Shown in pieces: positions 1-64,000 of a DNA stretch of 64,000 nt. The notes beneath the pieces are model-generated. The model worked only from the letters and a program-made list of their open reading frames with translations, searched no databases and was not told where the DNA came from. This DNA comes from a virus (Duplodnaviria > Heunggongvirae > Uroviricota > Caudoviricetes). The stretch lies in IMG/VR virus record IMGVR_UViG_3300036768_001066. The stretch is one strand, 5' to 3'. A program made the position numbers and the translations under genes. Positions within the stretch are counted from its first letter, which is position 1; every line of letters starts with the position of its first letter.

Positions 1-19
1 CAGGGGATCTTTGCAAAAA

Positions 20-637
20 ATGCGGGCGATGAAGGTGGCGATAACCGGAGATATGGGCAGCGGCAAGAGCCACTGCGCGGCGTTATTTGCGTCTCTCGGC
101 GTCCCTGTCTTTCTGACTGACGTGGTATCCAAGAAGCTCACGGCGGAGAACCCCGCCGTGAAGCAGGAGCTGAAGGACCAGATTTCACCCGATATTTACA
201 ATGAGGACGGAACCGTAAACAGGGACGCCCTGCAGGTGATGATGTTCGAGAGCGACACACAAGACCACGTCAGGAAGATAATTGGCGATGTATTGTACTC
301 CCACGTGAAGCTGGAGTACGACAAGTTTGTCGAGGAACACGCCGATACTGCCTACACGTTGTGCGAGTCCGCCATATTGTTCGAGTGCGGGTGGTTTGAT
401 TACTTCGACTACATCATATACGTGCATGCCCCAGAGGACGTGCGTATACAGAGAGTCATAGAAAGGTCCAAGCTAACGCCAGAGCAGCAGGAGGCCCGCA
501 TGAAGAACCAGTTGAACCCGAGGCTTAAAATGCGAACTTCGGATGCTGTGATAAATAACTACAGTACGTACGATACGGTCAAGCAGGTCGATTCTATACA
601 TGACGAGCTGTCTCTCATGGCGTTGGCCCACCGGTAG
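20..637 (+). CDS. dephospho-CoA kinase-like P-loop kinase (CoaE-like)
   Basis: N-terminus MKVAITGDMGSGKSHCAALFASLGVPVFLTDVV matches the CoaE pattern (xITGxxGSGKS followed by a hydrophobic D-rich segment). Track ORF 11..637 starts at TTG; ATG at 20 or 29 is in frame. Confidence 0.45.
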   Translation: MRAMKVAITGDMGSGKSHCAALFASLGVPVFLTDVVSKKLTAENPAVKQELKDQISPDIYNEDGTVNRDALQVMMFESDTQDHVRKIIGDVLYSHVKLEYDKFVEEHADTAYTLCESAILFECGWFDYFDYIIYVHAPEDVRIQRVIERSKLTPEQQEARMKNQLNPRLKMRTSDAVINNYSTYDTVKQVDSIHDELSLMALAHR

Positions 638-670
638 CGGAACATAACGAACTATTTACGTAAAATAAAA

Positions 671-1303
671 ATGGAGTTCTCCCAATCATCTAAGTGGCCA
701 CACAGGTTCAAGACCTGGCAGCAGCACTTCTTGAACATGACTAAGCGTCGCCGCTTGATGGGGATGTATTGGTGCCGCAGGGCGGGCAAGACCTACACCG
801 CGAGCCACCTGATACTCGAGAGGATGTTGAGGACACCTTATTTTGGTGCGTGCGCGTACAACGATACGGAGCTCATAGCGATGATGAAGCAGATAATACA
901 GCGCGATGACCTTGTGCACCGGGTGGCGAGCTTCGACGATGACATGATAATAATGGACAACGGCTCGTATGTGCTCATGTCCATAGGCATAGTGAAGGCT
1001 GACCTCGTGTATGTGAATAATTTCAACATGCTCCCGGAAAGGGCGGTGCGCCAGCTCGTGGAGATGAACAAGCTCGGATCTTTGAACGAGCTTCTAATAT
1101 CTACAACGGGCGGCAGCGACAACCTTAAGATGCTGAAACACGAGCTCAACGACCTGTACATAGACTTCGTAGACTGGAGGTTCATAATTGACGACATCAA
1201 GAGGTTCTGGACGAGCGACGAGGAGTGGAAGCACGAGCTGATAAACGAGATAGGCAAGGAGCAGTTTGACAAGGACTACGAGACGAACATAGAGGACAAA
1301 TGA
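671..1303 (+). CDS. hypothetical P-loop NTPase (Walker A CRRAGKT)
   Basis: 210-aa ORF with phage-like codon usage (aag/gag/ctc/gac). Walker A-like RRAGKTYTA; no further family assignment possible. Confidence 0.45.
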   Translation: MEFSQSSKWPHRFKTWQQHFLNMTKRRRLMGMYWCRRAGKTYTASHLILERMLRTPYFGACAYNDTELIAMMKQIIQRDDLVHRVASFDDDMIIMDNGSYVLMSIGIVKADLVYVNNFNMLPERAVRQLVEMNKLGSLNELLISTTGGSDNLKMLKHELNDLYIDFVDWRFIIDDIKRFWTSDEEWKHELINEIGKEQFDKDYETNIEDK

Positions 1304-1956
1304 AGTACAAACTGAGGGACATAATCTGGGTTGACTGCAACGCAATCTTTCTGGCTGAGTTCGACAGCCAGTACGATCTCGCCATGCTGTTCCTTAGGTA
1401 CCAAGAGTACTACGAGTCTGCCAACCCCAAATTCAAGGGGAAGATGTTCACTCTGGTAGATTTTATGGAGTGGTACGCGAGCAAGCACGAAGGGGTGTTC
1501 ACGTATCCGTCGGATTGGGCCGGGTTTAACGTTCCGGATTGGGTCATCAATGATGTGTCGCATAGAATACCCGACTTCAACAAGTACGACCTCGAGATGC
1601 GCAATATTGTGTCGAGCATAAAGACAAAGTTGTCTTCGCGTCGCAAGACCTACGCTTCGAGCAATGCAGGCAAGTTCTATCTCATAGGTGCTGTAAAGGG
1701 ACAGTGGGACATCATAGACCACGAGATAGCGCACGGACTGTACTACCTCAACGAGTCATACCGCAAAGAGATGGATTCGCTCGTTAAGAAGATGCCAGGG
1801 AACGAGAAGGCCGAGATGTTTGATTACCTAAAGAAACTTGGGTATGCCAAGAAAGTGTGGAAGGACGAGACGCAAGCTTATTTGTCGACCGGAGAATACG
1901 ACTGGAAGATAGCAGACAAATTTGCGGAGGTGCTCAAAAAGTACAAACCAAGTTAA
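1300..1956 (+). CDS. hypothetical protein with HExxH motif (IDHEIAHGLYY)
   Basis: 218-aa ORF overlapping the previous stop (ATGA). Contains HEIAH, so a possible zinc metallopeptidase. Confidence 0.45.
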   Translation: MKYKLRDIIWVDCNAIFLAEFDSQYDLAMLFLRYQEYYESANPKFKGKMFTLVDFMEWYASKHEGVFTYPSDWAGFNVPDWVINDVSHRIPDFNKYDLEMRNIVSSIKTKLSSRRKTYASSNAGKFYLIGAVKGQWDIIDHEIAHGLYYLNESYRKEMDSLVKKMPGNEKAEMFDYLKKLGYAKKVWKDETQAYLSTGEYDWKIADKFAEVLKKYKPS

Positions 1957-1969
1957 ACAAAGATTTCCG

Positions 1970-2239
1970 ATGGACACGATTACCAACAGGTGTCACGAGT
2001 GCAAGTACTTTAAGTTCCACAAGAGTCCAAAGCTCGGGTGGAAGGACCGGTACGACTTTGTCAAGACGAAGCATCCGACTCTATCAGAGGATGAGATCAA
2101 GACGCTCGTTGACAACCACAGCTTGTTTGAGCAGGATCAGAGTGATTGGGGCAAATGCGGGAACAAGAATTTGCCGGAGCTTAGAGACGTTGAGTTCAAC
2201 TCCAAGACCTTCGGCTGTGTATATTTTAAAAAGAAATAA
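1970..2239 (+). CDS. small Cys-rich (zinc-ribbon-like) protein
   Basis: ATG at 1970 in frame with track ORF 1922..2239. CHECKYFKFH...CG/C pattern. Confidence 0.35.
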   Translation: MDTITNRCHECKYFKFHKSPKLGWKDRYDFVKTKHPTLSEDEIKTLVDNHSLFEQDQSDWGKCGNKNLPELRDVEFNSKTFGCVYFKKK

Positions 2240-2241
2240 TT

Positions 2242-2505
2242 ATGGATACACCAAAAGTAAAGCTAAGCGACCAGCCATGGCAACAGTGCGATTGTGGCGG
2301 GACTATATTTGTTGAGAAGATGATGTTCAAGCGAGTGTCTGGTCTGCGGACCGGGCAGCGCGAGGACCAGCACGTGCCTGTGCCTGTATTCGTTTGTTGC
2401 GCATGTAACAAAGTCCCGAGCTTCATCTACAAGTCAATACCAGGGATGCCGGAGGAGAACCAGGCGAAATCGAAGTTTAACATCGAAGGAACGGGGACAG
2501 CATGA
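2242..2505 (+). CDS. small zinc-ribbon-like protein
   Basis: 87-aa ORF with CDCGG ... CCAC cysteine pairs, tightly packed after the previous gene. Confidence 0.35.
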   Translation: MDTPKVKLSDQPWQQCDCGGTIFVEKMMFKRVSGLRTGQREDQHVPVPVFVCCACNKVPSFIYKSIPGMPEENQAKSKFNIEGTGTA

Positions 2506-2969
2506 TGTTAGAAAAGATTTACATAGACATGGACGGGGTGATGTGCGACTTCCTCGGCAGAGCTATTGAGGTCCTCGGGCAGGAACTCCCGCCGGAGGAT
2601 ACGCCAGAGCGCAAGAAGATGATTGACGACTGTCAGCTGATCAAGGGGTTCTACTACTCGCTGAAGCCGATAGACGGCGCAATTGAGGCGTACCACGCAC
2701 TGAGGAGCAAGTACCACGTCGAGATACTCACGGCCCCGAGCTGGGACAATCCACACAGTTGGGGCGAGAAGCAACAGTGGTGTGTTAAGTATCTCGGAGA
2801 CTCCGTGTATAAAAAGTTAACGCAGACACACGACAAGGGACAGTTCACCGGCAGGGCGTTGATTGACGACCGTATAAAGTACGGCGTCGACAGGTTCAAT
2901 GGTGAGCATATCCATTTTGGCACAGAGAGGTTTCCGAATTGGGACACCGTTTTAAAATATTTGTTGTAA
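2502..2969 (+). CDS. 5'(3')-deoxyribonucleotidase-like HAD hydrolase (NT5C family)
   Basis: N-terminal MMLEKIYIDMDGVMCDFLG matches the NT5C/HAD motif I (IYIDMDGVxxDF) that begins the 5'(3')-deoxyribonucleotidase family; size of about 155 aa fits. Confidence 0.55.
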   Translation: MMLEKIYIDMDGVMCDFLGRAIEVLGQELPPEDTPERKKMIDDCQLIKGFYYSLKPIDGAIEAYHALRSKYHVEILTAPSWDNPHSWGEKQQWCVKYLGDSVYKKLTQTHDKGQFTGRALIDDRIKYGVDRFNGEHIHFGTERFPNWDTVLKYLL

Positions 2970-2979
2970 ATTTAGTAAC

Positions 2980-3495
2980 ATGAAAGCAGCATACTACTCA
3001 ATTGAAGAATTGAAGAACACGCTCGCAGTGACTATAGGTCCAGGTGAGCTGATGGACACAATTATAGCGGACCTCGAGAGGAAGGACACCATACGCGAGG
3101 GAACCATATCGGTTTACGTGCCGATGGGCGACGTTGTGCACCACTACCACGACCAGACCGGCAAGACCAACGAAGAGGTTCCCGCGGGAGAGCTGCTACG
3201 AATAATAAAGCCGAGCACGGGCGGACTGTGCCATGCTAAGGCGGCCAACGGCTCCGACGTGTATGCAAACCTGCAGCACTTCACCAAGGCTAATCACAAG
3301 CAGGAGAAGGAGTACCTGTACGCCATGATAAGCTCTCTTAGGAGCTTGTGCTCGCCGATAATAAACTACTTCGCGCTGACCGAGTTCTATGAGACCATAA
3401 AAGATGCCGACACCAAACAGCAGATGGCGGACATACTCGATAAGGAAGAGCTTGTGGCTAAGGCTATGGCCAAGAAGATTAAGAAGCTGTTCTGA
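2980..3495 (+). CDS. hypothetical protein
   Basis: 171-aa ORF with consistent codon usage. Confidence 0.5.
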   Translation: MKAAYYSIEELKNTLAVTIGPGELMDTIIADLERKDTIREGTISVYVPMGDVVHHYHDQTGKTNEEVPAGELLRIIKPSTGGLCHAKAANGSDVYANLQHFTKANHKQEKEYLYAMISSLRSLCSPIINYFALTEFYETIKDADTKQQMADILDKEELVAKAMAKKIKKLF

Positions 3496-3574
3496 TGGCC
3501 AAGATACTGTTGTACGAGTACCCGGGATTCAAGAACATGGACGATGTTGGTAAGCATGTCAAGGCCGGTGTCAC

Positions 3575-3612
3575 TAAAACATCATTGAAACGCTAAAACA
3601 TCATTGAAACGC
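3575..3612. repeat. perfect 19-bp tandem direct repeat x2 (taaaacatcattgaaacgc)
   Basis: Copy 1 at 3575-3593 and copy 2 at 3594-3612 are identical. Confidence 0.9.
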
Positions 3613-3646
3613 AGCCCAAACAGTAAGCTGTTAGAAACTTTATTGG

Positions 3647-3681
3647 AAAGGCCTGGTTATCAATAAGATAACCAGGCCTTT
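3647..3681 (+). terminator. perfect 15-bp inverted repeat hairpin (aaaggcctggttatc / aataa / gataaccaggccttt)
   Basis: Perfect 15-bp stem with 5-nt loop downstream of the 2980..3495 gene. Only a weak T tract follows, so it may be a terminator or a protein-binding palindrome. Confidence 0.5.
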
Positions 3682-3794
3682 ATGCGTCCCAAGGGTGCAG
3701 AGCATGTGTGCGTACAATATTGTCCGGAGTGGACTCCCGTTCGCAACGACAGCATGTTCGTTTACGGAACCAAAAAATTTAGAATAAAGAATTT

Positions 3795-4111
3795 ATGAAT
3801 AAAACATACGAGCTGCACGAGCTCGGGTGCTATTTGGCAACTATACATCCGGTACCCGGTCGACGCCCTGCTGCGCGCTCGTCGAGATGCACCACACCAA
3901 GAAGGACGTGGCAGTGTTCGACGGCGTCCCATAAAGCTCGGGTCCGACCGCTACAAGTTCGAGCTGAAGAGGGCAAGTTCTTCGCCAAGGAGCGGGGGCT
4001 TACGAAGAAGGAAAGGATCATATCAAGCCGAGGATACTCAGCGGTCCGGACCACATAGATAACTATCAGCCTATGTGTCAGGTTTGTAACTCAGAAAAAG
4101 GAAGTCAGTAA
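3795..4111 (+). pseudogene. HNH endonuclease remnant (frame-disrupted)
   Basis: The frame ending at TAA 4109-4111 encodes ...EEGKDHIKPRILSGPDHIDNYQPMCQVCNSEKGSQ. This is the classic HNH C-terminal motif (DHIxP...GG/D...N..Q..C..CN..KG), but that frame opens only at 3968 after an in-frame TGA and has no upstream CxxC or start. Upstream coding-like sequence sits in the other two frames (track ORF 3795..4058). Confidence 0.35.
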
Positions 4112-4158
4112 ATATGAAACTTATATGAAACTTGGACTCCGACACACTAAAGATGAGT

Positions 4159-4890
4159 TTATGCTGCGAGGTCTTTCTCCTCGATGAGCGTATACGTGAA
4201 TTTGTTGCCCTTCGTCACCCTGAACTTGTCGCAGATGCCGAGGAACTCCTCCTTGTGAAACCAGTTCTGGAATACCTGGCACCCTGCGCTCCACTTCCCG
4301 ATGTTGTAAGAGATCATCCCCTTGTTGGCCCCGTGGATATTGATGCCGAACAGTCCGGTCTCCGTAGTGGCCGACGCCTCTGCGACGCCGTCCTTGTCCC
4401 CGTCGCGGTAAACCGTGACCTTCCCAACCTGCACGAGAGCCCTGTGCTCCGGCTTGTTCTGGTGGAATCCAATGGCGTGGCTGTTCACGTACTGTCCCGG
4501 CTTGAGCACGGCCGTGCCGAGCTTGCTCATCGGGTTGTTAAGCCAGTATATTCCCGGGTCCGTCGTTATGACGTACGATTTCATTCTCATCTTACCCGCC
4601 ACGAGCAGGTACTGTTCCATCGCATACTGCGACTTCGGTCCGAAGTCCCCGTCCACCTTCAGCGGCTTGAGGTCGCTGCCGACGAACAGGTTAATGTTCA
4701 GCCAGTTCTGTTTTTCCGCAGGAGTCAATCCATCGGGCATGACCTCCTGGCGCCACACGGTGCACATAAGGTCGTTGAACACGTCCGCCACCTGTAGAGT
4801 GGTCCTCACGCCGACGAGGTTGATCTGCGGGTCCCACGTGTATGATTTGGCCTGGAAAACCTTCTGGATTGCTGGTATGTCTATTTTCAT
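4159..4890 (-). CDS. putative peptidoglycan hydrolase / endolysin (PG-binding-like segment plus YkuD-like H...G.SxGC catalytic motif)
   Basis: 243-aa minus-strand ORF. LKVDGDFGPKSQYAMEQY resembles the PG_binding_1 core (DG.FG..T..A). INIHGAN...WSAGCQVF resembles the L,D-transpeptidase-fold His/Cys catalytic motif. The overlapping plus-strand ORF 4132..4797 is Arg-rich junk. Confidence 0.55.
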   Translation of the reverse strand: MKIDIPAIQKVFQAKSYTWDPQINLVGVRTTLQVADVFNDLMCTVWRQEVMPDGLTPAEKQNWLNINLFVGSDLKPLKVDGDFGPKSQYAMEQYLLVAGKMRMKSYVITTDPGIYWLNNPMSKLGTAVLKPGQYVNSHAIGFHQNKPEHRALVQVGKVTVYRDGDKDGVAEASATTETGLFGINIHGANKGMISYNIGKWSAGCQVFQNWFHKEEFLGICDKFRVTKGNKFTYTLIEEKDLAA

Positions 4891-5148
4891 GTAATTTGGT
4901 GTTGTTTTGGTATATATCCCCAGGACCCGCTGGAAAAATTTATGGGGGCCTTCGTCGGACGTATCAGAAAAAGTTCTTTATTTGCAGTACAATTACGAAA
5001 CAAAAAGATATATAGAATATAACAAGCAATGAAAACTAACTCGACATACCTGTTTATGCTTACTGCTGCGGATTGCGCGGAAGAGGATAACATTGGGCTT
5101 GTTGAGCTAACGATGCGATAAGATATTTTATTCACGCGATACTTAACA

Positions 5149-5177
5149 AGCCCTGAAGAAATTCAGGGCTTTTTTAT
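5149..5177 (+). terminator. rho-independent terminator (agccctgaa-gaaa-ttcagggct plus T7)
   Basis: 9-bp perfect stem, GAAA tetraloop, followed by tttttattta, immediately upstream of the tRNA cluster. Confidence 0.7.
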
Positions 5178-5181
5178 TTAT

Positions 5182-5258
5182 GGTCTATGGGGCTGCAGGG
5201 TGTGGCCGCCCGCCTGTCACGCGGGAGATTCAGGTCGGTTCGATCCCGACATAGACCG
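5182..5258 (+). tRNA. tRNA-Asp (anticodon GTC)
   Basis: Hand-folded cloverleaf: acceptor ggtctat/atagacc, anticodon stem cccgc/gcggg with loop cTGTCac, T arm gtcgg-ttcgatc-ccgac, discriminator G. The 8-nt variable region is slightly unusual. Confidence 0.65.
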
Positions 5259-5383
5259 CAACACTCGAGGCCGATGGCCGACGGAGGCAAGGCACTGTAG
5301 GGAATACGGTCCGAGGTGGGAGTCCTCGATACTGGCGCAGTAGGAAATGACTGTTGTCCGAATCCCGCCAGAGAGTGTTAATT

Positions 5384-5452
5384 GGTGGCGCCTGATGGCA
5401 AGGTCCGGGACTGTCTCTCTCGGGATAGCGAGTTCGATCCCCGTCGCTACCG
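5384..5452 (+). tRNA. degenerate tRNA-like element (pseudo-tRNA, Asp-like GTC loop)
   Basis: Acceptor ggtggcg/cgctacc (one G-U), T arm gcgag-ttcgatc-cccgt with an A-C mismatch, anticodon-like hairpin cggga-ctgtctc-tctcg with pyrimidine at position 37, truncated D region; only 69 nt. Confidence 0.3.
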
Positions 5453-5592
5453 CCGAGTTTGTTCTTTGATATTGGTAGTGTAAAAGTGGGGCCTGAGGTA
5501 AGGCGTGCCGAGATTAGACAACTCGCGCATAGGACTATCCTCTTAGTGGAGCCACCGGGTCCTTGCTTTGCTGGATGTGCCGCGACCATTTT

Positions 5593-5666
5593 GGGGCCTT
5601 AGCTTAGATGGCTAAAGCGTTTGCCTGGCAGGCAAGAGATCACGGGTTCGAGTCCCATAGGCTCCA
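5593..5666 (+). tRNA. tRNA-Ala (anticodon GGC)
   Basis: Acceptor ggggcct/aggctcc with a G3:U70 pair (Ala identity element), D stem gctt/aagc, anticodon stem tttgc/gcaag with loop cTGGCag, T loop ttcgagt, discriminator A. Confidence 0.65.
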
Positions 5667-5689
5667 CATATTACAAGAACGACTAAAAT

Positions 5690-5768
5690 GCACCTGTGGC
5701 TGAGAGGCCCAAAGCAACGGTCTGCAAAACCGTACATAAGACCGCCGGTTCGAATCCGGCCAGGTGCT
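5690..5768 (+). tRNA. tRNA-like, best fold gives anticodon GCA (Cys) with an atypical 10-nt variable region
   Basis: Acceptor gcacctg/caggtgc perfect, anticodon stem acggt/accgt with loop cTGCAaa, T arm gccgg-ttcgaat-ccggc perfect. 10 unpaired nt (acataagacc) between the anticodon and T arms is non-canonical. Confidence 0.5.
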
Positions 5769-5779
5769 CAAGAAGGCAT

Positions 5780-5863
5780 GCTCCTGTCGCCTATTTGGTA
5801 GGGCACCAGACTTTCAATCTGGAGGCTACAAGCCGTGAGCGGGTTCGATCCCCGTCGGGAGTA
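5780..5863 (+). tRNA. tRNA with anticodon TTC (Glu) carrying a 16-nt class-II-like variable arm
   Basis: Acceptor gctcctg/cgggagt (two G-U), D stem gcct/gggc, anticodon stem ccaga/tctgg with loop cTTTCaa, variable arm aggctacaagccgtga (ggc-tacaa-gcc mini-hairpin), T arm gcggg-ttcgatc-cccgt, discriminator A. Same acceptor and T arm as the CTC copy downstream. Confidence 0.55.
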
Positions 5864-5911
5864 CTACAAAAACGCTATATTAGCGCGCCGCGGTGAAAGA
5901 CGCAGATAAAT

Positions 5912-5985
<74 letters not shown>

Positions 5986-6116
5986 CTAAACGAGAGCGCG
6001 CGCTGGAAAGTGTTGGACAAAGAGGGATCTGATTGTCCGGGAAACCCGTCTGGCTGCCCATCAGGACCGAGTGTTCGGATGATTCCTTCCACCTCTCCAA
6101 GGCTCTCGTTTTTCAT

Positions 6117-6190
6117 GGGGCGGTGGTCCAACTGGCTGGTCACCTGCCTTTGCAAGCAGGCTTATGAGGGTTCGAGTCCCTTCTGCTCCA
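6117..6190 (+). tRNA. tRNA-Ala-like (TGC-containing) with an 8-nt anticodon loop
   Basis: Acceptor ggggcgg/ctgctcc including G3:U70, anticodon stem cctgc/gcagg (identical to E. coli tRNA-Ala UGC) enclosing CTTTGCAA (8 nt rather than 7), T arm gaggg-ttcgagt-ccctt, discriminator A. Confidence 0.5.
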
Positions 6191-6417
6191 CTTTCTAAAT
6201 TTGGCCGCGTGTTTTCGGATCTGTCCGAGGGACATGAAGCAGGCTTTCATGAAAGCCTTCAAGAAAGTCTTTACCGATGCGAAACTCATCTGGGGTTCGG
6301 TAATCAGGAGAAGATATACAACTACAAGGAGGGATATGTCGAGCACCCGGTTACATGCGAGTCTCGCGGATGGGATTGCGTGGATCCGAAAAGCGCCAAG
6401 ATACTCGAGGCGTGCGG

Positions 6418-6684
6418 ATGAGCCCGCTCAGCTACCTCAATTACAGCTATGATTTCGAGAACGAGTTGATCACCGGCAAATTCGACGCAGCGTTCAAGAA
6501 GTTCAAAGAGACCTGCGTGAAGGAGGGTCTGAACGAGGACCTCCTAAAACTACTACTGGCCGGCTGGAAGAAATCCAAGTACAAAGAGTCTCACAAGGAC
6601 ACCCAGAATTGGGGACTCGGCAGCCAAGCCGTGACCTACATCACTAAAAAAATTCGATTCCTCAGATCTCGACCTCGCGCTTAA
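6418..6684 (+). CDS. small hypothetical protein
   Basis: ATG at 6418 in frame with track ORF 6355..6684. MSPLSYLNYSYDFENELITGKFDAAFKKFKETCVKEGL... looks protein-like. Ambiguous short frames lie upstream (6201-6420). Confidence 0.3.
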   Translation: MSPLSYLNYSYDFENELITGKFDAAFKKFKETCVKEGLNEDLLKLLLAGWKKSKYKESHKDTQNWGLGSQAVTYITKKIRFLRSRPRA

Positions 6685-6814
6685 AATGCCGCGCGAGAAG
6701 GTGGAGGAGACATCAAAAAACACTACATGTTCAAGAAGTATCCATAAAGTTCGATTGGGACGGCAGCGTTATGTACGTCAACGGAGAATTTTGGGAATAC
6801 TGGGATTAACCTCC

Positions 6815-6830
6815 GAATATATAAAGAAAC
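6815..6830 (+). promoter_or_regulatory. recurrent upstream motif gaATATATAAagaaac (putative phage promoter element)
   Basis: One of about 14 instances of GATATATAAG(A)AAA found 15-45 nt upstream of start codons; here 17 nt before ATG 6847. Confidence 0.4.
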
Positions 6831-6846
6831 AAATTATCATCATACA

Positions 6847-7632
6847 ATGAAGAGGAGAACAATGCTATTTGAGCAGTTCAACACGGCGAGCGCATTTGAA
6901 GCCCTGTGTGAATCTGTAACAGGCGACATCAAGGACATTCAGGGCGAAGTCAAGGACGTCATGGACGAGCTCGGCAAGGAAGGCGCTAAGGACGACGAGC
7001 TCAAGGCCGCAATCCTTTTGCAGGCTATTGAGAATGACGGGGACCTCGAGGAGATAGATCCAGAACAGCTTAAGAAGGACGTGAAGGAGGGTATGACCAT
7101 CAGGGACCAACCTATTAACGAGAACGCAGGTGGCATCATACATGTAGTGGAGGTCGCTGGTAACTTGCTCGGCAATTCTGCGTTTCTCGAATTCTTGTTC
7201 AAGAAGCTCGAGAAGCTGACCGGTAAGCCGGTCGACGGCGAGAAGGTCAAGGACACCATGAACAAGATCTTCGGAGCATTGAAGAAAGTAACGGGACTGC
7301 CCGGCAAGGCCATTGGTAAATTTTTCTCATGGGTTGCCAAGAAGCTCGGCGCCAATGAAACCGGACAGAAGACGTCGGCACTTCTCGGAATGGGTGCTCT
7401 CGTAATATTCCTGTTCACACTCGGCATTATACACTTCCCGGTTCTGGGTTCTGGAATACTTTGGTGGGTTCTTTCGTTGACCGGCCTTGTTGGCAAGTCG
7501 GCCGAGCTCGCGCACATCTACAAAGAAGTGAATGAGCTCATCAAGAGCGCGGCCAACAAGAAGGCCGAGGCCGAGAAGGAAGTCGGCATGGATGCGGAGG
7601 AGATGGAGAAGCTCGCGCAAGCAGCGGCCTAA
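6847..7632 (+). CDS. membrane protein (several TM helices), hypothetical
   Basis: 261-aa ORF. Acidic coiled N-terminal half, hydrophobic segments ALLGMGALVIFLFTLGIIHFPVLGSGILWWVLSLTGLV. Confidence 0.6.
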   Translation: MKRRTMLFEQFNTASAFEALCESVTGDIKDIQGEVKDVMDELGKEGAKDDELKAAILLQAIENDGDLEEIDPEQLKKDVKEGMTIRDQPINENAGGIIHVVEVAGNLLGNSAFLEFLFKKLEKLTGKPVDGEKVKDTMNKIFGALKKVTGLPGKAIGKFFSWVAKKLGANETGQKTSALLGMGALVIFLFTLGIIHFPVLGSGILWWVLSLTGLVGKSAELAHIYKEVNELIKSAANKKAEAEKEVGMDAEEMEKLAQAAA

Positions 7633-7653
7633 AGATAAATCTTATATTCGAAA

Positions 7654-7682
7654 GTTCCGGAGAAATCCGGAACTTTTTTTTC
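7654..7682 (+). terminator. rho-independent terminator (gttccgga-gaaa-tccggaac plus T9)
   Basis: 8-bp perfect stem, GAAA loop, nine consecutive T; directly after stop of 6847..7632. Confidence 0.8.
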
Positions 7683-7711
7683 TGCGCGGTATAATAAGTA
7701 AATTTTACAAT

Positions 7712-8443
7712 ATGAATACGCAAGACAAGATGTCGTCGTTCTTTGACTTCGGGGTGTTTAATTACGTGCCCAGTGACAAGAGCAGCATAATGCACCTGAA
7801 ATTCAACGAGGCGCCGGCCAAGTCCGCACCGCCGGATCACGAGTTGCGGGGCGTTACTGAGGTCCACCTATCCACAGCGGTCAAAGACATAGAGACCATA
7901 TCGGAGAACATAAAGATTGCTGGCGATCCAATGGCAGATGTTGCCGAGCACGTCATCGACAAAGCGTTTGACAGGCTATTGGAGATCTCGGCAGAAAACG
8001 GGAAGCTCGTCAACGACAGGTTTCCTACCGGCATAAACCTGAAGCTCGACGGTAACGCGCACCGCAAGATATTCGCCCGCATACTCGCGGTCTCCAATAT
8101 GATCGCGGTAATGGGCAGGAGGGGGCCGGCAAACTTCGCGCTCGTCAGCGAATCCACATACAAACGTCTGTTCTTCCCGGATGGAGAGACCAAGAACAAG
8201 TTCTACCAGCCGGACCCGAACGCAGGCGGCCTTAAGTTTTTCATCAGCCCGGTTGGCAATCGTGTAATCGTGGGTCGCAAGGGGTCAATGGAGGAGAACG
8301 GCATATTCATAAAATGCGATACTCCGGAGGTCGAGGATTACAAGATCGACGAGAGTCATGACATCGAGAGCGTGGATGTAAAGTACTCGATCACGGAGAT
8401 TGGAGACTTTCTTCCGTACATCTCGTTTGACATTGTCGAATAA
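7712..8443 (+). CDS. hypothetical protein (possible virion protein)
   Basis: ATG at 7712 in frame with track ORF 7532..8443, which overlaps the upstream gene and terminator. 243 aa. Confidence 0.55.
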   Translation: MNTQDKMSSFFDFGVFNYVPSDKSSIMHLKFNEAPAKSAPPDHELRGVTEVHLSTAVKDIETISENIKIAGDPMADVAEHVIDKAFDRLLEISAENGKLVNDRFPTGINLKLDGNAHRKIFARILAVSNMIAVMGRRGPANFALVSESTYKRLFFPDGETKNKFYQPDPNAGGLKFFISPVGNRVIVGRKGSMEENGIFIKCDTPEVEDYKIDESHDIESVDVKYSITEIGDFLPYISFDIVE

Positions 8444-8708
8444 AACGGCTATATTTATATTTATAGAAGGCCGGTCGTACGCGGCGGGCTGTTGCACGCT
8501 GAGGAAATTCGCGTCATCTCTGCTTAGGAGGAGTGGGAGGCAGCAATGCCGGTATAGTACCACCGTAAGTGAAAGTCCTTCCGAGATGCAACCCAAACAG
8601 ACTTAGGCGGTGAGCAGGTCGATGATGGTCGGGTTGGGGCATAGTCAAATGTACGGCGCCTCGCAAGAGGAACAGAAACGCGATTATAGGCCTTCTTATT
8701 TTTAAAAC

Positions 8709-8996
8709 ATGCTTAGAAGATTCATATACACAGGGGACATATCCGCGAACGGCGGTCCCAAGATCCTGCACGGCAACGACACCGATGTTTCGCTGCTAAC
8801 AATCGTCCAGGTACATAAGGACACGGATATGCGCCCTGACATAGGATCATATTACGGCAACCTCGTAACGTTGGAGGAGTTCATAGATAACGAGGAATTC
8901 TCCTTCGAGACAAACTACTTACAAGGTAGGCGTGATGCCATTGAGTATCTCGAGAAATTCAAGAATCTTGGTGTTGCTGAGATTCGACGTGAATGA
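8709..8996 (+). CDS. hypothetical protein
   Basis: 95-aa ORF. Overlapped by ORFs 8932..9135 and 9123..9695 in other frames; the three may be separate small genes or a frameshifted unit. Confidence 0.4.
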   Translation: MLRRFIYTGDISANGGPKILHGNDTDVSLLTIVQVHKDTDMRPDIGSYYGNLVTLEEFIDNEEFSFETNYLQGRRDAIEYLEKFKNLGVAEIRRE

Positions 8997-9122
8997 TGGG
9001 GCAGCCGATACAATATTCTTCAGGATAAACAACAGTACGGACCTGGCGAGCCTAATGGTGCACATACACGCGTGGCGCCCGGACGAATTCACAAGGCAAG
9101 ATAACGAAAACTGGTTCAGACT

Positions 9123-9695
9123 ATGGTGGGACTAAGAGAAGACGAGCGACTGCTCCGCATGATAAATGAGTGGCGCCTTAAGCCGGAGGGCATGGGCAAG
9201 AAGTACCTCGGCATAGAGTCTATGTCTTGGCACATGTCGGTGTACCCAATGTGGTTCAATGACGATCTCGAAGTGCGGCTGAGGATAAAGTACAACGCAG
9301 CTAACCCCATGAACGGGCAGAACTTGCTATATGTAATAGACATCGCCAACGACCGTGTCGTATACAATGGCTTGGACATCGACGAACTCGAGACGTTCCC
9401 GGACGACAAGCTCGTTATGGTGGAGTCCATGGTGAATCTCGCAGATCACGTAATATCTGTGATGCGCGGCCGAGAGAACGAGCTGTACGACTTTAAGAAC
9501 ATACAGGCCGAGCTCCACCGGAGGATGGACGAAGAAGCACACAAGAGACTCGCCAAGCGGTACAAACACCACGTCGAGGAGGCACAGCTCCTCGGGTACG
9601 AAATAAAAACATACCACGAATTCATAAACACGCTGAGCGATGAAGACAAAGATTATATTCAGGGGGTCTGGGAGAGATCAATCATACCAGATTGA
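9123..9695 (+). CDS. hypothetical protein
   Basis: 190-aa ORF with protein-like composition. Confidence 0.5.
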   Translation: MVGLREDERLLRMINEWRLKPEGMGKKYLGIESMSWHMSVYPMWFNDDLEVRLRIKYNAANPMNGQNLLYVIDIANDRVVYNGLDIDELETFPDDKLVMVESMVNLADHVISVMRGRENELYDFKNIQAELHRRMDEEAHKRLAKRYKHHVEEAQLLGYEIKTYHEFINTLSDEDKDYIQGVWERSIIPD

Positions 9696-9880
9696 TACGG
9701 AGCTTGGTATGCAGCCGGCCGAAAAAACGGTCATGACGTTTCATGACGTGGACCAGGTGCCGGACTGGGTCCGCAACGAGCGCTGGTACGTTCACGACAC
9801 CCAGATAGATTTCTTCGGCAGTACCAGCTACATGGTACCCATAATGACCGTGTCGTTGAAAACGACTATCTAAAGATCTC

Positions 9881-9890
9881 AATATATAAG
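9881..9890 (+). promoter_or_regulatory. AATATATAAG motif inside palindrome atctcaa-tatata-agttgagat
   Basis: Motif instance only 6 nt before the ATG of the 1264-aa ORF, flanked by a 7-bp inverted repeat. Confidence 0.35.
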
Positions 9891-9895
9891 TTGAG

Positions 9896-12800
9896 ATGAT
9901 ACTTGCATTTTCACATACGCTGGACTTTCCATACGAGACCGCATTGGCGCTCGCCAAGGAGAAATTCCCGGACCTCGACTATTCGAACGTAAACACCTCG
10001 CGCGACCTCGATACGTTGCTGCTCGAGGCAGGCGAAATACTTTACGTAGACATAGACTTCGATAAACAGAGCAGGGAGGCGATAGCACTCGAGAACGAGA
10101 CGGCCAAGATAGTGGAAGCGCAAATAGGGGTGCTCGAATGCCCGGAGGACGGTGTGCCGCTCGTGTACACACAAGAGGAGCTTGACGCCGCCATATCCTG
10201 CGAGGTGCCCAACGAATTCCCGGACCCTAACTCCGACGACCCGGACGCCGCACCATCGGATAAGGATCTTCTCGAGTTGAATGCGGAGATAAGTCAGCTT
10301 GAGAAGGAGCTCGACCAGATACTCGAACTTCAGGACGAGGATAAGAATAAGATGCTCGACTGCGTCGGCAAGATGCAAAGCATAGCGGACGAGCTGAACG
10401 TCCTGATAGACAGGGAGACAAAGGTCAGGGAGACCGAGATAAATCTCGAGGAACTCTACTACAACTTCAGCATATTCGAGCGGTACTACAAAAAACGTGT
10501 ACAGAGGCTCGATGAGATACTCGGCATATTCGACCCGTTAATCATAGAGAAGCGAAGGCTTGAGGCGGAGATAGACAGGTTCCAGCCCATCCGCGACGAC
10601 GACAGAGATAAGTTCATCGAGCTCGACAAGATAATAAACCCCCAGAACTATACGTCCAACGTGTCCGGCATAGCTAACGCCATAGGGAACGCAACAGCAA
10701 ATGCTGTGAGCAGTGTGGCTGGTGCAGTGTCCACGGCCGCCGGAGACGCGGGGTTAAGCGGGATTGCTGGCGCCGCGCAAAACGCGTCGAACGCAACTTA
10801 TACGCCTCAGTACTCGCAGCAACAATACTCAGACTGGCAAGCCGCCAAGAAATTATTTGAGGACGACGAGGCATATCTGAATCAGCTGAAAGCGGATTTG
10901 CAGACCACCAAGGACAACCTCACAATGGAGCAGAACAAGATAGCTCCGTTCCTTAACACCGACGTCACGACAGTCAACACGCAGCAGTACGGCAGCAACG
11001 CAGAGTACGAGAGGTTCAGGTTCCTCGAGCAACGTCTCGCAGGGCTGTTCAGCGGCGCAGGCGATTCAATATACACCAGGATAACGACGTTCACGACCAG
11101 GACGACTGCTGTGCAGCAGCAGAACAGCAACAACTCTAACACAAACGAATCGTTCAGGCTCGAAATAAAATACACCCCCATAGACAGGGCCAATATTCTC
11201 GCCGGACGACCGAAGACTTACATGTTCTCCGACCAGGACACCACCATATTGCCTGTACCGCCTAACGAGACACCGCACGGTATTCTGTATGACAGGCTAT
11301 ACAATATATGGGATGACGACGAGAAATTTTTCACGAGGGAGGAGAGGGGATTAACCGCAAACGCCGCGGACGCCGCGTCAAACCTTAAGGGCTCCGGCGC
11401 CGAAGTATTCAAGGGCAGCTTCATAGGCGACGTGTCCAAGTTCAGGGCGTTCTATGAGAACTTCACACAGGAGTGGGAGAACAAGGTGTCGTTTACCAAA
11501 GAGAACGTGATAAACCCGGCGCATGCCGATCTTATCAGCGCGCTCGAGTTATTTGCTGTTAGTGAGGTCGAGTACCTCCTCGCATACGGAAACGCATACG
11601 AACAGTTGCCAGCCGACGTGCAATGGCTCGGCAACATAATAGAATATGTTAGGCAGTCGTCCGAGCGGTACATGGCAAAGACGCAGGAGCTGAGATCCGA
11701 TTTTCTGTTCGTGCAAGAATCGCACAAGAAGGTTATCGCGGACATCACGACAAAGCGCGGCCAGTACTTGACAGTTCCATGCGCATTAAATACCGCGCCG
11801 CCAGAACAGACGGAGCCGGACGGAGCCGGCAGCGACCCGCTCGGTGCGGAGTCTCTACTGAGTATGGACCCGTCAAAACCCAACCCTACAAAGTGGTGCT
11901 ACTGGGTGCGCTTTGCTGCATACGCAACTGCCGTCAATATACTGCCGCTGCCTGGTAGCGGTGGTTTCAGGTACTGGCCGATAGGGCTTACAATACCTAA
12001 TCCGAGCGGACTGATAAAAATACCCCTCCCGATAATCTGGATACCTATAGCCGTTATACCGCTGCAGGTGGGAATATTCGTAATATTCATTGGGCTGTGT
12101 GGTATATGTCCTTCACCGGTCGTGTTCTACATAGGGCCGAACGGCGAGAAGAAGTTCATAATATCGCTGAGGCCAGGTGATGACTTCGGAGCAAACGCGG
12201 AGGAGTCGATAATAAAGACCATAGACAAGCTCGGCGTCGGCATCAAGGCCCCGATAAAAAACCTGATAAATCAAATACAGGTGCCAGGCTTCCAGCCTCT
12301 GCTGAACCCGGACGGTTCGTCTGGATTGCTCGAGGACATAAAGGACAAGATAATAAAAAACATACAGAAGCTGCCGCAGTTGCCAAGCACGGCGCGGCTC
12401 AACGCACTCGATCCTAACGCGTCGATAGACCAGAAGCGTGCTGAGCTCAAGAACGCAATACTGGCCGAGATAGACAAGATAAAAATACCGGACCTAAAGT
12501 TCCCGAAAGACGGATCAACCGTAAATCCGAAACCACCTCCGATAACGGAGATCATTGACCAGCTGAAGAAGGCGGCTAAGCTTAATCTGCCTCAGTTGAT
12601 GGTGCCGTCCGTCGAGAAGATGAATCTTAAGACGAAGTTGCTCGCGGAGATAGACAAGCTTGGGCTGGAAGACGTAGAGCTGCCTTCGATACCGCGGTTG
12701 CCGGAAGTGCCGAACGAGCTTAACGATTATCTGAAGAAGGTGCGCGAGGCATTGGTGAAGTTCATAGGTAAAGCGAAATCAAAGATAACACCGGAAGGGC

Positions 12801-13690
12801 TCGGCATCCTCGCGGAGATAGGGATCGAGGGCGTTGTGTTCGTAAACCCGTACCAGTGCAAGGGCACGACTAAGGGTTTATCGTTGCCGCCAATACCGGG
12901 GCCGGTATTGATTGGACTCGCCGTGCTCGACCAACTGACGCTCGCCGCAGTCAACGGTATATCGACCGAGAACATGCTGAAGCTGCTTGGCAACAGGCCG
13001 GCGTTGCCGGGTAATTTAAAAGAGCTGGCAAGGAACGTTCTCGGCACCATGCCTAACGTGGAGGTACCAAACCCGTCGAAGGTGTCTATAAAGGACATGC
13101 TCAAGGACTCGGTTAAAATGGTTGTCAAGATGCAACTGCCGAGCCTGCCGGACCCTACTAAGCCGCCGCAGATAAGAATATCCGTGCCGGGCGAGCTGCT
13201 GAGAGGTTCGTTGAAGGTCGGCGTCGAGGGCATCATGAACGCGTTCCCTGCCCAGACGGTTCCATTCCCGACGCTGAGTCCGATAGATCTTAAACAAATT
13301 ATGGTATCCATAGTGGAGGATTCGTTTAAGCCCGTAGAGGATAAGCTCGGACCGTTCCTCGACATAGCGCAGGGATTCCAGAATGCGAAAGATAAGAGCT
13401 TTGCCGAACTGCTCGGCCTAAAGAAACTGAACCTCGACCACTCGCGCATACCCACTGTCACGCCGGAAGCGATGGCGGCTGCGATGGCGGTGGTTAAGAC
13501 CATATCGCTAACCCCGTACCCAGCTGTCGCGATAGCGCCGCAATTATTCAAGCAGCTGCACCCAGTGCTCACGAGCGACGACCTCCCGCCATGGGAAAGG
13601 TTCACCCTCGACAACTTCCTGTTCGTGTGCTTCCTCGACGAGTGGTGCAGGCAGGGCAAGAAAACGTGCGGATTTTTTGAGAATCCTTGA
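9896..13690 (+). CDS. large (1264 aa) coiled-coil / Ala-Gly-rich / TM-segment protein; possible tape-measure or ejection/internal virion protein
   Basis: Long uninterrupted ORF. N-terminal coiled-coil heptads, low-complexity A/G/S stretch (NAIGNATANAVSSVAGAVSTAAGDAGLSGIAGAAQ), strongly hydrophobic block (WCYWVRFAAYATAVNILPLPG...IPLQVGIFVIFIGLCGICP), repetitive proline/lysine-rich C-terminal half. Confidence 0.7.
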   Translation: MILAFSHTLDFPYETALALAKEKFPDLDYSNVNTSRDLDTLLLEAGEILYVDIDFDKQSREAIALENETAKIVEAQIGVLECPEDGVPLVYTQEELDAAISCEVPNEFPDPNSDDPDAAPSDKDLLELNAEISQLEKELDQILELQDEDKNKMLDCVGKMQSIADELNVLIDRETKVRETEINLEELYYNFSIFERYYKKRVQRLDEILGIFDPLIIEKRRLEAEIDRFQPIRDDDRDKFIELDKIINPQNYTSNVSGIANAIGNATANAVSSVAGAVSTAAGDAGLSGIAGAAQNASNATYTPQYSQQQYSDWQAAKKLFEDDEAYLNQLKADLQTTKDNLTMEQNKIAPFLNTDVTTVNTQQYGSNAEYERFRFLEQRLAGLFSGAGDSIYTRITTFTTRTTAVQQQNSNNSNTNESFRLEIKYTPIDRANILAGRPKTYMFSDQDTTILPVPPNETPHGILYDRLYNIWDDDEKFFTREERGLTANAADAASNLKGSGAEVFKGSFIGDVSKFRAFYENFTQEWENKVSFTKENVINPAHADLISALELFAVSEVEYLLAYGNAYEQLPADVQWLGNIIEYVRQSSERYMAKTQELRSDFLFVQESHKKVIADITTKRGQYLTVPCALNTAPPEQTEPDGAGSDPLGAESLLSMDPSKPNPTKWCYWVRFAAYATAVNILPLPGSGGFRYWPIGLTIPNPSGLIKIPLPIIWIPIAVIPLQVGIFVIFIGLCGICPSPVVFYIGPNGEKKFIISLRPGDDFGANAEESIIKTIDKLGVGIKAPIKNLINQIQVPGFQPLLNPDGSSGLLEDIKDKIIKNIQKLPQLPSTARLNALDPNASIDQKRAELKNAILAEIDKIKIPDLKFPKDGSTVNPKPPPITEIIDQLKKAAKLNLPQLMVPSVEKMNLKTKLLAEIDKLGLEDVELPSIPRLPEVPNELNDYLKKVREALVKFIGKAKSKITPEGLGILAEIGIEGVVFVNPYQCKGTTKGLSLPPIPGPVLIGLAVLDQLTLAAVNGISTENMLKLLGNRPALPGNLKELARNVLGTMPNVEVPNPSKVSIKDMLKDSVKMVVKMQLPSLPDPTKPPQIRISVPGELLRGSLKVGVEGIMNAFPAQTVPFPTLSPIDLKQIMVSIVEDSFKPVEDKLGPFLDIAQGFQNAKDKSFAELLGLKKLNLDHSRIPTVTPEAMAAAMAVVKTISLTPYPAVAIAPQLFKQLHPVLTSDDLPPWERFTLDNFLFVCFLDEWCRQGKKTCGFFENP

Positions 13691-13736
13691 TGGAAGATTG
13701 GGGGCAACATTGGGTATCTTTTGCCGTATAACCCGC

Positions 13737-15146
13737 ATGAGCGAAGACACCAAAAAATTACTGATACCGATAGACCTTAACACCGGCCAGCGCGAGGCAT
13801 TTAAGAAGATTGTGCACTTTCTCGAGGCCGGCGGTGATTCTATGTTCTTGCTCGAGGGATACGCGGGCACCGGCAAGACCTACCTCGTATCCAAGATAAT
13901 CAGGCACGTGCTGACCAAATTTCCAGGATGGAAGATAGCCGTGACCGCGCCTACCAACAAAGCGGTGAAGGTCCTGCAGAAATCGAGCAGCATGAAGGAC
14001 CGCAAGCTCGAGTTTCAGACCATACACAAGCTACTCGGCCTGAAGGAGCAAATAACCAATGACGGCAAACAAGTATTCGTAAGGCAGAACGAGGAGGATT
14101 CGACCATAGAGGACTTCCACTTCGTCATAGTCGACGAGGTGTCCATGCTAAGCGACGAGCTGTTCGTAGAGCTGTACAGGCACAGCGGGCACGTTAAGCT
14201 GCTATACATGGGCGACCCGGCACAGATTCCACCGGTAGGAAAGCCGGACTGCATTCCATTTATACCGGAGGAGAGGGAGAAGTACGTCATGGACAGGTGC
14301 ACGCTCACGGAGACCATGCGCCAGGCGGAGGGCAACCCCATACTCGCTGCGGCTTTCGCTATCAGGAATGACCTGAAGTCGGATGTCCACCCGGACGTCC
14401 CGAGGCAGACAACGCTCGGATGCGACGGCAAGGGCGTCGTGATAATAGATGCTAATAAAAAGGAGGAGCGCGACAAACTCACCGAGCTCTTTACTGAGAA
14501 GTTCGATTCGCCTGAGTTCACCGCGAACCCCGACTACGCCAAGATAATCGCGTGGAGGAACGTAACGGTGGACAACCTAAACCGCATTATACGCTCTATA
14601 ATATACAAGCAGACCGACCTGGCTAAGATAATGCCTGGCGAGAAGCTGATAGCGAACAAGCCGGTGGTGTCGGATTACGACACAATCATATTCACCACCA
14701 ACGATGAATTCGAGGTTGTATCGTACGACATACGCACGAGGAACTACGCGAGGAATAACTATGACGAGGCGGTGAAGCTCCAGATATACGAGGTCAAGGT
14801 CAGACATATCGACATCGACGGACGCGAGATCACAAGGGAAGTAGAAATACTGCACGAGGATTCAGAGGGGGACTTCAACAGGCACGCAGCGTACCTAAAG
14901 AGTGAGGCCATCAAACTAAAGGGTAAGGACCGCTCTTGGGTCAAGTACTACGATTTCTTACGGAAGTTCGCGGACGTGAGCTACAACTACGCAATCACGG
15001 CGCACAAGGCGCAGGGTTCTACGTACACCAACACATTCATAATAGAGGACGACATCAACTACAACAGGAACGTGTACGAGAGGAATAGGATTAAATACAC
15101 GGCATACACCAGGCCAACGGACCTACTCTATATTGTGAGGCGATGA
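13737..15146 (+). CDS. Dda/RecD-like superfamily 1 DNA helicase
   Basis: Walker A LEGYAGTGKTYLVS, Walker B FVIVDEVSML, and a C-terminal ...ITAHKAQGSTY...YTAYTRPTDLLYI motif typical of RecD/Dda/Pif1-type helicases. ATG at 13737 in frame with track ORF 13677..15146. Confidence 0.8.
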   Translation: MSEDTKKLLIPIDLNTGQREAFKKIVHFLEAGGDSMFLLEGYAGTGKTYLVSKIIRHVLTKFPGWKIAVTAPTNKAVKVLQKSSSMKDRKLEFQTIHKLLGLKEQITNDGKQVFVRQNEEDSTIEDFHFVIVDEVSMLSDELFVELYRHSGHVKLLYMGDPAQIPPVGKPDCIPFIPEEREKYVMDRCTLTETMRQAEGNPILAAAFAIRNDLKSDVHPDVPRQTTLGCDGKGVVIIDANKKEERDKLTELFTEKFDSPEFTANPDYAKIIAWRNVTVDNLNRIIRSIIYKQTDLAKIMPGEKLIANKPVVSDYDTIIFTTNDEFEVVSYDIRTRNYARNNYDEAVKLQIYEVKVRHIDIDGREITREVEILHEDSEGDFNRHAAYLKSEAIKLKGKDRSWVKYYDFLRKFADVSYNYAITAHKAQGSTYTNTFIIEDDINYNRNVYERNRIKYTAYTRPTDLLYIVRR

Positions 15147-15258
15147 ATACCTAATTTGACCTGTACGAGCACCACGCGTACCTAAATACGGTGCTGTTTG
15201 ACGGGGTGCTCGAGCCGATAGAACTAAGCATCACACTAAAAGCAGGGGCGGTCTGTTC

Positions 15259-15500
15259 GTGTCCAAGACGTCTTCCAGCTTCGTCAACGGCAAGCGAGTA
15301 TTTACCAAGACCCCGATGTACATAGAGCTGTCCGGGTTCTACACAAAAACGGAAGAGGACATGCGTGGCATACTCGCTCACGAAATGTCCATCAGTATCT
15401 TGCACAGTTTGACATACGCGACAACGCAGCGCACGGCACGGAGTTCCACAGGATCCGAGGATGCTCAATGCCAAAGGTATCGTAAGGATCCCACTTACTG
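15259..15500 (+). pseudogene. frameshifted partial duplicate of the downstream SprT-like gene
   Basis: Frame 1 reads ...MRGILAHEMSISILHS and the +1 frame continues ...HQYLAQFDIRDNAAHGTEFHRIRG. Together these parallel VLAHEMIHAYLEQTGVRERDAHGPRFMRMRE of 15522..16073. A 1-nt indel sits inside the HExxH codons. Confidence 0.45.
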
Positions 15501-15521
15501 TGGATTCGAGCGATATAAAGC

Positions 15522-16073
15522 GTGAAATACATCAAGGACATAGGACTGTTTGAGGCCGAACACATTAACTACAAGAAAATCGACCTCCGTGCCGAATTCG
15601 ACCATATCAATACGCGCCAGTTCGACGGCAAAGTTAAACCGGTGCCGCTGAGGTGGATGAACTCGAAGAACACCGTAGGGCTCATGAGCTACGACGGGCA
15701 GAATATCCGAGACATAGGCATATCGTACTACTACAAGATGTCACTCCAGGAGCTCAGGAACGTTCTCGCGCACGAGATGATACACGCATACCTTGAGCAA
15801 ACGGGGGTGAGGGAGCGGGACGCGCACGGCCCGAGATTCATGAGGATGAGGGAGGAACTGAACAAAAAATTCCCAGAATACAACATAGTCAAGTCGGAGA
15901 ACGCCGAGGAGTTCGAGGTTTCGAGCTATGCGAGGATAAAGGAATACGGGGTCGTCATATTTGACGAAATCGAGGCTATCAGTCTCGTAGTCGTGCCGGT
16001 AGACCTGATAACCGATAATAACCTGGCGGACTTTATTGTGTGGCTAAAAAAAATACGGTCTGCATATTTTTAG
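15522..16073 (+). CDS. SprT-like zinc metalloprotease; carries the shared N-terminal leader (GTG start, VKYIKDIGLFEAEH)
   Basis: HEMIHAY ... HGPRFMRMREEL is the SprT-like HExxH plus downstream His motif. N-terminus matches the leader family. DNA at the start (aaatacatcaaggacata) is 17/18 identical to the start of 22489..22923. Confidence 0.65.
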   Translation: MKYIKDIGLFEAEHINYKKIDLRAEFDHINTRQFDGKVKPVPLRWMNSKNTVGLMSYDGQNIRDIGISYYYKMSLQELRNVLAHEMIHAYLEQTGVRERDAHGPRFMRMREELNKKFPEYNIVKSENAEEFEVSSYARIKEYGVVIFDEIEAISLVVVPVDLITDNNLADFIVWLKKIRSAYF

Positions 16074-16333
16074 GAAGCTTACGGTGTCCGTGTACAAATC
16101 GAGCCACCCGGAGATAGCCAAATTCAAGATGAAGAAATCGTTGACACCCAAGAGAATGGAGACGTATGTCATAACGAGGGAGCTCGCGGATAAGATAAAA
16201 AAGGACGGCACTCTCGTTTTGGAGGAGAAGCTCAAATAATTCTTAAAAAAGCCGAAGCTTTTATAGGTTTGAGTATATAATAAAGATACGATACGCAGAT
16301 AACTATTGTTTAACCACCAAAATTAAAATCTCA

Positions 16334-17431
16334 ATGGGCAGACTCATAGAGAACAAGTCAGTAATAACCAAGGACCCAAGCCACAAGGTATACTGCCAGG
16401 AACCATACGCGCAAGAACTTTACGACAAATACCAGGCCTACTTCGAGGGCCGCTCCATAGTCCCCAAAGACATGGTTGTGGGCCAGATATGCAAGGCCAG
16501 AGTAGACAAAGTCGACGGATCGATCGTCGTTGTTACAACGGAATCGTCCGCGAACATATTCCTCGACTACCAGAAGGAAAGCAGATTCCTCGAGAAAACC
16601 GGGCACACGCTCAAGCCGGGGCTGCAAGTGGATGTCCTGCTCGAGACAATCAACAGGGGCAATTACTACGGCTCTATAGAGAAGGCGTACATGATAACCC
16701 TGAAGCGAGACCTATTCGATTCTATGAAAACAGAGTTTACCGCTTACAAGGGCACCATCAAGTCCATAAACGATGGCGGCTTCATGGTCGACATCGCCGG
16801 GCTCGACTGCTTCATGCCAGGATCCCTGGCTGCCGCCAACAAGGTCCTCAACTTCGAGTCAATGCTCGGCAGGGAGGTCATGGTAATGGTGGAAAACTAC
16901 CTCGAATCGTCCGACATGTTCGTAGTGTCGAACAAGAAGTACATACAGAAGATAATCCCTTCGAAGATAAAGGAACTCGACCTCGGAGCGCAATTTACCG
17001 GGATCGCAACTGGGACTGTGGACTACGGCGTGTTCGTGGAGTGGGACGAGATGTTCACAGGGCTCCTGCACGAATCCGAGATTACTGACGGCGACTGGAG
17101 GAACATAAAGCCGGGAGACCAGATGAAGTTCTACATAAAGGAGATACGCGAGAACAACCGTATCATACTAAGTCAGAAGGGTCCATCGCCTGAGATTATG
17201 GCGCTGACCGAGTTCAAGGCCAAGTACGAGGGAGAGATTGTGACGGGAGAGATCAAGGACATCAAGCAGTTCGGGGCCTTTGTTGAGATGAAGAACAAGG
17301 TGACTGGATTGTTACCTACCAAGGAACTAAAGAAACTCGGACGTCTCAAAGTCGGCGACGACGTGGACGTTTACGTGAAATTCGTGGATGTTTCGGCTCG
17401 CAAGATCTACCTGAAGGCCGACGAAGAGTAA
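16334..17431 (+). CDS. ribosomal protein S1-like protein (multiple S1 RNA-binding domains)
   Basis: At least four S1-type repeats (VGQICKARVDKVDGSIVVV...; GTIKSINDGGFMVDIAGLDCFMPGS; TGIATGTVDYGVFVEWDEMFTGLLHESE; GEIVTGEIKDIKQFGAFVEMKNKVTGLLP). Motif gtatataataaag lies about 55 nt upstream. Confidence 0.7.
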   Translation: MGRLIENKSVITKDPSHKVYCQEPYAQELYDKYQAYFEGRSIVPKDMVVGQICKARVDKVDGSIVVVTTESSANIFLDYQKESRFLEKTGHTLKPGLQVDVLLETINRGNYYGSIEKAYMITLKRDLFDSMKTEFTAYKGTIKSINDGGFMVDIAGLDCFMPGSLAAANKVLNFESMLGREVMVMVENYLESSDMFVVSNKKYIQKIIPSKIKELDLGAQFTGIATGTVDYGVFVEWDEMFTGLLHESEITDGDWRNIKPGDQMKFYIKEIRENNRIILSQKGPSPEIMALTEFKAKYEGEIVTGEIKDIKQFGAFVEMKNKVTGLLPTKELKKLGRLKVGDDVDVYVKFVDVSARKIYLKADEE

Positions 17432-17564
17432 TCTAAGGGGAATAAGGGGTCGAAATACCGAGTGTAAACCAGGAACCCTGAGCGAGTCGCGACGTACAGA
17501 CACAGGGGCCAAATCGCGAACGATAGATACGGCCTGCTCACTGTTAGGCACTCAATCTTAGATG

Positions 17565-17600
17565 AGAGGGACCATTAAAACTGGTCCCTCTTTTTATTTT
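17565..17600 (+). terminator. rho-independent terminator (agagggacca-ttaaaac-tggtccctct plus T-rich)
   Basis: 10-bp perfect stem followed by tttttatttt, about 130 nt downstream of the S1-like gene. Confidence 0.8.
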
Positions 17601-17741
17601 ACACGATATATAAAACATGAAGAAGATGGAACAACTGAAGCCAGAACAAGCTAACGAAATAACATGATGAGGAATGTCATTATCACAAACAGCTGCGAGG
17701 ATGGGAACGGGTGCCGACTTATTATTAAAATTGGGTCTTAG

Positions 17742-19109
17742 ATGAACATACAAGAAAGCAAAATACTGAACGGCCTGGTCATTGGGTTCGAGTTCGAGAT
17801 GTACACCAACAAGACGAGGAAGGAGCTCTCCAAGGAGCTCGGCGCCATCGTCAGGAAGAAGATTAAGGTCGGCGAGGTGTACCACTCCGAGACTCCGCTC
17901 GGCGATGGCGAATGGAAGGTCGAACCTGACTTCTCCGGCGGCGTCCGCATGAACGAGATCATCACAGAACCGATGCCGTACTACGAGGCAATATCTTGTT
18001 TGACCAAGGTGCTTGGGTGGATACGGGACAACGGGTGGACCGACGAGAAGTGCGCGCTGCACGTCAACATGTCGTTCGACGAGTTCAAGATAGACCTTAA
18101 GAACAAGCTGCAGTTCATAAACAAGCTCAAGTTCATACTCGGGTTCGACGAGCAGTTCATATACGACAGATTCCCGAAAAGGAAGAACTCGATGTACGCC
18201 AGGAGCATCAACCAGATACTGCCGGTAAACAAGTTCATTTTCAACGAGAACATCACACAGATACACAAAGAGAACTACAAGCTGCCGAGCGACAAGTACT
18301 ACGGCATCAATTTCTCCAAGCTCTCGAAGGGATACTTCGAGGTCAGGTACTGCGGCGGGCGAAGCTACGAGAAGAAAGCACACGACCTGCTCCAGATAAT
18401 AAATTATATCGGCACGTTCACGTATAACGTGCTACAGAACAACAACATCTATACTGATGCGGAACTGTCGAGGCTCAAGAGCGTCATAGTCGAGCACAAG
18501 AAGGTGGTATCCTCGTTCTCGGACATGGAGGCGTTCTTCTACAACTACCCGAACATAAAGCTGTTTGTGGACCTGAAGGGTGAGCCGCAAGTGATTAAGA
18601 CGTACTACCCGGTACTGAGGGAGAAGCTGTTCGATCTCATCGTCAACTGTGGCATGCGTAAGGGCATCCTAAACTACGACGCAGATGCCGGAAGGTATCA
18701 ACTCAAGGACGCCATAATACAGAAGGGATTCGACATAAAGGAACTTGAATTATTTGACTCCAAGCTACAGGGCAACATACTCGGGTGCGACCTGTACAGG
18801 TGCGTGATAACTAACGCGCACGTCGCAGACTCCAACCTGTACTCCGGCAATATCGTGTCGAAGTCAAAGATAATTAACACGCCATTCCACGCGTACAATG
18901 AAGCGCACAGTTGCTACATCGACAACAAGAAGCGAATAATAAACGGTAAGGTCGAGGGTGGTATCATAAGGTCCGGCGAGATAGGCCAGCTGGCAAAAAT
19001 ATCAAAGGAGACCGAGGTCATAGAGCAGGTGCTCAAGGCCGACAACAAAGACGACAAGGGAACGCCAAACACTCACGGCAAGACCGAGCTCGGCATAAAT
19101 AAACTATGA
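17742..19109 (+). CDS. putative amidoligase (Amidoligase_2 / GCS2-like)
   Basis: N-terminal VIGFEFEMYTN ... GEWKVEPDFSGGVRMNEIITEPMPY fits the amidoligase signature (G-x-E-x-E, then w.v.pD.S, then E.vt.P). The minus-strand ORF 17544..18383 opposite is a Leu/Val-rich shadow. Confidence 0.5.
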   Translation: MNIQESKILNGLVIGFEFEMYTNKTRKELSKELGAIVRKKIKVGEVYHSETPLGDGEWKVEPDFSGGVRMNEIITEPMPYYEAISCLTKVLGWIRDNGWTDEKCALHVNMSFDEFKIDLKNKLQFINKLKFILGFDEQFIYDRFPKRKNSMYARSINQILPVNKFIFNENITQIHKENYKLPSDKYYGINFSKLSKGYFEVRYCGGRSYEKKAHDLLQIINYIGTFTYNVLQNNNIYTDAELSRLKSVIVEHKKVVSSFSDMEAFFYNYPNIKLFVDLKGEPQVIKTYYPVLREKLFDLIVNCGMRKGILNYDADAGRYQLKDAIIQKGFDIKELELFDSKLQGNILGCDLYRCVITNAHVADSNLYSGNIVSKSKIINTPFHAYNEAHSCYIDNKKRIINGKVEGGIIRSGEIGQLAKISKETEVIEQVLKADNKDDKGTPNTHGKTELGINKL

Positions 19110-19177
19110 AACGATGGATAAAGGAACTTGACGACCCGAAATATATTGCCAAGCTAAAAAGAAAAGGTTATTAAAAA

Positions 19178-19909
19178 ATGACAGAGGCGCAACTAATTCA
19201 AGAAATAAACAACGAGCTCACCCTATCGTGCGCGCTCCCGTACTCGCTCAACGAGGCGGAAGTCAAGCGTATCATAAAGAGGGCCCGCGAGTATTTCTAC
19301 GATAACTACCAATATGCCGTCGAGGACAGGTTCATCCTGATACCAGAGGGCATATTCCAGCACGAGAGCTTCAAGACCAAGCGCGAGATAATACTTCCAG
19401 ACTGCGTCATGTCGGTGTACGATATGCGCGAAATCACCGGTCTCGGACTCGTGGGCCAGCCGGAAAGAGACTTCTCGGACTCAAAGCTCCTCGGAGCCGA
19501 GATATTCCTTTCACCATTCCAAGGTGACAACCTCGTTTACAGGACGGCGATGTACAGCTACTTCGACCTCGCAAGGGCTTACCTTCTCGAGACCATAGCA
19601 TACAGCTTCAACAAGAACACGAAGAGAATAACTGTTATGGGCCGCAACCCGTTCAGGAGCGCAGTAATACGCACGATGGTGAAGATACCAGAAGAGAATC
19701 TTTATGACGACGAGCTGTTCGTTCGCTACTGCCTGGCGATGGCCAAGATAAACCTCGGACGCACGTTATCCATATTCAACTACAACCTGCCAGGCGGTGT
19801 ACAGATAAACTTCGACGGCATCAAACAGGACGGCAAAGAGGAGCTCGAGAAAATTCTGGCACAGATAGACAGCGAGAACTCTCCTGCATGGTTTTTACTG
19901 TGGAGTTGA
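19178..19909 (+). CDS. hypothetical protein
   Basis: 243-aa ORF. Confidence 0.55.
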   Translation: MTEAQLIQEINNELTLSCALPYSLNEAEVKRIIKRAREYFYDNYQYAVEDRFILIPEGIFQHESFKTKREIILPDCVMSVYDMREITGLGLVGQPERDFSDSKLLGAEIFLSPFQGDNLVYRTAMYSYFDLARAYLLETIAYSFNKNTKRITVMGRNPFRSAVIRTMVKIPEENLYDDELFVRYCLAMAKINLGRTLSIFNYNLPGGVQINFDGIKQDGKEELEKILAQIDSENSPAWFLLWS

Positions 19910-19981
19910 AAAATTAAGAGATATATAGATAAACAAACTTATCAGTGGAGATCCAAGACAGGCAAGGCCTTTGGCTCAATC

Positions 19982-21131
19982 ATGCAGTGTATATCGAAGA
20001 ACCCTGAACATGTGGCGGAGCTGCGAGAACTGACCCGGTTTCTCGACGAGATGTATGCACCAGCAGAAAATATTTCCATACAACAGCGGTTCTACCACGT
20101 GTGGTTTTCCAGCTATGAGATTGAGGTTTGTCCATATTGTTCGGCCCCGCGAGAGTTTTCAAAGATGAGAAAATTCTCCATCGATCGGTATGGCATCAAG
20201 CCAACAAATGCAGTTAACTATTACGCTACATGTACTGCTATAGAATGCAAGAAGAAGTATAACTTAGATAAGACGCAGGAAGCAGTGAAAGCTAAGTATG
20301 GAGTCGACAATTATTTTGAGACCAAAGAATGCAAAGAAAAGGTCATAGCGACAAACCGCGAGCGGTACGGTTGTGATCACCAGACGCAATCTCAGAACTT
20401 CAAGGATAAAGTCAAAGTTAACTTATATCAAAAAGTACGGAGTCGAGCACCACACGCAATCCGACCAGTCAAAGAAGAGGAAGATCGATACGGTCCGTGC
20501 CAAGTACGGTGTAGACCATGTGCTACAAAACAAGTCCGTAATGAAGAAGTTACAAAATACAAACAAGGAGAGGTACGGAGGCGCGTCATCGATGTGTTCG
20601 GATGTGGTGAAAGAAAAGGCTCGCAACACAAACAGGTCAAAGCACGGTGCAGACTGGTACACACAGTCCAAGGATTTCAGGGCCAAGTTCAGGGAGACGA
20701 TGGTGGAGCGGTATGGCGTAGAGCACATCATGCAGCACGCTCCGTCGTTTGATGCTAACAAGTCAGCACAGTTCAAGAAGAAATTATACATGTTCCCGTC
20801 TGGTAGGCTCGAGAAGATCCAAGGGTACGAAGGGTTTGCTATCAACGACCTGCTTAACATGGGGTATGTGGAGGACGACATAGTGGTGTCGAACGCAGAG
20901 ATAGAGAAGCACACGGGGCGCATCTGGTATGTCGATTCTGTAGGAATTAAACGCAAGTACTACCCCGATATTTATATAATATCTGAGAATAGAATAGTGG
21001 AGGTTAAGTGCGACTATACATTAAAAACAAACCTTCCATTGAACTTATTAAAAAAACAAGCAGCAGAAGCACTTGGTATTAAGTTCGAGTTTTGGATATA
21101 TAACGGTAAGGGTGTTAAAACTATAAAGTAG
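19982..21131 (+). CDS. putative nuclease: N-terminal CxxC zinc ribbon, tandem about 30-aa (K/R)YGV(D/E)H..Q repeats, C-terminal PD-(D/E)xK-like motif; interrupted by a +1 frameshift near 20400-20420
   Basis: Frame A (19982..20752) reads CPYCSAP..., KAKYGVDNY..., RERYGCDHQTQSQNFKDKVK, then junk. Frame B (20373..21131) resumes the repeat in phase: LTYIKKYGVEHHTQS...RAKYGVDHV...KERYGG...VERYGVEH... C-terminal ...YYPDIYIISENRIVEVKCD fits a PD...E.K nuclease core. Confidence 0.5.
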
Positions 21132-21186
21132 ATATTTTGTTGATGGACGACTATGAAGCGGGGCATGGTTGGAGTGGCAATCTAAT

Positions 21187-21480
21187 ATGAAACATCTAAA
21201 ACTATACGAAAGTTTCAATGAGAAACCAATCATGGTGTTCGATCGTACTCTGTACAGAGAACCGACTGAAGAGGAGCTTAGCGCGTTTGAGGACCATCCG
21301 AGTATTTCCAAGGAGGATGTCCTGAGCAATTTTCATTACATCTCGGTAGGCAAGGGCATATTCACCAAGGACAAGAAGGACCAGATAGTATCATGGATAG
21401 GCAAGCTCTGCAGACTATACCCCGACAATAATACGTACAAGGAGGCATTGGAACTTGCAAAGACAGAAACTACAAGATAA
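21187..21480 (+). CDS. small protein with the shared N-terminal leader (MKHLKLYESFNEK)
   Basis: ATG at 21187 in frame with track ORF 21169..21480. Confidence 0.55.
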   Translation: MKHLKLYESFNEKPIMVFDRTLYREPTEEELSAFEDHPSISKEDVLSNFHYISVGKGIFTKDKKDQIVSWIGKLCRLYPDNNTYKEALELAKTETTR

Positions 21481-22112
21481 TGGGGGGATATGCGATACAA
21501 GGTGTTAGAAAGATAACTGGTGACGAGGCACGCCAGACACTCTCTCCATTAAAGAGGTTCCTCGATCACTCGAAGGTCGAGACGGTCATGCTAATAGGAT
21601 CAGCGTGGCACCGGGAGGAGGGACTGTCCGGCGACCTGGATCTTGGTGTGAGAGTCGATCCGAAGCAGGACTTTACATGGGTCATGAGCGCCAAGCTTGG
21701 CAAGACCGTCCAGGGCAAGGCGATGCCGGGAATATCAGTGTACAGCTTCGGATTCCCGATATGTGGCAAGGCGATCAACGGGATGGTGCAGGTAGACCTC
21801 ATACCGGTGTACTACCCAGAATGGTCCAAATTCGTGTACGCGAAGGTGACCGGCAAGGCGAAGAGCGCACACAGGAACTGGTTGCTGTGTGCGCTCGCCA
21901 AGAGCAGGGGCGTCAAGTTCGACCTCAACAAGGGCGCAATGAAGGCGGAGAGCGTATGGTCGTCGTCGGTTGAGATAACGTCGGATCCCGACGAGTTCCT
22001 CAAGTGGCTCGGGATAACCAGGGCGGATGCGGACAGCTACGAGACCCTTTCTCAGGTAGTCCCGCAAGAGGTGCTGTATGAAGCCAACGAGAAATTGGCC
22101 GCGGTCAAGTGA
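21480..22112 (+). CDS. nucleotidyltransferase-fold protein (Pol-beta superfamily minimal NTase)
   Basis: IGSAWHREEGLSGDLDLGVRV matches hG[GS]-x9-13-D-h-[DE]-h. Start overlaps the upstream stop (TAATG). Confidence 0.5.
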   Translation: MGGYAIQGVRKITGDEARQTLSPLKRFLDHSKVETVMLIGSAWHREEGLSGDLDLGVRVDPKQDFTWVMSAKLGKTVQGKAMPGISVYSFGFPICGKAINGMVQVDLIPVYYPEWSKFVYAKVTGKAKSAHRNWLLCALAKSRGVKFDLNKGAMKAESVWSSSVEITSDPDEFLKWLGITRADADSYETLSQVVPQEVLYEANEKLAAVK

Positions 22113-22121
22113 TATATAAAG
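22111..22121 (+). promoter_or_regulatory. GATATATAAAG motif instance
   Basis: 18 nt upstream of ATG 22139. Confidence 0.4.
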
Positions 22122-22138
22122 AAACCAACCGAAAATAA

Positions 22139-22489
22139 ATGGAAAAGAAAGAATTCGACAGACTCCGTTTCGTCACACAGATGAACGAGATGATGCACAT
22201 CATCAAGACCAATCCGCTCAAGTCGCAACAGGATGCAGCCAGGATTGCGCTCCAGGCGATACAGGAGCAGTACAAGGAGAGGTTCGGCGAGTACTCGCAG
22301 AACCACATTGTTGCCGAAGGAATTGTGAAGGACGATGCTCCGGAGCTCGATGCCATAGTGGAAGAAATTGGCAAGATCGTGGAGACCGAGATAAACTCGA
22401 GGGTCGGCAAGGTCGGCAAGAGCGAGGTTAAGTACAAGGCGCAGTACGTCCTCGAAGAATTGATAAAGCTACTGCAGGCATCGGTCTAA
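22139..22489 (+). CDS. hypothetical protein
   Basis: 116-aa ORF. Confidence 0.5.
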   Translation: MEKKEFDRLRFVTQMNEMMHIIKTNPLKSQQDAARIALQAIQEQYKERFGEYSQNHIVAEGIVKDDAPELDAIVEEIGKIVETEINSRVGKVGKSEVKYKAQYVLEELIKLLQASV

Positions 22490-22923
22490 TGAAGTACATC
22501 AAGGACATAAACGAATCGATACAGCTCAATGGGAGCGGACCCACCAATATTACCGTGGCCGTTCGCAGACGTTCTCCGCAGAATCCACTCGGGCTGAATA
22601 ATTATTATATGATGTCCGGGCAGTTGGAACCGATACGAGACGACTACTACCAGACAGTGAGGGACGCTTGTTTCAACATTGGTATGGACTTCTTGTCAAT
22701 ATCTGAGAAGAACTTCACCATGCTCGACAGGCTAAAGGAGGTCATCGACAAGGTTGTCAACGAGAGGCAGGACGAGTTCGACCTGATAGTCTTCAACTGC
22801 AAGAACAGGAACTTCAGGACGCAGTATTGCGCCGAGACCGTGTTCCACACTATAGTTCAGGGCAGGTTAAATGCGCTCGCAGAGAGGCCGTTTGCAATGG
22901 GTGGACTCCAGCCACAACAATAA
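22489..22923 (+). CDS. hypothetical protein with the leader-like N-terminus (MKYIKDINESIQ)
   Basis: Start overlaps the previous stop (TAATG). First 8 codons are nearly identical at DNA level to the SprT-like gene start. Confidence 0.55.
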   Translation: MKYIKDINESIQLNGSGPTNITVAVRRRSPQNPLGLNNYYMMSGQLEPIRDDYYQTVRDACFNIGMDFLSISEKNFTMLDRLKEVIDKVVNERQDEFDLIVFNCKNRNFRTQYCAETVFHTIVQGRLNALAERPFAMGGLQPQQ

Positions 22924-23043
22924 ATGAGACACATCAAGATATTGGACCAAGGCTGTTAACCGAATCCGAACATGATGGCATAAAATATCATGTGGATAAG
23001 GGCGACGGTGTGCTAAACGTACGCATTTGGAAATCCAAATAAC

Positions 23044-23496
23044 TTACTGGTTATGCTTATTTAAGCGGTTCATCTCTCTATCCGCCTCGCGGTTCTTTAT
23101 CGTCTCGCGCTTGTCGTGGAGCTTCTTGCCCTTGGCAACGGCTATACCGAGCTTGCAGATTCCCCTCTGGTTGAGGTACATCGACTTCACCACCACGGTA
23201 GTGCCCTTTATGAGCTTGCCGGCAATCCTCTTTATTTCGGTCTTGTTCAGCAGTAACTTCCTAACTCTCAATGGGTCGTGGTTGTCCGCGGCATCCTGGA
23301 GCGGGTCCACCCGCATCCCCTTGATGAACACCTCGCCCCCGTCTATGTAGGCGTACGCCTCGTTTATGCTCGCGTGGCCCTGGCGTATAGACTTGATTTC
23401 CGTGCCCACCAGCATGATGCCGGCCTCGTACTCCTCTATGAATTCGTACTCGAACTTCGCCTTGCGGTTCTCGAATCGTATGTTGTTGTCTGCCAT
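23044..23496 (-). CDS. smpB: SsrA-binding protein SmpB
   Basis: Full-length alignment by eye to bacterial SmpB (FENRKAKFEYEFIEEYEAGIMLVGTEIKSIRQGHASINEAYAYI...). The C-terminal tail KKLHDKRETIKNREADREMNRL is the canonical SmpB tail. It is a lone minus-strand gene in a plus-strand block. Confidence 0.88.
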   Translation of the reverse strand: MADNNIRFENRKAKFEYEFIEEYEAGIMLVGTEIKSIRQGHASINEAYAYIDGGEVFIKGMRVDPLQDAADNHDPLRVRKLLLNKTEIKRIAGKLIKGTTVVVKSMYLNQRGICKLGIAVAKGKKLHDKRETIKNREADREMNRLNKHNQ

Positions 23497-23524
23497 AATT
23501 GGTACGAAGATAATAAAAATCTGT

Positions 23525-23538
23525 GATATATAAAAAAA
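23525..23538 (+). promoter_or_regulatory. GATATATAAAAAAAC motif instance
   Basis: 15 nt upstream of ATG 23553. The palindromic ATATATA core may also serve the divergent smpB. Confidence 0.4.
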
Positions 23539-23552
23539 CTACTTCCGACAGG

Positions 23553-23870
23553 ATGAAAAGACTTAAGACATTCGAGAGCTTCATCGTGGAGAACTTCGCC
23601 GATCCATACCCGGAAAAGACGGGCGGATCAGGCAACACGTACTATCTGTATATGTTCGACAGCAGCACCGAGGGGTTCTCCGGCGAGGTCAGGGACGGCG
23701 ACGGCAAGTGTGTGTTCACGATAACACCCAAGATACTCGAGGACGGCGGAATGTCCACACCCGACGACGTCACCGGACTCAGGAAGTACCTGATAGAGAA
23801 GAAAAAGAAGCTGTCGGAGACGGACGTTATCGAGATAGCGCAATCAGCCCCGGTACAAACAACCGACTAA
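23553..23870 (+). CDS. small protein with the shared N-terminal leader (MKRLKTFESFIVEN)
   Basis: ATG at 23553 in frame with track ORF 23523..23870. Confidence 0.55.
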   Translation: MKRLKTFESFIVENFADPYPEKTGGSGNTYYLYMFDSSTEGFSGEVRDGDGKCVFTITPKILEDGGMSTPDDVTGLRKYLIEKKKKLSETDVIEIAQSAPVQTTD

Positions 23871-23873
23871 ATA

Positions 23874-24296
23874 ATGGACAAGATGAACAAAAAGGTTATG
23901 AGATTCAACGAGTGGCTCGACGAGAACGAACTCGTCGACCAGGGCCTCGCGGGCGCGGGCGGCGAACAAACGCAGACGGCCGAAATCCCGGGTGCCGAAG
24001 CCGTAGCTGCTGCAGCACCGCGGGAGGAAATACCAGGTGGACTCGCATCGGGCAAGACCGCTGCCGACGTGGCGTCAAAGCACAACGTCTCTGTGGAGGA
24101 GGTAAACGTCCAGCTCGAAAGGGGCAAGAAGGTTGAGCTCGAGCACACAGACGACGAGAAGGTCGCGTGCGAGATAGCGCTCGACCACCTGATGGAAGAT
24201 CCTAAGTACTACGACAAGCTCGCGGCCATCGAGGATGAGCCAAAGGAACCAGCTGACGAGATCAAGGGCAAGAAAGCCGAAAATACAGAGGAGTAA
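23874..24296 (+). CDS. acidic hypothetical protein (C-terminal ...EHTDDEKVACEIALDHLMEDPKYY)
   Basis: 140-aa ORF. Possible internal start at MRFNEWLDENE, which has a weak resemblance to the leader. Confidence 0.5.
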   Translation: MDKMNKKVMRFNEWLDENELVDQGLAGAGGEQTQTAEIPGAEAVAAAAPREEIPGGLASGKTAADVASKHNVSVEEVNVQLERGKKVELEHTDDEKVACEIALDHLMEDPKYYDKLAAIEDEPKEPADEIKGKKAENTEE

Positions 24297-24472
24297 CATT
24301 ATTACATGGATTATCTAAAGGCATATAACAATCTTATCGAGACTCGGGAGAACAGAATTCTTATGGATGATGTTTACTATGAGTCTCACCATATTGTTAT
24401 GCGCTCAATGAGTGGCTCAGATGATCAAGATAACTTAGTTGCTCGAAAGTGGAAAAATAATATATCAGTATA

Positions 24473-24835
24473 ATGAGGGATCTTTACATGAGGGATCCTG
24501 CCACGGATCCGAATTACAAAGAAGGCATCCTCGAAATAAGTGACGAAATGGAGGCCTTGATCGCGGAAATTAAAATGATGTTGTATACCAACCGCGGTGA
24601 GGTGCTCGGCGCGCCTGACTTTGGCGCCAACCTCGAGGAGATGCTCTTCACCTTCGGTCTGAACGAGTACTCGCTGAGGCAAATGCTGAGGGACCAGACA
24701 CTCAAGTTCATACCGAGGTCCGTAAACTACAGCGTCGACTTCGACGTAAAGTTCGCAAGGGGCACGGTCAGGGACATGTGCCTGATAGACATATACATAA
24801 ACAACAGGCCGGCGTTCGGCGTGCTGATAAAATAA
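24473..24835 (+). CDS. baseplate wedge protein, gp25 / GPW-like
   Basis: MMLYTNRGEVLGAPDFGANLEEMLFTF matches the gp25/GPW core (i..iL.T..GER...P.FG..l..llF). Size 120 aa is typical. Confidence 0.6.
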   Translation: MRDLYMRDPATDPNYKEGILEISDEMEALIAEIKMMLYTNRGEVLGAPDFGANLEEMLFTFGLNEYSLRQMLRDQTLKFIPRSVNYSVDFDVKFARGTVRDMCLIDIYINNRPAFGVLIK

Positions 24836-24856
24836 TCCAGCGCAACTTACAAATAA

Positions 24857-25792
24857 ATGAAGAAACTGAAGGACATATCAGAATTCGGGGGGCCTGGTGA
24901 GACCGCGCTCGACGCTGCTTTGAAAGCACCGAACGGCAAGAAGTCCTCCCTGCCCGCGAATTTGCACGCGATGGTCCGTACGCCGGAGTTCAAGACCTGG
25001 TTCGGTGACTGGGAGAACGACCCGGAGAACTCGAGCAAGGTTGTGGACAAGAACGGCGAGCCCATGGTCGTGTACCACGGAACTCCGTCATTTGGATTCA
25101 AGGAGTTCATGAATGACTACAAGATGGCAAGGGCGACTGACAACGAGACGAACGACCTCGGCATCTGGTTCACGAACGACCTGCGCGTGGCAAAGGAATT
25201 CATGTTCAATTCGTCTAAGGGTGGCATCTACGAGGTGTTCCTAAACATGAGGAACCCCAAGGTATTCAAGCCGGCTCTGTTCAACCAATCAGAGATAGAC
25301 GCACTGGAGCAGACAATACACGACTTGAACGTGGACAAGGTCTCACTCGGCTGGTCAGTCAACGATATGACGCCAGACAAGCGCGAGAAGTTCTACAAGA
25401 TAGAGAGGCAGATGAAGGACCTGCACGACCAGATCAGGCTGCTGAAGCACACGGATTCATTCGAGCAGTTCATGAACTACAGGGACAAATACACAGAATA
25501 CATAAACGGTCAGAAGGGGAAGCCTGGCGCATGGCTCGAGAGGTACATCAACACTAACAAGAAGGAGGCAAACCTTAAGCTATTGAAGGAGCTGACCGAC
25601 AGCCAGCACGACGGTTTTGCCATAGTAGATACCCGGTACGACGCACCGAGTAAGAACTCCAGGGTGAGCCAGTACTGCGTATTCGACTCGAAGAACATAA
25701 AGAGCGTCGACAACAACGGCAGGTTCGACCCGGGGACGAGTAATATATACGAGGGAATTCACATAAAAAGCATAGACAGCTTCGATATATAA
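24857..25792 (+). CDS. ADP-ribosyltransferase-fold protein, H-Y-E (PARP/Tpt1-KptA-like) type, paralog A; carries the leader (MKKLKDISEFGG)
   Basis: VVYHGTPSFGFKEF (H-G-T motif, compare KptA LYHGT and PARP HGS) followed by DLGIWFTNDLRVAKEF (compare PARP GKGIYFAD) and a GGIYEVF candidate catalytic Glu. Shares this core with 31351..32211 and 35536..36165. Confidence 0.5.
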   Translation: MKKLKDISEFGGPGETALDAALKAPNGKKSSLPANLHAMVRTPEFKTWFGDWENDPENSSKVVDKNGEPMVVYHGTPSFGFKEFMNDYKMARATDNETNDLGIWFTNDLRVAKEFMFNSSKGGIYEVFLNMRNPKVFKPALFNQSEIDALEQTIHDLNVDKVSLGWSVNDMTPDKREKFYKIERQMKDLHDQIRLLKHTDSFEQFMNYRDKYTEYINGQKGKPGAWLERYINTNKKEANLKLLKELTDSQHDGFAIVDTRYDAPSKNSRVSQYCVFDSKNIKSVDNNGRFDPGTSNIYEGIHIKSIDSFDI

Positions 25793-25812
25793 ATCAAACA
25801 AACCCGTTCAAT

Positions 25813-26313
25813 ATGGATAACAACAACGTAAAAAAGAGAAAGACCATGTCCTTCGAGGAGTTCCTCAAGAACAAGGTAAAGATTGAGAAGGGCGACCAGG
25901 TTGTGGACGATCACTACTCAAACACGCTTGACGAGCCTAAGAAGATAAAGATCGTCAAGGAAAGCAAAGGCTGGAAGGAAGTGGCCGGACCTAACGTTGG
26001 CTCATTTTACAAGACCCAGGAAGAGCTCAACCAGTACAAGACCAAGATGATCGGTGAGGGATACGAGATGGACCTCGACGTTGGTGACATCGCGGAGGAG
26101 CACGCTAAGGCAATCATAGCCGAGGCGTTCGAGATGTCAAAGGCCAGCGACAGGGATGGGGGAATAAATGGAACGATATTGCAGGAGGCGTTCGACAAGA
26201 TCTGCACCGACAACGGCATCGATGACATGGAGGACGATCGTCGCGAGATGATAGTTGATGCAATCCAGTCCATCCTCAAAGAACTATCAGGACAAGCAAC
26301 AAGGCTCAAGTAA
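25813..26313 (+). CDS. acidic hypothetical protein
   Basis: 166-aa ORF. Possible internal start MSFEEFLKNK, a weak leader resemblance. Confidence 0.5.
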   Translation: MDNNNVKKRKTMSFEEFLKNKVKIEKGDQVVDDHYSNTLDEPKKIKIVKESKGWKEVAGPNVGSFYKTQEELNQYKTKMIGEGYEMDLDVGDIAEEHAKAIIAEAFEMSKASDRDGGINGTILQEAFDKICTDNGIDDMEDDRREMIVDAIQSILKELSGQATRLK

Positions 26314-26685
26314 ATGCGCAAGATCAAGGACATATCCGATTTCGAACTGAACGAGTCGCTTATATCCAGGTTCATCACTGTCGATCCGCAGGACATCAAG
26401 TTCGTGGAAGATGCTAAGGTGGCAGACTTTGGGGACAAGGATACGCCGGTCAGGAAGGCCATACTCAATGCTGCGTATTCGCTTTACTCGCACTTCGACA
26501 AGGAGCGCGATAAGTCTAAGTTCATCCAGAAGGTGCTCGGCATGGACCAGGAGGGCAAGGGGAAGGTTCTGAACTCTACCAAAGCGTACGTCGCGAGCCT
26601 CAAGAAGATCCAGAAGATCGAGACCGACGAGATAAGCCCGAACCAGGAGGGACTCGACGCGGTCCTCGAACAAAAACCAGAATAA
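26314..26685 (+). CDS. small protein with the shared N-terminal leader (MRKIKDISDFELNE)
   Basis: Start overlaps the previous stop (TAAATG). Confidence 0.55.
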   Translation: MRKIKDISDFELNESLISRFITVDPQDIKFVEDAKVADFGDKDTPVRKAILNAAYSLYSHFDKERDKSKFIQKVLGMDQEGKGKVLNSTKAYVASLKKIQKIETDEISPNQEGLDAVLEQKPE

Positions 26686-26815
26686 CAATGAAACACACCT
26701 GAGGGGCATAGTCGCGGCAGCAAAGGCCGTGGTAGATTACGTGGAAGCCAAGAAGGGCGAGTACACAAAAAACGACACCGCAGATAGCCGCTAAATAAGA
26801 GTAAATTTTGAAGTT

Positions 26816-26850
26816 AAAAAGCCCGCCCATTTAAACGGCGGGCTTTTTTA
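26816..26850 (+). terminator. rho-independent terminator (gcccgcc-catttaaac-ggcgggc plus T6)
   Basis: GC-rich 7-bp stem with flanking A and T runs; may act in both directions. Confidence 0.75.
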
Positions 26851-26855
26851 TTAGT

Positions 26856-26865
26856 GATATATAAG
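26856..26865 (+). promoter_or_regulatory. GATATATAAG motif instance
   Basis: Directly after the terminator, 20 nt upstream of ATG 26886. Confidence 0.45.
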
Positions 26866-26885
26866 AAAATAGAACCGCATTTAGG

Positions 26886-28616
26886 ATGGCAGAGCAACCA
26901 AGCATATTCAAGAAGAACCGACTCGCGATAGAACTGCTCATCGAGGACTCGATAAACTTCACCGTCGACAAGTTCCGCCAGAGCAGGACCAACTTCACGG
27001 TAGCATCCGCTTATGGCCAGATAATCTTTGTCCTGCACAACCTGGCGCAGATGATACTGTACTACATTGAGGACTCCATAACCGAGCTAAACATTAACAC
27101 GGCTACCAGGGCCAACTCGGTCACCGGTCTTGCGCGTCTCGCCGGGCACAACTCTACGAGGGCGATCTCTGCCGTCGGCGAGATCGGTCTCTCGATAAAG
27201 GCCGGGGCGGACATAGACATACCGGGGGGCACCGTCATACTGCCGAACTGGACCAAGATAAAGTGTGTGAACAACGGCCAGACATACATGCTCGACCTAC
27301 CTGGCGACGAGGTGCGCATACCTCTGGACGGGTCGAAGAACGGCACGCCAGTGAACATAATCCAGGGCCTGCTCGAATCGCAGAGCACTACCGGTACGGG
27401 CAAGCCATTACAGTCGTTCTCTCCCAACTTCAACCAGACAGTGCTCGTTGAACACTATCGTGTCAACGTGTACGTCAACGGGGAGAAGTGGAAGCTGTAC
27501 GACTCAATGTACGACATGCCGCGCGAGGCTAAAGGATGCCTTGTCAAGACTGGCATAAATTCCGGTATAGACGTTATATTCGGCAACGGTCACTTCGGCA
27601 AGATGCCTGAGCTCGGCGCCGAGATACTCGTCGAGTACGTGGTGTCATCCGGTCTCAACGGTAACCTCGTGCTCGCCACAGACGAGGAGGCCGTGTACAA
27701 GTGGGACGACGTAGGGTACAATCTGTACGGTGAGGAGCTCGACCTAAACGAACTTCTGACAGTCAGGAGTATCAACGCACCGGACTTTGGGTCCAACCCG
27801 GAGCTGCTCGAGCTCACCAGGCTCATAGCGCCGAAGACTTCCAGGTCGTACACGCTCGCTAACGAGGACCACTGCATCGTGTTCCTCGAGAAGTTCAACC
27901 AGTTCTCCATCATAGACGCGTACACCACGCCGAATGATGCGGACCTGACCGACGACAAGATAATCTACCTGTTCCTCGTGCCAGACGTCAAGAAGAAGCT
28001 GAAGTCTAACGAGAACTACTTCAACATAGACGAGTCGAGGTTCACACTCAACGACTTCCAGAAGGAGAAGGTGCTGACGTTGTTTGAGAGATCCGGGCAG
28101 AAGATAGTGAGCACCGAGCTGCAGATAGTGGACCCCAAGATAAGCAGGTTCGTCATAAACATAGCGCTGATAGTTTTTGACGACATCCCGCAGGATATAA
28201 TAAAGCAGGACGTCATAGAGAAGCTGAGCGACTACTTCTTGAACATCAGGCGAAGGGACCGTATCCCGCGCTCCGACCTCATCTCAATATTGGAGAACAT
28301 ACCGGGGATAGACTCGGTCAACATCTCGATAGTGTCAGAGATAGACGAGCGCCAGTATCAGCTTTCGCTGACGTCGGGAAGGAGCTCGACCGCCAACTTG
28401 GAGCCGCCTCGCATTGACGAGTTCGGCGACATACTCATACAGCCGGGCGAGCTCGCCATAGTGCGCGGAGGATGGACCGACAGGAGAGGCATAACATACG
28501 AGAAGGACGTAGACGACGAGGTACCGAGCTCGGTTAACATCGTCATCAAGAAGGTCATACCGAAGACGTACAACACGGGGGTAAACCAGAACACCAAATC
28601 TAATCTTAGAGGATAA
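26886..28616 (+). CDS. baseplate J-like (gp6/gpJ family) protein
   Basis: 576 aa. N-terminal ...FTVDKFRQSRTNFTVASAYGQ and C-terminal ...RRDRIPRSDLISILENIPGIDSVNISIV resemble conserved ends of the Baseplate_J family. Lies next to the gp25-like gene. Confidence 0.5.
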   Translation: MAEQPSIFKKNRLAIELLIEDSINFTVDKFRQSRTNFTVASAYGQIIFVLHNLAQMILYYIEDSITELNINTATRANSVTGLARLAGHNSTRAISAVGEIGLSIKAGADIDIPGGTVILPNWTKIKCVNNGQTYMLDLPGDEVRIPLDGSKNGTPVNIIQGLLESQSTTGTGKPLQSFSPNFNQTVLVEHYRVNVYVNGEKWKLYDSMYDMPREAKGCLVKTGINSGIDVIFGNGHFGKMPELGAEILVEYVVSSGLNGNLVLATDEEAVYKWDDVGYNLYGEELDLNELLTVRSINAPDFGSNPELLELTRLIAPKTSRSYTLANEDHCIVFLEKFNQFSIIDAYTTPNDADLTDDKIIYLFLVPDVKKKLKSNENYFNIDESRFTLNDFQKEKVLTLFERSGQKIVSTELQIVDPKISRFVINIALIVFDDIPQDIIKQDVIEKLSDYFLNIRRRDRIPRSDLISILENIPGIDSVNISIVSEIDERQYQLSLTSGRSSTANLEPPRIDEFGDILIQPGELAIVRGGWTDRRGITYEKDVDDEVPSSVNIVIKKVIPKTYNTGVNQNTKSNLRG

Positions 28617-29167
28617 TGAGATTTCTAAAGACATACGCCGGGCTCTTTGAGAGCGAGAATAGTGAGAAGAAGCTCGCGTGCGCGCTCGTATCATTCGACG
28701 TGCCACTTCTCAAGACGCTGCACTCTGCCATAGACAAGGAGGACCTCGACGAGAAAGGATTCGAGGATGAGCCGCACGTAACGCTGCTGTTCGGCCTTCA
28801 CCAGGACGAGGTCACGGCGGAACAAGCCTTCGCGTGCATGCGCAATTGCATGGGCGAGGACGGCTGCGGCGACATAACGCTCGGGCCCGTTTCAGTATTC
28901 TCCAACGACAAGTTCGACGTGCTAAAGTTCGATGCCATCGGGGATTGGCTGCATGCCACTAACAGAGAGCTGAAGGAACTGCCACACACAAACGAGTATC
29001 CAGACTACAAACCTCACTGCACGCTCGCATACCTGAAGCCAGGGCTCGGGCAGAAGTACGTTGCGCTTTTTAACGGTCTATTGTACAAAGTGAAGCCGAA
29101 AGAGTTTATATACTCAGACGCCGACAGGAACCAAACAAAAATGCCGATAGTACAAAATGCCGCTTAA
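28616..29167 (+). CDS. 2H phosphoesterase (LigT / 2'-5' RNA ligase / cyclic phosphodiesterase-like); carries the leader (MRFLKTYAGLFESEN)
   Basis: Two H-x-T-x motifs at the expected spacing: PHVTLLFG and PHCTLAYL. Confidence 0.65.
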   Translation: MRFLKTYAGLFESENSEKKLACALVSFDVPLLKTLHSAIDKEDLDEKGFEDEPHVTLLFGLHQDEVTAEQAFACMRNCMGEDGCGDITLGPVSVFSNDKFDVLKFDAIGDWLHATNRELKELPHTNEYPDYKPHCTLAYLKPGLGQKYVALFNGLLYKVKPKEFIYSDADRNQTKMPIVQNAA

Positions 29168-29402
29168 GCAAAGTTTATACGACATAGCGGAGAGCAGGAA
29201 GCGCCGCGTTCTACACAAGGGATTCAACTACAAGGGCAGGCTCTTCGAGAGGACTATGTCCAAATTCCTGTTCGCAGAGGAGAAGCGAACACAGATACTC
29301 ACGTACCTCGAAGACGTGGTATACGAGCTGATCGAGCGCGTGAAGACCATAAAGAACCACGCCAACTACATAGTACCCAAGAACTACCGCGACAAGAACT
29401 AA
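29157..29402 (+). CDS. small hypothetical protein
   Basis: 81-aa ORF overlapping its neighbours by a few nt. Confidence 0.4.
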   Translation: MPLKQSLYDIAESRKRRVLHKGFNYKGRLFERTMSKFLFAEEKRTQILTYLEDVVYELIERVKTIKNHANYIVPKNYRDKN

Positions 29403-30256
29403 TGAGGCACCTCACCGCATACAATCTGTTCGAGATGAACGCCAATCCATACATGTGGAAGTGGACGACCATCCCTGCTACCACCAATAGGGTCGCGACG
29501 TTCAATTCGGATGACGACAGATACTTCGTCGAGTTCATGTCGAGCGGGTACGACAACACGTACAAGGTGACGTTCGAGTCCGATAAGTACGGAGTCAACG
29601 CCACCGGGTTCGGTAATGCCGACAACGCTATGAGAGTGCTCGCAACGGTTCTCGATATTGTTATTGCGTTTCTCGATGAGAATGCGGAGTACGAGGTGGA
29701 GTACGAGGTGGAGTTCATAGGTGTCAAGGACGATGATGACAACGGACCTTCTAAGAGGGACCGCATATACAAGATGATGATAAAGGATTTACCAGACACA
29801 TATAAATGGGAACTGATGGGAGATAAGAAAACAATACACATAAGCAGGCAGCTTGTGTACGAATCGGAGAATAAAAAGTCGGTGGTCACATTCGACTTTG
29901 ATGGTGTGCTCCATACTGGGATCTACCCTGGTACAATACACCCTCTGCCGAGTCCGGAACTGTGGACTCCGAATGACGAGATGATTGACAAGATGCGCGA
30001 GGAGGCAAAGACTCACACGATATACATAGTCACTGCCAGAGATTCTATGCCGAACGGCGGGCCAAACCCATGGGTTAAACAATTCGTAAAAGAGAATAAC
30101 CTCCCAGTGGATGGAATTATATGCACCAATGATAGGCCGAAGAGACCGTTCCTTGAGAAGCTCGGTTCTATAAGACACTATGACGACAACCCATCGATGA
30201 AAGCGGAGATGACGGGATCTGACATAGAGTTCGTGTTCGTAGATACAAATAAATAA
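29402..30256 (+). CDS. HAD-superfamily phosphatase with an N-terminal extra domain; carries the leader (MRHLTAYNLFEMN)
   Basis: C-terminal half has HAD motif I VVTFDFDGVLHTG, later IYIVTARDS and an ICTNDRPKR region. Start overlaps the previous stop (TAATG). Confidence 0.6.
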   Translation: MRHLTAYNLFEMNANPYMWKWTTIPATTNRVATFNSDDDRYFVEFMSSGYDNTYKVTFESDKYGVNATGFGNADNAMRVLATVLDIVIAFLDENAEYEVEYEVEFIGVKDDDDNGPSKRDRIYKMMIKDLPDTYKWELMGDKKTIHISRQLVYESENKKSVVTFDFDGVLHTGIYPGTIHPLPSPELWTPNDEMIDKMREEAKTHTIYIVTARDSMPNGGPNPWVKQFVKENNLPVDGIICTNDRPKRPFLEKLGSIRHYDDNPSMKAEMTGSDIEFVFVDTNK

Positions 30257-30259
30257 ACA

Positions 30260-31354
30260 ATGAGACACCTAATAAACTTCAGACTATTCGAGGCCGAACA
30301 AAAGGACGGCCCAGTTATATTATATCTGCACGGACTTGATTCCAATCCAGGCGATAAGGGGGAATGGCTCGCGTCGCATTTCAGCAATGTGATTATGCCA
30401 CATGTGGATTATAGGAGGGAAGGATCCACCATATTCAACCAAATAATAAATCTTTTAAAAGGTAAGGAAGTATCATTGATAATAGGCAACTCGATGGGCG
30501 GGTTCCTCGCGTTTTGGCTGTGCAGAAAGCTGAACGTTCCAGGCATATTATTCAACCCGGCTTTGCATAAGCAATCGACCGATGTGCAAGTGGACCGAAC
30601 AGCAAGCGCCACCCCGACTATGACTGTTATACTCGGCAAGAAGGATACATGGATAGACCCCAATATTACGAAGAAGTGGCTCGCCGATAATTACAGCGGG
30701 AACACTGAGATAATAATGGACGATCTCGAGCACCGTATTTCTCGCGAAGAATTCCAGAAACACGTGCTGCAGCTCGTTAAGATGGACGAGAAGTCTGGCG
30801 AGATACTCGATCCGAAGAGAAACCAGTGGGTGGAGATAAATCCAAAGGAACACCCGGAACTTTCTAAGGAGTTCTTCGATCTAATATCGACAGCGTACTC
30901 AGAAATAGGTGGTCATGCAAAAATCAAAAAGCCAGAGGACGTCTTTGCCGACAAGGATTGGAACTTCTGGAGCGGAGTCGATATTCATGGAAGCCCCGAC
31001 CTCGATCTAATTGTGTTCGGACAGAAGACAAAATACGGTATAAAATTCTCCGGAGTCGGACACGACGGACAGAAGGACACGAAGAAAGTGTATCTTGAGC
31101 ATAAGGCTAAAGATTTATCTAAGATAGGTTACTACAGTGAGGTGTCCGGCAAGCTCGCGCAGATATTGATAAACAAGTATCACATCAACGTCATCAACGA
31201 CAAGGACGAGATAAAAAAGTTGATGCCAGGTAAAGATATAATGTTCTATGGCAAACATCCTACGGACCCAGATATGCTAGGCGACGGATGGTACGGTCGC
31301 GATATAGGCGGAAAAGAACACATAAAACTAATGGTGGGAAAACCAAAGATATGA
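30260..31354 (+). CDS. alpha/beta-hydrolase (YqiA-like esterase) fused to an unknown C-terminal domain; carries the leader (MRHLINFRLFEAEQ)
   Basis: VILYLHGLDSNPGDKG ... GNSMGGFLAF (GxSxG nucleophile elbow) ... typical of the YqiA/UPF0227 esterase family. Confidence 0.6.
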   Translation: MRHLINFRLFEAEQKDGPVILYLHGLDSNPGDKGEWLASHFSNVIMPHVDYRREGSTIFNQIINLLKGKEVSLIIGNSMGGFLAFWLCRKLNVPGILFNPALHKQSTDVQVDRTASATPTMTVILGKKDTWIDPNITKKWLADNYSGNTEIIMDDLEHRISREEFQKHVLQLVKMDEKSGEILDPKRNQWVEINPKEHPELSKEFFDLISTAYSEIGGHAKIKKPEDVFADKDWNFWSGVDIHGSPDLDLIVFGQKTKYGIKFSGVGHDGQKDTKKVYLEHKAKDLSKIGYYSEVSGKLAQILINKYHINVINDKDEIKKLMPGKDIMFYGKHPTDPDMLGDGWYGRDIGGKEHIKLMVGKPKI

Positions 31355-32211
31355 AGCACATAAAAACTTATAGCTTATTTGAGTCCGAGAATACCGATGG
31401 TTCTGTTTGGTATCATGGTACCGACAGTAAGTTTGACAAGTTTGATATGTCAAAAACTAAGAGCGGCCCATCGGCTTTCGGTATTTGGTTTGCTGATGAT
31501 GCAGAGCTTGCCAAGATGTTCGGAGAGAACATCATGAAATGCAAGCTGACTTACGAGAATCCGAAAGTTATAACTATGGACGAGTGGGACGCAATACGAA
31601 TGGAGCACACCAAGGATACCGAGTTTTTCAAAAATTGGAAGGCCAAGCTAATATCACAGGGATACGACGCGCTGTTCATCAAAGAACGTTTACAGAAGTT
31701 CGACGGTCACACGGTACGCGACGGTAACATGGTTGCAGTGTTCGATCAAGATGATGCAGAGATAATGAACGAGAATGTCAACGAGAATTTTACGAAGGCC
31801 GGACTCGGGAGCATGATACTAATGACCGGGGAGAAACAACCGGATGGGACGACCAGGCTCTACGCGATACCGATACAGAGAGTATTATCATACGGTAGGA
31901 AAAAAGCAGACAATACCGATGCACAGGATGCCAACATGGTTCTGCTTGGCGATGATTATTATAGGCTGACAATACAAGACGGTAAGATCAAGCCACAAAA
32001 GGTCGGGTTCAGTAGCAAGCCGAATATGCTCAAAGCGCTCGGAATGAGTGAGAAGAATCTATCCGGCGAACGGTTGAAAATCGTGCTGAACTCTAAGACG
32101 GGCAAGACACCTTTACACTGGCGTGCGCTCACTTACAGTTCCATGGGCAAGATGCTGTCAGAAATGGGCAAGGAAATAATGGAACTACCGAACATAAAGT
32201 GGTATAATTAA
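31351..32211 (+). CDS. ADP-ribosyltransferase-fold protein (H-Y-E / Tpt1-KptA-like), paralog B; carries the leader (MKHIKTYSLFESEN)
   Basis: SVWYHGTDSKFDKFD ... FGIWFADDAELAKMF ... LTYENPKV parallels paralog A. ATG at 31351 overlaps the upstream stop (ATGA). Confidence 0.5.
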   Translation: MKHIKTYSLFESENTDGSVWYHGTDSKFDKFDMSKTKSGPSAFGIWFADDAELAKMFGENIMKCKLTYENPKVITMDEWDAIRMEHTKDTEFFKNWKAKLISQGYDALFIKERLQKFDGHTVRDGNMVAVFDQDDAEIMNENVNENFTKAGLGSMILMTGEKQPDGTTRLYAIPIQRVLSYGRKKADNTDAQDANMVLLGDDYYRLTIQDGKIKPQKVGFSSKPNMLKALGMSEKNLSGERLKIVLNSKTGKTPLHWRALTYSSMGKMLSEMGKEIMELPNIKWYN

Positions 32212-32227
32212 GCAAGGATTATAATAC

Positions 32228-35200
32228 ATGTCATATAAGCACCTGAAATTTTACGATAAGACCGGCAATAACCTGAACTTCTCCTTCAACGAGGAGACCG
32301 GATACTGGGAGGGCAATATGTACTTCTCCAAGGTGTCAATTGGCCTGTACGAAAACGAACACATATTCATACTCGAGAACGTAATATACGGATCTCCTGG
32401 AGCAGACACGCTCACATTCCCAGTACTGGGTCAACAGACATCCCCGACACAGGAAGTTTGGCGTGCGAGGTGGGAGACCAACGATGCTGAGGCCAACATA
32501 TTCCAGTTTCAGGTCACCGAGGAAGACGGTGTTCCATACATTACGAGGTACGAGACCATAGACTACGGCAACCCAGCAGTAGCGTACACGGAGATAAGTC
32601 CTGATGAGCAGAAGATAGTGGTGAGCATCAACTCCGAGCCACTAAAGATAAACCTCGGATTCACGTCACCAGACGAGGACATATACGACCGTACGCTCAT
32701 CATCGAGGACATGTCGTTCCCTACGCCGAGGATAGTCGCGAAGATAGCCCTACAGGGCGAGACCGTCGGCGAGGACGACCGATTGAGATTGATGCTCGAG
32801 AACTTCGGTCGCAAGCTCACGCACAGCGACGCGATAATGCTTCGCGATTACGACATAAAAGAGGCGCTCCCGGACTACCAGATGCTGAACGAGAAGCGTA
32901 AGGAGATGTTCGTCGCGGGAGAGGACATATTCCCGTACATGGGCGCGTACAAGGGTCTCATCAACATAGTGAGGTTCTTCGGCTACCAGGACATGCGCAT
33001 CAAGGAGTACTGGCTGAATGTGGACGAGAGCTCAGAGAACTACGGTAAAGTATTGCAGATGCAGATAGATCAGCTGTTCAACGAGACGAACAAGCCGCTG
33101 TTAAAGCACCCGCTAATACCGAGCAAGACATACAGGAAGACCGGCAATTTCGGTCTGTTCTATGACATAACGGTGGAGACCGGAGAGGTGGACCAGTTCG
33201 GAATACCGGGGACACAAAACGCATTCATGTTCTCTAACGAGGAGGTGCTCTTGAAGCTTTTCGCTCTCAAAGAGAAACTCAAGCGCGAGTACGTACCGCT
33301 TAACGCGAGGATAGTCGACATAGTCGGCGAGGGTATCTACTTTGAAAGGTACGGCACCAGAAGCTGGACCGACGAGCTCAAGGTCATACCGCAGAAAGTC
33401 GGCGCCGATATAGAATTCGAGGCGGACCCGCAGGTGGGTTACATCCGCGACATCCGCAGGTTCATGACCACGAGGTTCAGTCCAGGACTCGACCTGCCAG
33501 TCGACAATTACGACAACCTCGTGAACCCGTACAGTACGGGCCAGCACTATCCGCCGTACGCCGTGCCAGGGCTGTTAGAATCCATAACCGAATTCTACGA
33601 CGAGCTCAAGAAATTCCCGTGGCCGTACAGAGACGAGAAGGACAAGTACATAGAGGACGAGCCGGGCGTAGTCGCAGGCTGTCCCGTCATTCTAAAGGGC
33701 AAGATCTCCCAATTCACGTGGGATGACCTGGACATCGCATGGGACGATACTGATGTCAATACTTTCACCTGGGATACGATAGACTTCTCCATGTTCTACG
33801 AGATAGAGTGGATAATAGAGAAATTCGGGGACAGGCCTTATTACTTCTCTATAAGGGGTAGGATACAGGACTACTACAACCTCCCACACTTTCTGCCGTA
33901 CACAGGCAAGTACAGGGTCACTATGAACATGTACGACATGTTCAACGCAAAGTCAGTAGAGATAAAGAACGAATACATAGAAGTCCTCGCAAGGGAGCTG
34001 CAGATTGCAGCATTCGCAAGATGGAGAAACTTCCCAGTATACCAGTGGGACAGCACCACAGACACCTGGGACGACCTCGCCGGTTCTACGTGGGAGTTTC
34101 CTATAGAGGGCATCAGCCTTTACAATTCACCCGTGCACGAACAGCTGATAAACTGGAAGCGCTACAGGAACCAAGAGGACGCGCAGATACTAAGTCCGTA
34201 CACCGGCAACTACGCGGACCTCAACGTCGTCATAGCGGAGAGCGAGGAGAAAGACAACCCGGCGAGAAGGTTCGGTACCACATACGCGCTCAGGTGGATG
34301 AACATGGACGTGTCATGGGACGAGCTGTACCACTCGACGTGGGACATGATGGACTACCACGGCGACTTCCTCGGCGGATTCAAGATATACAACCCGCAGA
34401 TCGGAGACCAGATAAGGATAGACGATTATCCTTGGTTCACGTTTGTGGATCAGTCGCCATCGATAGCGCCGCTCGATCTGTTCGAGGCGGTTGCGCAGCT
34501 ACAGGCGTCCACAAATCCAGGATTGATGAAGTTCGACTTCCACGTGTTCGAGGGGCCAGCATCACCTCCGTACATCAAGGCGAGCGCCAAGGCGAGCGGG
34601 GCGGACGGTTGGCACTTCGTCGACTATATGCAGGCGTCGTCACCTGGCGGCATCGTGGGAGACCCATACAGCTGGACGTATCCTACGTGGCTCGTGCAGC
34701 AGAACGACTTGACGAATTTACTCGCGACTTACCCGTCTATAGATCCTAACATGCTGTTCCTCGACACGCCTTTGCAGGACCTGATAAGTAATGCGTCGAG
34801 CAGCTATGCGTACTGGCAGGCAAAGGGATTTGTGAAGACCGAGCCGCTCGGTCCAGAATACCCTACTCCATGGGCACAGCACCGTGGGCACCTACCGTCT
34901 TGGGCTGGATCACAGTCATTCAGCAACAACGACCTCAGAGTATTCAAGGACGATTTCGAGGTCCCACTTGGCGTGCCTGTGTTCTTCATCCACAACCACT
35001 CCGAGATACCTGGAAAAGACAACACCAGGTGGGTCATCATCAACGAGGCCACCGGCGAGACCGTCATAGACGTAAAGCACGAGAACTTGATATTCAACTT
35101 CATCGAAGAGTCGACATATTCTATAGAATGCTGGGTAGACGATACGCATGGCAACCCCGCGCACGTGCTGCGCAAGGGATACGTGAAAGCGTCCGGATAC

Positions 35201-35236
35201 AAAACATTCGGCAAAACTCCATTAGACCTCAAATAA
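32228..35236 (+). CDS. large (1002 aa) probable virion structural protein (baseplate or fibre)
   Basis: Uninterrupted 3-kb ORF rich in W/Y/D with phage codon usage, between baseplate genes and further structural ORFs. Confidence 0.65.
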   Translation: MSYKHLKFYDKTGNNLNFSFNEETGYWEGNMYFSKVSIGLYENEHIFILENVIYGSPGADTLTFPVLGQQTSPTQEVWRARWETNDAEANIFQFQVTEEDGVPYITRYETIDYGNPAVAYTEISPDEQKIVVSINSEPLKINLGFTSPDEDIYDRTLIIEDMSFPTPRIVAKIALQGETVGEDDRLRLMLENFGRKLTHSDAIMLRDYDIKEALPDYQMLNEKRKEMFVAGEDIFPYMGAYKGLINIVRFFGYQDMRIKEYWLNVDESSENYGKVLQMQIDQLFNETNKPLLKHPLIPSKTYRKTGNFGLFYDITVETGEVDQFGIPGTQNAFMFSNEEVLLKLFALKEKLKREYVPLNARIVDIVGEGIYFERYGTRSWTDELKVIPQKVGADIEFEADPQVGYIRDIRRFMTTRFSPGLDLPVDNYDNLVNPYSTGQHYPPYAVPGLLESITEFYDELKKFPWPYRDEKDKYIEDEPGVVAGCPVILKGKISQFTWDDLDIAWDDTDVNTFTWDTIDFSMFYEIEWIIEKFGDRPYYFSIRGRIQDYYNLPHFLPYTGKYRVTMNMYDMFNAKSVEIKNEYIEVLARELQIAAFARWRNFPVYQWDSTTDTWDDLAGSTWEFPIEGISLYNSPVHEQLINWKRYRNQEDAQILSPYTGNYADLNVVIAESEEKDNPARRFGTTYALRWMNMDVSWDELYHSTWDMMDYHGDFLGGFKIYNPQIGDQIRIDDYPWFTFVDQSPSIAPLDLFEAVAQLQASTNPGLMKFDFHVFEGPASPPYIKASAKASGADGWHFVDYMQASSPGGIVGDPYSWTYPTWLVQQNDLTNLLATYPSIDPNMLFLDTPLQDLISNASSSYAYWQAKGFVKTEPLGPEYPTPWAQHRGHLPSWAGSQSFSNNDLRVFKDDFEVPLGVPVFFIHNHSEIPGKDNTRWVIINEATGETVIDVKHENLIFNFIEESTYSIECWVDDTHGNPAHVLRKGYVKASGYKTFGKTPLDLK

Positions 35237-35249
35237 AAACTAAACAGTT

Positions 35250-35535
35250 ATGAAGAAGCTGTTATCACTATTCGCTGCGATTATGATGTCACTGTCGCTT
35301 TTCGCGCAAGATCCATGCGGTTCAAAAATAACGGCGGTTCAGAAAAACAAGGTCAACAAGGAGGTCGATAGGTTCCTCGAGAACGAGGCTTCGGGCGCAT
35401 CTATAAACGGTCCGTTCAGGAAGAAGGTCGTAAGAATACCAGTCGTGTATCACGTGCTCTACACGGATTATCTCGACTGCAACGACTCCTTACTTAAGAA
35501 GCAAATATGGATTACACGGATTACACGGACAATAA
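35250..35535 (+). pseudogene. truncated 5' fragment of a secreted zinc metalloprotease-like gene (signal peptide plus VVRIPVVYHVLYTD)
   Basis: Signal peptide MKKLLSLFAAIMMSLSLFAQDPCG, then a reprolysin/M43-like N-terminal motif. The frame degrades after about 90 aa, where a tandem 9-mer gattacacg x2 sits at 35509-35527, and runs into the next gene. Confidence 0.35.
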
Positions 35536-36165
35536 GTGCATGTAAAAAAGATTTCTCGACAACAAATGATAAGCAAGAAACTCATAGACGGATTGTGGTA
35601 TCACGGGGACAGGCAGAAGCTTGACACCTTCGTCGGCCGTTACCTCGACGCCGAAGACTATTCCCGCGACAGGAACGCGATGGGACCCGGCATATACTGG
35701 AGCAGGCTCAAGTGGCAGGCGTCTGGTTATGCAGAGGGAAGCTACGGATCGGACCCAGGCTGGATATACACCGCAACCATGGAGCTCGATCCGGAACGCG
35801 TGCTCGACAAGAAGACTAAACCGGACGAGGCTAAGCTCAGGAAGTTCATAGACCTGTATCCGGACAAAGAGGAGCTCGAGATGAACCTGCAGAATTACGC
35901 GCAGGACATCGATATGGCGAAGGAGATGGCAGTAGAGGCCGCCATGGACAACGACAACATGCTCGACGCGGCGCTCGGGCTGTACAACGACCTGTATGGC
36001 AGAGACTCGAAGGAATTCGGAAAATCGATGACGGCCATAGGATACGACGCATATCTGCATAAGCTGCCGCAGGTGTACCACCTTGTGGTGTACAACCCTG
36101 AGATAATAAAGATAAAAAAGGTAGAGAAGAAGCTGAAGCATCTCAAGGGACGCGACGATATATAA
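35536..36165 (+). CDS. ADP-ribosyltransferase-fold protein, paralog C (no leader)
   Basis: GLWYHGDRQKLDTF ... MGPGIYWSRLKW parallels paralogs A and B. GTG 35536 or ATG 35566 as start. Confidence 0.45.
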   Translation: MHVKKISRQQMISKKLIDGLWYHGDRQKLDTFVGRYLDAEDYSRDRNAMGPGIYWSRLKWQASGYAEGSYGSDPGWIYTATMELDPERVLDKKTKPDEAKLRKFIDLYPDKEELEMNLQNYAQDIDMAKEMAVEAAMDNDNMLDAALGLYNDLYGRDSKEFGKSMTAIGYDAYLHKLPQVYHLVVYNPEIIKIKKVEKKLKHLKGRDDI

Positions 36166-36167
36166 AG
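36157..36167 (+). promoter_or_regulatory. GATATATAAAG motif instance
   Basis: Overlaps the stop of 35536..36165, 20 nt upstream of the phoH-like ATG 36187. Confidence 0.4.
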
Positions 36168-36186
36168 CATAACCAACTTAAACATA

Positions 36187-36969
36187 ATGGGTTTATCCAA
36201 AGAGAGCAAAGACCGCATCAAGAAGAACGGCAAGAAGAAGCTGTCCAACTACGAAATGCAGGAAGCATACGACGACGCGAAGGTGGTACAAGAGTTCACT
36301 CACTTCAAAAAGGTGGTTCTTTCGCCGAAGCAGCAGGACTTGTACAAGGGTATATCGAAAAGCGTAATCACAACCATCACCGGTCCCCCGGGAACGTCGA
36401 AGACATTCACTGCATGTTATGCAGCGGTCGAGGCTCTGCGCAAGGGTGAGATAAAGAAGATCTACCTGGTGAAGCCGCTCGAAACTTCCGGAGAGGAAAC
36501 TGGATTCCTACCTGGCGACCTCGACGAAAAGGTAGCACCGTTTGTAGCATCGTTCCTCGACAACCTCAACGAGATGATGGAGCCCAAGGACCTTAAGTCC
36601 GCTATGTTCTCCAAGGTAATAGAATTCGTTCCTATCGCGTTCATGCGCGGCCGTACGCTTAAGGACTGCTACATCATTGCCGATGAGCTCCAGAACTGCG
36701 ACGTGAAGCAGCTGCTCACACTCGTAACGAGGATGGGCAAGAACACCAAGATGATGCTCATAGGAGACCAGCACCAGAACGACATCAACAAGAGGTACGT
36801 TGCGTTCGACTTCTTCATAGAGAAGATCCTCGGCGAGGACGAACTCGTATTCAACTTCAAGTTCACAAGGGAAGACATCGTGCGTCACCCGCTGCTCATA
36901 AAGATAGTGGACAACTACGAGAAGGCGCAGGCGGAAGGATCCCTGCCCGACACAAAGAACAAGAATTAA
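36187..36969 (+). CDS. phoH: PhoH-like ATPase
   Basis: ITGPPGTSKTF Walker A, IIADELQN Walker B-like, MLIGDQHQNDI, and overall PhoH family length and order. Confidence 0.85.
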   Translation: MGLSKESKDRIKKNGKKKLSNYEMQEAYDDAKVVQEFTHFKKVVLSPKQQDLYKGISKSVITTITGPPGTSKTFTACYAAVEALRKGEIKKIYLVKPLETSGEETGFLPGDLDEKVAPFVASFLDNLNEMMEPKDLKSAMFSKVIEFVPIAFMRGRTLKDCYIIADELQNCDVKQLLTLVTRMGKNTKMMLIGDQHQNDINKRYVAFDFFIEKILGEDELVFNFKFTREDIVRHPLLIKIVDNYEKAQAEGSLPDTKNKN

Positions 36970-37248
36970 ATGAGAAACATAAAGCCATACTACGACCTGC
37001 CCAACATGCCAGAGGGGACGCACAAGGGAAGCATAAAAGGATACGAGGTGTACATGGACGGGATAGACTCCGGGTTCAAAGCCACCACCGGGTACAGGAA
37101 CATGTACCCGATACCGTGCGTCGTGGTGGTCAAAGGCGGACAGGCCCTGGCGTACTCAAGGCACGGGATTCTCTTCTCGTCAGAGGCGGCGCAAACGGCC
37201 TGGAAGAGCAAGTTCGATGACACCTTCACGAACACCCTGGTTGGATAA
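36970..37248 (+). CDS. small hypothetical protein
   Basis: 92-aa ORF directly abutting phoH. Confidence 0.45.
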   Translation: MRNIKPYYDLPNMPEGTHKGSIKGYEVYMDGIDSGFKATTGYRNMYPIPCVVVVKGGQALAYSRHGILFSSEAAQTAWKSKFDDTFTNTLVG

Positions 37249-37299
37249 AAGAAAAAGCCCCAGCTTTCGCCAGGGTCTCTTCCATCAATCAAACCAAAC

Positions 37300-39402
37300 T
37301 CACAAACCAACTTTCCTTACAAAATTTCTTCCCCTGATCACGTACACTCCAGGTGTAACAGCGATCGAGTGGTATTGTTGTGTTGACGAATATACGAGGT
37401 TGCCAAGCAAGTCGTACACCTCAACCCTATCATTTTTTTCTAACGTCACACGGATCGTTCCATCGACCTTAGTGATGGTGTATCCGGTTCCGTTCGTAAA
37501 TTCACTCATGCCCGTGCTCATCCAAATAAACACGGCCGACGTATCCGAACAGCCGCTCGCATTGAATACTACGACCTGGTAGTTACCGTTTGACACTGGT
37601 GTCCACGTCTGAGTGTTTGCTGTAGGTATGATGCTACCGTTTAACAACCACTGATATGTGGAGTAAGTACCGGTTGTCAAATCCGCGCCAACCTGCGTGA
37701 TCGTAGGCGTTGGCAACGGGTTAACGGTCACAGACTGAGTGGCAGTGCCAATACATCCGTTTGAATCTGTCACGGTCAACATATAAGCTCCTGTGGAGTT
37801 GACGTTGATAGTAGAGCTCGTGCTGCCGGTTGGCGACCACGAATAGTTTGGGGCGCCAGAACCTGTCAACGTCACGCTGTCACCAGCACAGAAGGTCGTA
37901 GGACCGGACGCGGTGATGGACGCGGTAGGGTTGGCATAAACAGTTACAGTGATAGAATTAGTGGATGGAGTCGCACACCCGTTCGCAGCCACGGCATTAC
38001 AATAGTATGTGCCGGAAGTAGTCGCAGAAATTGACGACGTAGTCTGGCCTGAACTCCAAGAGTAGTTAGGAGAAGCAGAGCACAGAAGAGTTGTGCTACC
38101 ACCGTTACAAAAAGTCGTAGAGCCGAGCGCACTAATCGTTGGAGGTATAGGATTAGCCAGTGTGTTTATTACTTGAGTAACTGAATCGCGAATAAGACCA
38201 TTGATAGCGGTAAGGCAAACAGTGAACGTGCCAGCCACGAACGGAGTAGGACTGGTGTATGTCCATGCGTTAACGGTTGTGTTGGTTGATGTCGCGTAAG
38301 GTGTTCCGTTCACATACCATTGATATGATGTTGCACCTGTTGAAGTGTTTGTTGTTGTCATTGTACCAAGACCACATAGTGAACCTGGAGATGTGCTGAA
38401 AGAGGCCGCCGGGAATGGCACGCTATAACGTATGATGTTATTGGCAGCGACTACTCCGGATGAAACGGTGTTCACGCTCGTGAACGAACCTCCAATATAG
38501 AGCGAGTTGTTGTAGACTTGCATGTCTGTAACACCACCGGCAGAAATAGTCGCGATGGTGCTCGGGTTAGTGCCACTGATTATCTGAGTTGGGTCGTAAC
38601 AGTAGATTGTGCACGGAGAAGTTCCGGCAGTAAAGTACAGCTTGCCTCCGTATGTCTCGCAACGACTAATCGAGTTGTATCCGGTCAAGATAGGATCCCA
38701 TGTGGAACCGTTCTGTCTGAAAAAACCGCCAAGCGGTCCGGCACCACTCATACAAACATAAAGGTTTGTTCCACTGAATACGAAATCGGTCACGGTCTGG
38801 CCCGAGGTGATTGTAGGTCCGTACGCGGCCTGCACATTAGATGTGTTGATTGTGGTTAAACCATAGTAGGTAGCGCCCAAGTTCCATCGCCCGCCGAGGT
38901 ATAGCAACGAGCCCTGGTCCTTGATTTCAGGCGTTCCAACGGTCGAAGCATAGGTCAATGGCACGTTGGTCCACGTGGTTCCAACAAGGCGCTGCACCGA
39001 GGCGCCGGACATGTTTGAGCGGTATAGCTGGCCATTGAACCAGCATAATTGCATTTGACCTCCGAGGAATGTGCCAATCTGTGTCCACGTTCCGGAATTG
39101 CCAGTGGCAGAGTTGTAGAGGCCTTGACCCATACTTAAACCAGTGGTGTAAATTGTAGAACCAGAAGTGGCGAGGTCGCCGTACTGGTAAATTGAGTTGT
39201 ACACGTTGGTCATTGTTGTGCCGTTCCAACGGTCGATGTCGCCCGGATTGGGGTTCGTGTAATTCGTTATGTACAGATTACCGGAATAAACCTCCATGCA
39301 ATTAACCAGATAACTAACACCGGCGCCGCAAGGCAACCACGTCTGAGCGTTAATGGTACCGGCCATCAGGCCGATAGCCAACATTAGAATTGACTTTTTC
39401 AT
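37300..39402 (-). CDS. secreted repeat-rich (Ig/PKD-like NYSWS repeats) protein with T9SS C-terminal sorting domain (type A-like)
   Basis: Signal peptide MKKSILMLAIGLMAGTINAQ. T/S/G-rich beta-repeat body with recurring ...PNYSWS...GC.. units. C-terminal about 80 aa ...VEVYDLLGNLVYSSTQQYHSIAVTPGVYVIRGRNFVRKVGL has the T9SS CTD pattern. Minus strand within a plus-strand block, with atypical amino-acid composition. Confidence 0.75.
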   Translation of the reverse strand: MKKSILMLAIGLMAGTINAQTWLPCGAGVSYLVNCMEVYSGNLYITNYTNPNPGDIDRWNGTTMTNVYNSIYQYGDLATSGSTIYTTGLSMGQGLYNSATGNSGTWTQIGTFLGGQMQLCWFNGQLYRSNMSGASVQRLVGTTWTNVPLTYASTVGTPEIKDQGSLLYLGGRWNLGATYYGLTTINTSNVQAAYGPTITSGQTVTDFVFSGTNLYVCMSGAGPLGGFFRQNGSTWDPILTGYNSISRCETYGGKLYFTAGTSPCTIYCYDPTQIISGTNPSTIATISAGGVTDMQVYNNSLYIGGSFTSVNTVSSGVVAANNIIRYSVPFPAASFSTSPGSLCGLGTMTTTNTSTGATSYQWYVNGTPYATSTNTTVNAWTYTSPTPFVAGTFTVCLTAINGLIRDSVTQVINTLANPIPPTISALGSTTFCNGGSTTLLCSASPNYSWSSGQTTSSISATTSGTYYCNAVAANGCATPSTNSITVTVYANPTASITASGPTTFCAGDSVTLTGSGAPNYSWSPTGSTSSTINVNSTGAYMLTVTDSNGCIGTATQSVTVNPLPTPTITQVGADLTTGTYSTYQWLLNGSIIPTANTQTWTPVSNGNYQVVVFNASGCSDTSAVFIWMSTGMSEFTNGTGYTITKVDGTIRVTLEKNDRVEVYDLLGNLVYSSTQQYHSIAVTPGVYVIRGRNFVRKVGL

Positions 39403-39422
39403 TTTATTTTTGAGTTGATTAG

Positions 39423-39644
39423 TTACGCTTTAAGTTTTAATGCCTCCAAATTGGTGTTCCAAAAAACCTCACCCGGCTTGAAATTCACCTTGTATTTGTC
39501 GATGGCCGCCTGCAGCTTGTCTGTTGGATATTTAGAAAGGGACGCTGGGAACTTCACCTGAGTGTACGCTACCGCGCCCGGTATCCCCCATATAAGATGG
39601 TTGTCAAATTTTCTCTCGAGCTTCTTCATCTCCTTCGGTCCCAC
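39423..39644 (-). CDS. small hypothetical protein co-oriented with the T9SS cargo gene
   Basis: 73-aa ORF immediately upstream on the minus strand. Confidence 0.4.
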   Translation of the reverse strand: MGPKEMKKLERKFDNHLIWGIPGAVAYTQVKFPASLSKYPTDKLQAAIDKYKVNFKPGEVFWNTNLEALKLKA

Positions 39645-39786
39645 GGAAGGTCTTCACATTTTTAAGGGTTACAATACATTTTTCCATTTGTTTGCTTGAT
39701 TTGATATAGTAAAGATACGAACTTTATTTGAAATAAAAAACAATTTAACAAAATAATTGTAACCACTTGGCAATCAATAATATAAA

Positions 39787-39815
39787 ATGCGGAAACCTTG
39801 ACCAAATTTCCGCAT
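39787..39815. terminator. 9-bp hairpin atgcggaaa-(11 nt)-tttccgcat in AT-rich intergenic region
   Basis: Perfect 9-bp stem. T-rich on the minus-strand side, so a possible minus-strand terminator or insulator between the convergent and divergent blocks. Confidence 0.35.
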
Positions 39816-40063
39816 AAAATTGAGAATGATAAGGATAGAGACCAAGGTGGATTCGGCGCATAGTGTGTGTTCGTGTGCAACATGGCGACAAGATAAACCA
39901 CCCTGGAGGGAAACGCAGCGTATGGAAGCTGCTTCTGTGGATCCATCAAGCTGGATCGAGAGGTGTACATGCCGAAGGAAAATACGCTGTACAAATTGCT
40001 TTAATGAGACGGGGCATTTTTTCGGTCCGGATATATACTACAAAAGATAAAAACTAAACTACC

Positions 40064-40786
40064 ATGGCCGTAATTATCACAGAGATACTTGGCACGGACT
40101 CGTTCTCAGGTTCGAGGCTCACCATTAACGCCAACTTCAACTCGCTCAAGAGTGAGATAGACACCCTCGAGGCGGTGTTCAACATCTCGCTGACATCTGG
40201 TAACCTTGACGTATCTGCCGCCACAGGTGGACAGATTAAGGGAAAGGTAGGAGCATTTAACTCCATCCAGTTGCCGGCAAACGGATCTCCGACCATAACA
40301 CTGACCGGATCGAGCGGACTGATGACCGCCACATCCCTGACACTCGGATCAACACTGACGGCTACAACCGTTAATGTATCACTCGGCGGAAGCGTAACGA
40401 ACCAGGGCTCCCTGTTGCAGCAAGGGCAGGCAGACTTCCTCGACGTGGTAGCGTTACAGGGCGGTCTCGTAAACGGGTACCTCGACATCGGCGTGACAAA
40501 CACGCACACAGTGCTCAACTCCGACAGGATTATCATATTTGACGGAACCGCATCCCCGGCACTTCTGACACTATCACCAGACGGATCTCTCCTCGACGGA
40601 CACACGATAACATTGATAAAGAAGGGGACTGGCGCATGCGGACTCGACGTGGCGAACATCGTAGGCTACAACACAGGCAGCATCGACTTCGACGTCAATC
40701 CATTCAAGTCGAGCATCACGCTCATGTACAGCGTATCTAATGCTGGCTGGATTGTTATCGGTCAGAACATGATGACTCTTATCTAA
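40064..40786 (+). CDS. hypothetical virion-type protein (Thr/Ser/Gly-rich beta-repeat)
   Basis: 240-aa ORF. Motif variant gatatatactacaaaag at about 40029-40046. Confidence 0.55.
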   Translation: MAVIITEILGTDSFSGSRLTINANFNSLKSEIDTLEAVFNISLTSGNLDVSAATGGQIKGKVGAFNSIQLPANGSPTITLTGSSGLMTATSLTLGSTLTATTVNVSLGGSVTNQGSLLQQGQADFLDVVALQGGLVNGYLDIGVTNTHTVLNSDRIIIFDGTASPALLTLSPDGSLLDGHTITLIKKGTGACGLDVANIVGYNTGSIDFDVNPFKSSITLMYSVSNAGWIVIGQNMMTLI

Positions 40787-40809
40787 TAATCAAAGAAAGG
40801 AAAGTATAG

Positions 40810-42888
40810 ATGGTCACCCCATTCATAAAACCATTACAAGTACAGGGCGGAACGTTCTACACTTTCTCGTCCTCTGCAGAAGACATCGCGATGACGTTCA
40901 ACAGCAACGTCAACAAGTTCAAGTTCACGAAGTTCGCGCTCTTGAACATACCGAACATCGCCACGCCTGCGTTCTCGGACAACAAGATCCAGTTCATGGC
41001 CATCGACGGTCACATGATCAACGGTCTCGACCCGGATCAGGACGTGAACCTCGCAGAATCGTTCCAGAACTACTGTCTTAACCTCGAGGCAACCCTCGTA
41101 TCACAGGACACGTACAACCGGAACGTGAAGCAGAACATATCAGAGCGCGTATTCTTCAAGTGGCTAAAGGAACTCGGCGCAATAAGGTTCGTTGCGGCTA
41201 ACGCTATGCAGAGCACGCTAAATCAGCTCACCAACCCGAGATATACGGAGGAACCTGAGGTTCTTACGGGCCCCAACAGATACTACCGCGTGGTTCAGTA
41301 CCTCGGCGACATCGAGATAGTGAACTCCGTGCAGAACAGCACAAACGCCTACTCGGAGCTATACATACACATACCTACGTCAGACGGCAACACGCCGCTC
41401 GTCATGTTCAAGACGCTGGCGGACGCAAACTATCCGGAGGACGGGCTGTTCATAAACGAACCGGTAGACCCGCTCGACAACGAGATACTACAGGGCAGGC
41501 ACTACTACGACGTTCACCCGGCCGGACTATCAATAAATGCGTTCTTCGACCAGGACACACTGACTCAGCCACAAAGCTTCTTCTATAACACATTCACAAG
41601 CGCATACGATATACCGCAAAACTGGTATGATCCCAAGTCTGGTCCTAACGCTTACTTTACCGACCCGGTATTCACAGACGTACTTAATGACAAGATAAGG
41701 AAGATATACGGACCTACCCAAGTAGATTACATCCGCAGCAGGTTGGACGGTATCATGCTCGACTTCGACCCGAACAGCTACAAGCCGATCGTGGACAATC
41801 CGAGAATATCTACTCTGATGGAGTACAACTCCACTGTTGATGCACAGCCTTTCGAGTTCAACGCCGTACTCGTGTACTACGACGTGTACGATCCGAACAA
41901 CCCGGAGGACTTCGCAACCAACCTATACGGTGTGCTGTTCCTTGAGAACGTAGAGCAGATCTCTACGGAGTACGGGATACCACGCTTCGCGAAGTTCAAG
42001 CCAAACGTAGTAACCAAACTTAATGGTAACGCGTACGGTTTCAAACTCAATATCAAGTTTGATACCTCGGTAGATAACGTAGGTGTAGAGAAAGCAATAA
42101 ACGATTACAACACGTTTTCTATGGAGCTGTTCGTCGACACGATGAATATCCTACAGAACGCGTCAACCATACTAACAGACCAAGTTGCGGAGATTGCCGC
42201 GCTCAAGGACAAGATTCTTGAGCTCGAGTCTCTCATCATCAACCAGGAACAGTACGAAGAGCTCGATCTCAGAATAACCGAGCTGGAAGAGACACTCATC
42301 GCCAACCAAGCGATGCTGGACAACTCCGGGTCAATAATGGCCTTGATCAACAAGTACATCGACGAGCTGAACAACCTCGTGCAAGGCAGGACGAGCCTCG
42401 ACGTATCGTACAACCTTGACGTTATCAAGCAGGGACTTGGACTACTCGTTGACAGGAGCACTCCGAACCAGGTTACGCTATCTAACACCAACCAAGCATT
42501 CAACATCCAGTCTACAGTGCCTTACCAGGGTGACGTATCGACCGGACTCACCGTGGTTCTGCAGCCATTCACAAACTACTTCAGGCACTTCACAAATGGC
42601 CTGACTATAACGGCGACGGGCGACATCTACCTAAGGATAGAAGACAAGAGCACGAGATGGCAGCGCGGACAAACATTTAGGCTGGTGTTCGAGGACATAC
42701 TCGACATGAGCACGTACAGCATTCTCCTCGTCACAGACTCGGAGAACAGACTCGGTGCTGGATCTTACGGGGTCATAATAGGAGCGCTCACCGGAGCGCA
42801 GTTCGACGACGCCGGAGACAAACCAATATTCGACATCACCTGTGTGGACCCGGACAACTACGTTTTCATAATAGACCAGATACGATAA
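40810..42888 (+). CDS. probable virion structural protein (692 aa; C-terminal coiled coil)
   Basis: Long ORF. Coiled-coil segment ...VAEIAALKDKILELESLIINQEQYEELDLRITELEETLIANQAML.... Confidence 0.65.
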   Translation: MVTPFIKPLQVQGGTFYTFSSSAEDIAMTFNSNVNKFKFTKFALLNIPNIATPAFSDNKIQFMAIDGHMINGLDPDQDVNLAESFQNYCLNLEATLVSQDTYNRNVKQNISERVFFKWLKELGAIRFVAANAMQSTLNQLTNPRYTEEPEVLTGPNRYYRVVQYLGDIEIVNSVQNSTNAYSELYIHIPTSDGNTPLVMFKTLADANYPEDGLFINEPVDPLDNEILQGRHYYDVHPAGLSINAFFDQDTLTQPQSFFYNTFTSAYDIPQNWYDPKSGPNAYFTDPVFTDVLNDKIRKIYGPTQVDYIRSRLDGIMLDFDPNSYKPIVDNPRISTLMEYNSTVDAQPFEFNAVLVYYDVYDPNNPEDFATNLYGVLFLENVEQISTEYGIPRFAKFKPNVVTKLNGNAYGFKLNIKFDTSVDNVGVEKAINDYNTFSMELFVDTMNILQNASTILTDQVAEIAALKDKILELESLIINQEQYEELDLRITELEETLIANQAMLDNSGSIMALINKYIDELNNLVQGRTSLDVSYNLDVIKQGLGLLVDRSTPNQVTLSNTNQAFNIQSTVPYQGDVSTGLTVVLQPFTNYFRHFTNGLTITATGDIYLRIEDKSTRWQRGQTFRLVFEDILDMSTYSILLVTDSENRLGAGSYGVIIGALTGAQFDDAGDKPIFDITCVDPDNYVFIIDQIR

Positions 42889-42890
42889 TA

Positions 42891-42925
42891 AAAAGCCGCT
42901 TCGAGAGCGGCTTTTTATTTTTGGT
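42891..42925. terminator. bidirectional rho-independent terminator (aaaaagccgct-tcgag-agcggcttttt)
   Basis: A run, stem, T run between convergent genes 40810..42888 (+) and 42938..43381 (-). Confidence 0.75.
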
Positions 42926-42937
42926 TTAAGTCCGGTA

Positions 42938-43381
42938 TTATTTGATGCGGTCCATCAACTGGTTGGCGAAAGCAATCTCTCCATGACCCGCGAATTTTTT
43001 AGCAAGCTCGATGGTCTGCTGCTTGTGACCGTGGCCGGTTACATTAACGCGTGGCGTCTTCGCTTTTTTCGGCTGAGGTTTGATCACCTGCCTGCTTCCG
43101 TATTTGTATTGGGTGCTGTATTTAACCGCGTCCTCGACTACAGATGGGATCGATGGATTCTTGCGTCCGATCCAACGGTAGCGACCGTCTTCCATTCTCT
43201 CGAGGTACCCGGCTGAAATGAGCGATCTTCCGATGATGCGGCAAATTTTGTGCTTCTTGCAGATGCGTTCGAGGTTCAATTTGCGAGGATTTTTGATGGA
43301 TGTCCGTTTATAGATTTCGGACACGGCGGCCTCGTGGCCTTCTTGGTTTCTTTTCATTTTCTTGTTTTTTGAGTTATACAA
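42938..43381 (-). CDS. basic hypothetical protein (possible DNA-binding)
   Basis: 147-aa ORF, K/R-rich. Confidence 0.5.
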   Translation of the reverse strand: MYNSKNKKMKRNQEGHEAAVSEIYKRTSIKNPRKLNLERICKKHKICRIIGRSLISAGYLERMEDGRYRWIGRKNPSIPSVVEDAVKYSTQYKYGSRQVIKPQPKKAKTPRVNVTGHGHKQQTIELAKKFAGHGEIAFANQLMDRIK

Positions 43382-43414
43382 ACAAAGATAAAGACTTTAT
43401 TGACAAAATAAAAG

Positions 43415-44380
43415 TTATATGGAAATAGGTTCTGGCATCGGGTTGTCCCACTCGAAGTCGATCTTCCTGGCGGTGCCTTGGCAGTATTTGGTTGCGAGGG
43501 ATTCGAGCTTGGTCCGCATGTCTTGACCGAGACGCCTCTTATACCAGTCTTCAAAGATGGCCTTGTATAGCAGTAGGAACGTGGGGCCGACCGGGGCCGG
43601 CAGCATGTTGTGCTCTATGTACCAAGCCTTACCATCGACATCTACGGCTATATCGAACCCGGAGAAATTCAGGCCGGGATTGTCGGCGAATATGTACTTT
43701 ATTATCTTCGCGGATGCGTCTATGATTGCCTTCTCCTTGGCCGGGTCGAGCAGGGTCCACTTGAATTTTGTATTGGGGCGGTTCTTGAGATCCTCCTTGG
43801 ACAATGCTTCGTCCACGCGGAGGTCCTTGGCCTTTTCGTTCTTGGGCGATTTCTCGAGTATCTGTAGGACCTGAATCGTATCGTTGGACTTGCCCCTGAA
43901 GGCAACTATCCTGAATTCCCTGTCTATCGGGATGATCTCCTGCACTATGTCGATGTAGTCCGGCACATCCCTCTTCTTGTCTATCTTCTCAACGCCCTTG
44001 GAATCGTACGAATTGGCGGCCTTGCATATAGCAGGGAACTTCACCCCACCCCACCCGTCATCGGCGGTAAACGCCGTCTTTGGCAGCCAAGACACGCCGT
44101 CAGCAACGAGCTTTCTGAGCGTATTCAGCTTGCCGAGCTTAATTTCTGTGTAGTTGTTATAGAGGTTTCTGGTGAACGCTTTCTGCAAATTCAGGAACTG
44201 TTTCGAGTCTGCAGCCCAATCGTAAACGAGCACCGGCGTGCCCAGGTCGCACTTTTGCACTATCAAAAAGGTGCCGAAATGGTCGGATTCTGGCTGGCCG
44301 TAGAATGCTTTGACGTCACCAGTGTTGAATATCTGGACCATCTCTGAATCGCCGGAAAACTTATCGAAATCATTGACCAT
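43415..44380 (-). CDS. ATP-grasp fold enzyme
   Basis: C-terminal ...GFDIAVDVDGKAWYIEHNMLPAPVG matches the ATP-grasp Mg/ATP-binding motif (D...G..y.lE.N..P). Confidence 0.5.
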   Translation of the reverse strand: MVNDFDKFSGDSEMVQIFNTGDVKAFYGQPESDHFGTFLIVQKCDLGTPVLVYDWAADSKQFLNLQKAFTRNLYNNYTEIKLGKLNTLRKLVADGVSWLPKTAFTADDGWGGVKFPAICKAANSYDSKGVEKIDKKRDVPDYIDIVQEIIPIDREFRIVAFRGKSNDTIQVLQILEKSPKNEKAKDLRVDEALSKEDLKNRPNTKFKWTLLDPAKEKAIIDASAKIIKYIFADNPGLNFSGFDIAVDVDGKAWYIEHNMLPAPVGPTFLLLYKAIFEDWYKRRLGQDMRTKLESLATKYCQGTARKIDFEWDNPMPEPISI

Positions 44381-44405
44381 TAAAATGGGGCTTGTTTTTA
44401 CTTGT

Positions 44406-44422
44406 AATATATATAAGTGAAG
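44406..44422. promoter_or_regulatory. aATATATATAAGtgaag motif between divergent genes
   Basis: Palindromic ATATATATA core about 35 nt upstream of the 44460 ATG and about 25 nt upstream (opposite strand) of the 44380 start. Confidence 0.4.
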
Positions 44423-44459
44423 CCCAGATTGGGCAGAAAATTTTCAAATAGGAAAAATA

Positions 44460-47400
44460 ATGGGAACCAAAAACTCGATAACCTCGCTGCTTGAGCAGTT
44501 CATGATACTCCAGAGGAACTCCTTGGAGATCATATCAAAAATATCGGAGGCCACTACCAGCAACCAAGAATCCGTGCCTATCTCCGTGATACAGGACGAC
44601 GGGACGGAGACGCAGTACGTGATACCTTCGTTCGGTTTCATCAAGCAAGAGATAAGCCGCATCGACAACAATATCCTACAGTTGTCCGGTCTCGGCGACA
44701 CGTCGACGCTCGTGAAGTTACCGGACGGCACGACCAAGAAGATATTCGAGGCGTCAATCCTAAAGGATCCCGCTGCCATCAGCACGCTGCAAGTACCAGC
44801 CGAGTTCCGTATCAAGAACAACTGGTTCTTCGAGAGTTTCCTTAACCCGTTGCTTTACGTATCGTTTGACGTGACCGGGCTCGTCCCAGAAGACATGCGC
44901 AGGGCGGTCGTGAAACGTATCATAGTCGCGGCCAATACCGACGAGCAGAAAAAGTTCTTCGACGACAATTACAAGGGCAAGAACGACATCCAGTTCCAAC
45001 AGTTTCTAATAGACCTTGACAGGCAGAACATCGCGTTCTTCGTGGACGAGGATACGGTGGATTTGCCGCTGTCCGTTGTGAGGTACAAGGGCACGTTCGA
45101 CGTGCTCAAGATTTCCGACGAGGAGGTAGACGTCACATCCAACAGCAAGACCATCACTGTAAAGAAGCGGAAGTACAAGCTCAACAGGCTCTCGTACACC
45201 GACATACTAAGCGGCCTCGAGAACACCAAGACCCTCAAGATAGGGGATGCTGTGATAACCCAAGATGGTTCCAAGTACGAGATAGAATCGCTCGACGCTG
45301 CGGAGAACTCTGTGGTATTCAAGCGTCTCACCGGATCGCAGTCCATAACACTGGGCGCGGACATACTAACGATATACTCACCACCATTCAGGAGCAAAGA
45401 GGTGCAAGTCAACGTCGGATTCGACGAGCGTCAGGTGATATTCTTGAAGCCGATCGATGCTAACTTTGATGTGGCAGCGAGCAGCTACTCGCCTGGCGTT
45501 GGAGTATGGACCAATGAGCTCATAATACCTACAACGTCGGGTAACCTGTCACTCGAGACGTTCTATAAGACACAGGTGGTCGATTTCGGCATGCAGTTCA
45601 TAAATGCTGCCAAGGAAAAGATCATACCGAGCGTACTTGGAGAGATACCAAACGCGCCGACGCTCGACGTGACGAACTTCCAGGTAGTTGCTATAAACGA
45701 ACACAAGAAGGATACTAAAGAGGCCGAAGAGATCAAGCAGAAGCTGACATCTAAGGTTAAACTCGAAAACGAGATACGCGCTATCGACGAATCTATCAAC
45801 AACAAGAAGAACGATCTCAACAATAACTCGAGCACCAAGTCCGACGCAGAGAAGCGTAAGATAAAGGCCGACCTTGAGACGCTTGCTCGCGAGAAAATAT
45901 CCAAGGTGAACTTGTATAGTTCGGTCGTGAAAGAGCTCGCGACTAAGACGAAGGAGAACCCTACCGTTCTGTCATCAACCAAGTACGCTATACGCGGGTT
46001 CTTCCCGATACCAGCACCAAAGCCGAGCACGAAGACCGGCGATCAGGAGGTTATACAGTTCAAGATAGCGTACCGCTACATAAAGAAGGACGGCAACGCG
46101 CCACAGAACCGCGAGATGGCGTTCCTCGACAACGACGGGACGAGAAAATCGGGTTCATTTTCAAACTGGACCGAGATAAAATCAGATGTTCGCAAGCGCA
46201 TCTACAACGAGACCACAGGTTTCTATGAGTGGGACGTAGAGGACGTGCAGGACAACGAGGCGGTCAACATCAACCAGGTGGACATACCGATCTCCAAGGG
46301 AGAGCAGGTACAGATACGCATCAAGTCAATATCGGAGGCCGGATGGCCCCTTAACCCGCTCGAGTCGGACTGGAGCGCGATAATAACCGTGCCGTTCCCG
46401 GAGGATCTCCAGATAGCGGACGACAACGCGGCATCCTTGACGGAGGCTGCTAATGAGGAGACCCGTGTAAAGTTCCAAGAGGAACTGAACGCCAGAGGTC
46501 TCGACTTACACTTGCTGTCATCATTCACGAGCGGAGACAGGTACTATGCACACGCATCGTCCGACATACAATCAGGATTCTTTACTGCAGAGGGTAAGGT
46601 CATCGACCTGTTTGAGAAGCTGAAGAGCATCGACACCGAACTGACAACATTGAGACAACTCATCGAAAAGGCAAAGGGCACACTCGTTCTTTACCTCATC
46701 GACTCAGATGGAAACGTCATCAAGGTCACGCCGAACTCTTCGACATCATTGTTCGCGGGATACTACAAGGACCTCATCAAGACAGGTTCTGGCACATCCG
46801 TAACATTCGAACACGGCAAGGTCATAACAAAGACATACATCCTGCGCGTGGAGAACAGCGCGGCCACTGCACTCGAGCTCGCCAGCTACATGTTCGGCGG
46901 CCAGGGAACAATAGTGGACGCTTCGTTCGGTAACAGCAACACAGACTACGCGAACAACAGGAGGTACGACCACGCTCCGCTCACCCTCACCGGTATAGTG
47001 CAGCCGAACGTCAACTCCATATTCCACCAGTCACCGTTCCAGTCGGCACAGGTGAAAGGACTATGGGCTTACATGAGGTACAAGAACGTGGGTCTCGACG
47101 AGATACTATACGGCAAGACCGTCAACGTCAGTGGCATGGCGACAACGGCAAATCAGGGCGTACCTGGCGTGCTCAACCCGTCTTCGCCGATAAACGGATG
47201 CTACCTGTTCCCTACCGATCCCGGTACGGCTACGGGTCCGGTCGACCCTAACATCTGGAACGGGTCTGGTATCGGCACTGGCGGCGGATTTCTGTCGGAA
47301 TTCTGTTTGCACAAAGACCACCCGGATATTACGGGTGCGTTCGGACCTTCTACGTTCCTTCCACAATTCGTGTCATCAACATCACCTATGCTGTACCCTA

Positions 47401-47948
47401 AGTACATGCACTCGGACTTCTTCTGGAAGGACGTGACTCAGACAGATCCTAAGCAGCAGCTCGCCTACGTGCAGCCGGCGGTTTACACGTCAGGCGCGAC
47501 CGACCCTACACATTATCCGGCCAAGCTCGGCTTCTACAAGAACGACGAGTTCCTTGTGGGAAGGTACACGTGCGGCGCATACCTGTTCCTCGCGCCTCTC
47601 GACTACACAGCAATAGCGGTGGACGGAACGACGGAGCTCGCAAAGAGGCTACTCGAGTTCGGCGAGGAGAAAGCAGTCAACATACCGCTGGTGTTCCAAT
47701 TCAGGTGTTCGGACAAGCTGGCTTACGTCGGCGGGTATCGCTCTACTGGAAACATATCGAACATTACTTATACAAAGAAAATAGGCATCGACATACAGAT
47801 AAGGAACGAGTCGCTCGTGTCCTTCGACGTGGAGGTGTCATGTAAGTACGAACAAGATACGTTAGTCCAGCCAGTATTCGTGCCTAACGTAGCACTCGAC
47901 AGGCTAAGCGCTATCAGGTCTCAGACTACTAACAACAACGCTCAATAA
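44460..47948 (+). CDS. giant (1162 aa) virion-type protein with a central coiled coil
   Basis: Uninterrupted 3.5-kb ORF. Coiled-coil/K-E-rich middle (…KEAEEIKQKLTSKVKLENEIRAIDESINNKKNDL…). Confidence 0.7.
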   Translation: MGTKNSITSLLEQFMILQRNSLEIISKISEATTSNQESVPISVIQDDGTETQYVIPSFGFIKQEISRIDNNILQLSGLGDTSTLVKLPDGTTKKIFEASILKDPAAISTLQVPAEFRIKNNWFFESFLNPLLYVSFDVTGLVPEDMRRAVVKRIIVAANTDEQKKFFDDNYKGKNDIQFQQFLIDLDRQNIAFFVDEDTVDLPLSVVRYKGTFDVLKISDEEVDVTSNSKTITVKKRKYKLNRLSYTDILSGLENTKTLKIGDAVITQDGSKYEIESLDAAENSVVFKRLTGSQSITLGADILTIYSPPFRSKEVQVNVGFDERQVIFLKPIDANFDVAASSYSPGVGVWTNELIIPTTSGNLSLETFYKTQVVDFGMQFINAAKEKIIPSVLGEIPNAPTLDVTNFQVVAINEHKKDTKEAEEIKQKLTSKVKLENEIRAIDESINNKKNDLNNNSSTKSDAEKRKIKADLETLAREKISKVNLYSSVVKELATKTKENPTVLSSTKYAIRGFFPIPAPKPSTKTGDQEVIQFKIAYRYIKKDGNAPQNREMAFLDNDGTRKSGSFSNWTEIKSDVRKRIYNETTGFYEWDVEDVQDNEAVNINQVDIPISKGEQVQIRIKSISEAGWPLNPLESDWSAIITVPFPEDLQIADDNAASLTEAANEETRVKFQEELNARGLDLHLLSSFTSGDRYYAHASSDIQSGFFTAEGKVIDLFEKLKSIDTELTTLRQLIEKAKGTLVLYLIDSDGNVIKVTPNSSTSLFAGYYKDLIKTGSGTSVTFEHGKVITKTYILRVENSAATALELASYMFGGQGTIVDASFGNSNTDYANNRRYDHAPLTLTGIVQPNVNSIFHQSPFQSAQVKGLWAYMRYKNVGLDEILYGKTVNVSGMATTANQGVPGVLNPSSPINGCYLFPTDPGTATGPVDPNIWNGSGIGTGGGFLSEFCLHKDHPDITGAFGPSTFLPQFVSSTSPMLYPKYMHSDFFWKDVTQTDPKQQLAYVQPAVYTSGATDPTHYPAKLGFYKNDEFLVGRYTCGAYLFLAPLDYTAIAVDGTTELAKRLLEFGEEKAVNIPLVFQFRCSDKLAYVGGYRSTGNISNITYTKKIGIDIQIRNESLVSFDVEVSCKYEQDTLVQPVFVPNVALDRLSAIRSQTTNNNAQ

Positions 47949-47955
47949 CGAATAG

Positions 47956-50900
47956 ATGAACTTAAGCGATAAGACCTCGTCCTTCGGATTGGTGAGAACC
48001 AATCCGAAGTTGTCGGGAAACATAAAACTAACGGTTGACTCCAAGGGCGACATCTGGCTAAACACCATAGACGCCAACAAGGTCCTGTCCGGTTCGGAGT
48101 TCAAGAAGTTCCGGCTCTCTCAAACTTCCAGCTTCGACGTGGACGTGCGCGATTTCATCGGGTCCGTCCCACCGGAAGTATTGTTCGAGGTGCGTCAGGA
48201 CTCCAATCCGGAGTCCACCGGCACGAAGTTCGCATCACAGCTTGAGCTGTTCTATTCAATGGGTGCCGAACCACTAATCAGCAAACTTTACGACGAGGCG
48301 TATTCGTACCTCGCGCCGTTGTGGCTGAGGGAGGACATACCGAACTACTTCATAATCCTGAGGGTAGACGAACCCACAGACTTCCCGTACAACGACGACG
48401 TCCCGAGCGGGTCTATAGTTATTGATACACCTACAGAATACAAGGTTGTCGGGGATGGATACCAGGTGGTCTATGAGAACAACCTCTACGTGGACGGCGA
48501 CACCTTCACCAGCAACGTCTCTACAACCTATACAGTTTACCAGGGTAGCGGCAAGGTCGTGAGCTTGAATGAAAACAAGGACCTCCCAATTGACGACGTT
48601 GCGCAGTTCAACAGCATAATGAAGAGAGCGCAGATAATAAAGACGTTCGACCTCACATCTTCGAGCAAGATAGGGCAGTACATACGTAATTTCAGGAACA
48701 ACCCGAGATTTCCTGCCGCGCCTATAACGACTAAGTTCGAGGACGGGCTGATGACTACCTGGAACGGAATAGCGTACCAGGACGGTATTCTATCGAGCAA
48801 GGGCGAGTTTATGCGCAAATACTGGCAGTCCGCGCAGACGCAGATGGAGTTCGAGGAGTACGTGACTAACGGGTTCCAGAGGCACGGCATTATTTGTCCG
48901 CACCTGCTCAACATGGAGTTCCTGTTCAACGACGAGTCGGCAAGCCTCTATAGCATACCAAGGTACTTCGGGTTTTACGTTAACGAGATACCTACGGGAA
49001 GCTTCGAGCTCGACGGCGACAAACTGTTCGCAAACAGAGGTGTTTCGGGCAACACTCCGGCACCTAAGCGTCCTAACCGCGGTTACAGGGACCAGGGCGA
49101 GGCGTTCTACCAGAACAACGAGGACGGCGTGCGACTGTATTACATGAACCCCGACGGATTCATCCCGAGTTCGAACGATTTCACCGGTGCCAATTTCGAG
49201 CCGCGCCTCTACTGGGTGCAGGACAAGAAAGGATTGTTCTACTCGTTCAACCAAAACCCAGAGGTCATCGGCACGTACAACACAACTGACACCGATATTC
49301 AGATCCGCAACAAATCGGTGAACCTCGGTGACTTCGCAGGAGAAGGCAGGAGACTGATTGAGGGGTTCGGTTCGCTGCTGACCGACAAGGGAAGATCGTA
49401 CATGGTGCTGAACGTGAAGGACCAACTGTACCCCGGCGATAAAATAAAGATACACTGGAACATCGGATCACAGACGGACGTCGACGGGCCGTTCGACGAG
49501 ATAACGGCTAACGACCTCCGCAGGGTGTTCACGATTCCGGCCAACGGCACGCTTGTGTCGATATACGGAAACTACGTCCCCTACTACAACGTAGGCGACG
49601 AGATAGAGATCCAATACGGACAGAACGTCCGCATCAAGAGAACCATAGTTTCGGCCGCAGTGTTCTCGCTGGGATATACTACGTTCAACATAAACTTGCC
49701 AATTGACCTCACCACCACAAATGGGCACATATCCATTGTAGAGGGATGGGGTCCTGGCCAGTCGCTCGCGGCTAACAACTACAACCCTATCTACTTCCAC
49801 CCATACGGGACATTGTCCGAGATTGCACAGTCAATAGCATCGGCATTCAACAGGATAGAGCAACGCACTTGGGACGCCATAGCAATAGACAGCGAAGTGG
49901 TGATAAGGATGCGTTCAGGATCAAGCGCGCCGAATGCGTTCTTCTGCAACATTGATGTAACGGACTTCACCAGGATGGAACTACAGCGCCAGCTCGTAAC
50001 GAGCTCGGCACAGAAGGTGTACTTCGAGGGAGGCACCGACAACAACAAGATAAGATTCAGGTACGACCTCGAGAACTTTGAGAGGCTCACTAATAACGGG
50101 GAGGTATTCGTTAAGTCCAAGCTCGGACTCGCAAAGATAGTTCACGTCGGAAGATATGTAGACGATCCCATACTCGAAACCGGTGGTAGCGACATAGCGG
50201 GTCTCGATGGCTGGAACGATTTTGGCGTCGCGTATATCGATGACCTGCTCGATGAACCGCTCGTTGGCACAACCACGAAGACGTTCACCGCGTACAACCT
50301 GTTCAGGCCTAAAGTCGGTCTGTTCTCGTTCTTCAACCTGAAGGACATAGACGGCGACTTCTTCAGCTCATCGTATTCGAGGACTCCAATAAGAGAGTAC
50401 CACAGATACTTCGACATACCGGCAGACGAGCCTAACATGATAGTAGCCGGACGCAGGTACCTCGTACTCGGCGAACCTTCCGACGAAATAGATTACAACG
50501 GTTCTTCCGTGTTCGGCGGTGCCGCATTCTACGGGGTATCCGGCGTTGACTCCTTCACGGTCGTTAACGGAACACCAGTGGTCGTGGCGCTTGTATTCTA
50601 TCAACGCGCGGTGATGCCGTATGAAACACTGATAGCCGGTCACACGTATGTTGTACTCGGTGATACTACAGAATCCATAAACTACGTAGATCCTTTTAAC
50701 AACAACGCACCTACCGTTTACAATACTGGATCTACTTTTGTAGCTCAGCCACTGTTTCCTACATACACGTATTCTATAGGCACGCCTGTCGTAATTGATC
50801 TTGATGCTCGCACACTTGATGGCGACATCCGTTCTTTCCCGGGATTCTTTACGTTCAGGGATTTCTTGACTGTCGAGGAAGAGGCTGTGGACAAGAGCAC

Positions 50901-53388
50901 GCTGTTATTCACGCAGAGGGACAAGTTCTTCTTCAATACGGTACCGTCAGAATATGATTACCTAAAGGAGAACTTCCTTAAAGAGTTTGCCATAAAGTCG
51001 AGGATGATGCCGTCCACGAGCAAGTGGGTCTATTCAGGTGGGACAGACATTCGCGATAACGGATACAGGCTCAACACGCACCCAGTTTTTGGATCGTTCA
51101 ACTTCTCGCCTTCTTTCACACAGAAGACACAGAATCCGGAAGCGTTCACGCACGAGTGGTACTATCTCGAGGGGCAGCCGCACAACTATCCAGAATCGTC
51201 ATTGAACGACAACTACTACTTCTTTCCGGACAAGCTGGACATATCAGATCTCAATAATGCGGATCCGAGCGCACAAGATTACTTCTTGGAGTATTTCACA
51301 TTCCAACCGTCAGCAAACACTCCGGACCAAGACAGGTACACCATATTCGACTTCAACTCGGAGACCGGTGTGTGCGAAACTTTCTTCCGTGGCGTGAAGG
51401 TCCAGATAAAGGAAGTAATCAGAGACACTGCTGCGCCTCAGTTGCGCGCTATCAAACCACCGTTCAAGCAGGGATCGACTAAGTTTGATGGTTACAAATT
51501 TTCATGTATACTGAGAGTGCACAAGGAGACGCCAGAAGTCGTAGAATCTCCGGTCACTATAAACGTCTACAACAACGAGACGTTCAAGACCGTGACCATA
51601 GTGATAGACCTAATACTGGAGGACTACAGGACGCTGTCGCTCATCGATCCAAATAACATGGGCAGCATATACTCGCCGGAAGTTAGGTATCAGGATCTGG
51701 TGGACATATCCACAGATTACATTACTCTGTACTCACTGAAGAGCAAGAAGGTGGAGCACATATACAACAACTCCGGAACTCTACTGCTAACCGGAACCGA
51801 CGTGCACCAGATTGGAGACATCAAGCTGAGCACATCGCTCACCATGGCTTCACCATCGGGGCCGATAGGCCCCTTCACATACGCTTACGTGTACAACAAT
51901 CCGGACTACGATTGGGACCTCAGGGACGAGATTCAGAACTTCAGGAAGGAGAACACCTTCTACGGCAAGTTCGTGTTCGGCGACACCAAGTTCCCATACC
52001 CGCACAGCACCACACAGACGCAAATCCTGTTCGGTATACCAGGGACACCCGGATACCCACAGGATCCGTCGTCCCCGTATGACAACTTTTACGCACCGTT
52101 CAGCGTCGATCAGTTCGACCTACCTGTTGCGTCAAACGCAATATCGATACCGTTCGGATCGTCCTTCGAGTGGCAGGGATTCGCAACGTACCAAAAAGAA
52201 GGTGGAACCAACTTTTACACTCCTATAATGCAGAGGGTGGCATTCGCAACGATCGCACAGAAGATAAACGAGTACAGCCAGTACGTCAAGTATAAGACGT
52301 ACAGGTGGAACGGTTTTACCAACGTAGAGACGAGCGACGAATTCTATCTCGAACTCCTCGAACCAGCAACTATAAACAAGCTCGAATCGCTAATACCGCT
52401 GATTGATGAGGACAAGCCAGAAGAATTCAACAACGTGCCTATCATAGGGGTGAACCTGACCAAGGTCAACTCTGCATCAATTCAGTACCGATACGACGGA
52501 CCTTACGAACCAAAATTCAGGAACGTTTTGTTCTTCAAGGGACAAAAGCAAGACGAGATTGCAGGACCTTCATTTGACCTGTCGTTCAAGCAAGCCACTT
52601 TCAATCCCAACGTGAAGGACTTTGGTCTGATAAAGAACATGAACTACCTCAAGGTGTCCAACAGCAAGGTGCTCGATCTTGCGAACAACGACAAATACAA
52701 GTCACTGTACCCGCTCGTGGGCGAGATTGCTATAGACCAGAAGGATCACTTCGTGTTCCGCTCGAGTTGGGACCCTGGGTTCTGGAGGATGTTCAGCAGC
52801 AAGACCAACTTCGTAAACCAGGCGGGAACTCGCGAGATGAAGGAGATCAAGAACTTCATGGGCACTAAGATAATGAAGACGCAGGACAGCATAAGGTTGC
52901 AGGACTTCACCGTGGAGGAGGTAGCTACGCTTGCCCTAATAAACATGGACAACGTGGATTCCGAGATTGCGTGGACGCAGAATGCTACCACCGTCAGCGG
53001 GCTCGTCAACATAAAGAAGAGGTTGCTCAGGTTCTTCGTGGAGACAGGGGCCAATGCGGAGTTCGTAAAACTCCTGATGCCAGAGTTCGGCGTCGGCGAT
53101 CCGGACTCCATCGACGACGACGTCGTAGAATACTTGACGCTGAACGTGCTGCCGGTTTACGAGGTGAAGCAGGCAGACCCTTATACGAAGAAGTACAAGG
53201 ACAACACCCTTGCATTGCCAATAGTTAGGGGAGACCTTTCGGACGCCAACAAGCTGATAAATGGCTACTCGCACGACAAGAACTTCACAGTGACGAGGAT
53301 TTCGGATTTCTTGTACAGTTTCGAGTACAAGATTGACACCGCATCCGAGGTGTCCATAGCTATATCGTTCGACATCGGGCGAATATAA
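47956..53388 (+). CDS. giant (1810 aa) virion-type protein
   Basis: Uninterrupted 5.4-kb ORF starting 8 nt after the previous stop. No catalytic motif recognised; a search for the RNAP D-x-D-G-D motif found only ELDGD and TLDGD. Confidence 0.7.
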   Translation: MNLSDKTSSFGLVRTNPKLSGNIKLTVDSKGDIWLNTIDANKVLSGSEFKKFRLSQTSSFDVDVRDFIGSVPPEVLFEVRQDSNPESTGTKFASQLELFYSMGAEPLISKLYDEAYSYLAPLWLREDIPNYFIILRVDEPTDFPYNDDVPSGSIVIDTPTEYKVVGDGYQVVYENNLYVDGDTFTSNVSTTYTVYQGSGKVVSLNENKDLPIDDVAQFNSIMKRAQIIKTFDLTSSSKIGQYIRNFRNNPRFPAAPITTKFEDGLMTTWNGIAYQDGILSSKGEFMRKYWQSAQTQMEFEEYVTNGFQRHGIICPHLLNMEFLFNDESASLYSIPRYFGFYVNEIPTGSFELDGDKLFANRGVSGNTPAPKRPNRGYRDQGEAFYQNNEDGVRLYYMNPDGFIPSSNDFTGANFEPRLYWVQDKKGLFYSFNQNPEVIGTYNTTDTDIQIRNKSVNLGDFAGEGRRLIEGFGSLLTDKGRSYMVLNVKDQLYPGDKIKIHWNIGSQTDVDGPFDEITANDLRRVFTIPANGTLVSIYGNYVPYYNVGDEIEIQYGQNVRIKRTIVSAAVFSLGYTTFNINLPIDLTTTNGHISIVEGWGPGQSLAANNYNPIYFHPYGTLSEIAQSIASAFNRIEQRTWDAIAIDSEVVIRMRSGSSAPNAFFCNIDVTDFTRMELQRQLVTSSAQKVYFEGGTDNNKIRFRYDLENFERLTNNGEVFVKSKLGLAKIVHVGRYVDDPILETGGSDIAGLDGWNDFGVAYIDDLLDEPLVGTTTKTFTAYNLFRPKVGLFSFFNLKDIDGDFFSSSYSRTPIREYHRYFDIPADEPNMIVAGRRYLVLGEPSDEIDYNGSSVFGGAAFYGVSGVDSFTVVNGTPVVVALVFYQRAVMPYETLIAGHTYVVLGDTTESINYVDPFNNNAPTVYNTGSTFVAQPLFPTYTYSIGTPVVIDLDARTLDGDIRSFPGFFTFRDFLTVEEEAVDKSTLLFTQRDKFFFNTVPSEYDYLKENFLKEFAIKSRMMPSTSKWVYSGGTDIRDNGYRLNTHPVFGSFNFSPSFTQKTQNPEAFTHEWYYLEGQPHNYPESSLNDNYYFFPDKLDISDLNNADPSAQDYFLEYFTFQPSANTPDQDRYTIFDFNSETGVCETFFRGVKVQIKEVIRDTAAPQLRAIKPPFKQGSTKFDGYKFSCILRVHKETPEVVESPVTINVYNNETFKTVTIVIDLILEDYRTLSLIDPNNMGSIYSPEVRYQDLVDISTDYITLYSLKSKKVEHIYNNSGTLLLTGTDVHQIGDIKLSTSLTMASPSGPIGPFTYAYVYNNPDYDWDLRDEIQNFRKENTFYGKFVFGDTKFPYPHSTTQTQILFGIPGTPGYPQDPSSPYDNFYAPFSVDQFDLPVASNAISIPFGSSFEWQGFATYQKEGGTNFYTPIMQRVAFATIAQKINEYSQYVKYKTYRWNGFTNVETSDEFYLELLEPATINKLESLIPLIDEDKPEEFNNVPIIGVNLTKVNSASIQYRYDGPYEPKFRNVLFFKGQKQDEIAGPSFDLSFKQATFNPNVKDFGLIKNMNYLKVSNSKVLDLANNDKYKSLYPLVGEIAIDQKDHFVFRSSWDPGFWRMFSSKTNFVNQAGTREMKEIKNFMGTKIMKTQDSIRLQDFTVEEVATLALINMDNVDSEIAWTQNATTVSGLVNIKKRLLRFFVETGANAEFVKLLMPEFGVGDPDSIDDDVVEYLTLNVLPVYEVKQADPYTKKYKDNTLALPIVRGDLSDANKLINGYSHDKNFTVTRISDFLYSFEYKIDTASEVSIAISFDIGRI

Positions 53389-53394
53389 GTCAGG

Positions 53395-53405
53395 GATATA
53401 TAAGG
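53395..53405 (+). promoter_or_regulatory. GATATATAAGG motif instance
   Basis: 25 nt upstream of ATG 53430. Confidence 0.4.
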
Positions 53406-53429
53406 AAGATAAATGAGAATAAAACATAG

Positions 53430-56400
53430 ATGGCAACCGTACTAAATCTATTCAGGCTTATACCGAGCGACGACCAGCAGTTGTTCACGGACAAGTGCAA
53501 CTTTAACTTCGACCAGATTTTGAATATGGGCGGGGGTCCTCCAGGTATTCAGGGCATCCAGGGCATCCAGGGTGTACCTGGAAGTCAGGGCATCCAGGGA
53601 TTCCAGGGTGACCCGGGCGTGCCTGGCACCAAGTGGTACGTGGAGAACACGGACCCCATCTCGTTTGGTCCGATAACGCCGGCTCCAGCCGAAGGCGATT
53701 ACTGGTTCGACACTAATACGCTCAACATCTACCAGTACGCGGGTTCGCCCCCATCGTGGACGCTCATCGGCAACCTCACGGTTTCCGGCGTGTTCAAGGA
53801 CGCCATCGGTGACTCTGACCGTGTTATATTCAGCAGCCCTACGCCGCTCAAGTCCCTCGTTCTATCCCCGATAAACTACGGCGTTGGAGCGCCACAGACG
53901 GGGCCGTACAAGCTAAAACTTATCGGATCTCCGGGCTCGCCACAGCAGATGTTCGGTGTGCTCGAGTCTGGCGCAGAGAACCTTGCGGCAAAGCAATCGT
54001 ACATCTCCGTAAATACCATAATCGCAAATACCGAATACTCGTGGGAGCTCGTAAACCCAACCGGCAACATCGAGTTCTCTGCATTTGGAACATCTCTCGA
54101 CTTAATAAAGCAGACGGGCACGGGCAGCATAAGCAGGTACGAGTTCAACAGCAACGCGTTCAAAATACAGCTCAACCCTACCGAGAGGTTGATGTCGTTC
54201 TACAACACACCATCCGGATTAAACTGGCACGTGGGCGGACACAACGCATTGACGAGTTCGACCGAGAGGTTGTTCTCCATAAATGACAGCGGGTCCATAG
54301 GCGTAGCCAACGCTTTCAGCAACGCCGTCGCCGGTGATGCTACGCCTTACGATTTCAGGTACGACCAGCTCAACGTGCAGCTTCCGGTAACGGCCGGCGC
54401 CACAAACATGTGGGCACGCTGGAGGGCAAAAGTATCGGGGTTCAACACAGACCAGCTCAACTTCAGGAACGTGAGAAGCTTCTTCGAATCTTCCGGCATG
54501 CCGTGGAGATCTTCGGAGATGCGCATAGAGCACAAGACCGACGCCACGTATAACCACTTCATAGCACTCGGAGGCGGCGCAACATCTGCCAACACGACCG
54601 TAGGAGTCTTCACATTCGTCAACCCACCAAGGCCGGCATTAAGATTCGGTACAGGCGGTACGGCCAATGACGGATACTACTTCGCGGCGGACTCTGGTCC
54701 ATCTGGCGGAGGCGGACTCCCGCGCATGTGGATGGGCGACCCGGACTACATCAAGACCGCGACAGGAACCCTGCTTGGCGGACTTGTAGGTGCAAAGCTT
54801 AACGTGCAGAGCTACAACGCGGCCGCAGGATTCGGTACATCAGGACACTCGAACATACACCTCGCGCCCGGAACTGGCGCTGGCGATTATTCCATACACG
54901 GCATCACGGCCGGGCACCCCGCTTCCGGCAGTGCATCGGACGGTGGTCTCATATTCCAGGGATGGGACAGCGCGAATACAAGGCTGATGTCGACGAGCCT
55001 CGCGGCAGGCGATACTCTTACTGCCGGCATGAGAAACCAGGTATCGGCTTGGTCAAATGGCGAGACATACTTCTGGTCGAGGTCCGACGGTAATGGATTC
55101 TTCCGAATCAGGTCAGGCGCAGTCTACGCAGGCACGCAGTCCAACCCTACAGTCACACAGATGTGGGCGAACGACATCACCACCCTTAGTGGGTACAACT
55201 GGTCAACTGGTCAGAAGTCGATTGTAATAAACGACAGCACCAACTATTCGGGATTCGGAGACGGATTCGTGGGTATAGGCGACAGGTTCAGCGAGTACAT
55301 CACCGCTGGTCCTGCGGTTCTCACAACCGGCAAGTGGTATAAGGGCCCGTGGAGTGGAGCGCCGGTTCACAACGGCATAGACTATCTTGATTTCGTTCCA
55401 TTCCAAGCGGCAAACGCGACATTAACGGCCGGAACAGTCGTCGAGGCCAAGCCTCAGACGAAGTTCCAAGTTTACGGCGCCGTGACCATAGGATCGAGGT
55501 CAAACATTCTCAATTACGCTTCCGACGTAGGCGACGTATCGTTCACGGTAGGTACCAATAACAAGGCGGCAGGGCTAAGGTCCGTTGTCCTCGGTGGCAA
55601 CGGTAACCAGTCGAACGCTAACGACGCGATAATGATAGGCTGGAGCGGATCTCCGGTCGTGAACACAACATTCGCCAACACTATATCGCTCGTGACTGCC
55701 ACGCACGCAAGCACGGCAGGCCCCGCTTCGTACTTGGCCACCACACTGTTCGCGCCTGGTGATATAAGTTTTGGAACTCCACGCTACAGGATCAGTTCCT
55801 CCCCGATAATATTCGCATCCACCGCTGTGCCGGTGCCGCAGTTCGGCGTAGTATCGGAGGTAGGCGACATGGCGCGTGTACTCCTGCTCGAGGGCAGGAA
55901 CACGGGAACTACTTTTGGCGGAGGTCCAAGCCCTTATCTCACAGGCATTCCAGTTATGCTGGAATACGCGGTCAAGAATGGCTCAGGTGCGCAGAGGTCC
56001 ATTGGTGCAGTCATGGGAGAGTACTACGAGGTATCGGGAACGAACCCGACCAACCAACGCGGTAGAATATCCATCGCCGTAAACAGCGGCGCGAGTTTGT
56101 ATCCAGTCGCCAACTTCAGCGCGTCTGGTCTGCAATTCATAGGACAATTCTTCAAGCCGAAGATCAGCGTCGCGCAGAACGGCGTTGTTGGAGGTAGCGG
56201 CATAGCCCTCAGCATATCAGGCGGTGCGGCGAACACCGGAGGCGGCCCAGCAACGGGCGGTCACGTGCTGATAGATGCAGGTCCTGGAGCGAACACTGGA
56301 CTGAACGGTATCGTGGCTGTCGGAGCGGCCGGTTCTACATACGCGGTAAACATAACGCCGTCGACACAGGTAACGATCGGGTCCATATCATCAGGAGCCA

Positions 56401-56921
56401 CCGTGCAGCTCGGTAACGCCAACTCATCCGACGTTGTACAATCATACGGTTCTGTGCAGGCAGTTAAGAGCACGTTCGTTAATCCTGGTCCTACTGCATC
56501 ATCCTTTGTTGGAATATCAACCGGTGGATCTGCCCCAATAGTTGCCACCCAATCCACCGTAGGCGATGCTTTAATCGTAACGTTTACAAAAACTGGTGTC
56601 GGTACGACAACGGTGTCGAGTGGTGTACAATTATTTCATCTTGAGATTGCCGCTGTCGCATACGATAGAACCATTGTGGCGGTCGGTAGTGGTAACAGTA
56701 GCGGTCTTGTTATATGGGAATTAAGATTAAACGGTACCGGTGGAACAATGTATCGTCGCCAACTCAGCGATGTCCATGGTGGCATAGAATTTCTTGTACC
56801 GGCCGGTAATAAAGTCGCGGTCAGGTTGGAATCGACATATCCCGGATATGGTAGTGCATTCACAATGTCTGGTTCAGCTACATTTTCATACTTTTTCAGA
56901 GCATTCAAACACGGATTGTAA
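53430..56921 (+). CDS. tail fibre-like protein with N-terminal collagen-like triple-helix repeats
   Basis: GGPPGIQGIQGIQGVPGSQGIQGFQGDPGVPG (10 consecutive G-X-Y triplets) near the N-terminus, followed by an 1100-aa Gly/Ser/Thr-rich beta-type body. Confidence 0.7.
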   Translation: MATVLNLFRLIPSDDQQLFTDKCNFNFDQILNMGGGPPGIQGIQGIQGVPGSQGIQGFQGDPGVPGTKWYVENTDPISFGPITPAPAEGDYWFDTNTLNIYQYAGSPPSWTLIGNLTVSGVFKDAIGDSDRVIFSSPTPLKSLVLSPINYGVGAPQTGPYKLKLIGSPGSPQQMFGVLESGAENLAAKQSYISVNTIIANTEYSWELVNPTGNIEFSAFGTSLDLIKQTGTGSISRYEFNSNAFKIQLNPTERLMSFYNTPSGLNWHVGGHNALTSSTERLFSINDSGSIGVANAFSNAVAGDATPYDFRYDQLNVQLPVTAGATNMWARWRAKVSGFNTDQLNFRNVRSFFESSGMPWRSSEMRIEHKTDATYNHFIALGGGATSANTTVGVFTFVNPPRPALRFGTGGTANDGYYFAADSGPSGGGGLPRMWMGDPDYIKTATGTLLGGLVGAKLNVQSYNAAAGFGTSGHSNIHLAPGTGAGDYSIHGITAGHPASGSASDGGLIFQGWDSANTRLMSTSLAAGDTLTAGMRNQVSAWSNGETYFWSRSDGNGFFRIRSGAVYAGTQSNPTVTQMWANDITTLSGYNWSTGQKSIVINDSTNYSGFGDGFVGIGDRFSEYITAGPAVLTTGKWYKGPWSGAPVHNGIDYLDFVPFQAANATLTAGTVVEAKPQTKFQVYGAVTIGSRSNILNYASDVGDVSFTVGTNNKAAGLRSVVLGGNGNQSNANDAIMIGWSGSPVVNTTFANTISLVTATHASTAGPASYLATTLFAPGDISFGTPRYRISSSPIIFASTAVPVPQFGVVSEVGDMARVLLLEGRNTGTTFGGGPSPYLTGIPVMLEYAVKNGSGAQRSIGAVMGEYYEVSGTNPTNQRGRISIAVNSGASLYPVANFSASGLQFIGQFFKPKISVAQNGVVGGSGIALSISGGAANTGGGPATGGHVLIDAGPGANTGLNGIVAVGAAGSTYAVNITPSTQVTIGSISSGATVQLGNANSSDVVQSYGSVQAVKSTFVNPGPTASSFVGISTGGSAPIVATQSTVGDALIVTFTKTGVGTTTVSSGVQLFHLEIAAVAYDRTIVAVGSGNSSGLVIWELRLNGTGGTMYRRQLSDVHGGIEFLVPAGNKVAVRLESTYPGYGSAFTMSGSATFSYFFRAFKHGL

Positions 56922-56923
56922 TC

Positions 56924-57229
56924 ATGAACACAATGGAGATAATAGATGCCACGCTGGCATCACACCCGGAGGGTCGCTCGATACTGACGAAGATAAAAGT
57001 CAAGACCGCAGACACGACTTATCACGACTGCGAGTACTTGCGTCGCATAGTATCCGTAAAGTTCGACATAAACAAGTTGGATTCCGAAGGATACACGCTG
57101 CAGGAGGTGCTCGACCAAGCGCAGGGCATCATCTACGAGGAGGCGCACAAGTTCGTCCTCGCAAAGATACAAGCGTACATACGCGAGCAGAACCCGGCGA
57201 CTCCACCGGAGCCCCAACAAAATAACTAA
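56924..57229 (+). CDS. hypothetical protein
   Basis: 101-aa ORF. Confidence 0.45.
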   Translation: MNTMEIIDATLASHPEGRSILTKIKVKTADTTYHDCEYLRRIVSVKFDINKLDSEGYTLQEVLDQAQGIIYEEAHKFVLAKIQAYIREQNPATPPEPQQNN

Positions 57230-57237
57230 TTAAAACG

Positions 57238-57567
57238 ATGAGAGCGGACATAAACAAATTCTCCTGGGCGCAGATGACGTCCAACTCGGACGGCAAAACG
57301 TCCGGATCAGGAACTATGGGCGTATTCACCATGGGCGTGGGCCTTATAGGGTTCCTCGTAGGAGTCACCGACTATTTCATAGACTCCAAGAACGACATCA
57401 TGACGCAGAGCATCGTGGTCATAACCATCGGCGCCGGCTTGCTCGGCTACCGCAAGAGCAAGGACTCTGGAACACCCGCCGATTCAGCTAAGGAGCTGCC
57501 GCAAGGAGATGTCGCCAATCCGGACCAACCGGCGTTGCCAGACGAAACACAACAACTAAACTCGTAA
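57238..57567 (+). CDS. small membrane protein with two TM helices (holin-like candidate)
   Basis: GVFTMGVGLIGFLVGVTDYFI and IVVITIGAGLLGY hydrophobic segments with a charged C-terminal tail, downstream of the fibre genes. Confidence 0.35.
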   Translation: MRADINKFSWAQMTSNSDGKTSGSGTMGVFTMGVGLIGFLVGVTDYFIDSKNDIMTQSIVVITIGAGLLGYRKSKDSGTPADSAKELPQGDVANPDQPALPDETQQLNS

Positions 57568-57569
57568 GC

Positions 57570-57863
57570 ATGAAGTACATTTTATCATTTCTAACTGTTA
57601 TGGTCACGCTTGGGTTCACTCTGCCGACGCCGCAGAAACCTAAGTACGAATACACCATTGGGCTTGCTGGTGTTGACAACATAGGCAGTGCTAAGGAAGC
57701 TACTGAATACATTAGGTACAGGTTCGAGACGTTCCCAATATTCAATGACACTACTGACCTGTTCAAATTTGAGTCGTACGTTCTTGTGGGTGATAGCTCA
57801 TTCAGCGCAGAATCAGCGCAGCATGGTTACACAGTGGATAAGTTCGAAAGGGCAATCAAATGA
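57570..57863 (+). CDS. small secreted protein (signal peptide)
   Basis: MKYILSFLTVMVTLGFTLPTPQ N-terminus. Confidence 0.45.
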   Translation: MKYILSFLTVMVTLGFTLPTPQKPKYEYTIGLAGVDNIGSAKEATEYIRYRFETFPIFNDTTDLFKFESYVLVGDSSFSAESAQHGYTVDKFERAIK

Positions 57864-58810
57864 AGTTTAAGAGAATAATAACGATAATAGGATTCCTGCT
57901 TGCGGTATTAGTATCGTACGGACAGTCGAGCGATTGTCCAGCGTACTGCTTGTTTAACACGAGCACCTTCACTTTCACGCCAAGTAATGCTGGCGTACAA
58001 GAGCTGAACGCTACGAACCGCGGGTGCCTCGGCATAGAGCACCGTTCGGTGTGGCTGCAGGTTAACATACTCACTGGCGGCACAATGGTGTTTCGTATAA
58101 ACCCAAATGTGAACTCGGACGATTTCGATTTCGCTGTGTGGGGTACATCACCAGCTTGCCCTCCGACAACAGCGCCATTGAGGTGTTCTTATGCAGCAGG
58201 AGGCGGTAACACCGGAGTTGGCAATGGCGCGCTCGATTTATCGGAAGACGTGTTCGGCGACAGATGGGTGATGGCCATGACGGTCAATTCCGGGGAGTCG
58301 TACATAATACTTGTGGACAACTTTTCTGCCAACAGTGGATTTAACTTGAACTGGAACTGGGGCGCGTACAACACGACTGCCACGTTCTCGTGCTCGATAC
58401 TGCCGATAGAACTACTATCATTTGAGGGCGTAGCTACCGACACGGGCAATCTACTAAAATGGTCTTGTGCCACCGAGATAAACAACGACAGGTTCGAGAT
58501 CGAGCGCAGCACAGACGGAATAAACTGGACGGTCATAGGAACGGTGAACGGCGCCGGCAACAGTCATACAACTACCAACTACTCCTTCGTGGACAACAAG
58601 TACCAGAGGGGATTCAACTACTACAGGTTCAGGCAAGTCGACTTTAACGGCGTTTTTGACTACTCCGGGATTATTGTGGTCAATAACCCAGCGGCCCCAG
58701 TAAAGGAGATCTTGAAAATAACGGACGTGCTCGGAAGGGAAGTCCAGTTGACAGAGCCCGGCCTGAAGATAATAATATACAAGGACGGCACCACGTCCAA
58801 GCAGTACTAA
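57860..58810 (+). CDS. secreted protein with T9SS type-B (SprB/gliding-motility-associated) C-terminal domain
   Basis: Signal peptide MKFKRIITIIGFLLAVLVSYGQ. C-terminal ...LLSFEGVATDTGNLLKWSCATEINNDRFEIERSTDGINWTVIGTVNGAGNSHTTTNYSFVDNKYQRGFNYYRFRQVDFNGVFDYSGII matches the gliding-motility CTD pattern. Confidence 0.7.
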   Translation: MKFKRIITIIGFLLAVLVSYGQSSDCPAYCLFNTSTFTFTPSNAGVQELNATNRGCLGIEHRSVWLQVNILTGGTMVFRINPNVNSDDFDFAVWGTSPACPPTTAPLRCSYAAGGGNTGVGNGALDLSEDVFGDRWVMAMTVNSGESYIILVDNFSANSGFNLNWNWGAYNTTATFSCSILPIELLSFEGVATDTGNLLKWSCATEINNDRFEIERSTDGINWTVIGTVNGAGNSHTTTNYSFVDNKYQRGFNYYRFRQVDFNGVFDYSGIIVVNNPAAPVKEILKITDVLGREVQLTEPGLKIIIYKDGTTSKQY

Positions 58811-59196
58811 ACTTCGTCTTTTTTGTCGCCTCGTTCATCTGGCGTTTCGTACACCATCTTGAGAGTCCTGCGAGGCAACACGTATTCGAATCCTCCATCG
58901 AATTCTATACCGTTATTACTGTCGTAGTACCCGGTGAAACGAATGTGAACGTCGCCGAATCTGATCACGCGCTCGACGTGCTCTCCTCCACCCTCGTGAC
59001 CGCCGTCGGACGATACAAACTCCATCTTACCGAACATCTTCTCGATCTTCTGTATTATGATGTTGTCCTCATCTTCCGGGTCCTCGTCGATCTCATCGTC
59101 TATCCAGTTCTCGATTACCCACCGGATGTCCTTCTCGCGCTCGTCCGCGAGCGCGTATAGGAAGTCGACTATCTGCTGTCCCAATTCTGTATTCAT
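58807..59196 (-). CDS. acidic hypothetical protein
   Basis: 129-aa minus-strand ORF. Confidence 0.5.
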   Translation of the reverse strand: MNTELGQQIVDFLYALADEREKDIRWVIENWIDDEIDEDPEDEDNIIIQKIEKMFGKMEFVSSDGGHEGGGEHVERVIRFGDVHIRFTGYYDSNNGIEFDGGFEYVLPRRTLKMVYETPDERGDKKDEV

Positions 59197-59198
59197 GC

Positions 59199-59410
59199 TT
59201 CGTCTGTTTTATCACCTCGTTCGGCGGCGGATTAGTTGTGATTATTTTGCGCGGGAACACCTGCTCAAAATCCGAGTCCCACTCTGTGCCCTCCTGGCTG
59301 CAGTAAAATCCAGTGTATCGGATGTACAGGTCGTGCCGGAAAATGTACGTGTACTACGCGCTCGACGTGCTCGCGATCTCCCTCGCCACCACCGGTGGTG
59401 CGTACGTTTG
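59199..59410 (-). pseudogene. degraded tandem duplicate of the C-terminal half of 58807..59196
   Basis: Shares the exact 16-mer cgcgctcgacgtgctc. Shifted frames encode GGGEGDREHVERVVHVH and IRYTGFYCSQEGTEWDSDFEQVFPRKII, parallel to GGGEHVERVIRFGDVHIRFTGYYDSNNGIEFDGGFEYVLPRR of the intact gene. Confidence 0.4.
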
Positions 59411-59453
59411 AAATCAGGGAAGTGTTCCTTTATGGCACGGCTGCCTATAAGTA

Positions 59454-59705
59454 TCATGCTTCAATCTTCTTCTTAATCGTCCTCTCGCATTGGTTCATCG
59501 CATTGTTGATCTTCCACAGCAGGTCGGGTGTGGACATCCCATTGCCGTCGACGAAATTATCCACGGCCGTATTGATGTCGATGTCCAGGTTTTTGTGAGA
59601 GTACATTTGCTTGAAGCGGTGTTGTTCGCCAGGCGTGCACTTGGACAGCATGTCCTTGAGGTCCGACTTCATGAAGTCCCTCAGCCTTTGGTTGATCTGA
59701 TTCAT
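59454..59705 (-). CDS. hypothetical protein
   Basis: 83-aa ORF overlapping the next gene by 4 nt. Confidence 0.45.
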   Translation of the reverse strand: MNQINQRLRDFMKSDLKDMLSKCTPGEQHRFKQMYSHKNLDIDINTAVDNFVDGNGMSTPDLLWKINNAMNQCERTIKKKIEA

Positions 59706-60715
59706 TTTATCCCGTCGTAAAAGTTTATCACGCTCATATTTATGTCGTCCTGCTCCATGGATAGGATGAGGTCCTCGAACGCGTCATTGTGGTCTTTCGT
59801 CAGTTCGCCTTCGATACCGAGCATCTTCTTCTTGTACATGCCGACAAACTGGCCAAGATGTAGGCCCTTCAGTGGCGTCAGCATCATCAGCAAATCGCCG
59901 TTGAACTTCTCTTTGAACCTGGACTCCTTGGCGAGCTCGGCTTCGAGCTCCTTGCGCTGATCCTCTATGGATACCCCGAAATACGCCTCTATCGACGGTA
60001 TGTACTCGTCCCGGGCGTCCCTTGACTTGAATGCGTACCTGTTGTCCGGTTGTGCTATCTCGAGCCAGTTCAAGAAGTAGCTGAACGTCTTGCGCTTCTT
60101 GTCTCGCTTCTTGTTTATGGCGGACAGCTCGCCCTCGTATATGGACCTGTCGAAGTACTGGCTGGACGCCACGAACCGGAACATCTGCTCCATTGTGCTG
60201 AATCCCTCGGACCACGTCTTGTAGCTGCACCCTATGAACCCGAGTATTTTTATCATCTCGGTGGACACGACTATGTTCTTGCGCACAGAGCCCCGTTCGT
60301 CGCGCAACGGATACAGCAGGCCCTCGTGGCCGAACTTCAGCCCGAGCTTGCGGTATATCCTGCCGAGCAGGTTGCCTATGTCGTTGTAGCTGAAGTATGC
60401 GACGGAGGTATCGAAATTTTTAGAGGTGCATATAAGGTCCACCTGGAACCCCTCGAACGTGAATGATATTATGCCGTCGTTCACGAGCATGGACTCCGGG
60501 TTGAACTCCTGTTCGACGAGCGGGATTATGTCCCCGGCATCGGCCTTCACCACGTAGTCGACGTCGCCGAAATCCTTCTTCTTTCGATAATACGGGACCA
60601 TCATCCACATGACTCCGGCCGGTATGAGTATTTTACACAGACGCTGTCCAAGCCTCATAGTCAGCTGTTCGAATTCTTGGGCCTCGAGCCTCTTGTTTGA
60701 TAGTGATCCTCCCAT
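59702..60715 (-). CDS. hypothetical protein with a possible nucleotidyltransferase-fold motif (KKKDFGDVDYVV)
   Basis: 337-aa ORF. The G-x(n)-D-x-D motif is weak and the assignment is tentative. Confidence 0.45.
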   Translation of the reverse strand: MGGSLSNKRLEAQEFEQLTMRLGQRLCKILIPAGVMWMMVPYYRKKKDFGDVDYVVKADAGDIIPLVEQEFNPESMLVNDGIISFTFEGFQVDLICTSKNFDTSVAYFSYNDIGNLLGRIYRKLGLKFGHEGLLYPLRDERGSVRKNIVVSTEMIKILGFIGCSYKTWSEGFSTMEQMFRFVASSQYFDRSIYEGELSAINKKRDKKRKTFSYFLNWLEIAQPDNRYAFKSRDARDEYIPSIEAYFGVSIEDQRKELEAELAKESRFKEKFNGDLLMMLTPLKGLHLGQFVGMYKKKMLGIEGELTKDHNDAFEDLILSMEQDDINMSVINFYDGIK

Positions 60716-60785
60716 TGTTATATCAGTGGCGTGGGCGAAATCATCGCCTCAATTATGTTCTTTAATTGTTTCAAATATATTCATA

Positions 60786-61766
60786 TCAATTCTCTCTTAC
60801 GAGCACAGTGTGTTCCTCGAGTTTCGATAATACGGACGAGTAGAAAGATACCGGGAGCTGATCTGGAGACAATCCGGACACTCCTCCGTCTCCGGTCTCT
60901 ATTATCACGAGCTCGCCATCGTTAAGCATCCCGATGTCTATTGTGTAGAAGTCGCTCGGTATCCTCTTGGCAATATCGAGCAGCCACTGCGGCGGCGCTA
61001 TGTCCAAGCTTCCAACCCCGTGCGTGGGCGAGAAGCTCACGAGCCTGTCGTAAACGAAGAATGCCCGCCACTCCTCTGGCTTGCCGTCGGGGCGCTTGCG
61101 GAAGTCCACGTACTTCTTGAACACGTAGCCCTCGTTGAAGCTATTCCCGCGCTCGGCGCGCATGTTCGAAACAGTCTGCCTCGCTGCCGCTTCGTCCTCC
61201 CAGTCCTGTATGACGGACGCGTTCTCTGTTTCCTTGGCGGATTTAACCCAGTCCTTGACGAACACTTTGCGGTCGAGCGTCAGCCCGCCGTACTTGTTCT
61301 CGAAGTAACTGCGCATCTTCTCGTAGTCGAACTGGTCGCCTGTCTCCTCCTGGATGTACGTGTCGATGGCGTACTCCTTTATGTAGTTGTGTACGAGCGG
61401 GTACATGTGGCACGCCACGTACTGCGTTGGCGAGTTCAGCAACTTCATTCCAAGGTCGTTGCATGCGTCGTAGAAGTACTCGTACTCGGTTGGCGTCATC
61501 ATCCAGCCACGGTATACCCAGTCGACCGACTCTTTACCGGGGTTGCCGTCCTGGAACGACATTGTCATTTCGGCGAGCGCCTCCTTGAACTCTGGTGAAC
61601 CACCGTCGGCTTCCTCGGCCGTGCGAACGGCCTTCTTGAAGACGTCAAAATCGAACAGACGAACCTCGCCCCCGAGTAACTTGACCGCGGCGAATTCGCT
61701 TTGGTAATCCGGGTCGACCTGCTTGTTCTCAAGCGGGTTGCACGGGAATAGGACTTTTAATTTCAT
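60786..61766 (-). CDS. ATP-grasp fold enzyme (second copy)
   Basis: C-terminal ...FYTIDIGMLNDGELVIIETGDGGVSG fits the ATP-grasp core. Confidence 0.5.
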   Translation of the reverse strand: MKLKVLFPCNPLENKQVDPDYQSEFAAVKLLGGEVRLFDFDVFKKAVRTAEEADGGSPEFKEALAEMTMSFQDGNPGKESVDWVYRGWMMTPTEYEYFYDACNDLGMKLLNSPTQYVACHMYPLVHNYIKEYAIDTYIQEETGDQFDYEKMRSYFENKYGGLTLDRKVFVKDWVKSAKETENASVIQDWEDEAAARQTVSNMRAERGNSFNEGYVFKKYVDFRKRPDGKPEEWRAFFVYDRLVSFSPTHGVGSLDIAPPQWLLDIAKRIPSDFYTIDIGMLNDGELVIIETGDGGVSGLSPDQLPVSFYSSVLSKLEEHTVLVREN

Positions 61767-61799
61767 TTTTCTGTTTTTATGTTAGGATGCAACGCGACA

Positions 61800-62153
61800 T
61801 CAGATTCCTTTGGCAAAAAGTGAATTGTCAAATTCGTCAATTGACCGTCGCTCTGTCTTTGCCGCGGAGTTGAAATCCGAGTTGTCGATCTCCTCCATGA
61901 GCTCCTCGTGATCCTCCTTGGTTAGTTCCCCGTTCTTAAGGCTCTCGTCGAGCGTGTTCTTGAAGTTCTGTCTCGTGGCCTCCGAATCGAACCATGTCCT
62001 GGCACCGCCGAACTTGCCCATCAGGTACGACGTGTCGCAGCCGATAAGGAATTCTCTGATGCCCTTGTCCATCGCGCCCCAGTAGTACGTCCAGGTGCCG
62101 TAGTCTGAGTTTATCATTATCTGGCCCTTGCCTTCTCCGAGGTCCTCGAGCAC
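61800..62153 (-). CDS. hypothetical protein (GTG start)
   Basis: 117-aa ORF. An apparent upstream ATG is out of frame. Confidence 0.5.
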   Translation of the reverse strand: MLEDLGEGKGQIMINSDYGTWTYYWGAMDKGIREFLIGCDTSYLMGKFGGARTWFDSEATRQNFKNTLDESLKNGELTKEDHEELMEEIDNSDFNSAAKTERRSIDEFDNSLFAKGI

Positions 62154-62230
62154 GAAATCGCCCCATGTGTGGTTGTCTCTGAGCTTGCAACTTTCGACCT
62201 TGTAAAGTCCATGGGTGCCTATTTTGATAC

Positions 62231-62246
62231 GAATATATAAGAAAAT
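62231..62246 (+). promoter_or_regulatory. gaATATATAAGAAAAt motif instance
   Basis: 10 nt upstream of ATG 62256, in the divergent intergenic region. Confidence 0.4.
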
Positions 62247-62255
62247 AGGCAGAAC

Positions 62256-62552
62256 ATGGATCAGATTAGGAAAAAGTTATCCGCGGACGACCTCGCCGCC
62301 ATAATAGAAAAGTTGACGAACTACAAGGACCTGCACGGCAAGATAATGGACCTGGAGTCGCAGCTGAAGGAGATGCAGGAGAGGAAGGAGATGCTCGTCA
62401 CTGAGCTCGATCTCGCGAGGGCAGACGAGGAAATGATGATGGTCAACATGGCCTTCAAATACGGACCCGGCAAGCTGGACCCGCGCACTTTGGAATGGGT
62501 AGAAGAAACACAAAATAAAGCACAAGACAATGAATACATCGAGCGTATTTAA
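62256..62552 (+). CDS. small coiled-coil protein
   Basis: 98-aa ORF with heptad-like LESQLKEMQERKEMLVTELDLAR. Confidence 0.5.
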   Translation: MDQIRKKLSADDLAAIIEKLTNYKDLHGKIMDLESQLKEMQERKEMLVTELDLARADEEMMMVNMAFKYGPGKLDPRTLEWVEETQNKAQDNEYIERI

Positions 62553-63339
62553 TTGGTTGATGGATTGGGTCCGCAACCCCAACAAAAGACAGTTTTTGAT
62601 GATAGCGGCAATTGTACTGCTCGTCATGTTCTATTTCAGAGGATGTCAGAAACAGGCGCAACTGAAGGACGAGATGAAGAGACAGGAGCTCGTCAACGCG
62701 CAGAACATCAGGGCGCTCAACGACTCCGTTCGCTACATGAAGAACCGCGCCGGTGAACTCGAGGCAGTCAAGAGCTCGTTCGTCACCAAGGTGGAAGACC
62801 TCGAGAAGCTGAACAACGACTTGTACTCCGAGCTCAAGAAGGAGATAGGCACGGTCAAGAGCCTCGTCAAGGCCGGCGTCGGCGTGGACCGCGGAGAGAT
62901 CACAATATCGAATGACCTTGTGAGGTACCCGGACGGCAAGACATACGGACTGACGTTCAAGGACACTTACGCGGACAGCGCGCTCGTGTGGAACCTCAGG
63001 GGCGAGAGCAAGTTTAAGCTCGACAACAACACGATATTCTCGAGCACGACTACCATATTTGAGAACAACATGAAGGTAAAGCTGGTCATGGGATTCAAGG
63101 AGAACAAGGACAACTACGAGGTGTGGGCAAGATCCGGATCACCGCTTGTTAAGTTCAACGACCTCGACGGCGTGATATTGATACCGAAGAAGCCGGACCT
63201 AACGACACCGGTCGCGAAGAAGAAGCGTTTCGGCATCGGACCACAGATTGGGTTCGGCATCGGCAGCGACCTCCGCGGCAACATGAAGATAGGACCATTT
63301 ATTGGGATAGGATTATCTTATGACCCTATACAATTTTAA
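62530..63339 (+). CDS. N-terminally membrane-anchored coiled-coil protein (spanin-like architecture; speculative)
   Basis: TM helix FLMIAAIVLLVMFYF, then a coiled coil, then a Gly-rich C-terminus FGIGPQIGFGIGSD...GPFIGIGLSYD. Confidence 0.45.
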   Translation: MNTSSVFNWLMDWVRNPNKRQFLMIAAIVLLVMFYFRGCQKQAQLKDEMKRQELVNAQNIRALNDSVRYMKNRAGELEAVKSSFVTKVEDLEKLNNDLYSELKKEIGTVKSLVKAGVGVDRGEITISNDLVRYPDGKTYGLTFKDTYADSALVWNLRGESKFKLDNNTIFSSTTTIFENNMKVKLVMGFKENKDNYEVWARSGSPLVKFNDLDGVILIPKKPDLTTPVAKKKRFGIGPQIGFGIGSDLRGNMKIGPFIGIGLSYDPIQF

Positions 63340-63443
63340 AAATAGAAATAGAGGCGGAAAAAATTATTAGGACAGATTCGACATGTTCTGGCAAAATCAA
63401 GCAAGCAGGTGGATTCCTGTGGGAACATAAAATATTATAAAAG

Positions 63444-64000
63444 ATGGCAAACTACACAAGCAAGTTCATTCAGCTGACCGACTTCATCCTCATGGAGTTC
63501 AGGTACACGGACCCCGTGCTACCAGAGAACCTCAGCTATACATTGACGAAGGTAATCAACGGGCACACCGGCGAGAACCAGATCCTGAACCAGGACTCGG
63601 CAACGACCGTCACCAACAACGTGCGCGAGCGCAGCGCGATCAAAATATCGCCCGCAAAGCACGCCGACCTCGACAAGGACCAGGTTCCGGACTGGCTCAG
63701 CTACGACACGCAGCTCGCCGTATCCACGGTGACGGCGGCTAATGTCCCGTACGACACGGTGATATTCCACCTGCTTGCTGGGTACAACTTTGAAGGGCTC
63801 GACGGCGTCATACTCGACGTGAAAGCGAGCGAGCGATCCGGCAAGAAGCTGACAATGATGGAGGTCGTGTTCCTGAAGGACGGCGACTGGTTCGAGTACA
63901 ATCCGAAACCGATATTCCTCGGAGATAGGTTGTACGACAAGTACCTCGTGGTGAAGATACCGAGCGTCAAGCTCAACAACGACATATACTACTCACTTGA
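63444..64000 (+). CDS. hypothetical protein, 3'-truncated by the window end
   Basis: ATG at 63444 with good codon usage and open to the window edge (MANYTSKFIQLTDFILMEFRYTDPVLPENL...). Motif variant aaatattataaaag lies 2-15 nt upstream. Minus-strand track ORFs here are shadows. Confidence 0.5.
   Translation, partial: MANYTSKFIQLTDFILMEFRYTDPVLPENLSYTLTKVINGHTGENQILNQDSATTVTNNVRERSAIKISPAKHADLDKDQVPDWLSYDTQLAVSTVTAANVPYDTVIFHLLAGYNFEGLDGVILDVKASERSGKKLTMMEVVFLKDGDWFEYNPKPIFLGDRLYDKYLVVKIPSVKLNNDIYYSL

What the first reader, a model, noticed from the sequence alone, without database searches (positions are those of the whole stretch)
21187..32211. About ten unrelated enzymes share one N-terminal leader that resembles a T4-type capsid-targeting sequence
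At least ten ORFs begin with essentially the same 12-14 residues, although their bodies are unrelated. They are SprT-like 15522 (VKYIKDIGLFEAEH), 21187 (MKHLKLYESFNEK), 22489 (MKYIKDINESIQ), 23553 (MKRLKTFESFIVEN), ART-A 24857 (MKKLKDISEFGG), 26314 (MRKIKDISDFELNE), 2H phosphoesterase 28616 (MRFLKTYAGLFESEN), HAD 29402 (MRHLTAYNLFEMN), esterase 30260 (MRHLINFRLFEAEQ) and ART-B 31351 (MKHIKTYSLFESEN). Weaker matches occur at 23898 and 25846. The consensus is M-[KR]-x-[LI]-[KT]-x-[YIF]-x-[LS]-F-E-[SA]-E-N. The similarity is at protein level; the DNA differs except for 17/18 identity between the starts of 15522 and 22489. Most of these genes are translationally coupled (TAATG or ATGA overlaps) and are interleaved with baseplate genes (gp25-like 24473, J-like 26886). 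In phage T4 the internal proteins IPI-III carry a roughly 10-aa N-terminal capsid-targeting sequence of very similar style (MKTYQEFIAE, cleaved after Glu by the prohead protease), and the packaged, injected Alt protein is an ADP-ribosyltransferase. The simplest reading is that this phage packages a whole toolkit of enzymes into the capsid through a shared cleavable leader ending ...FE[SA]E-N and injects them with the DNA. I do not recognise this motif or this gene set as described.
Basis: partly seen in the sequence, partly recalled or inferred. Interest (0 to 1): 0.92.

Follow-up and report, generated by a model that had tools for sequence, protein, structure and literature searches.

The report
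T4-type capsid-targeting leader, huge phage
About a dozen unrelated enzymes and small proteins of this huge phage start with one short peptide that matches phage T4's capsid-targeting sequence at its functional residues, so it probably marks proteins that are loaded into the head and injected with the DNA.

Summary
Ten ORFs, plus two short-form variants at 23898 and 25846, begin with M-[KR]-x-[LI]-K-x-[YFI]-x-x-F-..-E. Their bodies are unrelated. The conservation is at protein level, and there is no hydrophobic signal.

The window comes from a huge (>200 kb) phage with a T4-like core. Its relative LR756500 (462 kb) has 29 genes starting MK[YF]IxxYxxF[LIV]xE. A profile trained only on those ranks the window's leaders first. 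The same leader heads more than 100 ORFs in IMG/VR viral contigs; in bacterial genomes the same DNA pattern gives mostly out-of-frame chance hits.

T4's sequence MKTYQEFIAE fits the leader's last eight positions better than any internal 8-mer of LR756500. The residues that direct targeting and processing in T4 (Y4, F7, I8, E10) are the leader's most conserved positions. Relatives encode a gp20 portal, an S77 (gp21) prohead protease and a gp23 capsid protein, with leader genes inside that module. The cargo domains (ART-PolyVal, SprT-like, 2H) occur elsewhere in packaged polyvalent proteins.

I conclude this is a T4-type capsid-targeting sequence in a new lineage, used on an unusually large scale. 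Packaging, cleavage and injection remain untested, and the window phage's own head module was not seen.

The parts
15522..16073 (+). Leader-tagged SprT-like zinc metallopeptidase (VKYIKDIGLFEAEH, GTG start)
   Evidence: Pfam SprT-like 7.9e-15; the domain starts at residue 24. Leader ranks 4th of 1892 candidate starts with the LR-trained profile. LFE at residues 9-11.
21187..21480 (+). Leader-tagged 97-aa protein of unknown function (MKHLKLYESFNEK); start uncertain
   Evidence: Ranks 3rd with the LR-trained profile. The independent caller chose ATG 21232 instead. No Pfam or PHROG hit.
22489..22923 (+). Leader-tagged 144-aa protein of unknown function (MKYIKDINESIQ); weakest full-length leader, with no Phe at position 10
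   Evidence: rank 5. TAATG overlap with the upstream gene.
23553..23870 (+). Leader-tagged 105-aa protein of unknown function (MKRLKTFESFIVE|N), the most T4-like leader in the window
   Evidence: Rank 2 of 1892. F-x-x-F-I-x-E matches T4 Y-x-x-F-I-x-E. The gene caller starts it here.
23898..24296 (+). DUF5661 protein with a short-form leader (MRFNEWLDE|NE); the ORF opens at 23874
   Evidence: Pfam DUF5661 4.3e-15. F-N-E-W-L-D-E parallels T4 Y-Q-E-F-I-A-E. DUF5661 is fused to ART-PolyVal in homologues.
24857..25792 (+). Leader-tagged ADP-ribosyltransferase A (ART-PolyVal), MKKLKDISEFGGPGE
   Evidence: Pfam PF18760 1.9e-19. In the AF2 model residues 1-20 have pLDDT 45-50 and the fold starts near residue 21. 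Homologues carry interchangeable N-terminal modules ahead of the conserved LLAPNGK motif.
25846..26313 (+). Unknown protein with a short-form leader (MSFEEFLKN); the ORF opens at 25813
   Evidence: Second-best N-terminal match (8.3 bits) to positions 7-13 of the LR-trained leader profile among the window's genes. It lacks the final Glu.
26314..26685 (+). Leader-tagged 123-aa protein of unknown function (MRKIKDISDFELNE|S)
   Evidence: rank 7. LNE at residues 12-14.
28616..29167 (+). Leader-tagged 2H phosphoesterase (LigT/Acb1-like), MRFLKTYAGLFESE|N
   Evidence: Pfam 2_5_RNA_ligase2 27.7 bits (cut-off 27), Acb1 26.1 bits. phrog_755. Two HxT motifs are visible in the sequence. 1-nt overlap with the baseplate wedge gene.
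29402..30256 (+). Leader-tagged two-domain protein with a HAD/PNK-3'-phosphatase-like C-terminus (MRHLTAYNLFEMN)
   Evidence: phrog_415 and phrog_1238 hits at residues 150-266. FDFDGVLH motif in the sequence. LR756500 has a leader-tagged PNK3P protein at the syntenic island.
30260..31354 (+). Leader-tagged alpha/beta hydrolase (UPF0227/YqiA-like) plus a C-terminal domain that elsewhere stands alone behind its own leader (MRHLINFRLFEAE|Q)
   Evidence: Pfam UPF0227 7.2e-12; profile position 2 aligns to residue 20. 17 IMG/VR ORFs match it, e.g. L042 MKKIKLYEQFIEE.
31351..32211 (+). Leader-tagged ADP-ribosyltransferase B (ART-PolyVal) plus a C-terminal domain, MKHIKTYSLFESE|N
   Evidence: Pfam PF18760 2.4e-10 from residue 19. 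Rank 1 of 1892 with the LR-trained profile. ATGA overlap with 30260.
24473..24835 (+). Context: gp25-like baseplate/sheath-initiator gene that bounds the first cargo island
   Evidence: 42% identical to LR756500 311184-311534. Weak Pfam Sheath_initiator hit.
26886..28616 (+). Context: baseplate wedge subunit (T4 gp6/J-like) between the two cargo islands
   Evidence: phrog_219 7e-23. 40% identical to LR756500 and 38% to the Lak phages. An identical protein sits on two contigs of 0.2-1 Mb.
20373..21131 (+). Context: DUF7487 gene, the conserved left border of the cargo island
   Evidence: Pfam DUF7487 3.9e-51. Syntenic with LR756500 318071-318811.

Best explanation
The shared N-terminus is a T4-type capsid-targeting sequence (CTS). 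The window belongs to a huge (>200 kb) phage of the Lak/LR7565xx kind, whose virion core is T4-like.

Proposed mechanism. The tagged proteins are made together with the structural genes. Their flexible 13-14-residue leader, with an aromatic or aliphatic residue at position 7 and Phe at position 10 as the key contacts, binds the scaffolding core of the assembling prohead. The gp21-family (S77) prohead protease then probably removes the leader after a Glu, either L-F-E| or E-[SA]-E|. The mature enzymes stay in the head and enter the host with the DNA. There they act before any phage gene is expressed. The cargo includes ADP-ribosyltransferases, a SprT-like protease, a 2H phosphoesterase, a HAD/PNK-like phosphatase, an esterase and several small unknown proteins.

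Shown here: the leader exists. It is selected at protein level and is a detachable N-terminal module. It is conserved across distant relatives and is virus-specific. It matches the T4 CTS at the functionally mapped residues. The clade has the T4 head-assembly genes.

Inferred: binding to the scaffold, cleavage, presence in virions, injection, and the targets of the enzymes.
For: Leader exists at gene starts and is selected as protein. Bodies are unrelated and there is no hydrophobic signal. Pfam domains begin at residues 19-24 in four of the tagged proteins, directly after leader plus linker. In the AF2 model of ART-A, residues 1-20 have pLDDT 45-50 ahead of a confident domain.

Among ART-PolyVal homologues the conserved core LLAPNGK is preceded by nothing, by this leader, by a T4-length leader (MKFEEFLLESE), or by a TM helix.

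Relative LR756500: 29 of 653 genes start MK[YF]IxxYxxF[LIV]xE. Their bodies include 6 LRR proteins, a metallopeptidase-VWA protein, an R2K ATP-grasp, a GNAT and a PNK phosphatase. A profile trained only on these ranks five of the window's leader starts in places 1-5 of 1892 candidate starts.

IMG/VR: 118 of 136 pattern matches sit at ORF starts, and the positions left free by the pattern are conserved (E8, E/Q/D9, N12, A/S/G14). In bacterial genomes only 16 of 121 matches do so.

T4 CTS: 14.0 bits, exceeded by 0 of 120,062 internal 8-mers. T4 targeting residues 4 and 7 and processing residues 8 and 10 correspond to leader positions Y7, F10, [LIV]11 and E13 (PMC9026906). [LIV]xE occurs in 11 of 12 window leaders against 10 of 51 other genes, p=6e-6. 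In LR756500 it occurs at positions 11-13 in 19 of 29 leaders against 17 of 624 other proteins.

T4-type head module in the clade: portal, Peptidase_S77, Gp23, gp2, gp15. A gp32 homologue lies just beyond the window on the same contig. Leader genes lie between portal and protease (L116) or directly after the capsid gene (L021, L078, L265).

The ART-PolyVal domain occurs in crAss-like RNAP-associated polyvalent proteins and in DarB-like proteins. Such proteins are described as likely to be packaged and injected (PMC5512222).

The cargo island lies at the same syntenic place in the window and in LR756500 but holds non-orthologous cargo. This parallels the diversity of T-even internal proteins, which share only the CTS (PMC3012670).
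Against: There are no virion proteomics or N-terminal sequence data for any phage carrying this leader. The window phage's own portal, protease and capsid genes were not recovered, so their presence is inferred from relatives that are only 30-40% identical in structural proteins.

The window's leaders are more degenerate than those of LR756500. Glu at position 13 is present in only about half, and three (22489, 24857, 25846) lack a convincing T4-like processing site.

In the window and in LR756500 the largest leader clusters lie in the baseplate module, not the head module.

Internal [LIV]NE[AGS] sites are not enriched in leader proteins. Foldseek gave no significant structural match for ART-A.

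In Tenacibaculum phage PTm1, one virion-annotated gene carries no leader, and the two genes with leader-like starts are annotated only as hypothetical proteins.
Confidence: 0.7

Rival explanations
1. The leader loads cargo into the tail (tube lumen or baseplate) rather than the head. This would be analogous to the N-terminal packing signals of extracellular contractile injection systems such as PVC and Afp.
For: In the window and in LR756500 the densest leader clusters are interleaved with gp25-like and gp6/J-like baseplate genes and are closely spaced with them, some with overlapping stop and start codons.
Against: The leader matches the T4 head CTS at the residues mapped for head targeting. 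Leader genes also sit inside the portal-protease-capsid module. In T4 the head-packaged Alt gene also lies next to baseplate and tail-tube genes 48 and 54, so gene position is not diagnostic. From my own knowledge, eCIS signals are about 50 residues long, disordered, and lack such a consensus.
Confidence: 0.08
2. The leader is a shared N-terminal module with a function other than virion packaging. Possibilities are docking to a common intracellular partner or chaperone, a tag for timed proteolysis, or a peptide or mRNA feature that favours translation initiation in a Shine-Dalgarno-poor Bacteroidota host.
For: MK-rich, A-rich starts are common in Bacteroidota genes (my knowledge). Leader codons are somewhat AT-richer than the 50% GC genome (GC 0.29-0.50). 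There is no direct evidence of packaging.
Against: Only about 4-5% of genes in LR756500 carry it. The conserved positions are Y7, F10, [LIV]11 and E13 rather than the first codons, and synonymous codons vary freely. The pattern is nearly absent from ORF starts in bacterial genomes. The match to the T4 CTS and the location in the head module would be unexplained.
Confidence: 0.15
3. The similarity is trivial: chance, a repeated DNA element fused in frame, or the start of one paralogous domain.
For: 15522 and 22489 share 19 of their first 21 nt. ART-A and ART-B are paralogues.
Against: About 0.05 regex matches are expected among roughly 70 gene starts (my estimate from rough residue frequencies), against 10-12 observed. 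Mean nucleotide identity is 46%, and half of the identical residues use different codons. Bodies are unrelated. A profile from an independent genome retrieves the same starts.
Confidence: 0.01

Closest known systems
Capsid targeting sequence (CTS) of phage T4 internal proteins IPI, IPII and IPIII (MKTYQEFIAE|A); compare the propeptides of Alt, gp67 and gp68
   Same: A short N-terminal peptide is shared by otherwise unrelated proteins. The pattern is M-K ... Y-x-E/x-F-[ILV]-x-E followed by a small residue. The experimentally mapped targeting residues (Y4, F7) and processing residues (I8, E10) are the most conserved leader positions. The clade encodes a gp21-family protease, a gp20 portal and a gp23 capsid protein. 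The cargo loci are hypervariable. An ADP-ribosyltransferase is among the cargo, as with Alt.
   Different: The leader is three residues longer (MK + x-I-K/L-x + Y..F..E). It tags about 12 genes in this 64-kb window and 29 genes (about 4-5% of genes) in LR756500, against a handful in T4. The cargo is mostly enzymes and LRR proteins rather than small basic proteins. The lineage is a deep-branching huge-phage clade, with T4 similarities of only 1e-8 to 1e-33. The window's version often has Glu rather than Ile/Leu at position 11. Nothing has been shown experimentally.
Propeptides of ejection and inner-body proteins of giant phiKZ-like phages (phiKZ, 201phi2-1, SPN3US), cleaved by an S80 prohead protease
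   Same: Giant phages package many proteins into the head. N-terminal propeptides are removed after Glu by a gp21-related protease (PMC5694885 and PMC10052503, listed).
   Different: From my own knowledge, those propeptides are long, are not one shared short peptide, and have the cleavage motif S/A/G-x-E. Here the protease scores better as S77 than as S80 (42.6 against 27.4 bits), and the tag is a single consensus peptide.
Polyvalent proteins of phages and conjugative elements (Iyer et al. 2017, PMC5512222)
   Same: The domain repertoire overlaps: ART-PolyVal, zincin/SprT-like peptidase, GNAT, NTase, phosphoesterases. The inferred role is the same: effectors delivered with the DNA to act in the first minutes of infection.
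   Different: Polyvalent proteins join 2-15 domains in one polypeptide. Here the domains are separate one- or two-domain proteins, each carrying its own targeting leader.
Phage P1 Dar antirestriction system (DarA/Hdf-dependent packaging of DarB, Ulx, DdrA/B)
   Same: Anti-defence enzymes are packaged into the head during morphogenesis and injected (PMC9024508 and PMC12810830, listed). ART-A's domain occurs in DarB-like proteins.
   Different: As far as I know, P1 packaging depends on dedicated adaptor proteins and an ordered hierarchy, not on a shared cleavable 10-14-residue peptide.
Cargo-loading peptides of encapsulins and N-terminal packing signals of eCIS/PVC payloads
   Same: Short terminal peptides direct unrelated cargo into an HK97-fold shell or a contractile injection device (my knowledge).
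   Different: Encapsulin peptides are usually C-terminal and bind the shell. eCIS signals are long and have no consensus. No sequence similarity was seen or tested.

Membership tests
T4-type capsid targeting sequence (CTS) | A short N-terminal peptide shared by otherwise unrelated proteins of one phage | tested here: met
   12 window genes and 29 LR756500 genes carry it. Bodies are unrelated by BLASTP and Pfam.
T4-type capsid targeting sequence (CTS) | Sequence resemblance to MKTYQEFIAE, including the targeting residues (Y4, F7) | tested here: met
   T4 YQEFIAEA scores 14.0 bits on leader positions 7-14, and 0 of 120,062 internal 8-mers reach that. Y7 is found in 28 of 29 and F10 in 27 of 29 LR756500 leaders. 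In the window, position 7 is Y/F/I (or the equivalent position in the short forms) and F or W follows three (in 28616 four) residues later in 11 of 12 leaders. The mapped T4 residues are from PMC9026906.
T4-type capsid targeting sequence (CTS) | The peptide ends in a gp21 cleavage site, (L/I)-x-E followed by a small residue | tested here: met
   LR756500: [LIV]xE at positions 11-13 in 19 of 29 leaders against 17 of 624 other proteins. Window: [LIV]xE within 14 residues in 11 of 12 leaders against 10 of 51 other genes. IMG/VR: position 14 is A, S or G in about half of the leaders (52-56%). This is sequence evidence only. The exact site in the window's variant is ambiguous (LFE| or E[SA]E|).
T4-type capsid targeting sequence (CTS) | The phage encodes a gp21-family prohead protease and a scaffolding core | tested here: inconclusive
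   Met in relatives. LR756500 226725-228623 is Peptidase_S77 (42.6 bits, cut-off 27) fused to a long C-terminal region that may be scaffold, and it lies between the T4-like portal and the Gp23 capsid gene. The same holds in L021, L078, L116, L265 and L267. The head module of the window's own genome was not retrievable.
T4-type capsid targeting sequence (CTS) | The peptide is necessary and sufficient for encapsidation, and the cargo is ejected into the host | not testable with these tools
   This needs virion proteomics and leader-reporter fusions.
Polyvalent proteins (Iyer et al. 2017) | 2-15 effector domains in a single polypeptide | tested here: not met
   The window proteins are 97-364 aa with one or two domains. 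They share domains (PF18760 ART-PolyVal) with polyvalent proteins but not the architecture.
ADP-ribosyltransferase (ART-PolyVal, PF18760), for 24857 and 31351 | Significant match to the family profile above the curated cut-off | tested here: met
   71.3 and 41.8 bits against a cut-off of 31.2. 281 homologues were found, and the 120 listed are all annotated PF18760. A fold search against the PDB gave no significant hit. Catalytic residues were not examined.
Sec/Tat/lipoprotein signal peptide | A hydrophobic h-region after a basic N-terminus | tested here: not met
   The maximum 9-residue Kyte-Doolittle mean within the first 20 residues is at most 1.0 for all 12 proteins. The leaders are amphipathic and neutral to acidic.

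The most novel reading that the evidence does not exclude
The leader may be a general, portable loading code of a large, mostly uncultivated T4-related radiation. It could let huge phages pre-load dozens of enzymes and LRR binders (about 5% of the proteome) into the virion, in effect a split polyvalent arsenal. An even less expected possibility is that part of this cargo, encoded within the baseplate module, is loaded into the tail or baseplate rather than the head. That would make the phage tail an effector injector comparable to eCIS or T6SS.
Probability: 0.12. Interest if true: 0.85.

Novelty: new member of a known kind. Interest (0 to 1): 0.62.

Why it matters
If the leader works as in T4, a 13-residue motif predicts from sequence alone which proteins an uncultivated huge phage carries in its particle and injects. 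That turns hundreds of hypothetical genes in Lak-like and related metagenomic phages into a defined candidate set of first-minute host-takeover and anti-defence effectors. In this data set the set includes ADP-ribosyltransferases, Acb1-like 2H phosphoesterases, SprT-like proteases, NTases, ATP-grasp ligases and LRR binders.

It would also help explain what part of the extra coding capacity and capsid volume of huge phages is used for. It links the 'polyvalent protein' idea to a second architecture, in which many small proteins share one tag. Finally, it offers a natural and apparently tolerant packaging tag for engineering protein delivery by phages of Bacteroidota.

Tried and rejected
1. DNA-level relatives. 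Megablast of 21000-33000 and blastn of an IMG/VR leader locus against GenBank phages gave nothing. An exact 47-mer from the window is absent from IMG/VR.

2. Tenacibaculum phage PTm1, a cultured relative with virion-annotated genes. It has only two leader-like starts (MKLFETINESFEHNE and MKELIKHIQESFDN), neither annotated as virion protein. Its paper is not in the library.

3. Lak-B5 and LR756501. No leader genes lie within 20 kb of their J-like genes. Their whole genomes were not scanned.

4. Internal [LIV]NE[AGS] sites as polyprotein cleavage sites. They are not enriched in leader proteins (0.68 against 0.58 per 1000 aa, p=0.56). Only a few proteins (L045, L128, L132) show repeated ES[VI]NEA linkers.

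5. T4 late promoter TATAAATA. Three hits against 0.9 expected, none upstream of a leader gene.

6. A cleavage site in the LR756500 capsid protein at the position of the T4 gp23 site LTE|A. It is not conserved there. The N-terminal LINE[AS]E motif is suggestive only.

7. Recovering the window phage's own capsid or protease gene through homologues of the LR756500 capsid protein. The best 120 of 3228 hits did not include it, and two look-ups landed in other samples.

8. Foldseek of the ART-A model against the PDB gave no significant match.

9. Full-text searches for the leader strings, and for 'capsid targeting' together with huge, jumbo, mega or Lak phages, found no description.

Full report
**Observation.** A regex for the first seven residues, applied to every start codon in all six frames, finds 12 sites on the + strand. 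These are the ten listed, 36970, and an internal site in a 1810-aa gene. On the - strand it finds only two short junk ORFs. From rough residue frequencies I estimate about 0.05 matches would be expected among roughly 70 real gene starts. An independent gene caller on the public contig that contains most of the window starts eight of the ten genes at the leader Met. The start of 15522 lies outside the locus it covered, and for 21187 it prefers an internal ATG, so that start is uncertain. The two weaker matches are short-form leaders: 23898 MRFNEWLDE and 25846 MSFEEFLKN.

**Trivial explanations fail.** Mean nucleotide identity over the first 14 codons is 46%. At positions where two leaders share an amino acid, 84 of 165 codon pairs differ. 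This indicates selection on the peptide, not a repeated DNA element. With the first 16 residues removed, the twelve bodies show no BLASTP similarity except ART-A and ART-B at E=0.04. None has a hydrophobic stretch that could serve as a secretion signal. Pfam domains begin right after the leader: UPF0227 profile position 2 at residue 20, ART-PolyVal at residue 19, SprT-like at residue 24. An AlphaFold2 model of ART-A (pLDDT 84) has residues 1-20 at pLDDT 45-50, ahead of a confident domain.

**What the phage is.** The baseplate wedge protein (26886-28616; phrog_219) is 40% identical to that of the uncultured 462-kb phage LR756500. It is 38% identical to the Prevotella Lak megaphages. More distant matches are the 634-735-kb phages of the LR7565xx/LR745206 series and jumbo phages of Tenacibaculum and Flavobacterium. 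An identical copy of this protein lies on two public contigs of 0.2-1 Mb, so the window's phage is itself huge. A T4 gp32 homologue lies just beyond the right end of the window. The window is syntenic with LR756500 295-325 kb at 30-40% amino-acid identity.

**The leader is a lineage-wide, virus-specific tag.**
- I assembled LR756500 from ten fetched pieces and called 653 genes. Twenty-nine of them begin MK[YF]I-x-x-Y-x-x-F-[LIV]-x-E, in about ten clusters.
- Their bodies include six LRR proteins, a DUF2201 metallopeptidase-VWA protein, an R2K ATP-grasp, a GNAT, a PNK 3'-phosphatase and many unknowns.
- A position matrix trained only on these 29 sequences, applied to all 1892 candidate starts in the window, places 31351, 23553, 21187, 15522 and 22489 in ranks 1-5. 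It places 26314 at rank 7, 24857 at rank 12 and 29402 at rank 22.
Of 136 matches, 118 lie at the start of an ORF of at least 44 aa with no upstream in-frame ATG. Positions left free by the pattern are strongly biased (E8, E/Q/D9, N12, A/S/G14).
- The same pattern in 596 Gb of bacterial and archaeal genomes gave 121 matches, of which only 16 meet that criterion. Most are out-of-frame chance hits.
- Weaker variants occur in LR756502 and LR756504 and in Maribacter phage Molly (M..LKSLVESE).

**Match to the T4 CTS.**
- I read IPII and IPIII from the T4 genome: MKTYQEFIAE|ARVG and MKTYQEFIAE|ASVV.
- 'YQEFIAEA' scores 14.0 bits on positions 7-14 of the LR756500 matrix. None of 120,062 internal 8-mers of the LR756500 proteome reaches this. 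The huge-phage leader therefore looks like MK + three extra residues + the T4 CTS core.
- Mutagenesis reviewed in PMC9026906 places T4 capsid targeting mainly at residues 4 and 7 (Tyr, Phe) and processing at residues 8 and 10 (Ile, Glu).
- These four residues correspond to the four most conserved leader positions after Met-Lys-[YF]-Ile: Y7 (28 of 29), F10 (27 of 29), [LIV]11 (25 of 29) and E13 (20 of 29).
- In the window the aromatic-x-x-Phe pair is kept in 11 of 12 leaders. Glu13 is kept in only about half.
- Eleven of 12 window leaders contain a [LIV]-x-E tripeptide, the gp21 consensus, within 14 residues, against 10 of 51 other genes (p=6e-6). In five of them it is L-F-E at residues 9-11 or 10-12. 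In LR756500, [LIV]xE sits at positions 11-13 in 19 of 29 leaders against 17 of 624 other proteins.
- T4's own gp23 site is LTE|A, and Alt begins MELITELFDE.

**Head-assembly context.**
- LR756500 has a T4 gp20-like portal (3e-33). Next to it is a 632-aa protein whose N-terminal domain is Peptidase_S77, the gp21 family (42.6 bits, cut-off 27). Next comes a capsid protein annotated PF07068 Gp23.
- Related contigs add T4 gp2, gp15, Portal_T4 and gp44-like genes.
- Leader genes lie inside this module in relatives. In L116 one sits between portal and protease, the position of the T4 core genes 67 and 68. In L021, L078 and L265 one follows the capsid gene.
- The post-capsid gene belongs to a conserved coiled-coil family that carries leader variants. 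This family includes LR756500 213395 and 300992.

**Modularity and cargo.**
- Among 120 ART-PolyVal homologues the conserved core starts at LLAPNGKxSNL. Ahead of it there is nothing (MKKELLAPNGK), the window-type leader (MKKLKDISEF, P0001-P0015), a T4-length leader (MKFEEFLLESE), a long leader (MKYLINYTNFKLHE), or a transmembrane helix.
- The C-terminal half of 30260 occurs elsewhere as a separate protein with its own leader.
- In GenBank phages the ART-A domain, from residue 22 on, is embedded in crAss-like RNAP-associated/zincin proteins and in DarB-like antirestriction proteins. Proteins of this kind are described as likely to be packaged and delivered with the DNA (PMC5512222).
- In both the window and LR756500 a cargo island sits between the DUF7487 gene and the gp25-like gene, but its contents are non-orthologous. 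This parallels the T-even internal proteins, which are highly diverse and share only the CTS (PMC3012670).

**Mechanism proposed.** The tagged proteins are co-expressed with structural genes. This is inferred from same-strand, closely spaced or overlapping genes. The flexible leader docks on the scaffolding core of the prohead. The S77 protease trims it after Glu11 or Glu13. Leaders without a good site may be packaged uncleaved, as with the T4 E10D mutant. The mature proteins then leave with the DNA and act before phage transcription starts. The leader itself, its modularity, its conservation, the match to the T4 CTS and the presence of T4 head genes in the clade are shown here. Scaffold binding, cleavage, virion residence and injection are inferred.

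**Rivals.**
- Tail or baseplate loading (0.08) is suggested only by gene position. T4 alt also lies next to genes 48 and 54.
- A non-packaging role such as partner docking, a degron or a translation effect (0.15) does not explain the virus specificity, the conserved positions or the head-module location.
- Chance, a DNA repeat or a paralogous domain (0.01) is excluded.

**Novelty.** The principle is established for T-even phages, and the review cited above already suggests the CTS is an evolutionary device of T4-like phages. I found no paper that mentions the leader strings, or that links 'capsid targeting' with huge, jumbo, Lak or megaphages other than the phiKZ-like SPN3US. The surveys of polyvalent proteins and jumbo phages that I checked by term search gave no hit for such a leader. 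I therefore rate this a new member of a known kind. It is notable for its scale (12 genes in 17 kb here, 29 in LR756500), for its enzyme-rich cargo, and for being a usable sequence predictor of the packaged proteome of uncultivated phages.

**Limits.**
- There are no experimental data for any leader-bearing phage.
- The window phage's own protease and capsid genes were not recovered.
- My gene calls for LR756500 are crude.
- The IMG/VR and genome scans were truncated at 120 stretches.
- The window's leaders are more degenerate than those of LR756500.

Noticed in passing
window 23044-23496 (-): An SmpB (tmRNA-binding protein) gene lies on the opposite strand in the middle of the leader and baseplate gene run (Pfam PF01668 on the source contig). 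ARAGORN found no tmRNA gene in the window.
   Followed up: partly
window 5182-6191 (+): A cluster of six tRNA genes: Asp, Ala, Cys, Glu-TTC, Glu-CTC, and one of undetermined identity whose anticodon ARAGORN reports as four bases (ttgc).
   Followed up: no
homologues P0018, P0049, P0050, P0056, P0059, P0060, P0065, P0075, P0082, P0092, P0093, P0104, P0108, P0109, P0113: About 15 ART-PolyVal homologues carry, in place of the leader, a hydrophobic N-terminal helix (MIPYLIAGAIGF...GG) directly before the conserved LLAPNGK core. This may be a second, different localisation or packaging module for the same effector domain.
   Followed up: no
L045:3950-5473, L128:4868-7363, L132 10588-11745: A few long leader-bearing proteins in IMG/VR contain three to six repeats of an ES[VIK][VN][NT]E[AG] linker that resembles the end of the leader. 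They look like polyproteins with internal protease sites. The motif is not enriched overall.
   Followed up: partly
L078:5020-6174, L265:6507-7049, L267:11852-13012, LR756500 213395-214183 and 300992-302092: A conserved, highly charged coiled-coil protein family carrying leader variants is encoded directly after the Gp23 capsid gene in several relatives. It may be a scaffold or core component.
   Followed up: partly
L141 (Maribacter phage Molly_1, NC_062751 13131-18193): At least five neighbouring genes of this cultured flavobacterial phage begin with a related motif (MNLKTLVETD, MNLKSLVESN, MKPEEIKSLVESEN, MKTTELKSLIESES, MKTGKIKTLIESTK). This could be a cultivable system in which to test the leader idea.
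   Followed up: no
window 60786-61766 (-) and LR756500 254760-255749: R2K-clade ATP-grasp proteins occur in both phages. The LR756500 copy carries the leader; the window copy (MKLKVLFPCN) does not.
   Followed up: no
window 37300-39402 (-): A 700-aa ORF has a Bacteroidota-style signal peptide (MKKSILMLAIGLMAGTINAQ) and a very low coding score relative to the rest of the window (0.04 bits per codon). The composition differs and the gene may have been acquired from the host.
   Followed up: no
LR756500 1214-2419 of locus L002 (record about 328.7-329.9 kb) and 235497-236732: TnpB/IS200-605-like ORFs, judged from their sequence features, lie within the structural region of the relative. Not analysed.
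   Followed up: no
window 6847-7632 (+) and 36970-37248 (+): Two further genes have leader-like starts (MKRRTMLFEQFNTASAFE and MRNIKPYYDLPNM) that score poorly. It is unclear whether they belong to the tagged set.
   Followed up: partly

Follow-up and report, generated by a model that had tools for sequence, protein, structure and literature searches.

The question raised by this locus is what a collection of enzymes is doing among the baseplate genes of a very large virus. The window, i.e. the whole stretch of 64,000 nucleotides analyzed, belongs to a source contig of ~374 kb, and a preliminary description had seen in the region from 21480 to 36969 a possible virion-delivered RNA end-healing and repair pathway, directed against anticodon nucleases or RNA-targeting immunity. 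We instead assign a probability of about 0.6 to a hypervariable cargo locus, whose products would be packaged in the capsid and injected as effector enzymes for host takeover or counter-defence. Its setting is best explained as the neck/baseplate morphogenesis module of a jumbo phage distantly related to T4, with a host that is probably a member of Bacteroidota.

What unifies the region, and had escaped the preliminary description, is a common N-terminal leader of ~12 residues. Between seven and ten genes from 21187 to 32211 begin with M[KR]x[LI]Kx[YF]xxFE, in its fuller form M[KR]x[LI]Kx[YF]xxFE(xE), and a strict regular expression gave seven matches in the 64 kb, all seven within 21187-32211, on the plus strand and at gene starts. 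The leader is statistically significant, as 94 ORFs carrying it were observed in 80 viral loci around homologues of the 2H phosphoesterase (see below), compared to 0.35 expected from shuffled N-termini. In related viral contigs its consensus is MKHIKLFEEFLNE, spelled M-K-H-I-K-L-F-E-E-F-L-N-E, with F7, F10, [LIV]11 and E13 as the four best-conserved positions. The window's own leaders form a divergent dialect, often with LFE.E instead of F[LIV]xE, and their likeness to the T4 capsid-targeting sequence (CTS) is for that reason weaker than in the relatives. Identity between the leader codons of the window's genes is only 36-67% in DNA, so selection acts on the peptide. The leader behaves as a separable add-on: its pLDDT is low in the two AF2 models, and the 2H homologue of Maribacter phage Molly does without it. 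In other phages it is borne by homologues of the Thoeris inhibitor Tad3 (4.7e-21), GNATs, ART-PolyVal and Acb1 proteins, a nucleoside deoxyribosyltransferase-like protein and a zeta/AAA_33 kinase.

To judge by its sequence, the leader is best explained as a homologue or an analogue of the T4 CTS (MKTYQEFIAE; PMC8442874). Residues 4 and 7 of the latter mediate its targeting and residues 8 and 10 its processing (PMC9026906), and these four map with identical spacing onto F7, F10, [LIV]11 and E13, giving both peptides the core aromatic-x-x-Phe-[Ile/Leu]-x-Glu. The T-even internal proteins are diverse defence proteins with only the CTS in common (PMC3012670), and an anti-defence role has been proposed for those of T4 (PMC3012670, PMC9026906). 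Like the T4 genes for IPI, IPII and IPIII and the T-even internal protein loci, the window combines a short N-terminal peptide with otherwise unrelated proteins, and in both cases the gene content varies among close relatives. The leader is, however, three residues longer N-terminally (MKHIKL vs. MKT), the cargo consists mostly of sizeable enzymes of 180-360 aa whereas the T4 internal proteins are small and basic, and in this uncultivated, distantly T4-like genome of ~374 kb packaging and cleavage are predictions. T4 also packages an ADP-ribosyltransferase (ART), Alt, which enters with the DNA after the prohead protease has cut it at I-T-E (processing at ITE-6; PMC5694885). The Alt gene neighbors baseplate genes 48 and 54, a position resembling that of the ART genes in the window, for which we infer a similar delivery.

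Within 21187-32211, leader-tagged genes are interspersed with baseplate genes (all features below are on the plus strand unless stated otherwise). The structural genes include one for a possible gp25-like protein, i.e. a baseplate/sheath-initiator candidate (24473-24835), with a match to Pfam Sheath_initiator of 0.0074, under the cutoff, and no similarity to T4 gp25 in a pairwise comparison. The conserved structural backbone includes a baseplate wedge subunit without leader (26886-28616; phrog_219, 7.4e-23), conserved in the three related loci L002, L003 and L087, and a 1002-aa conserved protein, likewise without leader (32228-35236; phrog_28177, function not assigned, 1.6e-21), which has a counterpart of equal size and position in L087 and is probably virion-structural. 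A tail protein and a T4 gp13-like neck protein (pairwise E 0.003) are also among the structural neighbors, while gp32 lies just right of the window. The relatedness to T4 is thus based on weak matches, that of the gp13-like protein and none for the gp25-like one, and this speaks against our reading. In L087, which is 80% identical, the backbone is kept and the cargo set differs, and most of its extra plus-strand genes bear the leader.

As best explained, the tagged set comprises two ART-PolyVal proteins, an Acb1/LigT-like 2H phosphoesterase, a HAD-like phosphatase, an alpha/beta-hydrolase and several small proteins. The first of the latter is a 97-aa ORF (21187-21480, leader MKHLKLYESFNE, found by the leader regular expression), which has no Pfam or PHROG family and whose stop overlaps the start of the following nucleotidyltransferase gene by 1 nt. 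A 105-aa ORF (23553-23870, leader MKRLKTFESFIVE), retrieved in the same way and with a homologue in L087, has a perfect aromatic-xx-F-I-x-E core. The adjacent DUF5661 protein (23874-24296; Pfam 4.3e-15) carries the variant leader MRFNEWLDENE from residue 9; in several homologues, DUF5661 is fused to ART-PolyVal. Further downstream are a 166-aa ORF conserved in L087 (25813-26313), in which a leader-like MSFEEFLKNK occurs internally, at residue 12, and a 123-aa ORF (26314-26685, leader MRKIKDISDFELNE, regular expression match) with homologues in L002, L003 and L087. An alpha/beta-hydrolase of the UPF0227/YqiA-like type (30260-31354; Pfam UPF0227, 7.2e-12) begins with leader MRHLINFRLFEAE and ends in an uncharacterized C-domain.

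The 2H phosphoesterase (28616-29167, leader MRFLKTYAGLFESE) had been recognized correctly, with PHVTL starting at 28772 and PHCTL at 29012, and Pfam, alignment and AF2 fold agree on it. It reaches 27.7 bits for Pfam 2_5_RNA_ligase2 (cutoff 27) and 26.1 bits for Pfam Acb1, under the cutoff of 27. H54, T56, H134 and T136 are invariant in 34 aligned homologues, as is the leader residue E12, and [LIVMF]-x-E stands ahead of the fold in 60 out of 60 homologues examined. The AF2 model has a pLDDT of 89, low only in residues 1-18, and gave 2H-fold matches in the fold search, including LigT, CPDase and Usb1, with Acb1 scoring no better. By sequence, the only PDB matches are the anti-CBASS Acb1 enzymes (PDB 7t26, 9q2g), with which this predicted enzyme shares the 2H fold, two HxT motifs and YPDY[KR]PH[CI]TL[AS]Y, albeit with the sub-cutoff Pfam score. 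It would likely hydrolyze cyclic-nucleotide or cyclic-phosphate molecules.

Three proteins had been described as Tpt1/KptA-like, an identity we reject in favor of the ART superfamily, specifically Pfam ART-PolyVal. The first (24857-25792; 71.3 bits) carries MKKLKDISEF as a variant leader and contains a helical insert, the second (31351-32211; 41.6 bits) has leader MKHIKTYSLFESE and a shuffled C-domain, and the third (35566-36165; LWYHGD; phrog_25279, 2.5e-22) lacks a leader and is sub-threshold for ART-PolyVal (16.2 bits, 0.019). None of the three matches Pfam PTS_2-RNA (Tpt1). The ART core matches PARP1 in the fold search, with no Tpt1 or KptA structure among the matches listed, and the catalytic His lies within V/W-Y-H-G, not R-H, with no preceding Arg. 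They would likely ADP-ribosylate host targets, like T4 Alt. The latter, however, belongs to the R-S-E type of ART and modifies RNA polymerase, whereas the ART-PolyVal proteins of the window have a YHG motif and a PARP-like core. In annotated phages, ART-PolyVal domains occur in two settings, namely giant crAss-like proteins annotated as RNAP subunit or RNAP-associated, and a 'DarB-like antirestriction protein'; such proteins are packaged and injected. The polyvalent proteins of phages and conjugative elements (from which the Pfam family originates), P1 DarB and the crAss-like virion cargo thus share this ART family and make packaged, injected multi-enzyme arsenals a known theme; theirs is one giant polypeptide, whereas here the effector domains are spread over many separate genes, each leader-tagged.

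Two further enzymes of the preliminary description hold up as probable identities. The first is a two-domain protein (29402-30256), with leader MRHLTAYNLFE, a DUF6934-like N-domain and, as its C-terminal half, a HAD-like phosphatase domain. DFDGVL, present as claimed, starts at 29894 and is followed by the candidate HAD motifs VTAR, KRP and YDDN; there are PHROG matches to families named 'polynucleotide kinase' (6e-6) and 'phosphoheptose isomerase' (4e-6), and no Pfam or PDB sequence match for the domain. The second is a Pol-beta-fold nucleotidyltransferase (21480-22112; GS...GDLDLG...VQVD, with GDLDLG at 21630), in which G40, S41, D52, D54 and D106 are invariant (family alignment A4), all matches being sub-threshold (Pfam Polbeta 0.014, PDB nucleotidyltransferase 0.035, kanamycin nucleotidyltransferase 0.057). 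It starts with MGG and has no leader, but its family does bear one in other phages, and in many aligned homologues this ends in hydrophobic-x-E directly before the invariant GG (A4). That neither this copy nor the third ART-like protein bears a leader counts against our reading. Domains are also shuffled between cargo proteins: the C-domain of the second ART is common to P0066 and P0069 (alignment A2), and in the relative P0069 the N-part and HAD domain of the HAD protein are fused to it.

According to the packaging model, the cargo proteins would be produced late, at the same time as the structural proteins, and recruited into the prohead by the leader, which a prohead protease would cut off after a hydrophobic-x-Glu motif; the mature enzymes would then leave the capsid along with the DNA and be active ahead of phage gene expression. 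Against this model, no gp21-type prohead protease or scaffold gene was found in the ~84 kb examined, phmmer searches with T4 head proteins gave no match in the loci searched, and so short a motif (10-13 residues) could serve otherwise (expression, localisation, degron).

It is unlikely that the genes are instead non-packaged accessory ('moron') genes, with enzymes made in the infected cell and an N-terminus left over from common descent or cassette recombination, or serving efficient translation or localisation. Preferences in translation initiation can account for short Lys-rich N-termini, and the 2H homologue of phage Molly lies, without any leader, amid small early-type genes. Known Acb1 and Tad proteins are expressed after infection and are not known to be packaged, and the former are not described as leader-tagged. 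However, the leader proteins are unrelated in fold (2H, ART, HAD, alpha/beta-hydrolase, nucleotidyltransferase, GNAT, Tad3), which excludes common descent of whole proteins, and the low DNA identity of the leaders speaks against recent cassette recombination. Moreover, the conserved aromatic, hydrophobic and Glu positions with T4 CTS spacing go beyond Lys codons, and the genes lie within modules of late structural genes.

Still less probable is the RNA end-healing pathway, in which, taken together, the 2H enzyme would open 2',3'-cyclic phosphates, the HAD protein remove the phosphate, the ARTs act Tpt1-like on 2'-phosphate junctions and the nucleotidyltransferase rebuild 3' ends, with a ligase supplied by another part of the genome or by the host. 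The 2H fold matches and the score just over the 2_5_RNA_ligase2 cutoff are in its favor, as is the 'polynucleotide kinase' match of the HAD-like domain. An Rnl1-type ligase lies <10 kb from the 2H homologue in 8 out of ~85 loci, one of which (L086) adds an AAA_33 kinase and an aminoacyl-tRNA synthetase, and in Molly a gene annotated as 'HAD domain in Swiss Army Knife RNA repair proteins' is located 4 kb from the 2H gene. The genome is also rich in tRNA and translation genes. An SmpB homologue without leader (precomputed Pfam PF01668) is indeed embedded in the cluster, encoded on the minus strand at 23044-23496 and kept at the same place in L087; the window contains no tmRNA. Immediately beyond the left edge of the window is a Thg1-like gene (Pfam PF04446); proteins of this kind are tRNA 5'-end repair enzymes. 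The tRNA cluster, said to adjoin the region, is at 5182-6191, 15 kb upstream, and the supposed pathway genes are dispersed among baseplate genes rather than in an operon with it. PhoH is present as described (36187-36969, without leader; Pfam 3.7e-55, 187 bits), and is probably unrelated to the cargo set.

Known RNA repair systems (T4 Pnk and Rnl1, Pnkp/Hen1, and the 'Swiss Army Knife' HAD-2H-kinase-ligase proteins) resemble the window in combining a 2H with a small HAD-like domain, but here neither a kinase nor a ligase accompanies the two, and their linkage is not conserved. The preliminary description was right that the window holds no obvious RNA ligase or polynucleotide kinase, and the search it had proposed for the full genome, covering the 64 kb and ~20 kb of flanks, found neither an RNA ligase nor a Pnk kinase. 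Of the 84 loci harboring a 2H homologue, one has a HAD gene, one a nucleotidyltransferase gene and none PhoH. Together with ARTs that are not Tpt1 and a 2H protein closest by sequence, among solved structures, to anti-CBASS Acb1, this argues against a coordinated healing and sealing pathway.

Finally, targeting of the leader to the tail or baseplate, making the proteins tail-tip or baseplate-associated effectors, would account for their position among gp25-like, wedge and other tail genes, but is very improbable given the leader's resemblance to a capsid-targeting peptide and given that the capsid-packaged Alt is itself encoded beside baseplate genes, so that gene position does not indicate virion compartment.

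Of the earlier proposal, virion delivery and counter-defence are thus the elements that survive, supported by the T4-CTS-like leader and by the position among baseplate genes. Most likely, each enzyme acts on its own, the set forming an arsenal for takeover and counter-defence rather than as successive steps of RNA repair, and this giant phage probably injects them, leader-tagged, alongside its DNA, thereby disarming the host.

When the translations of the plus-strand genes in the cluster were compared side by side, many of them were found to share similar N-termini, here termed the leader (M[KR]x[LI]Kx[YF]xxFE, about 12 residues). It is present in the products of the genes starting at 21187 (MKHLKLYESFNE), 23553 (MKRLKTFESFIVE), 24857 (MKKLKDISEF), 26314 (MRKIKDISDFELNE), 28616 (MRFLKTYAGLFESE), 29402 (MRHLTAYNLFE), 30260 (MRHLINFRLFEAE) and 31351 (MKHIKTYSLFESE). 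The strict pattern was found in seven ORFs in the 64-kb window, all seven of which are situated inside 21187-32211 and carry it at the gene start. The folds behind the leader are unrelated, namely a 2H phosphoesterase, ADP-ribosyltransferase (ART) domains, a HAD-like domain, an alpha/beta-hydrolase (UPF0227) and small proteins of unknown function. As the DNA identity between the leader codons is only 36-67%, it is the peptide that is conserved. In both AF2 models, of the 2H protein and of the first ART protein (24857-25792), the leader is of low confidence and lies outside the fold.

By scanning IMG/VR for homologues of the 2H protein we obtained 265 matches, and 80 loci were kept. These were found to harbor 94 leader-type ORFs (61 unique), up to a maximum of 11 per locus, against 0.35 expected from shuffled N-termini. 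The consensus among the 61 unique proteins is MKHIKLFEEFLNE, or by position M-K-H-I-K-L-F-E-E-F-L-N-E, of which the leaders in the window are a divergent version. Among the 2H homologues themselves, a short N-terminal peptide with [LIVMF]-x-E precedes the fold in 60 out of 60 examined, and E12 is invariant in an alignment of 34 sequences. The homologue of Maribacter phage Molly is found among small early-type genes and has no leader, so that the latter behaves as a modular add-on.

The consensus was compared with the capsid-targeting sequence (CTS) of T4, MKTYQEFIAE (PMC8442874), in which mutagenesis has linked residues 4 and 7 to targeting and residues 8 and 10 to processing (PMC9026906). These residues, Y4, F7, I8 and E10, coincide with the four best-conserved leader positions, F/Y7, F10, L/I/V11 and E13, and the spacing is identical. 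A 10-20-residue N-terminal peptide of the T4 type, with the form aromatic-xx-Phe-[IL]-x-Glu, is common to unrelated proteins. T4 gp21 cuts after Glu in I/L-x-E; in Alt, an ADP-ribosyltransferase that is packaged, the reported sites include ITE-6 and LTE-619 (PMC5694885). The internal proteins of T-even phages have been described as diverse defence proteins that have only the CTS in common (PMC3012670). The T4 alt gene directly adjoins the baseplate genes 48 and 54, and thereby offers a precedent for a baseplate module that includes the gene of a packaged ART. No prohead protease gene was identified in the approximately 84 kb of window and flanks (about 10 kb on either side), phmmer with T4 gp21 gave no match in the related loci searched, and a full-text literature search for the leader strings KLFEEF, KLFEQF and KLYEEF retrieved no paper. 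In the model favored below, the leader and its cargo are analogous to the T4 system of CTS and internal proteins, with a targeting peptide that is probably homologous.

The source of the window is a large phage; exact copies of the window proteins occur on a 75.7-kb Logan contig, and the protein P0065 on a 373,759-bp JGI contig. GC content is about 50%, and the plus strand is nearly all coding between 6 and 37 kb. The leader-bearing genes are surrounded by, and interspersed with, structural genes, i.e. a neck protein of the T4 gp13 family at 19178-19909 (precomputed Pfam; phrog_211; pairwise E 0.003 to T4 gp13), a baseplate wedge subunit at 26886-28616 (phrog_219, 7.4e-23) and, on the minus strand, a tail protein at 37300-39402, while gp32 is encoded just past the right end of the window. 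Together, these structural and replication markers suggest a phage that is distantly T4-like. Since no pairwise similarity was found between T4 gp25 and the product of 24473-24835, and phmmer with T4 head, neck and tail proteins gave no match in the related loci searched, the relationship to T4 rests on the profile matches for gp13, gp32 and the wedge protein. At the DNA level, the region had no megablast match among 50,697 phage records. For individual proteins, the closest phage records belong to unannotated huge phages (LR745206, LR756508 and others), to Lak megaphages and to Maribacter phages, which suggests a Bacteroidota-type host.

An SprT-like metalloprotease (15522-16073) is encoded upstream of the neck gene, as is a protein (16334-17431) that ends in an S1 RNA-binding domain. 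Further downstream, three giant ORFs of 1162, 1810 and 1163 aa follow each other at 44460-56921; they lack Pfam domains and are probably tail-fibre or virion proteins, the first one with a match to phrog_29329 (unknown function) at 1e-151. Two ATP-grasp proteins on the minus strand (43415-44380 and 60786-61766) have a weak YheCD-like match and a solid match to the R2K clade. This protein type was also found among the leader-bearing proteins of related loci.

The composition of the cargo varies. A Pfam scan of 41 leader-bearing proteins from related loci identified GNAT acetyltransferases (3 out of 41), homologues of the Thoeris inhibitor Tad3 (two, best E 4.7e-21), ART-PolyVal (two) and DUF5824 (two), as well as a nucleoside deoxyribosyltransferase-like protein, a zeta-toxin/AAA_33 kinase, an amine oxidase, an ATP-grasp protein and Acb1. 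Tad3 is encoded by phages and inhibits the TIR protein of Thoeris (PMC13402655, PMC13243611). In the close relative L087, whose 2H protein is 80% identical to that of the window, the backbone of nucleotidyltransferase, SmpB, wedge protein and 1002-aa protein (32228-35236 in the window) is retained. The alpha/beta-hydrolase and the second ART domain are missing there, several additional genes are present, mostly leader-bearing, and a HAD-type protein is fused to the C-terminal domain of the second ART protein. This module of about 140 aa, at 31801-32211 in the window (GS..L..G....DG..RLYA.P ... LNSKTGKTPLHW), has no Pfam family and is shared with the proteins P0066 and P0069; depending on the phage it is joined to different N-terminal enzymes, an ART in the window and a HAD-type protein in P0069. 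Between the neck gene and the cargo cluster there is a DUF7487/homing-endonuclease-like gene (19982-20752), and ORFs with homing-endonuclease-like N-termini, recognized by reading of the N-termini rather than by a domain match, also occur among the cargo genes of the related locus L002. Such elements may contribute to the plasticity of the locus.

We favor, with a probability of roughly 0.6, the reading that this would be a hypervariable locus of leader-tagged cargo situated in the late structural module. Beyond what was observed, namely the domain identities, the leader with its significance and its agreement with the T4 CTS, the structural context and the plasticity of the cargo, we infer that the tagged proteins would be packaged, that the leader would be removed by proteolysis, and that the enzymes would reach the host by ejection and act there on their putative substrates. 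It is unlikely, but the alternative that survives best, that the genes are instead an unpackaged accessory set in which the leader serves some other function; the leaderless 2H homologue of Molly would fit such a set, and the agreement with the T4 CTS at both targeting and processing residues argues for packaging.

The preliminary description had instead interpreted the region 21480-36969 as an RNA end-healing and repair gene set, countering host anticodon nucleases or RNA-targeting immunity, and several of its components are indeed in place. The LigT-type 2H phosphoesterase is present at 28616-29167, together with the HVTL and HCTL motifs; all 34 aligned homologues keep the residues H54, T56, H134 and T136 of these motifs. 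This protein is a member of the 2H phosphoesterase superfamily, scoring 27.7 bits against Pfam 2_5_RNA_ligase2 (cutoff 27), whereas its 26.1 bits against Acb1 (PF23474) fall short of the cutoff of 27. Its AF2 model (pLDDT 89) matched Usb1, plant CPDase, LigT, Acb1 and viral 2'-5' phosphodiesterases (VP3) about equally well in Foldseek, with E from 2e-6 to 1e-4, so that Acb1 is not separated from the other 2H clades by structure. Against PDB sequences, only the Acb1 anti-CBASS enzymes matched, at about 2e-3 with the single sequence as well as with the 34-sequence profile. PhoH (36187-36969) is unambiguous (Pfam PhoH 187 bits, E 3.7e-55), and SmpB is likewise within the region, at 23044-23496 on the minus strand. 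It is the sole minus-strand gene in the plus-strand cluster, a position that is kept in L087; no tmRNA gene was found in the window.

Other components were only partly borne out. A HAD phosphatase is probable in the C-terminal half of 29402-30256, where DFDGVL, VTAR, KRP and YDDN can be read as motifs I-IV and two PHROG families match (4e-6 and 6e-6). No Pfam HAD match was found at E<=1, however, nor any relatives in PDB, phage records or IMG/VR, and the assignment thus rests on the motifs and the two PHROG matches. Similarly, the probable nucleotidyltransferase at 21480-22112 has the G-S, D-x-D and third Asp of such enzymes (G40, S41, D52, D54 and D106, invariant in 30 sequences), but its matches to Pfam Polbeta (0.014) and to PDB nucleotidyltransferases, including kanamycin nucleotidyltransferases (0.035-0.057), are all below threshold. 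It belongs to an uncharacterised family, for which the only cultured phages found were unannotated Lak megaphages. Many aligned homologues carry a leader ending in hydrophobic-x-E right before an invariant Gly-Gly. The gene in the window starts with MGG, corresponding to the predicted mature N-terminus of the leader-carrying homologues, and the leader is found on a separate 97-aa ORF (21187), whose stop is in another frame and shares 1 nt with the nucleotidyltransferase start. This arrangement could represent an insertion, translational coupling or a frameshift fusion.

The tRNA cluster is not adjacent to the gene set, as had been described, but is found at 5182-6191, 15 kb upstream. For one of its members (6117-6191, Rfam tRNA 42.9 bits), ARAGORN assigned no identity and read four anticodon bases (ttgc), which may reflect an anticodon loop of 8 nt or an intron that was miscalled. 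The tRNA-Asp at 5182-5259 is an ARAGORN call below the Rfam gathering score.

The three proteins described as Tpt1/KptA-like do belong to the ART superfamily, but the Pfam family of two of them is ART-PolyVal (PF18760; gathering threshold 31.2 bits), which scored 71.3 bits for 24857-25792 and 41.6 bits for 31288/31351-32211; the third, 35566-36165, with only 16.2 bits, is a candidate member. ART-PolyVal was the sole family given by the Pfam scans, and the PTS_2-RNA (Tpt1) profile matched none of the three. The first protein gave a high-confidence model, the ART core of which aligns with PARP1, tankyrase and Arr rather than with Tpt1. The Tpt1/KptA family has an Arg-His-Arg-Arg catalytic tetrad. 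By direct reading, without a Tpt1 alignment, the putative catalytic His of the three proteins is found in VVYHGT, VWYHGT and LWYHGD, i.e. in Y-H-G instead of R-H and with no preceding Arg, and the tetrad was not found. In annotated phages, ART-PolyVal occurs in crAss-like giant proteins labelled as RNAP subunit or RNAP-associated and in a "DarB-like antirestriction protein". Giant RNAP-type proteins of crAss-like phages and DarB-like proteins are classes of packaged, injected proteins; elsewhere, the cargo enzymes are domains of polyvalent injected proteins or anti-defence factors. The start of the third ART gene is overlapped by a called ORF of 124 aa (35250-35624), with a signal/lipoprotein-like N-terminus in Bacteroidota style (MKKLLSLFAAIMMSLSLFAQ), and a similar signal peptide is carried by a secreted Endonuclease_NS in the L087 cluster.

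The ARTs are not Tpt1, the specific succession from 2H enzyme to Tpt1 does not hold, and there is no sign of a sealing activity. The statement that no RNA ligase or polynucleotide kinase is obvious in the window was upheld, as RNA_lig_T4_1, RNA_ligase, RtcB and Pnk-kinase Pfam domains were found neither in the window proteins of about 140 aa or more nor in the called genes of the approximately 20 kb of flanks, and an Rnl1 profile built from related loci had no match in window or flanks. The KLDGN in ORF 7532-8443, resembling ligase motif I, has no support from PDB, Pfam or PHROG and was attributed to chance. Nor is the gene combination conserved over the 84 loci with a 2H homologue, where the HAD protein and the nucleotidyltransferase were each found in one, the hydrolase in two, a protein like the second ART in seven and PhoH in none. 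On the other hand, an Rnl1-type ligase is found less than 10 kb from the 2H homologue in eight related loci, one of which also has an AAA_33 kinase. In Molly, the 2H gene is close to a HAD gene of the "Swiss Army Knife RNA repair" type, and a Thg1-like gene and a NUDIX gene are located just left of the window. Given these neighbors, the 2H enzyme may act on RNA ends, while a dedicated RNA-repair pathway is quite improbable. The Thg1-family gene (PF04446) is at 4536-5345 in the left flank (L084), about 5 kb before the window start, adjoining NUDIX and CoaE-like genes; the family consists of 3'-5' nucleotidyltransferases acting on tRNA 5' ends. Among the genes seen in this genome, this one, which lies upstream of the tRNA cluster and outside the feature studied, most resembles an RNA-repair gene. 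For phages in general, a set of "2H + ART + HAD" calls for a check of the ART family and of a ligase before being read as repair of the tRNA-splicing type.

Returning to packaging, should the leader be a capsid-targeting signal, a simple sequence rule would predict which proteins are coinjected with the DNA in uncultivated large phages. The known cargo would then widen from the small internal proteins of T-even phages to ARTs, 2H phosphodiesterases, phosphatases, hydrolases and nucleotidyltransferases, and the unknown leader-carrying proteins, five or more in the window, would be candidate early-acting effectors. As homologues of anti-CBASS and anti-Thoeris proteins would arrive ready-made, the expected timing of the arms race between phage and host would also change. 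Lastly, a wider reading, which we offer tentatively and at less than even odds, is that the T4-CTS-like leader (MKxIKLFEEFxNE and its dialects) may mark a widespread and so far undescribed capsid pre-loading with interchangeable enzymes in uncultivated large and jumbo phages of Bacteroidota-type hosts. The cargo would comprise homologues of immune-signal destroyers and inhibitors (Acb1-like 2H phosphodiesterases, Tad3), PARP-like ARTs and Pol-beta nucleotidyltransferases, and proteins that counter CBASS, Thoeris or type III CRISPR-like signalling would enter along with the DNA instead of being expressed later. If so, the leader would be a sequence tag by which metagenomes could be mined for new anti-defence proteins.

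What the first reader, a model, noticed from the sequence alone, without database searches (positions are those of the whole stretch)
23044..23496. Phage-encoded SmpB with no tmRNA gene visible in the window
A full-length, canonical SmpB (including the C-terminal KRETIKNREADRE tail) is encoded as a lone minus-strand gene inside a plus-strand block. SmpB functions only with tmRNA (ssrA). I searched the window by eye for tmRNA hallmarks (5' GGGG...GGATTCGACGGG, tRNA-like 3' end ...TTCGA(A/T)TCC...CCACCA) and found T-arm-like sequences only inside the tRNA cluster. A phage carrying smpB could rescue ribosomes stalled on damaged or cleaved mRNAs during infection, or could titrate or hijack host tmRNA.
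Basis: partly seen in the sequence, partly recalled or inferred. Interest (0 to 1): 0.6.

Follow-up and report, generated by a model that had tools for sequence, protein, structure and literature searches.

The report
Huge-phage SmpB, tmRNA partner not nearby
A giant bacteriophage (genome of at least 374 kb) carries an intact, selectively maintained copy of the ribosome-rescue protein SmpB; its RNA partner (tmRNA) is absent from the 79 kb I could examine, but this kind of gene is already known in giant phages and in one relative the partner lies about 260 kb away, so the absence is unproven.

Summary
Window 23044-23496 (-) encodes a 150-aa SmpB that exceeds the Pfam and both NCBIfam equivalog cut-offs and keeps all invariant family residues, including the GKK..DKR tail. 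It is the only anti-oriented gene within +-10 kb. The same slot and orientation recur in related phage contigs down to 60% identity, with dN/dS 0.03-0.07. No tmRNA was found in the window or in 14.8 kb of added flanks (78,787 nt). The methods were ARAGORN at default and relaxed thresholds, Rfam at E<=5 (window) and E<=1 (flanks), and my own tRNA-like-domain scan. However, the exact protein lies on a 373,759-bp contig, so only about 21% of the genome was seen. In the same clade, complete Lak-A1 has SmpB plus a divergent tmRNA 258-284 kb away, which default ARAGORN misses and Rfam confirms. Complete LR756502.1 has SmpB and no detectable tmRNA. Huge-phage SmpB and tmRNA were already reported (Al-Shayeb 2020). 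Verdict: a real, functional phage SmpB and a new member of a known kind; "no tmRNA" is unresolved for this genome. Side finding, possibly more novel: a 232-nt minimal RNase P RNA at 8465-8696, one of a covarying family embedded in phage tRNA arrays.

The parts
23044..23496 (-). smpB coding sequence (150 aa, SsrA-binding protein)
   Evidence: ORF; Pfam, NCBIfam equivalogs, PDB; all 18 invariant family columns and the GKK..DKR tail retained; dN/dS 0.03-0.07.
23497..23552 (.). 56-nt AT-rich divergent intergenic region between smpB (-) and the next + strand gene (23553..23870). Presumed smpB promoter region; this is inferred, not shown.
   Evidence: Sequence read; gene call. The sigma-70 and terminator scan found nothing above the shuffle expectation. 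Bacteroidota-type and phage promoters are not covered by that tool.
5182..6191 (+). Context, no functional link shown: cluster of six tRNA genes (Asp-GTC, Ala-GGC, Cys-GCA, Glu-TTC, Glu-CTC, and an Ala-like tRNA with an 8-nt anticodon loop). No tmRNA among them.
8465..8696 (+). Context, no functional link shown: 232-nt minimal RNase P RNA (catalytic domain only). From established knowledge, RNase P matures the 5' ends of both tRNAs and tmRNA.
   Evidence: RF00373, 46.2 bits, E 6.8e-10, CR-I/IV/V present; homologs and covariation.
16334..17431 (+). Context: 365-aa protein with C-terminal S1 RNA-binding domains, another translation- or RNA-related gene, syntenic with smpB in relatives.

Best explanation
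The gene encodes an active SmpB that the phage expresses during infection of a Bacteroidota host. SmpB loads alanyl-tmRNA into the empty A site of ribosomes stalled on broken or stop-less mRNAs. This frees ribosomes for phage protein synthesis (canonical trans-translation). Shown here: family membership, intact tmRNA-binding and tail residues, vertical inheritance and purifying selection in a phage lineage, and a Bacteroidota affinity. Inferred: that it is expressed, binds a tmRNA and rescues ribosomes. The tmRNA partner is not linked to smpB. I lean slightly towards a phage tmRNA elsewhere in the unseen ~295 kb, as in Lak-A1 (about 0.45). Use of the host tmRNA alone is nearly as likely (about 0.40) and is listed as the first rival. 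The stated confidence of 0.45 is for the full statement including an unlinked phage tmRNA; confidence that the protein acts in canonical trans-translation with some tmRNA is about 0.85. The conserved anti-orientation suggests smpB is transcribed separately from the surrounding structural-gene block.
For: All 18 invariant and 43 of 53 highly conserved Bacteroidota SmpB columns are kept, including equivalents of E. coli N17, L91, K124, G132-K134 and D137-R139. dN/dS is 0.072, 0.035 and 0.025 among relatives of 92-98% identity. The slot and orientation are the same in relatives of 98%, 92%, 64% and 60% identity. The nearest cellular homologs are Cytophagales and Flavobacteriales SmpBs at 50-55%. 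The phage belongs to the Bacteroidota-infecting huge-phage clade with Lak, LR7565xx, PAU and pT24. Among deposited phages, genuine SmpB carriers are the >500-kb genomes of that clade. For an unlinked phage tmRNA: Lak-A1 has a tmRNA at 223026-223421 (-) (Rfam RF00023, 54.0 bits, GA 47, E 3.5e-20, tag DDEIDFRMAA*), 258-284 kb from its smpB. Only 78,787 of 373,759 nt were scanned here. Published megaphages carry tmRNAs.
Against: No tmRNA was found in the 79 kb examined, which includes a tRNA cluster and an RNase P RNA where one might expect it. No tmRNA lies within +-10 kb of smpB in any relative. LR756502.1, a closed genome, has SmpB but no detectable tmRNA, so a phage tmRNA is not obligatory in this clade. 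Expression, tmRNA binding and rescue activity are untested.
Confidence: 0.45

Rival explanations
1. SmpB-only strategy: the phage encodes no tmRNA. Its SmpB pairs with the abundant, stable host tmRNA, which keeps or boosts rescue capacity after host gene expression is shut off or when defence nucleases cut mRNAs and tRNAs.
For: No tmRNA in 21% of the genome, including the tRNA cluster. Closed genome LR756502.1 has SmpB and 46 tRNAs but no tmRNA, at ARAGORN thresholds that recover the Lak tmRNA with zero false positives, by my descriptor scan, and by Rfam over the 150 kb holding all its tRNAs. The phage SmpB keeps the Bacteroidota-type surface residues, so host tmRNA should be compatible. RNA-repair-type genes lie nearby or in relatives: a 2H-phosphoesterase-like gene, RNA ligase next to smpB in L010/L012, and Thg1.
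Against: 79% of this genome is unseen. Lak-A1 shows smpB and tmRNA can be more than 250 kb apart and that clade tmRNAs are divergent enough to escape default tools. Rfam covered only 150 of 642 kb of LR756502.1.
Confidence: 0.4
2. Antagonist or decoy: the phage SmpB sequesters host tmRNA or occupies stalled ribosomes unproductively. This would block host trans-translation, for example to stop tagging of phage proteins or to disable a rescue-dependent defence.
For: A few lineage-specific substitutions occur at positions conserved in Bacteroidota SmpBs (Y->L at residue 66, P->V at 103, K->H at 41).
Against: Every invariant residue is intact, including the C-terminal tail motif needed for accommodation and tagging (established knowledge of the E. 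coli DKR motif). The substitutions are conservative, and E. coli itself differs at those positions. A decoy would be expected to lose tail function.
Confidence: 0.07
3. Non-functional passenger: a recent host-derived fragment, an assembly chimera or bacterial contamination.
For: Many 'phage' database SmpB hits are of this kind. Enterobacterial, staphylococcal and Acinetobacter prophage records carry host smpB at a record end, and many hits are short fragments.
Against: The same sequence was assembled independently in two samples on contigs of 75.7 and 373.8 kb. The gene is flanked on both sides by phage genes. It is syntenic in relatives from at least five other datasets. dN/dS is 0.03-0.07. 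It is only about 55% identical to any bacterial SmpB.
Confidence: 0.02
4. A tmRNA-independent role: the phage uses the SmpB fold for another RNA or ribosome interaction.
For: No direct evidence. It is kept only because no partner tmRNA was found.
Against: The conservation pattern is that of canonical SmpB across the whole length, above equivalog cut-offs.
Confidence: 0.05

Closest known systems
SmpB genes of huge phages (Lak megaphages; LR756501-LR756504 and LR745206 from Al-Shayeb et al. 2020, PMC7162821)
   Same: Same protein family in the same broad clade of very large phages that infect Bacteroidota. The paper lists SmpB and tmRNAs as huge-phage translation genes, and its GenBank supplements annotate SsrA-binding proteins in at least 8 genomes. 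In Lak-A1, Lak-B5 and LR756502.1, as here, smpB lies some kb from a tRNA cluster and is not next to a tmRNA.
   Different: Only 42-47% identical to those phage SmpBs. In an NJ tree the present lineage (P0001-P0006) forms its own clade and is not sister to them. Each phage group is at least as close to bacterial Bacteroidota SmpBs, so separate acquisitions are possible. No DNA-level relative exists among deposited phages.
Bacterial SmpB of Bacteroidota (for example Reichenbachiella, Cyclobacteriaceae, Echinicola, Flavobacteriales)
   Same: 50-55% identity over about 95% of the length. All invariant residues and the C-terminal tail are shared.
   Different: Encoded in a phage structural-gene block and anti-oriented to its neighbours. 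It carries a handful of lineage-specific substitutions. No tmRNA gene was found in the 79 kb examined.
Phage-encoded ribosomal protein bS21 in Bacteroidetes phages (Chen et al. 2022, PMC9723584)
   Same: A single host-derived translation gene placed on the reverse strand inside a forward-strand block of structural genes, in large phages of Bacteroidetes (abstract). This is an analogy of arrangement and strategy, not homology.
   Different: A different protein and a different step (initiation versus rescue). Expression was measured for bS21; none is available here.
Host smpB at the edge of prophage records (enterobacterial, staphylococcal and Acinetobacter 'phage' entries)
   Same: Same protein family, found in records labelled as phage.
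   Different: In those records smpB sits at a record end and is most simply read as host DNA beside an integration site (ssrA is a known attachment site, from established knowledge). Here the gene is internal to a lytic-type huge phage genome and has diverged from all bacterial copies.

Membership tests
SmpB (SsrA-binding protein; PF01668 / TIGR00086 / NF003843) | Profile match above the curated cut-offs over the full domain length | tested here: met
   Pfam 166 bits against 27, profile 3-142 of 143. NF003843 170 against 130 and TIGR00086 163.5 against 119, both equivalog models.
SmpB (SsrA-binding protein; PF01668 / TIGR00086 / NF003843) | Conserved tmRNA- and ribosome-contact residues and the basic C-terminal tail (GKK..DKR motif) | tested here: met
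   All 18 invariant columns of 114 Bacteroidota homologs are retained, including equivalents of E. coli N17, L91, K124, G132-K134 and D137-R139. 43 of 53 columns with at least 85% conservation are kept, and the rest are conservative changes.
SmpB (SsrA-binding protein; PF01668 / TIGR00086 / NF003843) | SmpB beta-barrel fold | not tested
   No structure was predicted. Sequence similarity to 15 solved SmpB chains (best 7ljp, E 5e-36, residues 9-148) makes the fold very likely.
SmpB (SsrA-binding protein; PF01668 / TIGR00086 / NF003843) | Binds tmRNA and supports trans-translation | not testable with these tools
   Needs biochemistry or genetic complementation.
Complete phage-encoded trans-translation system (SmpB plus tmRNA in one genome) | A tmRNA gene (tRNA-like domain plus tag reading frame) in the same genome | tested here: inconclusive
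   None in 78,787 nt (window plus flanks) by ARAGORN at default down to -ps88, by Rfam at E<=5 (window) and E<=1 (flanks), or by my descriptor scan. About 295 kb of the 373,759-bp contig could not be retrieved. Positive controls worked: E. coli ssrA and the Lak-A1 tmRNA.
Huge phage of the Lak / LR7565xx / PAU-pT24 clade | Genome over 200 kb with phage structural genes and clade-specific large proteins | tested here: met
   The exact SmpB lies on a 373,759-bp contig. T4 gp13-like, baseplate wedge and tail proteins are present. The 1162-aa protein matches phrog_29329 (E 1e-151) and LR756500.1, LR756502.1, Lak, PAU and pT24.

The most novel reading that the evidence does not exclude
This phage lineage, like the closed genome LR756502.1, encodes SmpB but no tmRNA. 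It would then be a virus that supplies only the protein half of the trans-translation machine and commandeers the host's tmRNA. This could be part of a wider RNA and translation maintenance kit (tRNAs, its own minimal RNase P ribozyme, Thg1, RNA ligase and phosphoesterase genes) that counters host shut-off or nuclease-based defence.
Probability: 0.4. Interest if true: 0.55.

Novelty: new member of a known kind. Interest (0 to 1): 0.3.

Why it matters
SmpB in giant phages has received one sentence in the literature I could search, and none of those papers examines whether it comes with its RNA partner. This analysis shows three things. First, the gene is stably inherited and under purifying selection in a phage lineage. 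Second, smpB and tmRNA are unlinked where both exist. Third, default ARAGORN, the tool used in the huge-phage surveys I read, misses at least one clade tmRNA (Lak-A1), so tmRNA counts from such scans may be too low. If some giant phages truly carry SmpB alone, that would show a virus tuning host ribosome rescue with a single protein. That can be tested by complementation and by pull-down of host tmRNA. For this window alone, though, the finding is an ordinary example of a known class. The minimal RNase P RNA found nearby may be the more valuable lead.

Tried and rejected
1. Retrieving the rest of the genome. Exact look-ups of two end-of-window proteins failed. Two other proteins extended the sequence by only 7.0 and 7.8 kb.
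2. DNA-level relatives among deposited phages: none. Viral-contig relatives of SmpB: only two hits at 43% identity.
3. ARAGORN at very relaxed thresholds (-ps80 and -ps70) produced 14 to several hundred spurious 'tmRNAs' and was discarded. Only -ps97 to -ps88 is clean.
4. Single-sequence nhmmer with the E. coli or Lak tmRNA found nothing, not even the Lak tmRNA with the E. coli query, so it was too insensitive to be informative.
5. Orphan T-arms in LR756502.1 were inspected as possible tmRNA 3' ends and rejected because none has a G3:U70 acceptor.
6. The Jug-phage paper (genomes of similar size), the Lak paper and two jumbo-phage reviews do not mention SmpB, tmRNA or RNase P.
7. The sigma-70 promoter and terminator scan around smpB found nothing above chance.
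8. A full-length custom tmRNA covariance model was not attempted, because 374 positions exceed the calibration limit.
9. For the RNase P side finding: an exact 18-mer search found nothing, L042 was a chance coding match, and the strict motif pair is absent from Lak-A1 and LR756502.1.

Full report
**The observation**

- It matches Pfam SmpB (PF01668) at 166 bits over profile positions 3-142 of 143.
- It exceeds the curated cut-offs of both NCBIfam equivalog models: NF003843 at 170 against 130, and TIGR00086 at 163.5 against 119.
- It aligns to 15 solved SmpB chains; the best is 7ljp at E 5e-36.

No tmRNA is in the window.
- ARAGORN reports six tRNAs at 5182-6191 and no tmRNA.
- Rfam finds none at gathering score or at E<=5, which includes the permuted models.

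On the identical Logan contig, all called genes within +-10 kb point the opposite way to smpB.

**What the genome is**

The exact protein (P0001) occurs on two contigs, one of 75,735 bp (Logan) and one of 373,759 bp (JGI). This is therefore a huge phage, and the window is about 17% of it.
- The window encodes T4 gp13-like, baseplate-wedge and tail proteins, a PIF1-type helicase, an S1-domain protein and many large proteins without known domains.
- The 1162-aa protein at 44460-47948 matches phrog_29329 (E 1e-151). By tblastn it also matches LR756500.1 (34.5% identity), LR756502.1, LR745206.1, LR756501.1, the Lak megaphages, Sphingomonas phage PAU and phages of Tenacibaculum, Chryseobacterium and Flavobacterium.
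- That is the clade of very large phages whose cultured or predicted hosts are mostly Bacteroidota.
- No deposited phage is similar at the DNA level.

**Is the gene functional?**

Homologs of 98%, 96%, 92%, 64% and 60% identity exist on other metagenomic contigs. In every one I fetched:
- smpB occupies the same slot, between a small gene next to a DUF5661 gene on one side and a conserved pair of small genes followed by the gp13-like gene on the other;
- smpB is anti-oriented to its neighbours.

In two relatives further genes follow smpB on its strand, including an RNA ligase (PF09414) in L010 and L012.

Pairwise Nei-Gojobori estimates give dN/dS of 0.072 (window against L004; dS 0.28) and 0.035 and 0.025 for the 92%-identity relatives.

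I aligned the protein against 114 mostly Bacteroidota homologs.
- It keeps all 18 invariant columns and 43 of 53 columns with at least 85% conservation.
- The retained positions include equivalents of E. coli N17, L91, K124, G132-K134 and D137-R139.
- The ten differences are conservative.

The gene is therefore an inherited, selected and apparently fully competent SmpB, not a decaying host fragment.

**Origin**

After the phage-lineage homologs, the best matches are SmpBs of Cytophagales, Flavobacteriales and Chitinophagales at 50-55% identity. This fits a Bacteroidota host.

In the phage collection, genuine SmpB carriers are all 15 Lak genomes and LR756501 to LR756504 and LR745206. The other hits have smpB at the end of prophage records or lie on short fragments.

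In an NJ tree, P0001-P0006 form one clade that is not sister to the Lak or LR756502 SmpBs. Each phage group is at least as close to bacterial SmpBs. A single ancestral phage SmpB is not supported, although the tree has little resolving power.

**Where is the tmRNA?**

I extended the window by 7,021 nt on the left (L014) and 7,766 nt on the right (L013). Both joins are 100% identical. ARAGORN, and Rfam at E<=1, found no tmRNA in the extensions. No tRNA or tmRNA lies within +-10 kb of smpB in any relative. In total 78,787 of 373,759 nt (21%) were examined.

To judge what this negative means, I assembled two complete clade genomes that carry SmpB.

*Lak-A1 (MK250016.1, 541,643 bp)*
- Default ARAGORN found 32 tRNAs and no tmRNA.
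- I wrote my own scan: a 5-bp T-arm with a TTCRANN loop, a perfect 7-bp acceptor partner 200-550 nt upstream, and G3:U70. It recovered an E. coli ssrA control.
- It flagged Lak-A1 223030-223421 (-), with 5' GGGGACA and 3' TCCGG-TTCGACT-CCGGA-TGTCTCC-A.
- Rfam confirms it as tmRNA RF00023 over the full model: 54.0 bits, gathering score 47, E 3.5e-20.
- ARAGORN calls it as soon as thresholds are lowered to 97%, with tag DDEIDFRMAA*. It is the only hit from -ps97 to -ps88.
- It lies 258-284 kb from the Lak-A1 smpB at 507053-507493.

*LR756502.1 (642,428 bp)*
- ARAGORN found 46 tRNAs and no tmRNA, at default or from -ps97 to -ps88.
- No orphan T-arm has a G3:U70 acceptor.
- Rfam at gathering score found no tmRNA in the 150 kb that hold all its tRNAs.

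*What follows*
- The Rfam model can see the divergent Lak tmRNA, so its silence on our 79 kb is meaningful.
- smpB and tmRNA are unlinked where both occur, so absence from a window says little about the genome.
- At least one closed genome may truly have SmpB alone.

**What is known**

Al-Shayeb et al. [quoted passage not shown] Their GenBank supplements annotate SsrA-binding proteins in at least eight genomes, several with best hits in Cytophagales or Sphingobacteriales. Mar_Mega_1 and phage G each have one annotated tmRNA. The Lak paper, the Jug-phage paper and two jumbo-phage reviews do not mention SmpB or tmRNA. The closest analogue in arrangement is the reverse-strand bS21 gene inside a structural block of Bacteroidetes phages.

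**Mechanism**

The best-supported reading is canonical trans-translation. The phage supplies SmpB so that ribosomes stalled on truncated or stop-less mRNAs are released during infection. Family membership, residue conservation, inheritance and selection are shown here. Expression, tmRNA binding and rescue are inferred.

The partner is either an unlinked phage tmRNA (about 0.45) or the host tmRNA (about 0.40). A decoy role (0.07) is disfavoured by the intact tail. A passenger or artefact (0.02) is excluded by synteny, selection and independent assemblies.

**Verdict**

The SmpB is real and functional, and it is a new member of a known kind. "No tmRNA" is confirmed for the window but unresolved for the genome. 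Interest is modest (0.3). It would rise to about 0.55 if a closed genome of this lineage proved to lack a tmRNA.

**Side finding: a minimal RNase P RNA**

At 8465-8696 (+), in a gap 2.3 kb downstream of the tRNA cluster, lies a 232-nt RNA.
- It is closed by an 8-bp P1 helix (AGAAGGCC/GGCCUUCU).
- It matches the archaeal RNase P model end to end at 46.2 bits, E 6.8e-10 for the whole window (gathering score 84).
- It has CR-I (GAGGAAAUUCG), CR-IV (AGUCAAAUG) and CR-V (ACAGAAACGCGAUUA). The specificity domain is reduced to a few tens of nucleotides.

Homologs exist elsewhere.
- A 229-nt homolog on a 186-kb viral contig matches bacterial class A RNase P at E 1.5e-13.
- A motif-spaced scan of metagenomes gave 23 hits. 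About ten of them are minimal forms of 194-305 nt.
- In a 12-sequence alignment, RNAalifold predicts 28 pairs, 16 with compensatory double changes. These include the long-range helix joining the CR-I and CR-V regions, which is P4.
- Nearly all copies sit on the same strand inside dense tRNA arrays, for example 15 tRNAs in 4.5 kb and 17 in 10.7 kb.
- Neighbouring genes are phage-like or RNA-repair genes: Tpt1/KptA, polynucleotide kinase-phosphatase and HNH endonuclease.
- I found no description of this in the literature I could search.

It looks like a ribozyme carried by phage tRNA arrays for their own 5' processing, and it deserves its own follow-up.

Noticed in passing
window 8465-8696 (+); homologs at L043 1367-1595 (-), L045 2832-3048 (+), L046 23-258 (-), L051 3963-4176 (+), L053 1484-1719 (-), L056 3663-3887 (+), L059 3212-3405 (-), L063 8534-8838 (-), L048 1130-1403 (-), L049 480-744 (-), L058 6413-6689 (-): A family of minimal RNase P RNAs (194-305 nt, catalytic domain only, specificity domain collapsed). 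CR-I/IV/V are conserved, and 16 of 28 predicted pairs show compensatory changes, including P4. Copies sit on the same strand inside or beside dense tRNA arrays on phage-like contigs. The Rfam matches are far above chance (E 6.8e-10 and 1.5e-13) but below gathering scores. I found nothing on this in the literature searched. It may be more novel than the SmpB.
   Followed up: yes
Lak-A1, MK250016.1 223026-223421 (-) = L022 25026-25421 (-): A divergent tmRNA (Rfam RF00023, 54.0 bits, E 3.5e-20; tag DDEIDFRMAA*) that default ARAGORN misses. It lies 2-3 kb from the CTA suppressor tRNAs and 258-284 kb from smpB. The main text of the Lak paper does not mention it. It implies that ARAGORN-based tmRNA counts for huge phages may be too low.
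   Followed up: yes
window 6117-6191 (+): A tRNA with an alanine-type acceptor (G3:U70) and an 8-nt anticodon loop (CUUUGCAA). ARAGORN calls it tRNA-?(Gln|Ala) with anticodon 'ttgc'; Rfam scores it as tRNA at 42.9 bits. It could be a quadruplet-decoding or frameshift-suppressor tRNA, or simply an odd tRNA-Ala(UGC).
   Followed up: partly
LR756502.1 434685-435091 = L037 38685-39091 (+): A GOLLD RNA (RF02032, 275 bits) about 10 nt upstream of a tRNA in the 642-kb phage genome.
   Followed up: no
Lak-A1 and LR756502.1, positions listed (for example LR756502.1 388650, 390946, 391034, 401863, 434130, 609690; Lak-A1 29244, 30005, 111463, 215538, 216067): GC-rich T-arm motifs outside ARAGORN-annotated tRNAs, mostly near tRNA clusters. 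They are probably non-canonical or interrupted tRNA genes that standard tools miss.
   Followed up: no
L010 10499-11918 and L012 532-1951; L005 10450-11012: In more distant relatives, smpB is followed on its own strand by extra genes: a 127-aa protein plus an RNA ligase (PF09414), or two small ORFs. This forms a small anti-oriented islet that this window lacks.
   Followed up: no
L014 4058-4867 (about 2.2-3.0 kb left of the window start); window 28616-29167 (+); window 24857-25792 and about 31351-32211 (+): Other RNA, translation or conflict-related genes are nearby: a Thg1-like tRNA-His guanylyltransferase beside NUDIX and CoaE-like genes, a weak 2H-phosphoesterase / 2'-5' RNA ligase / Acb1-like protein, and two ART-PolyVal proteins.
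   Followed up: no
'phages' collection records such as MK416011.1 49-471, NC_049454.1 33369-33791 and KC595279.1 43-453: Many 'phage' SmpB hits lie at the very end of prophage-derived records. They are most simply read as host smpB next to the integration site, which matters for anyone counting phage SmpBs.
   Followed up: partly
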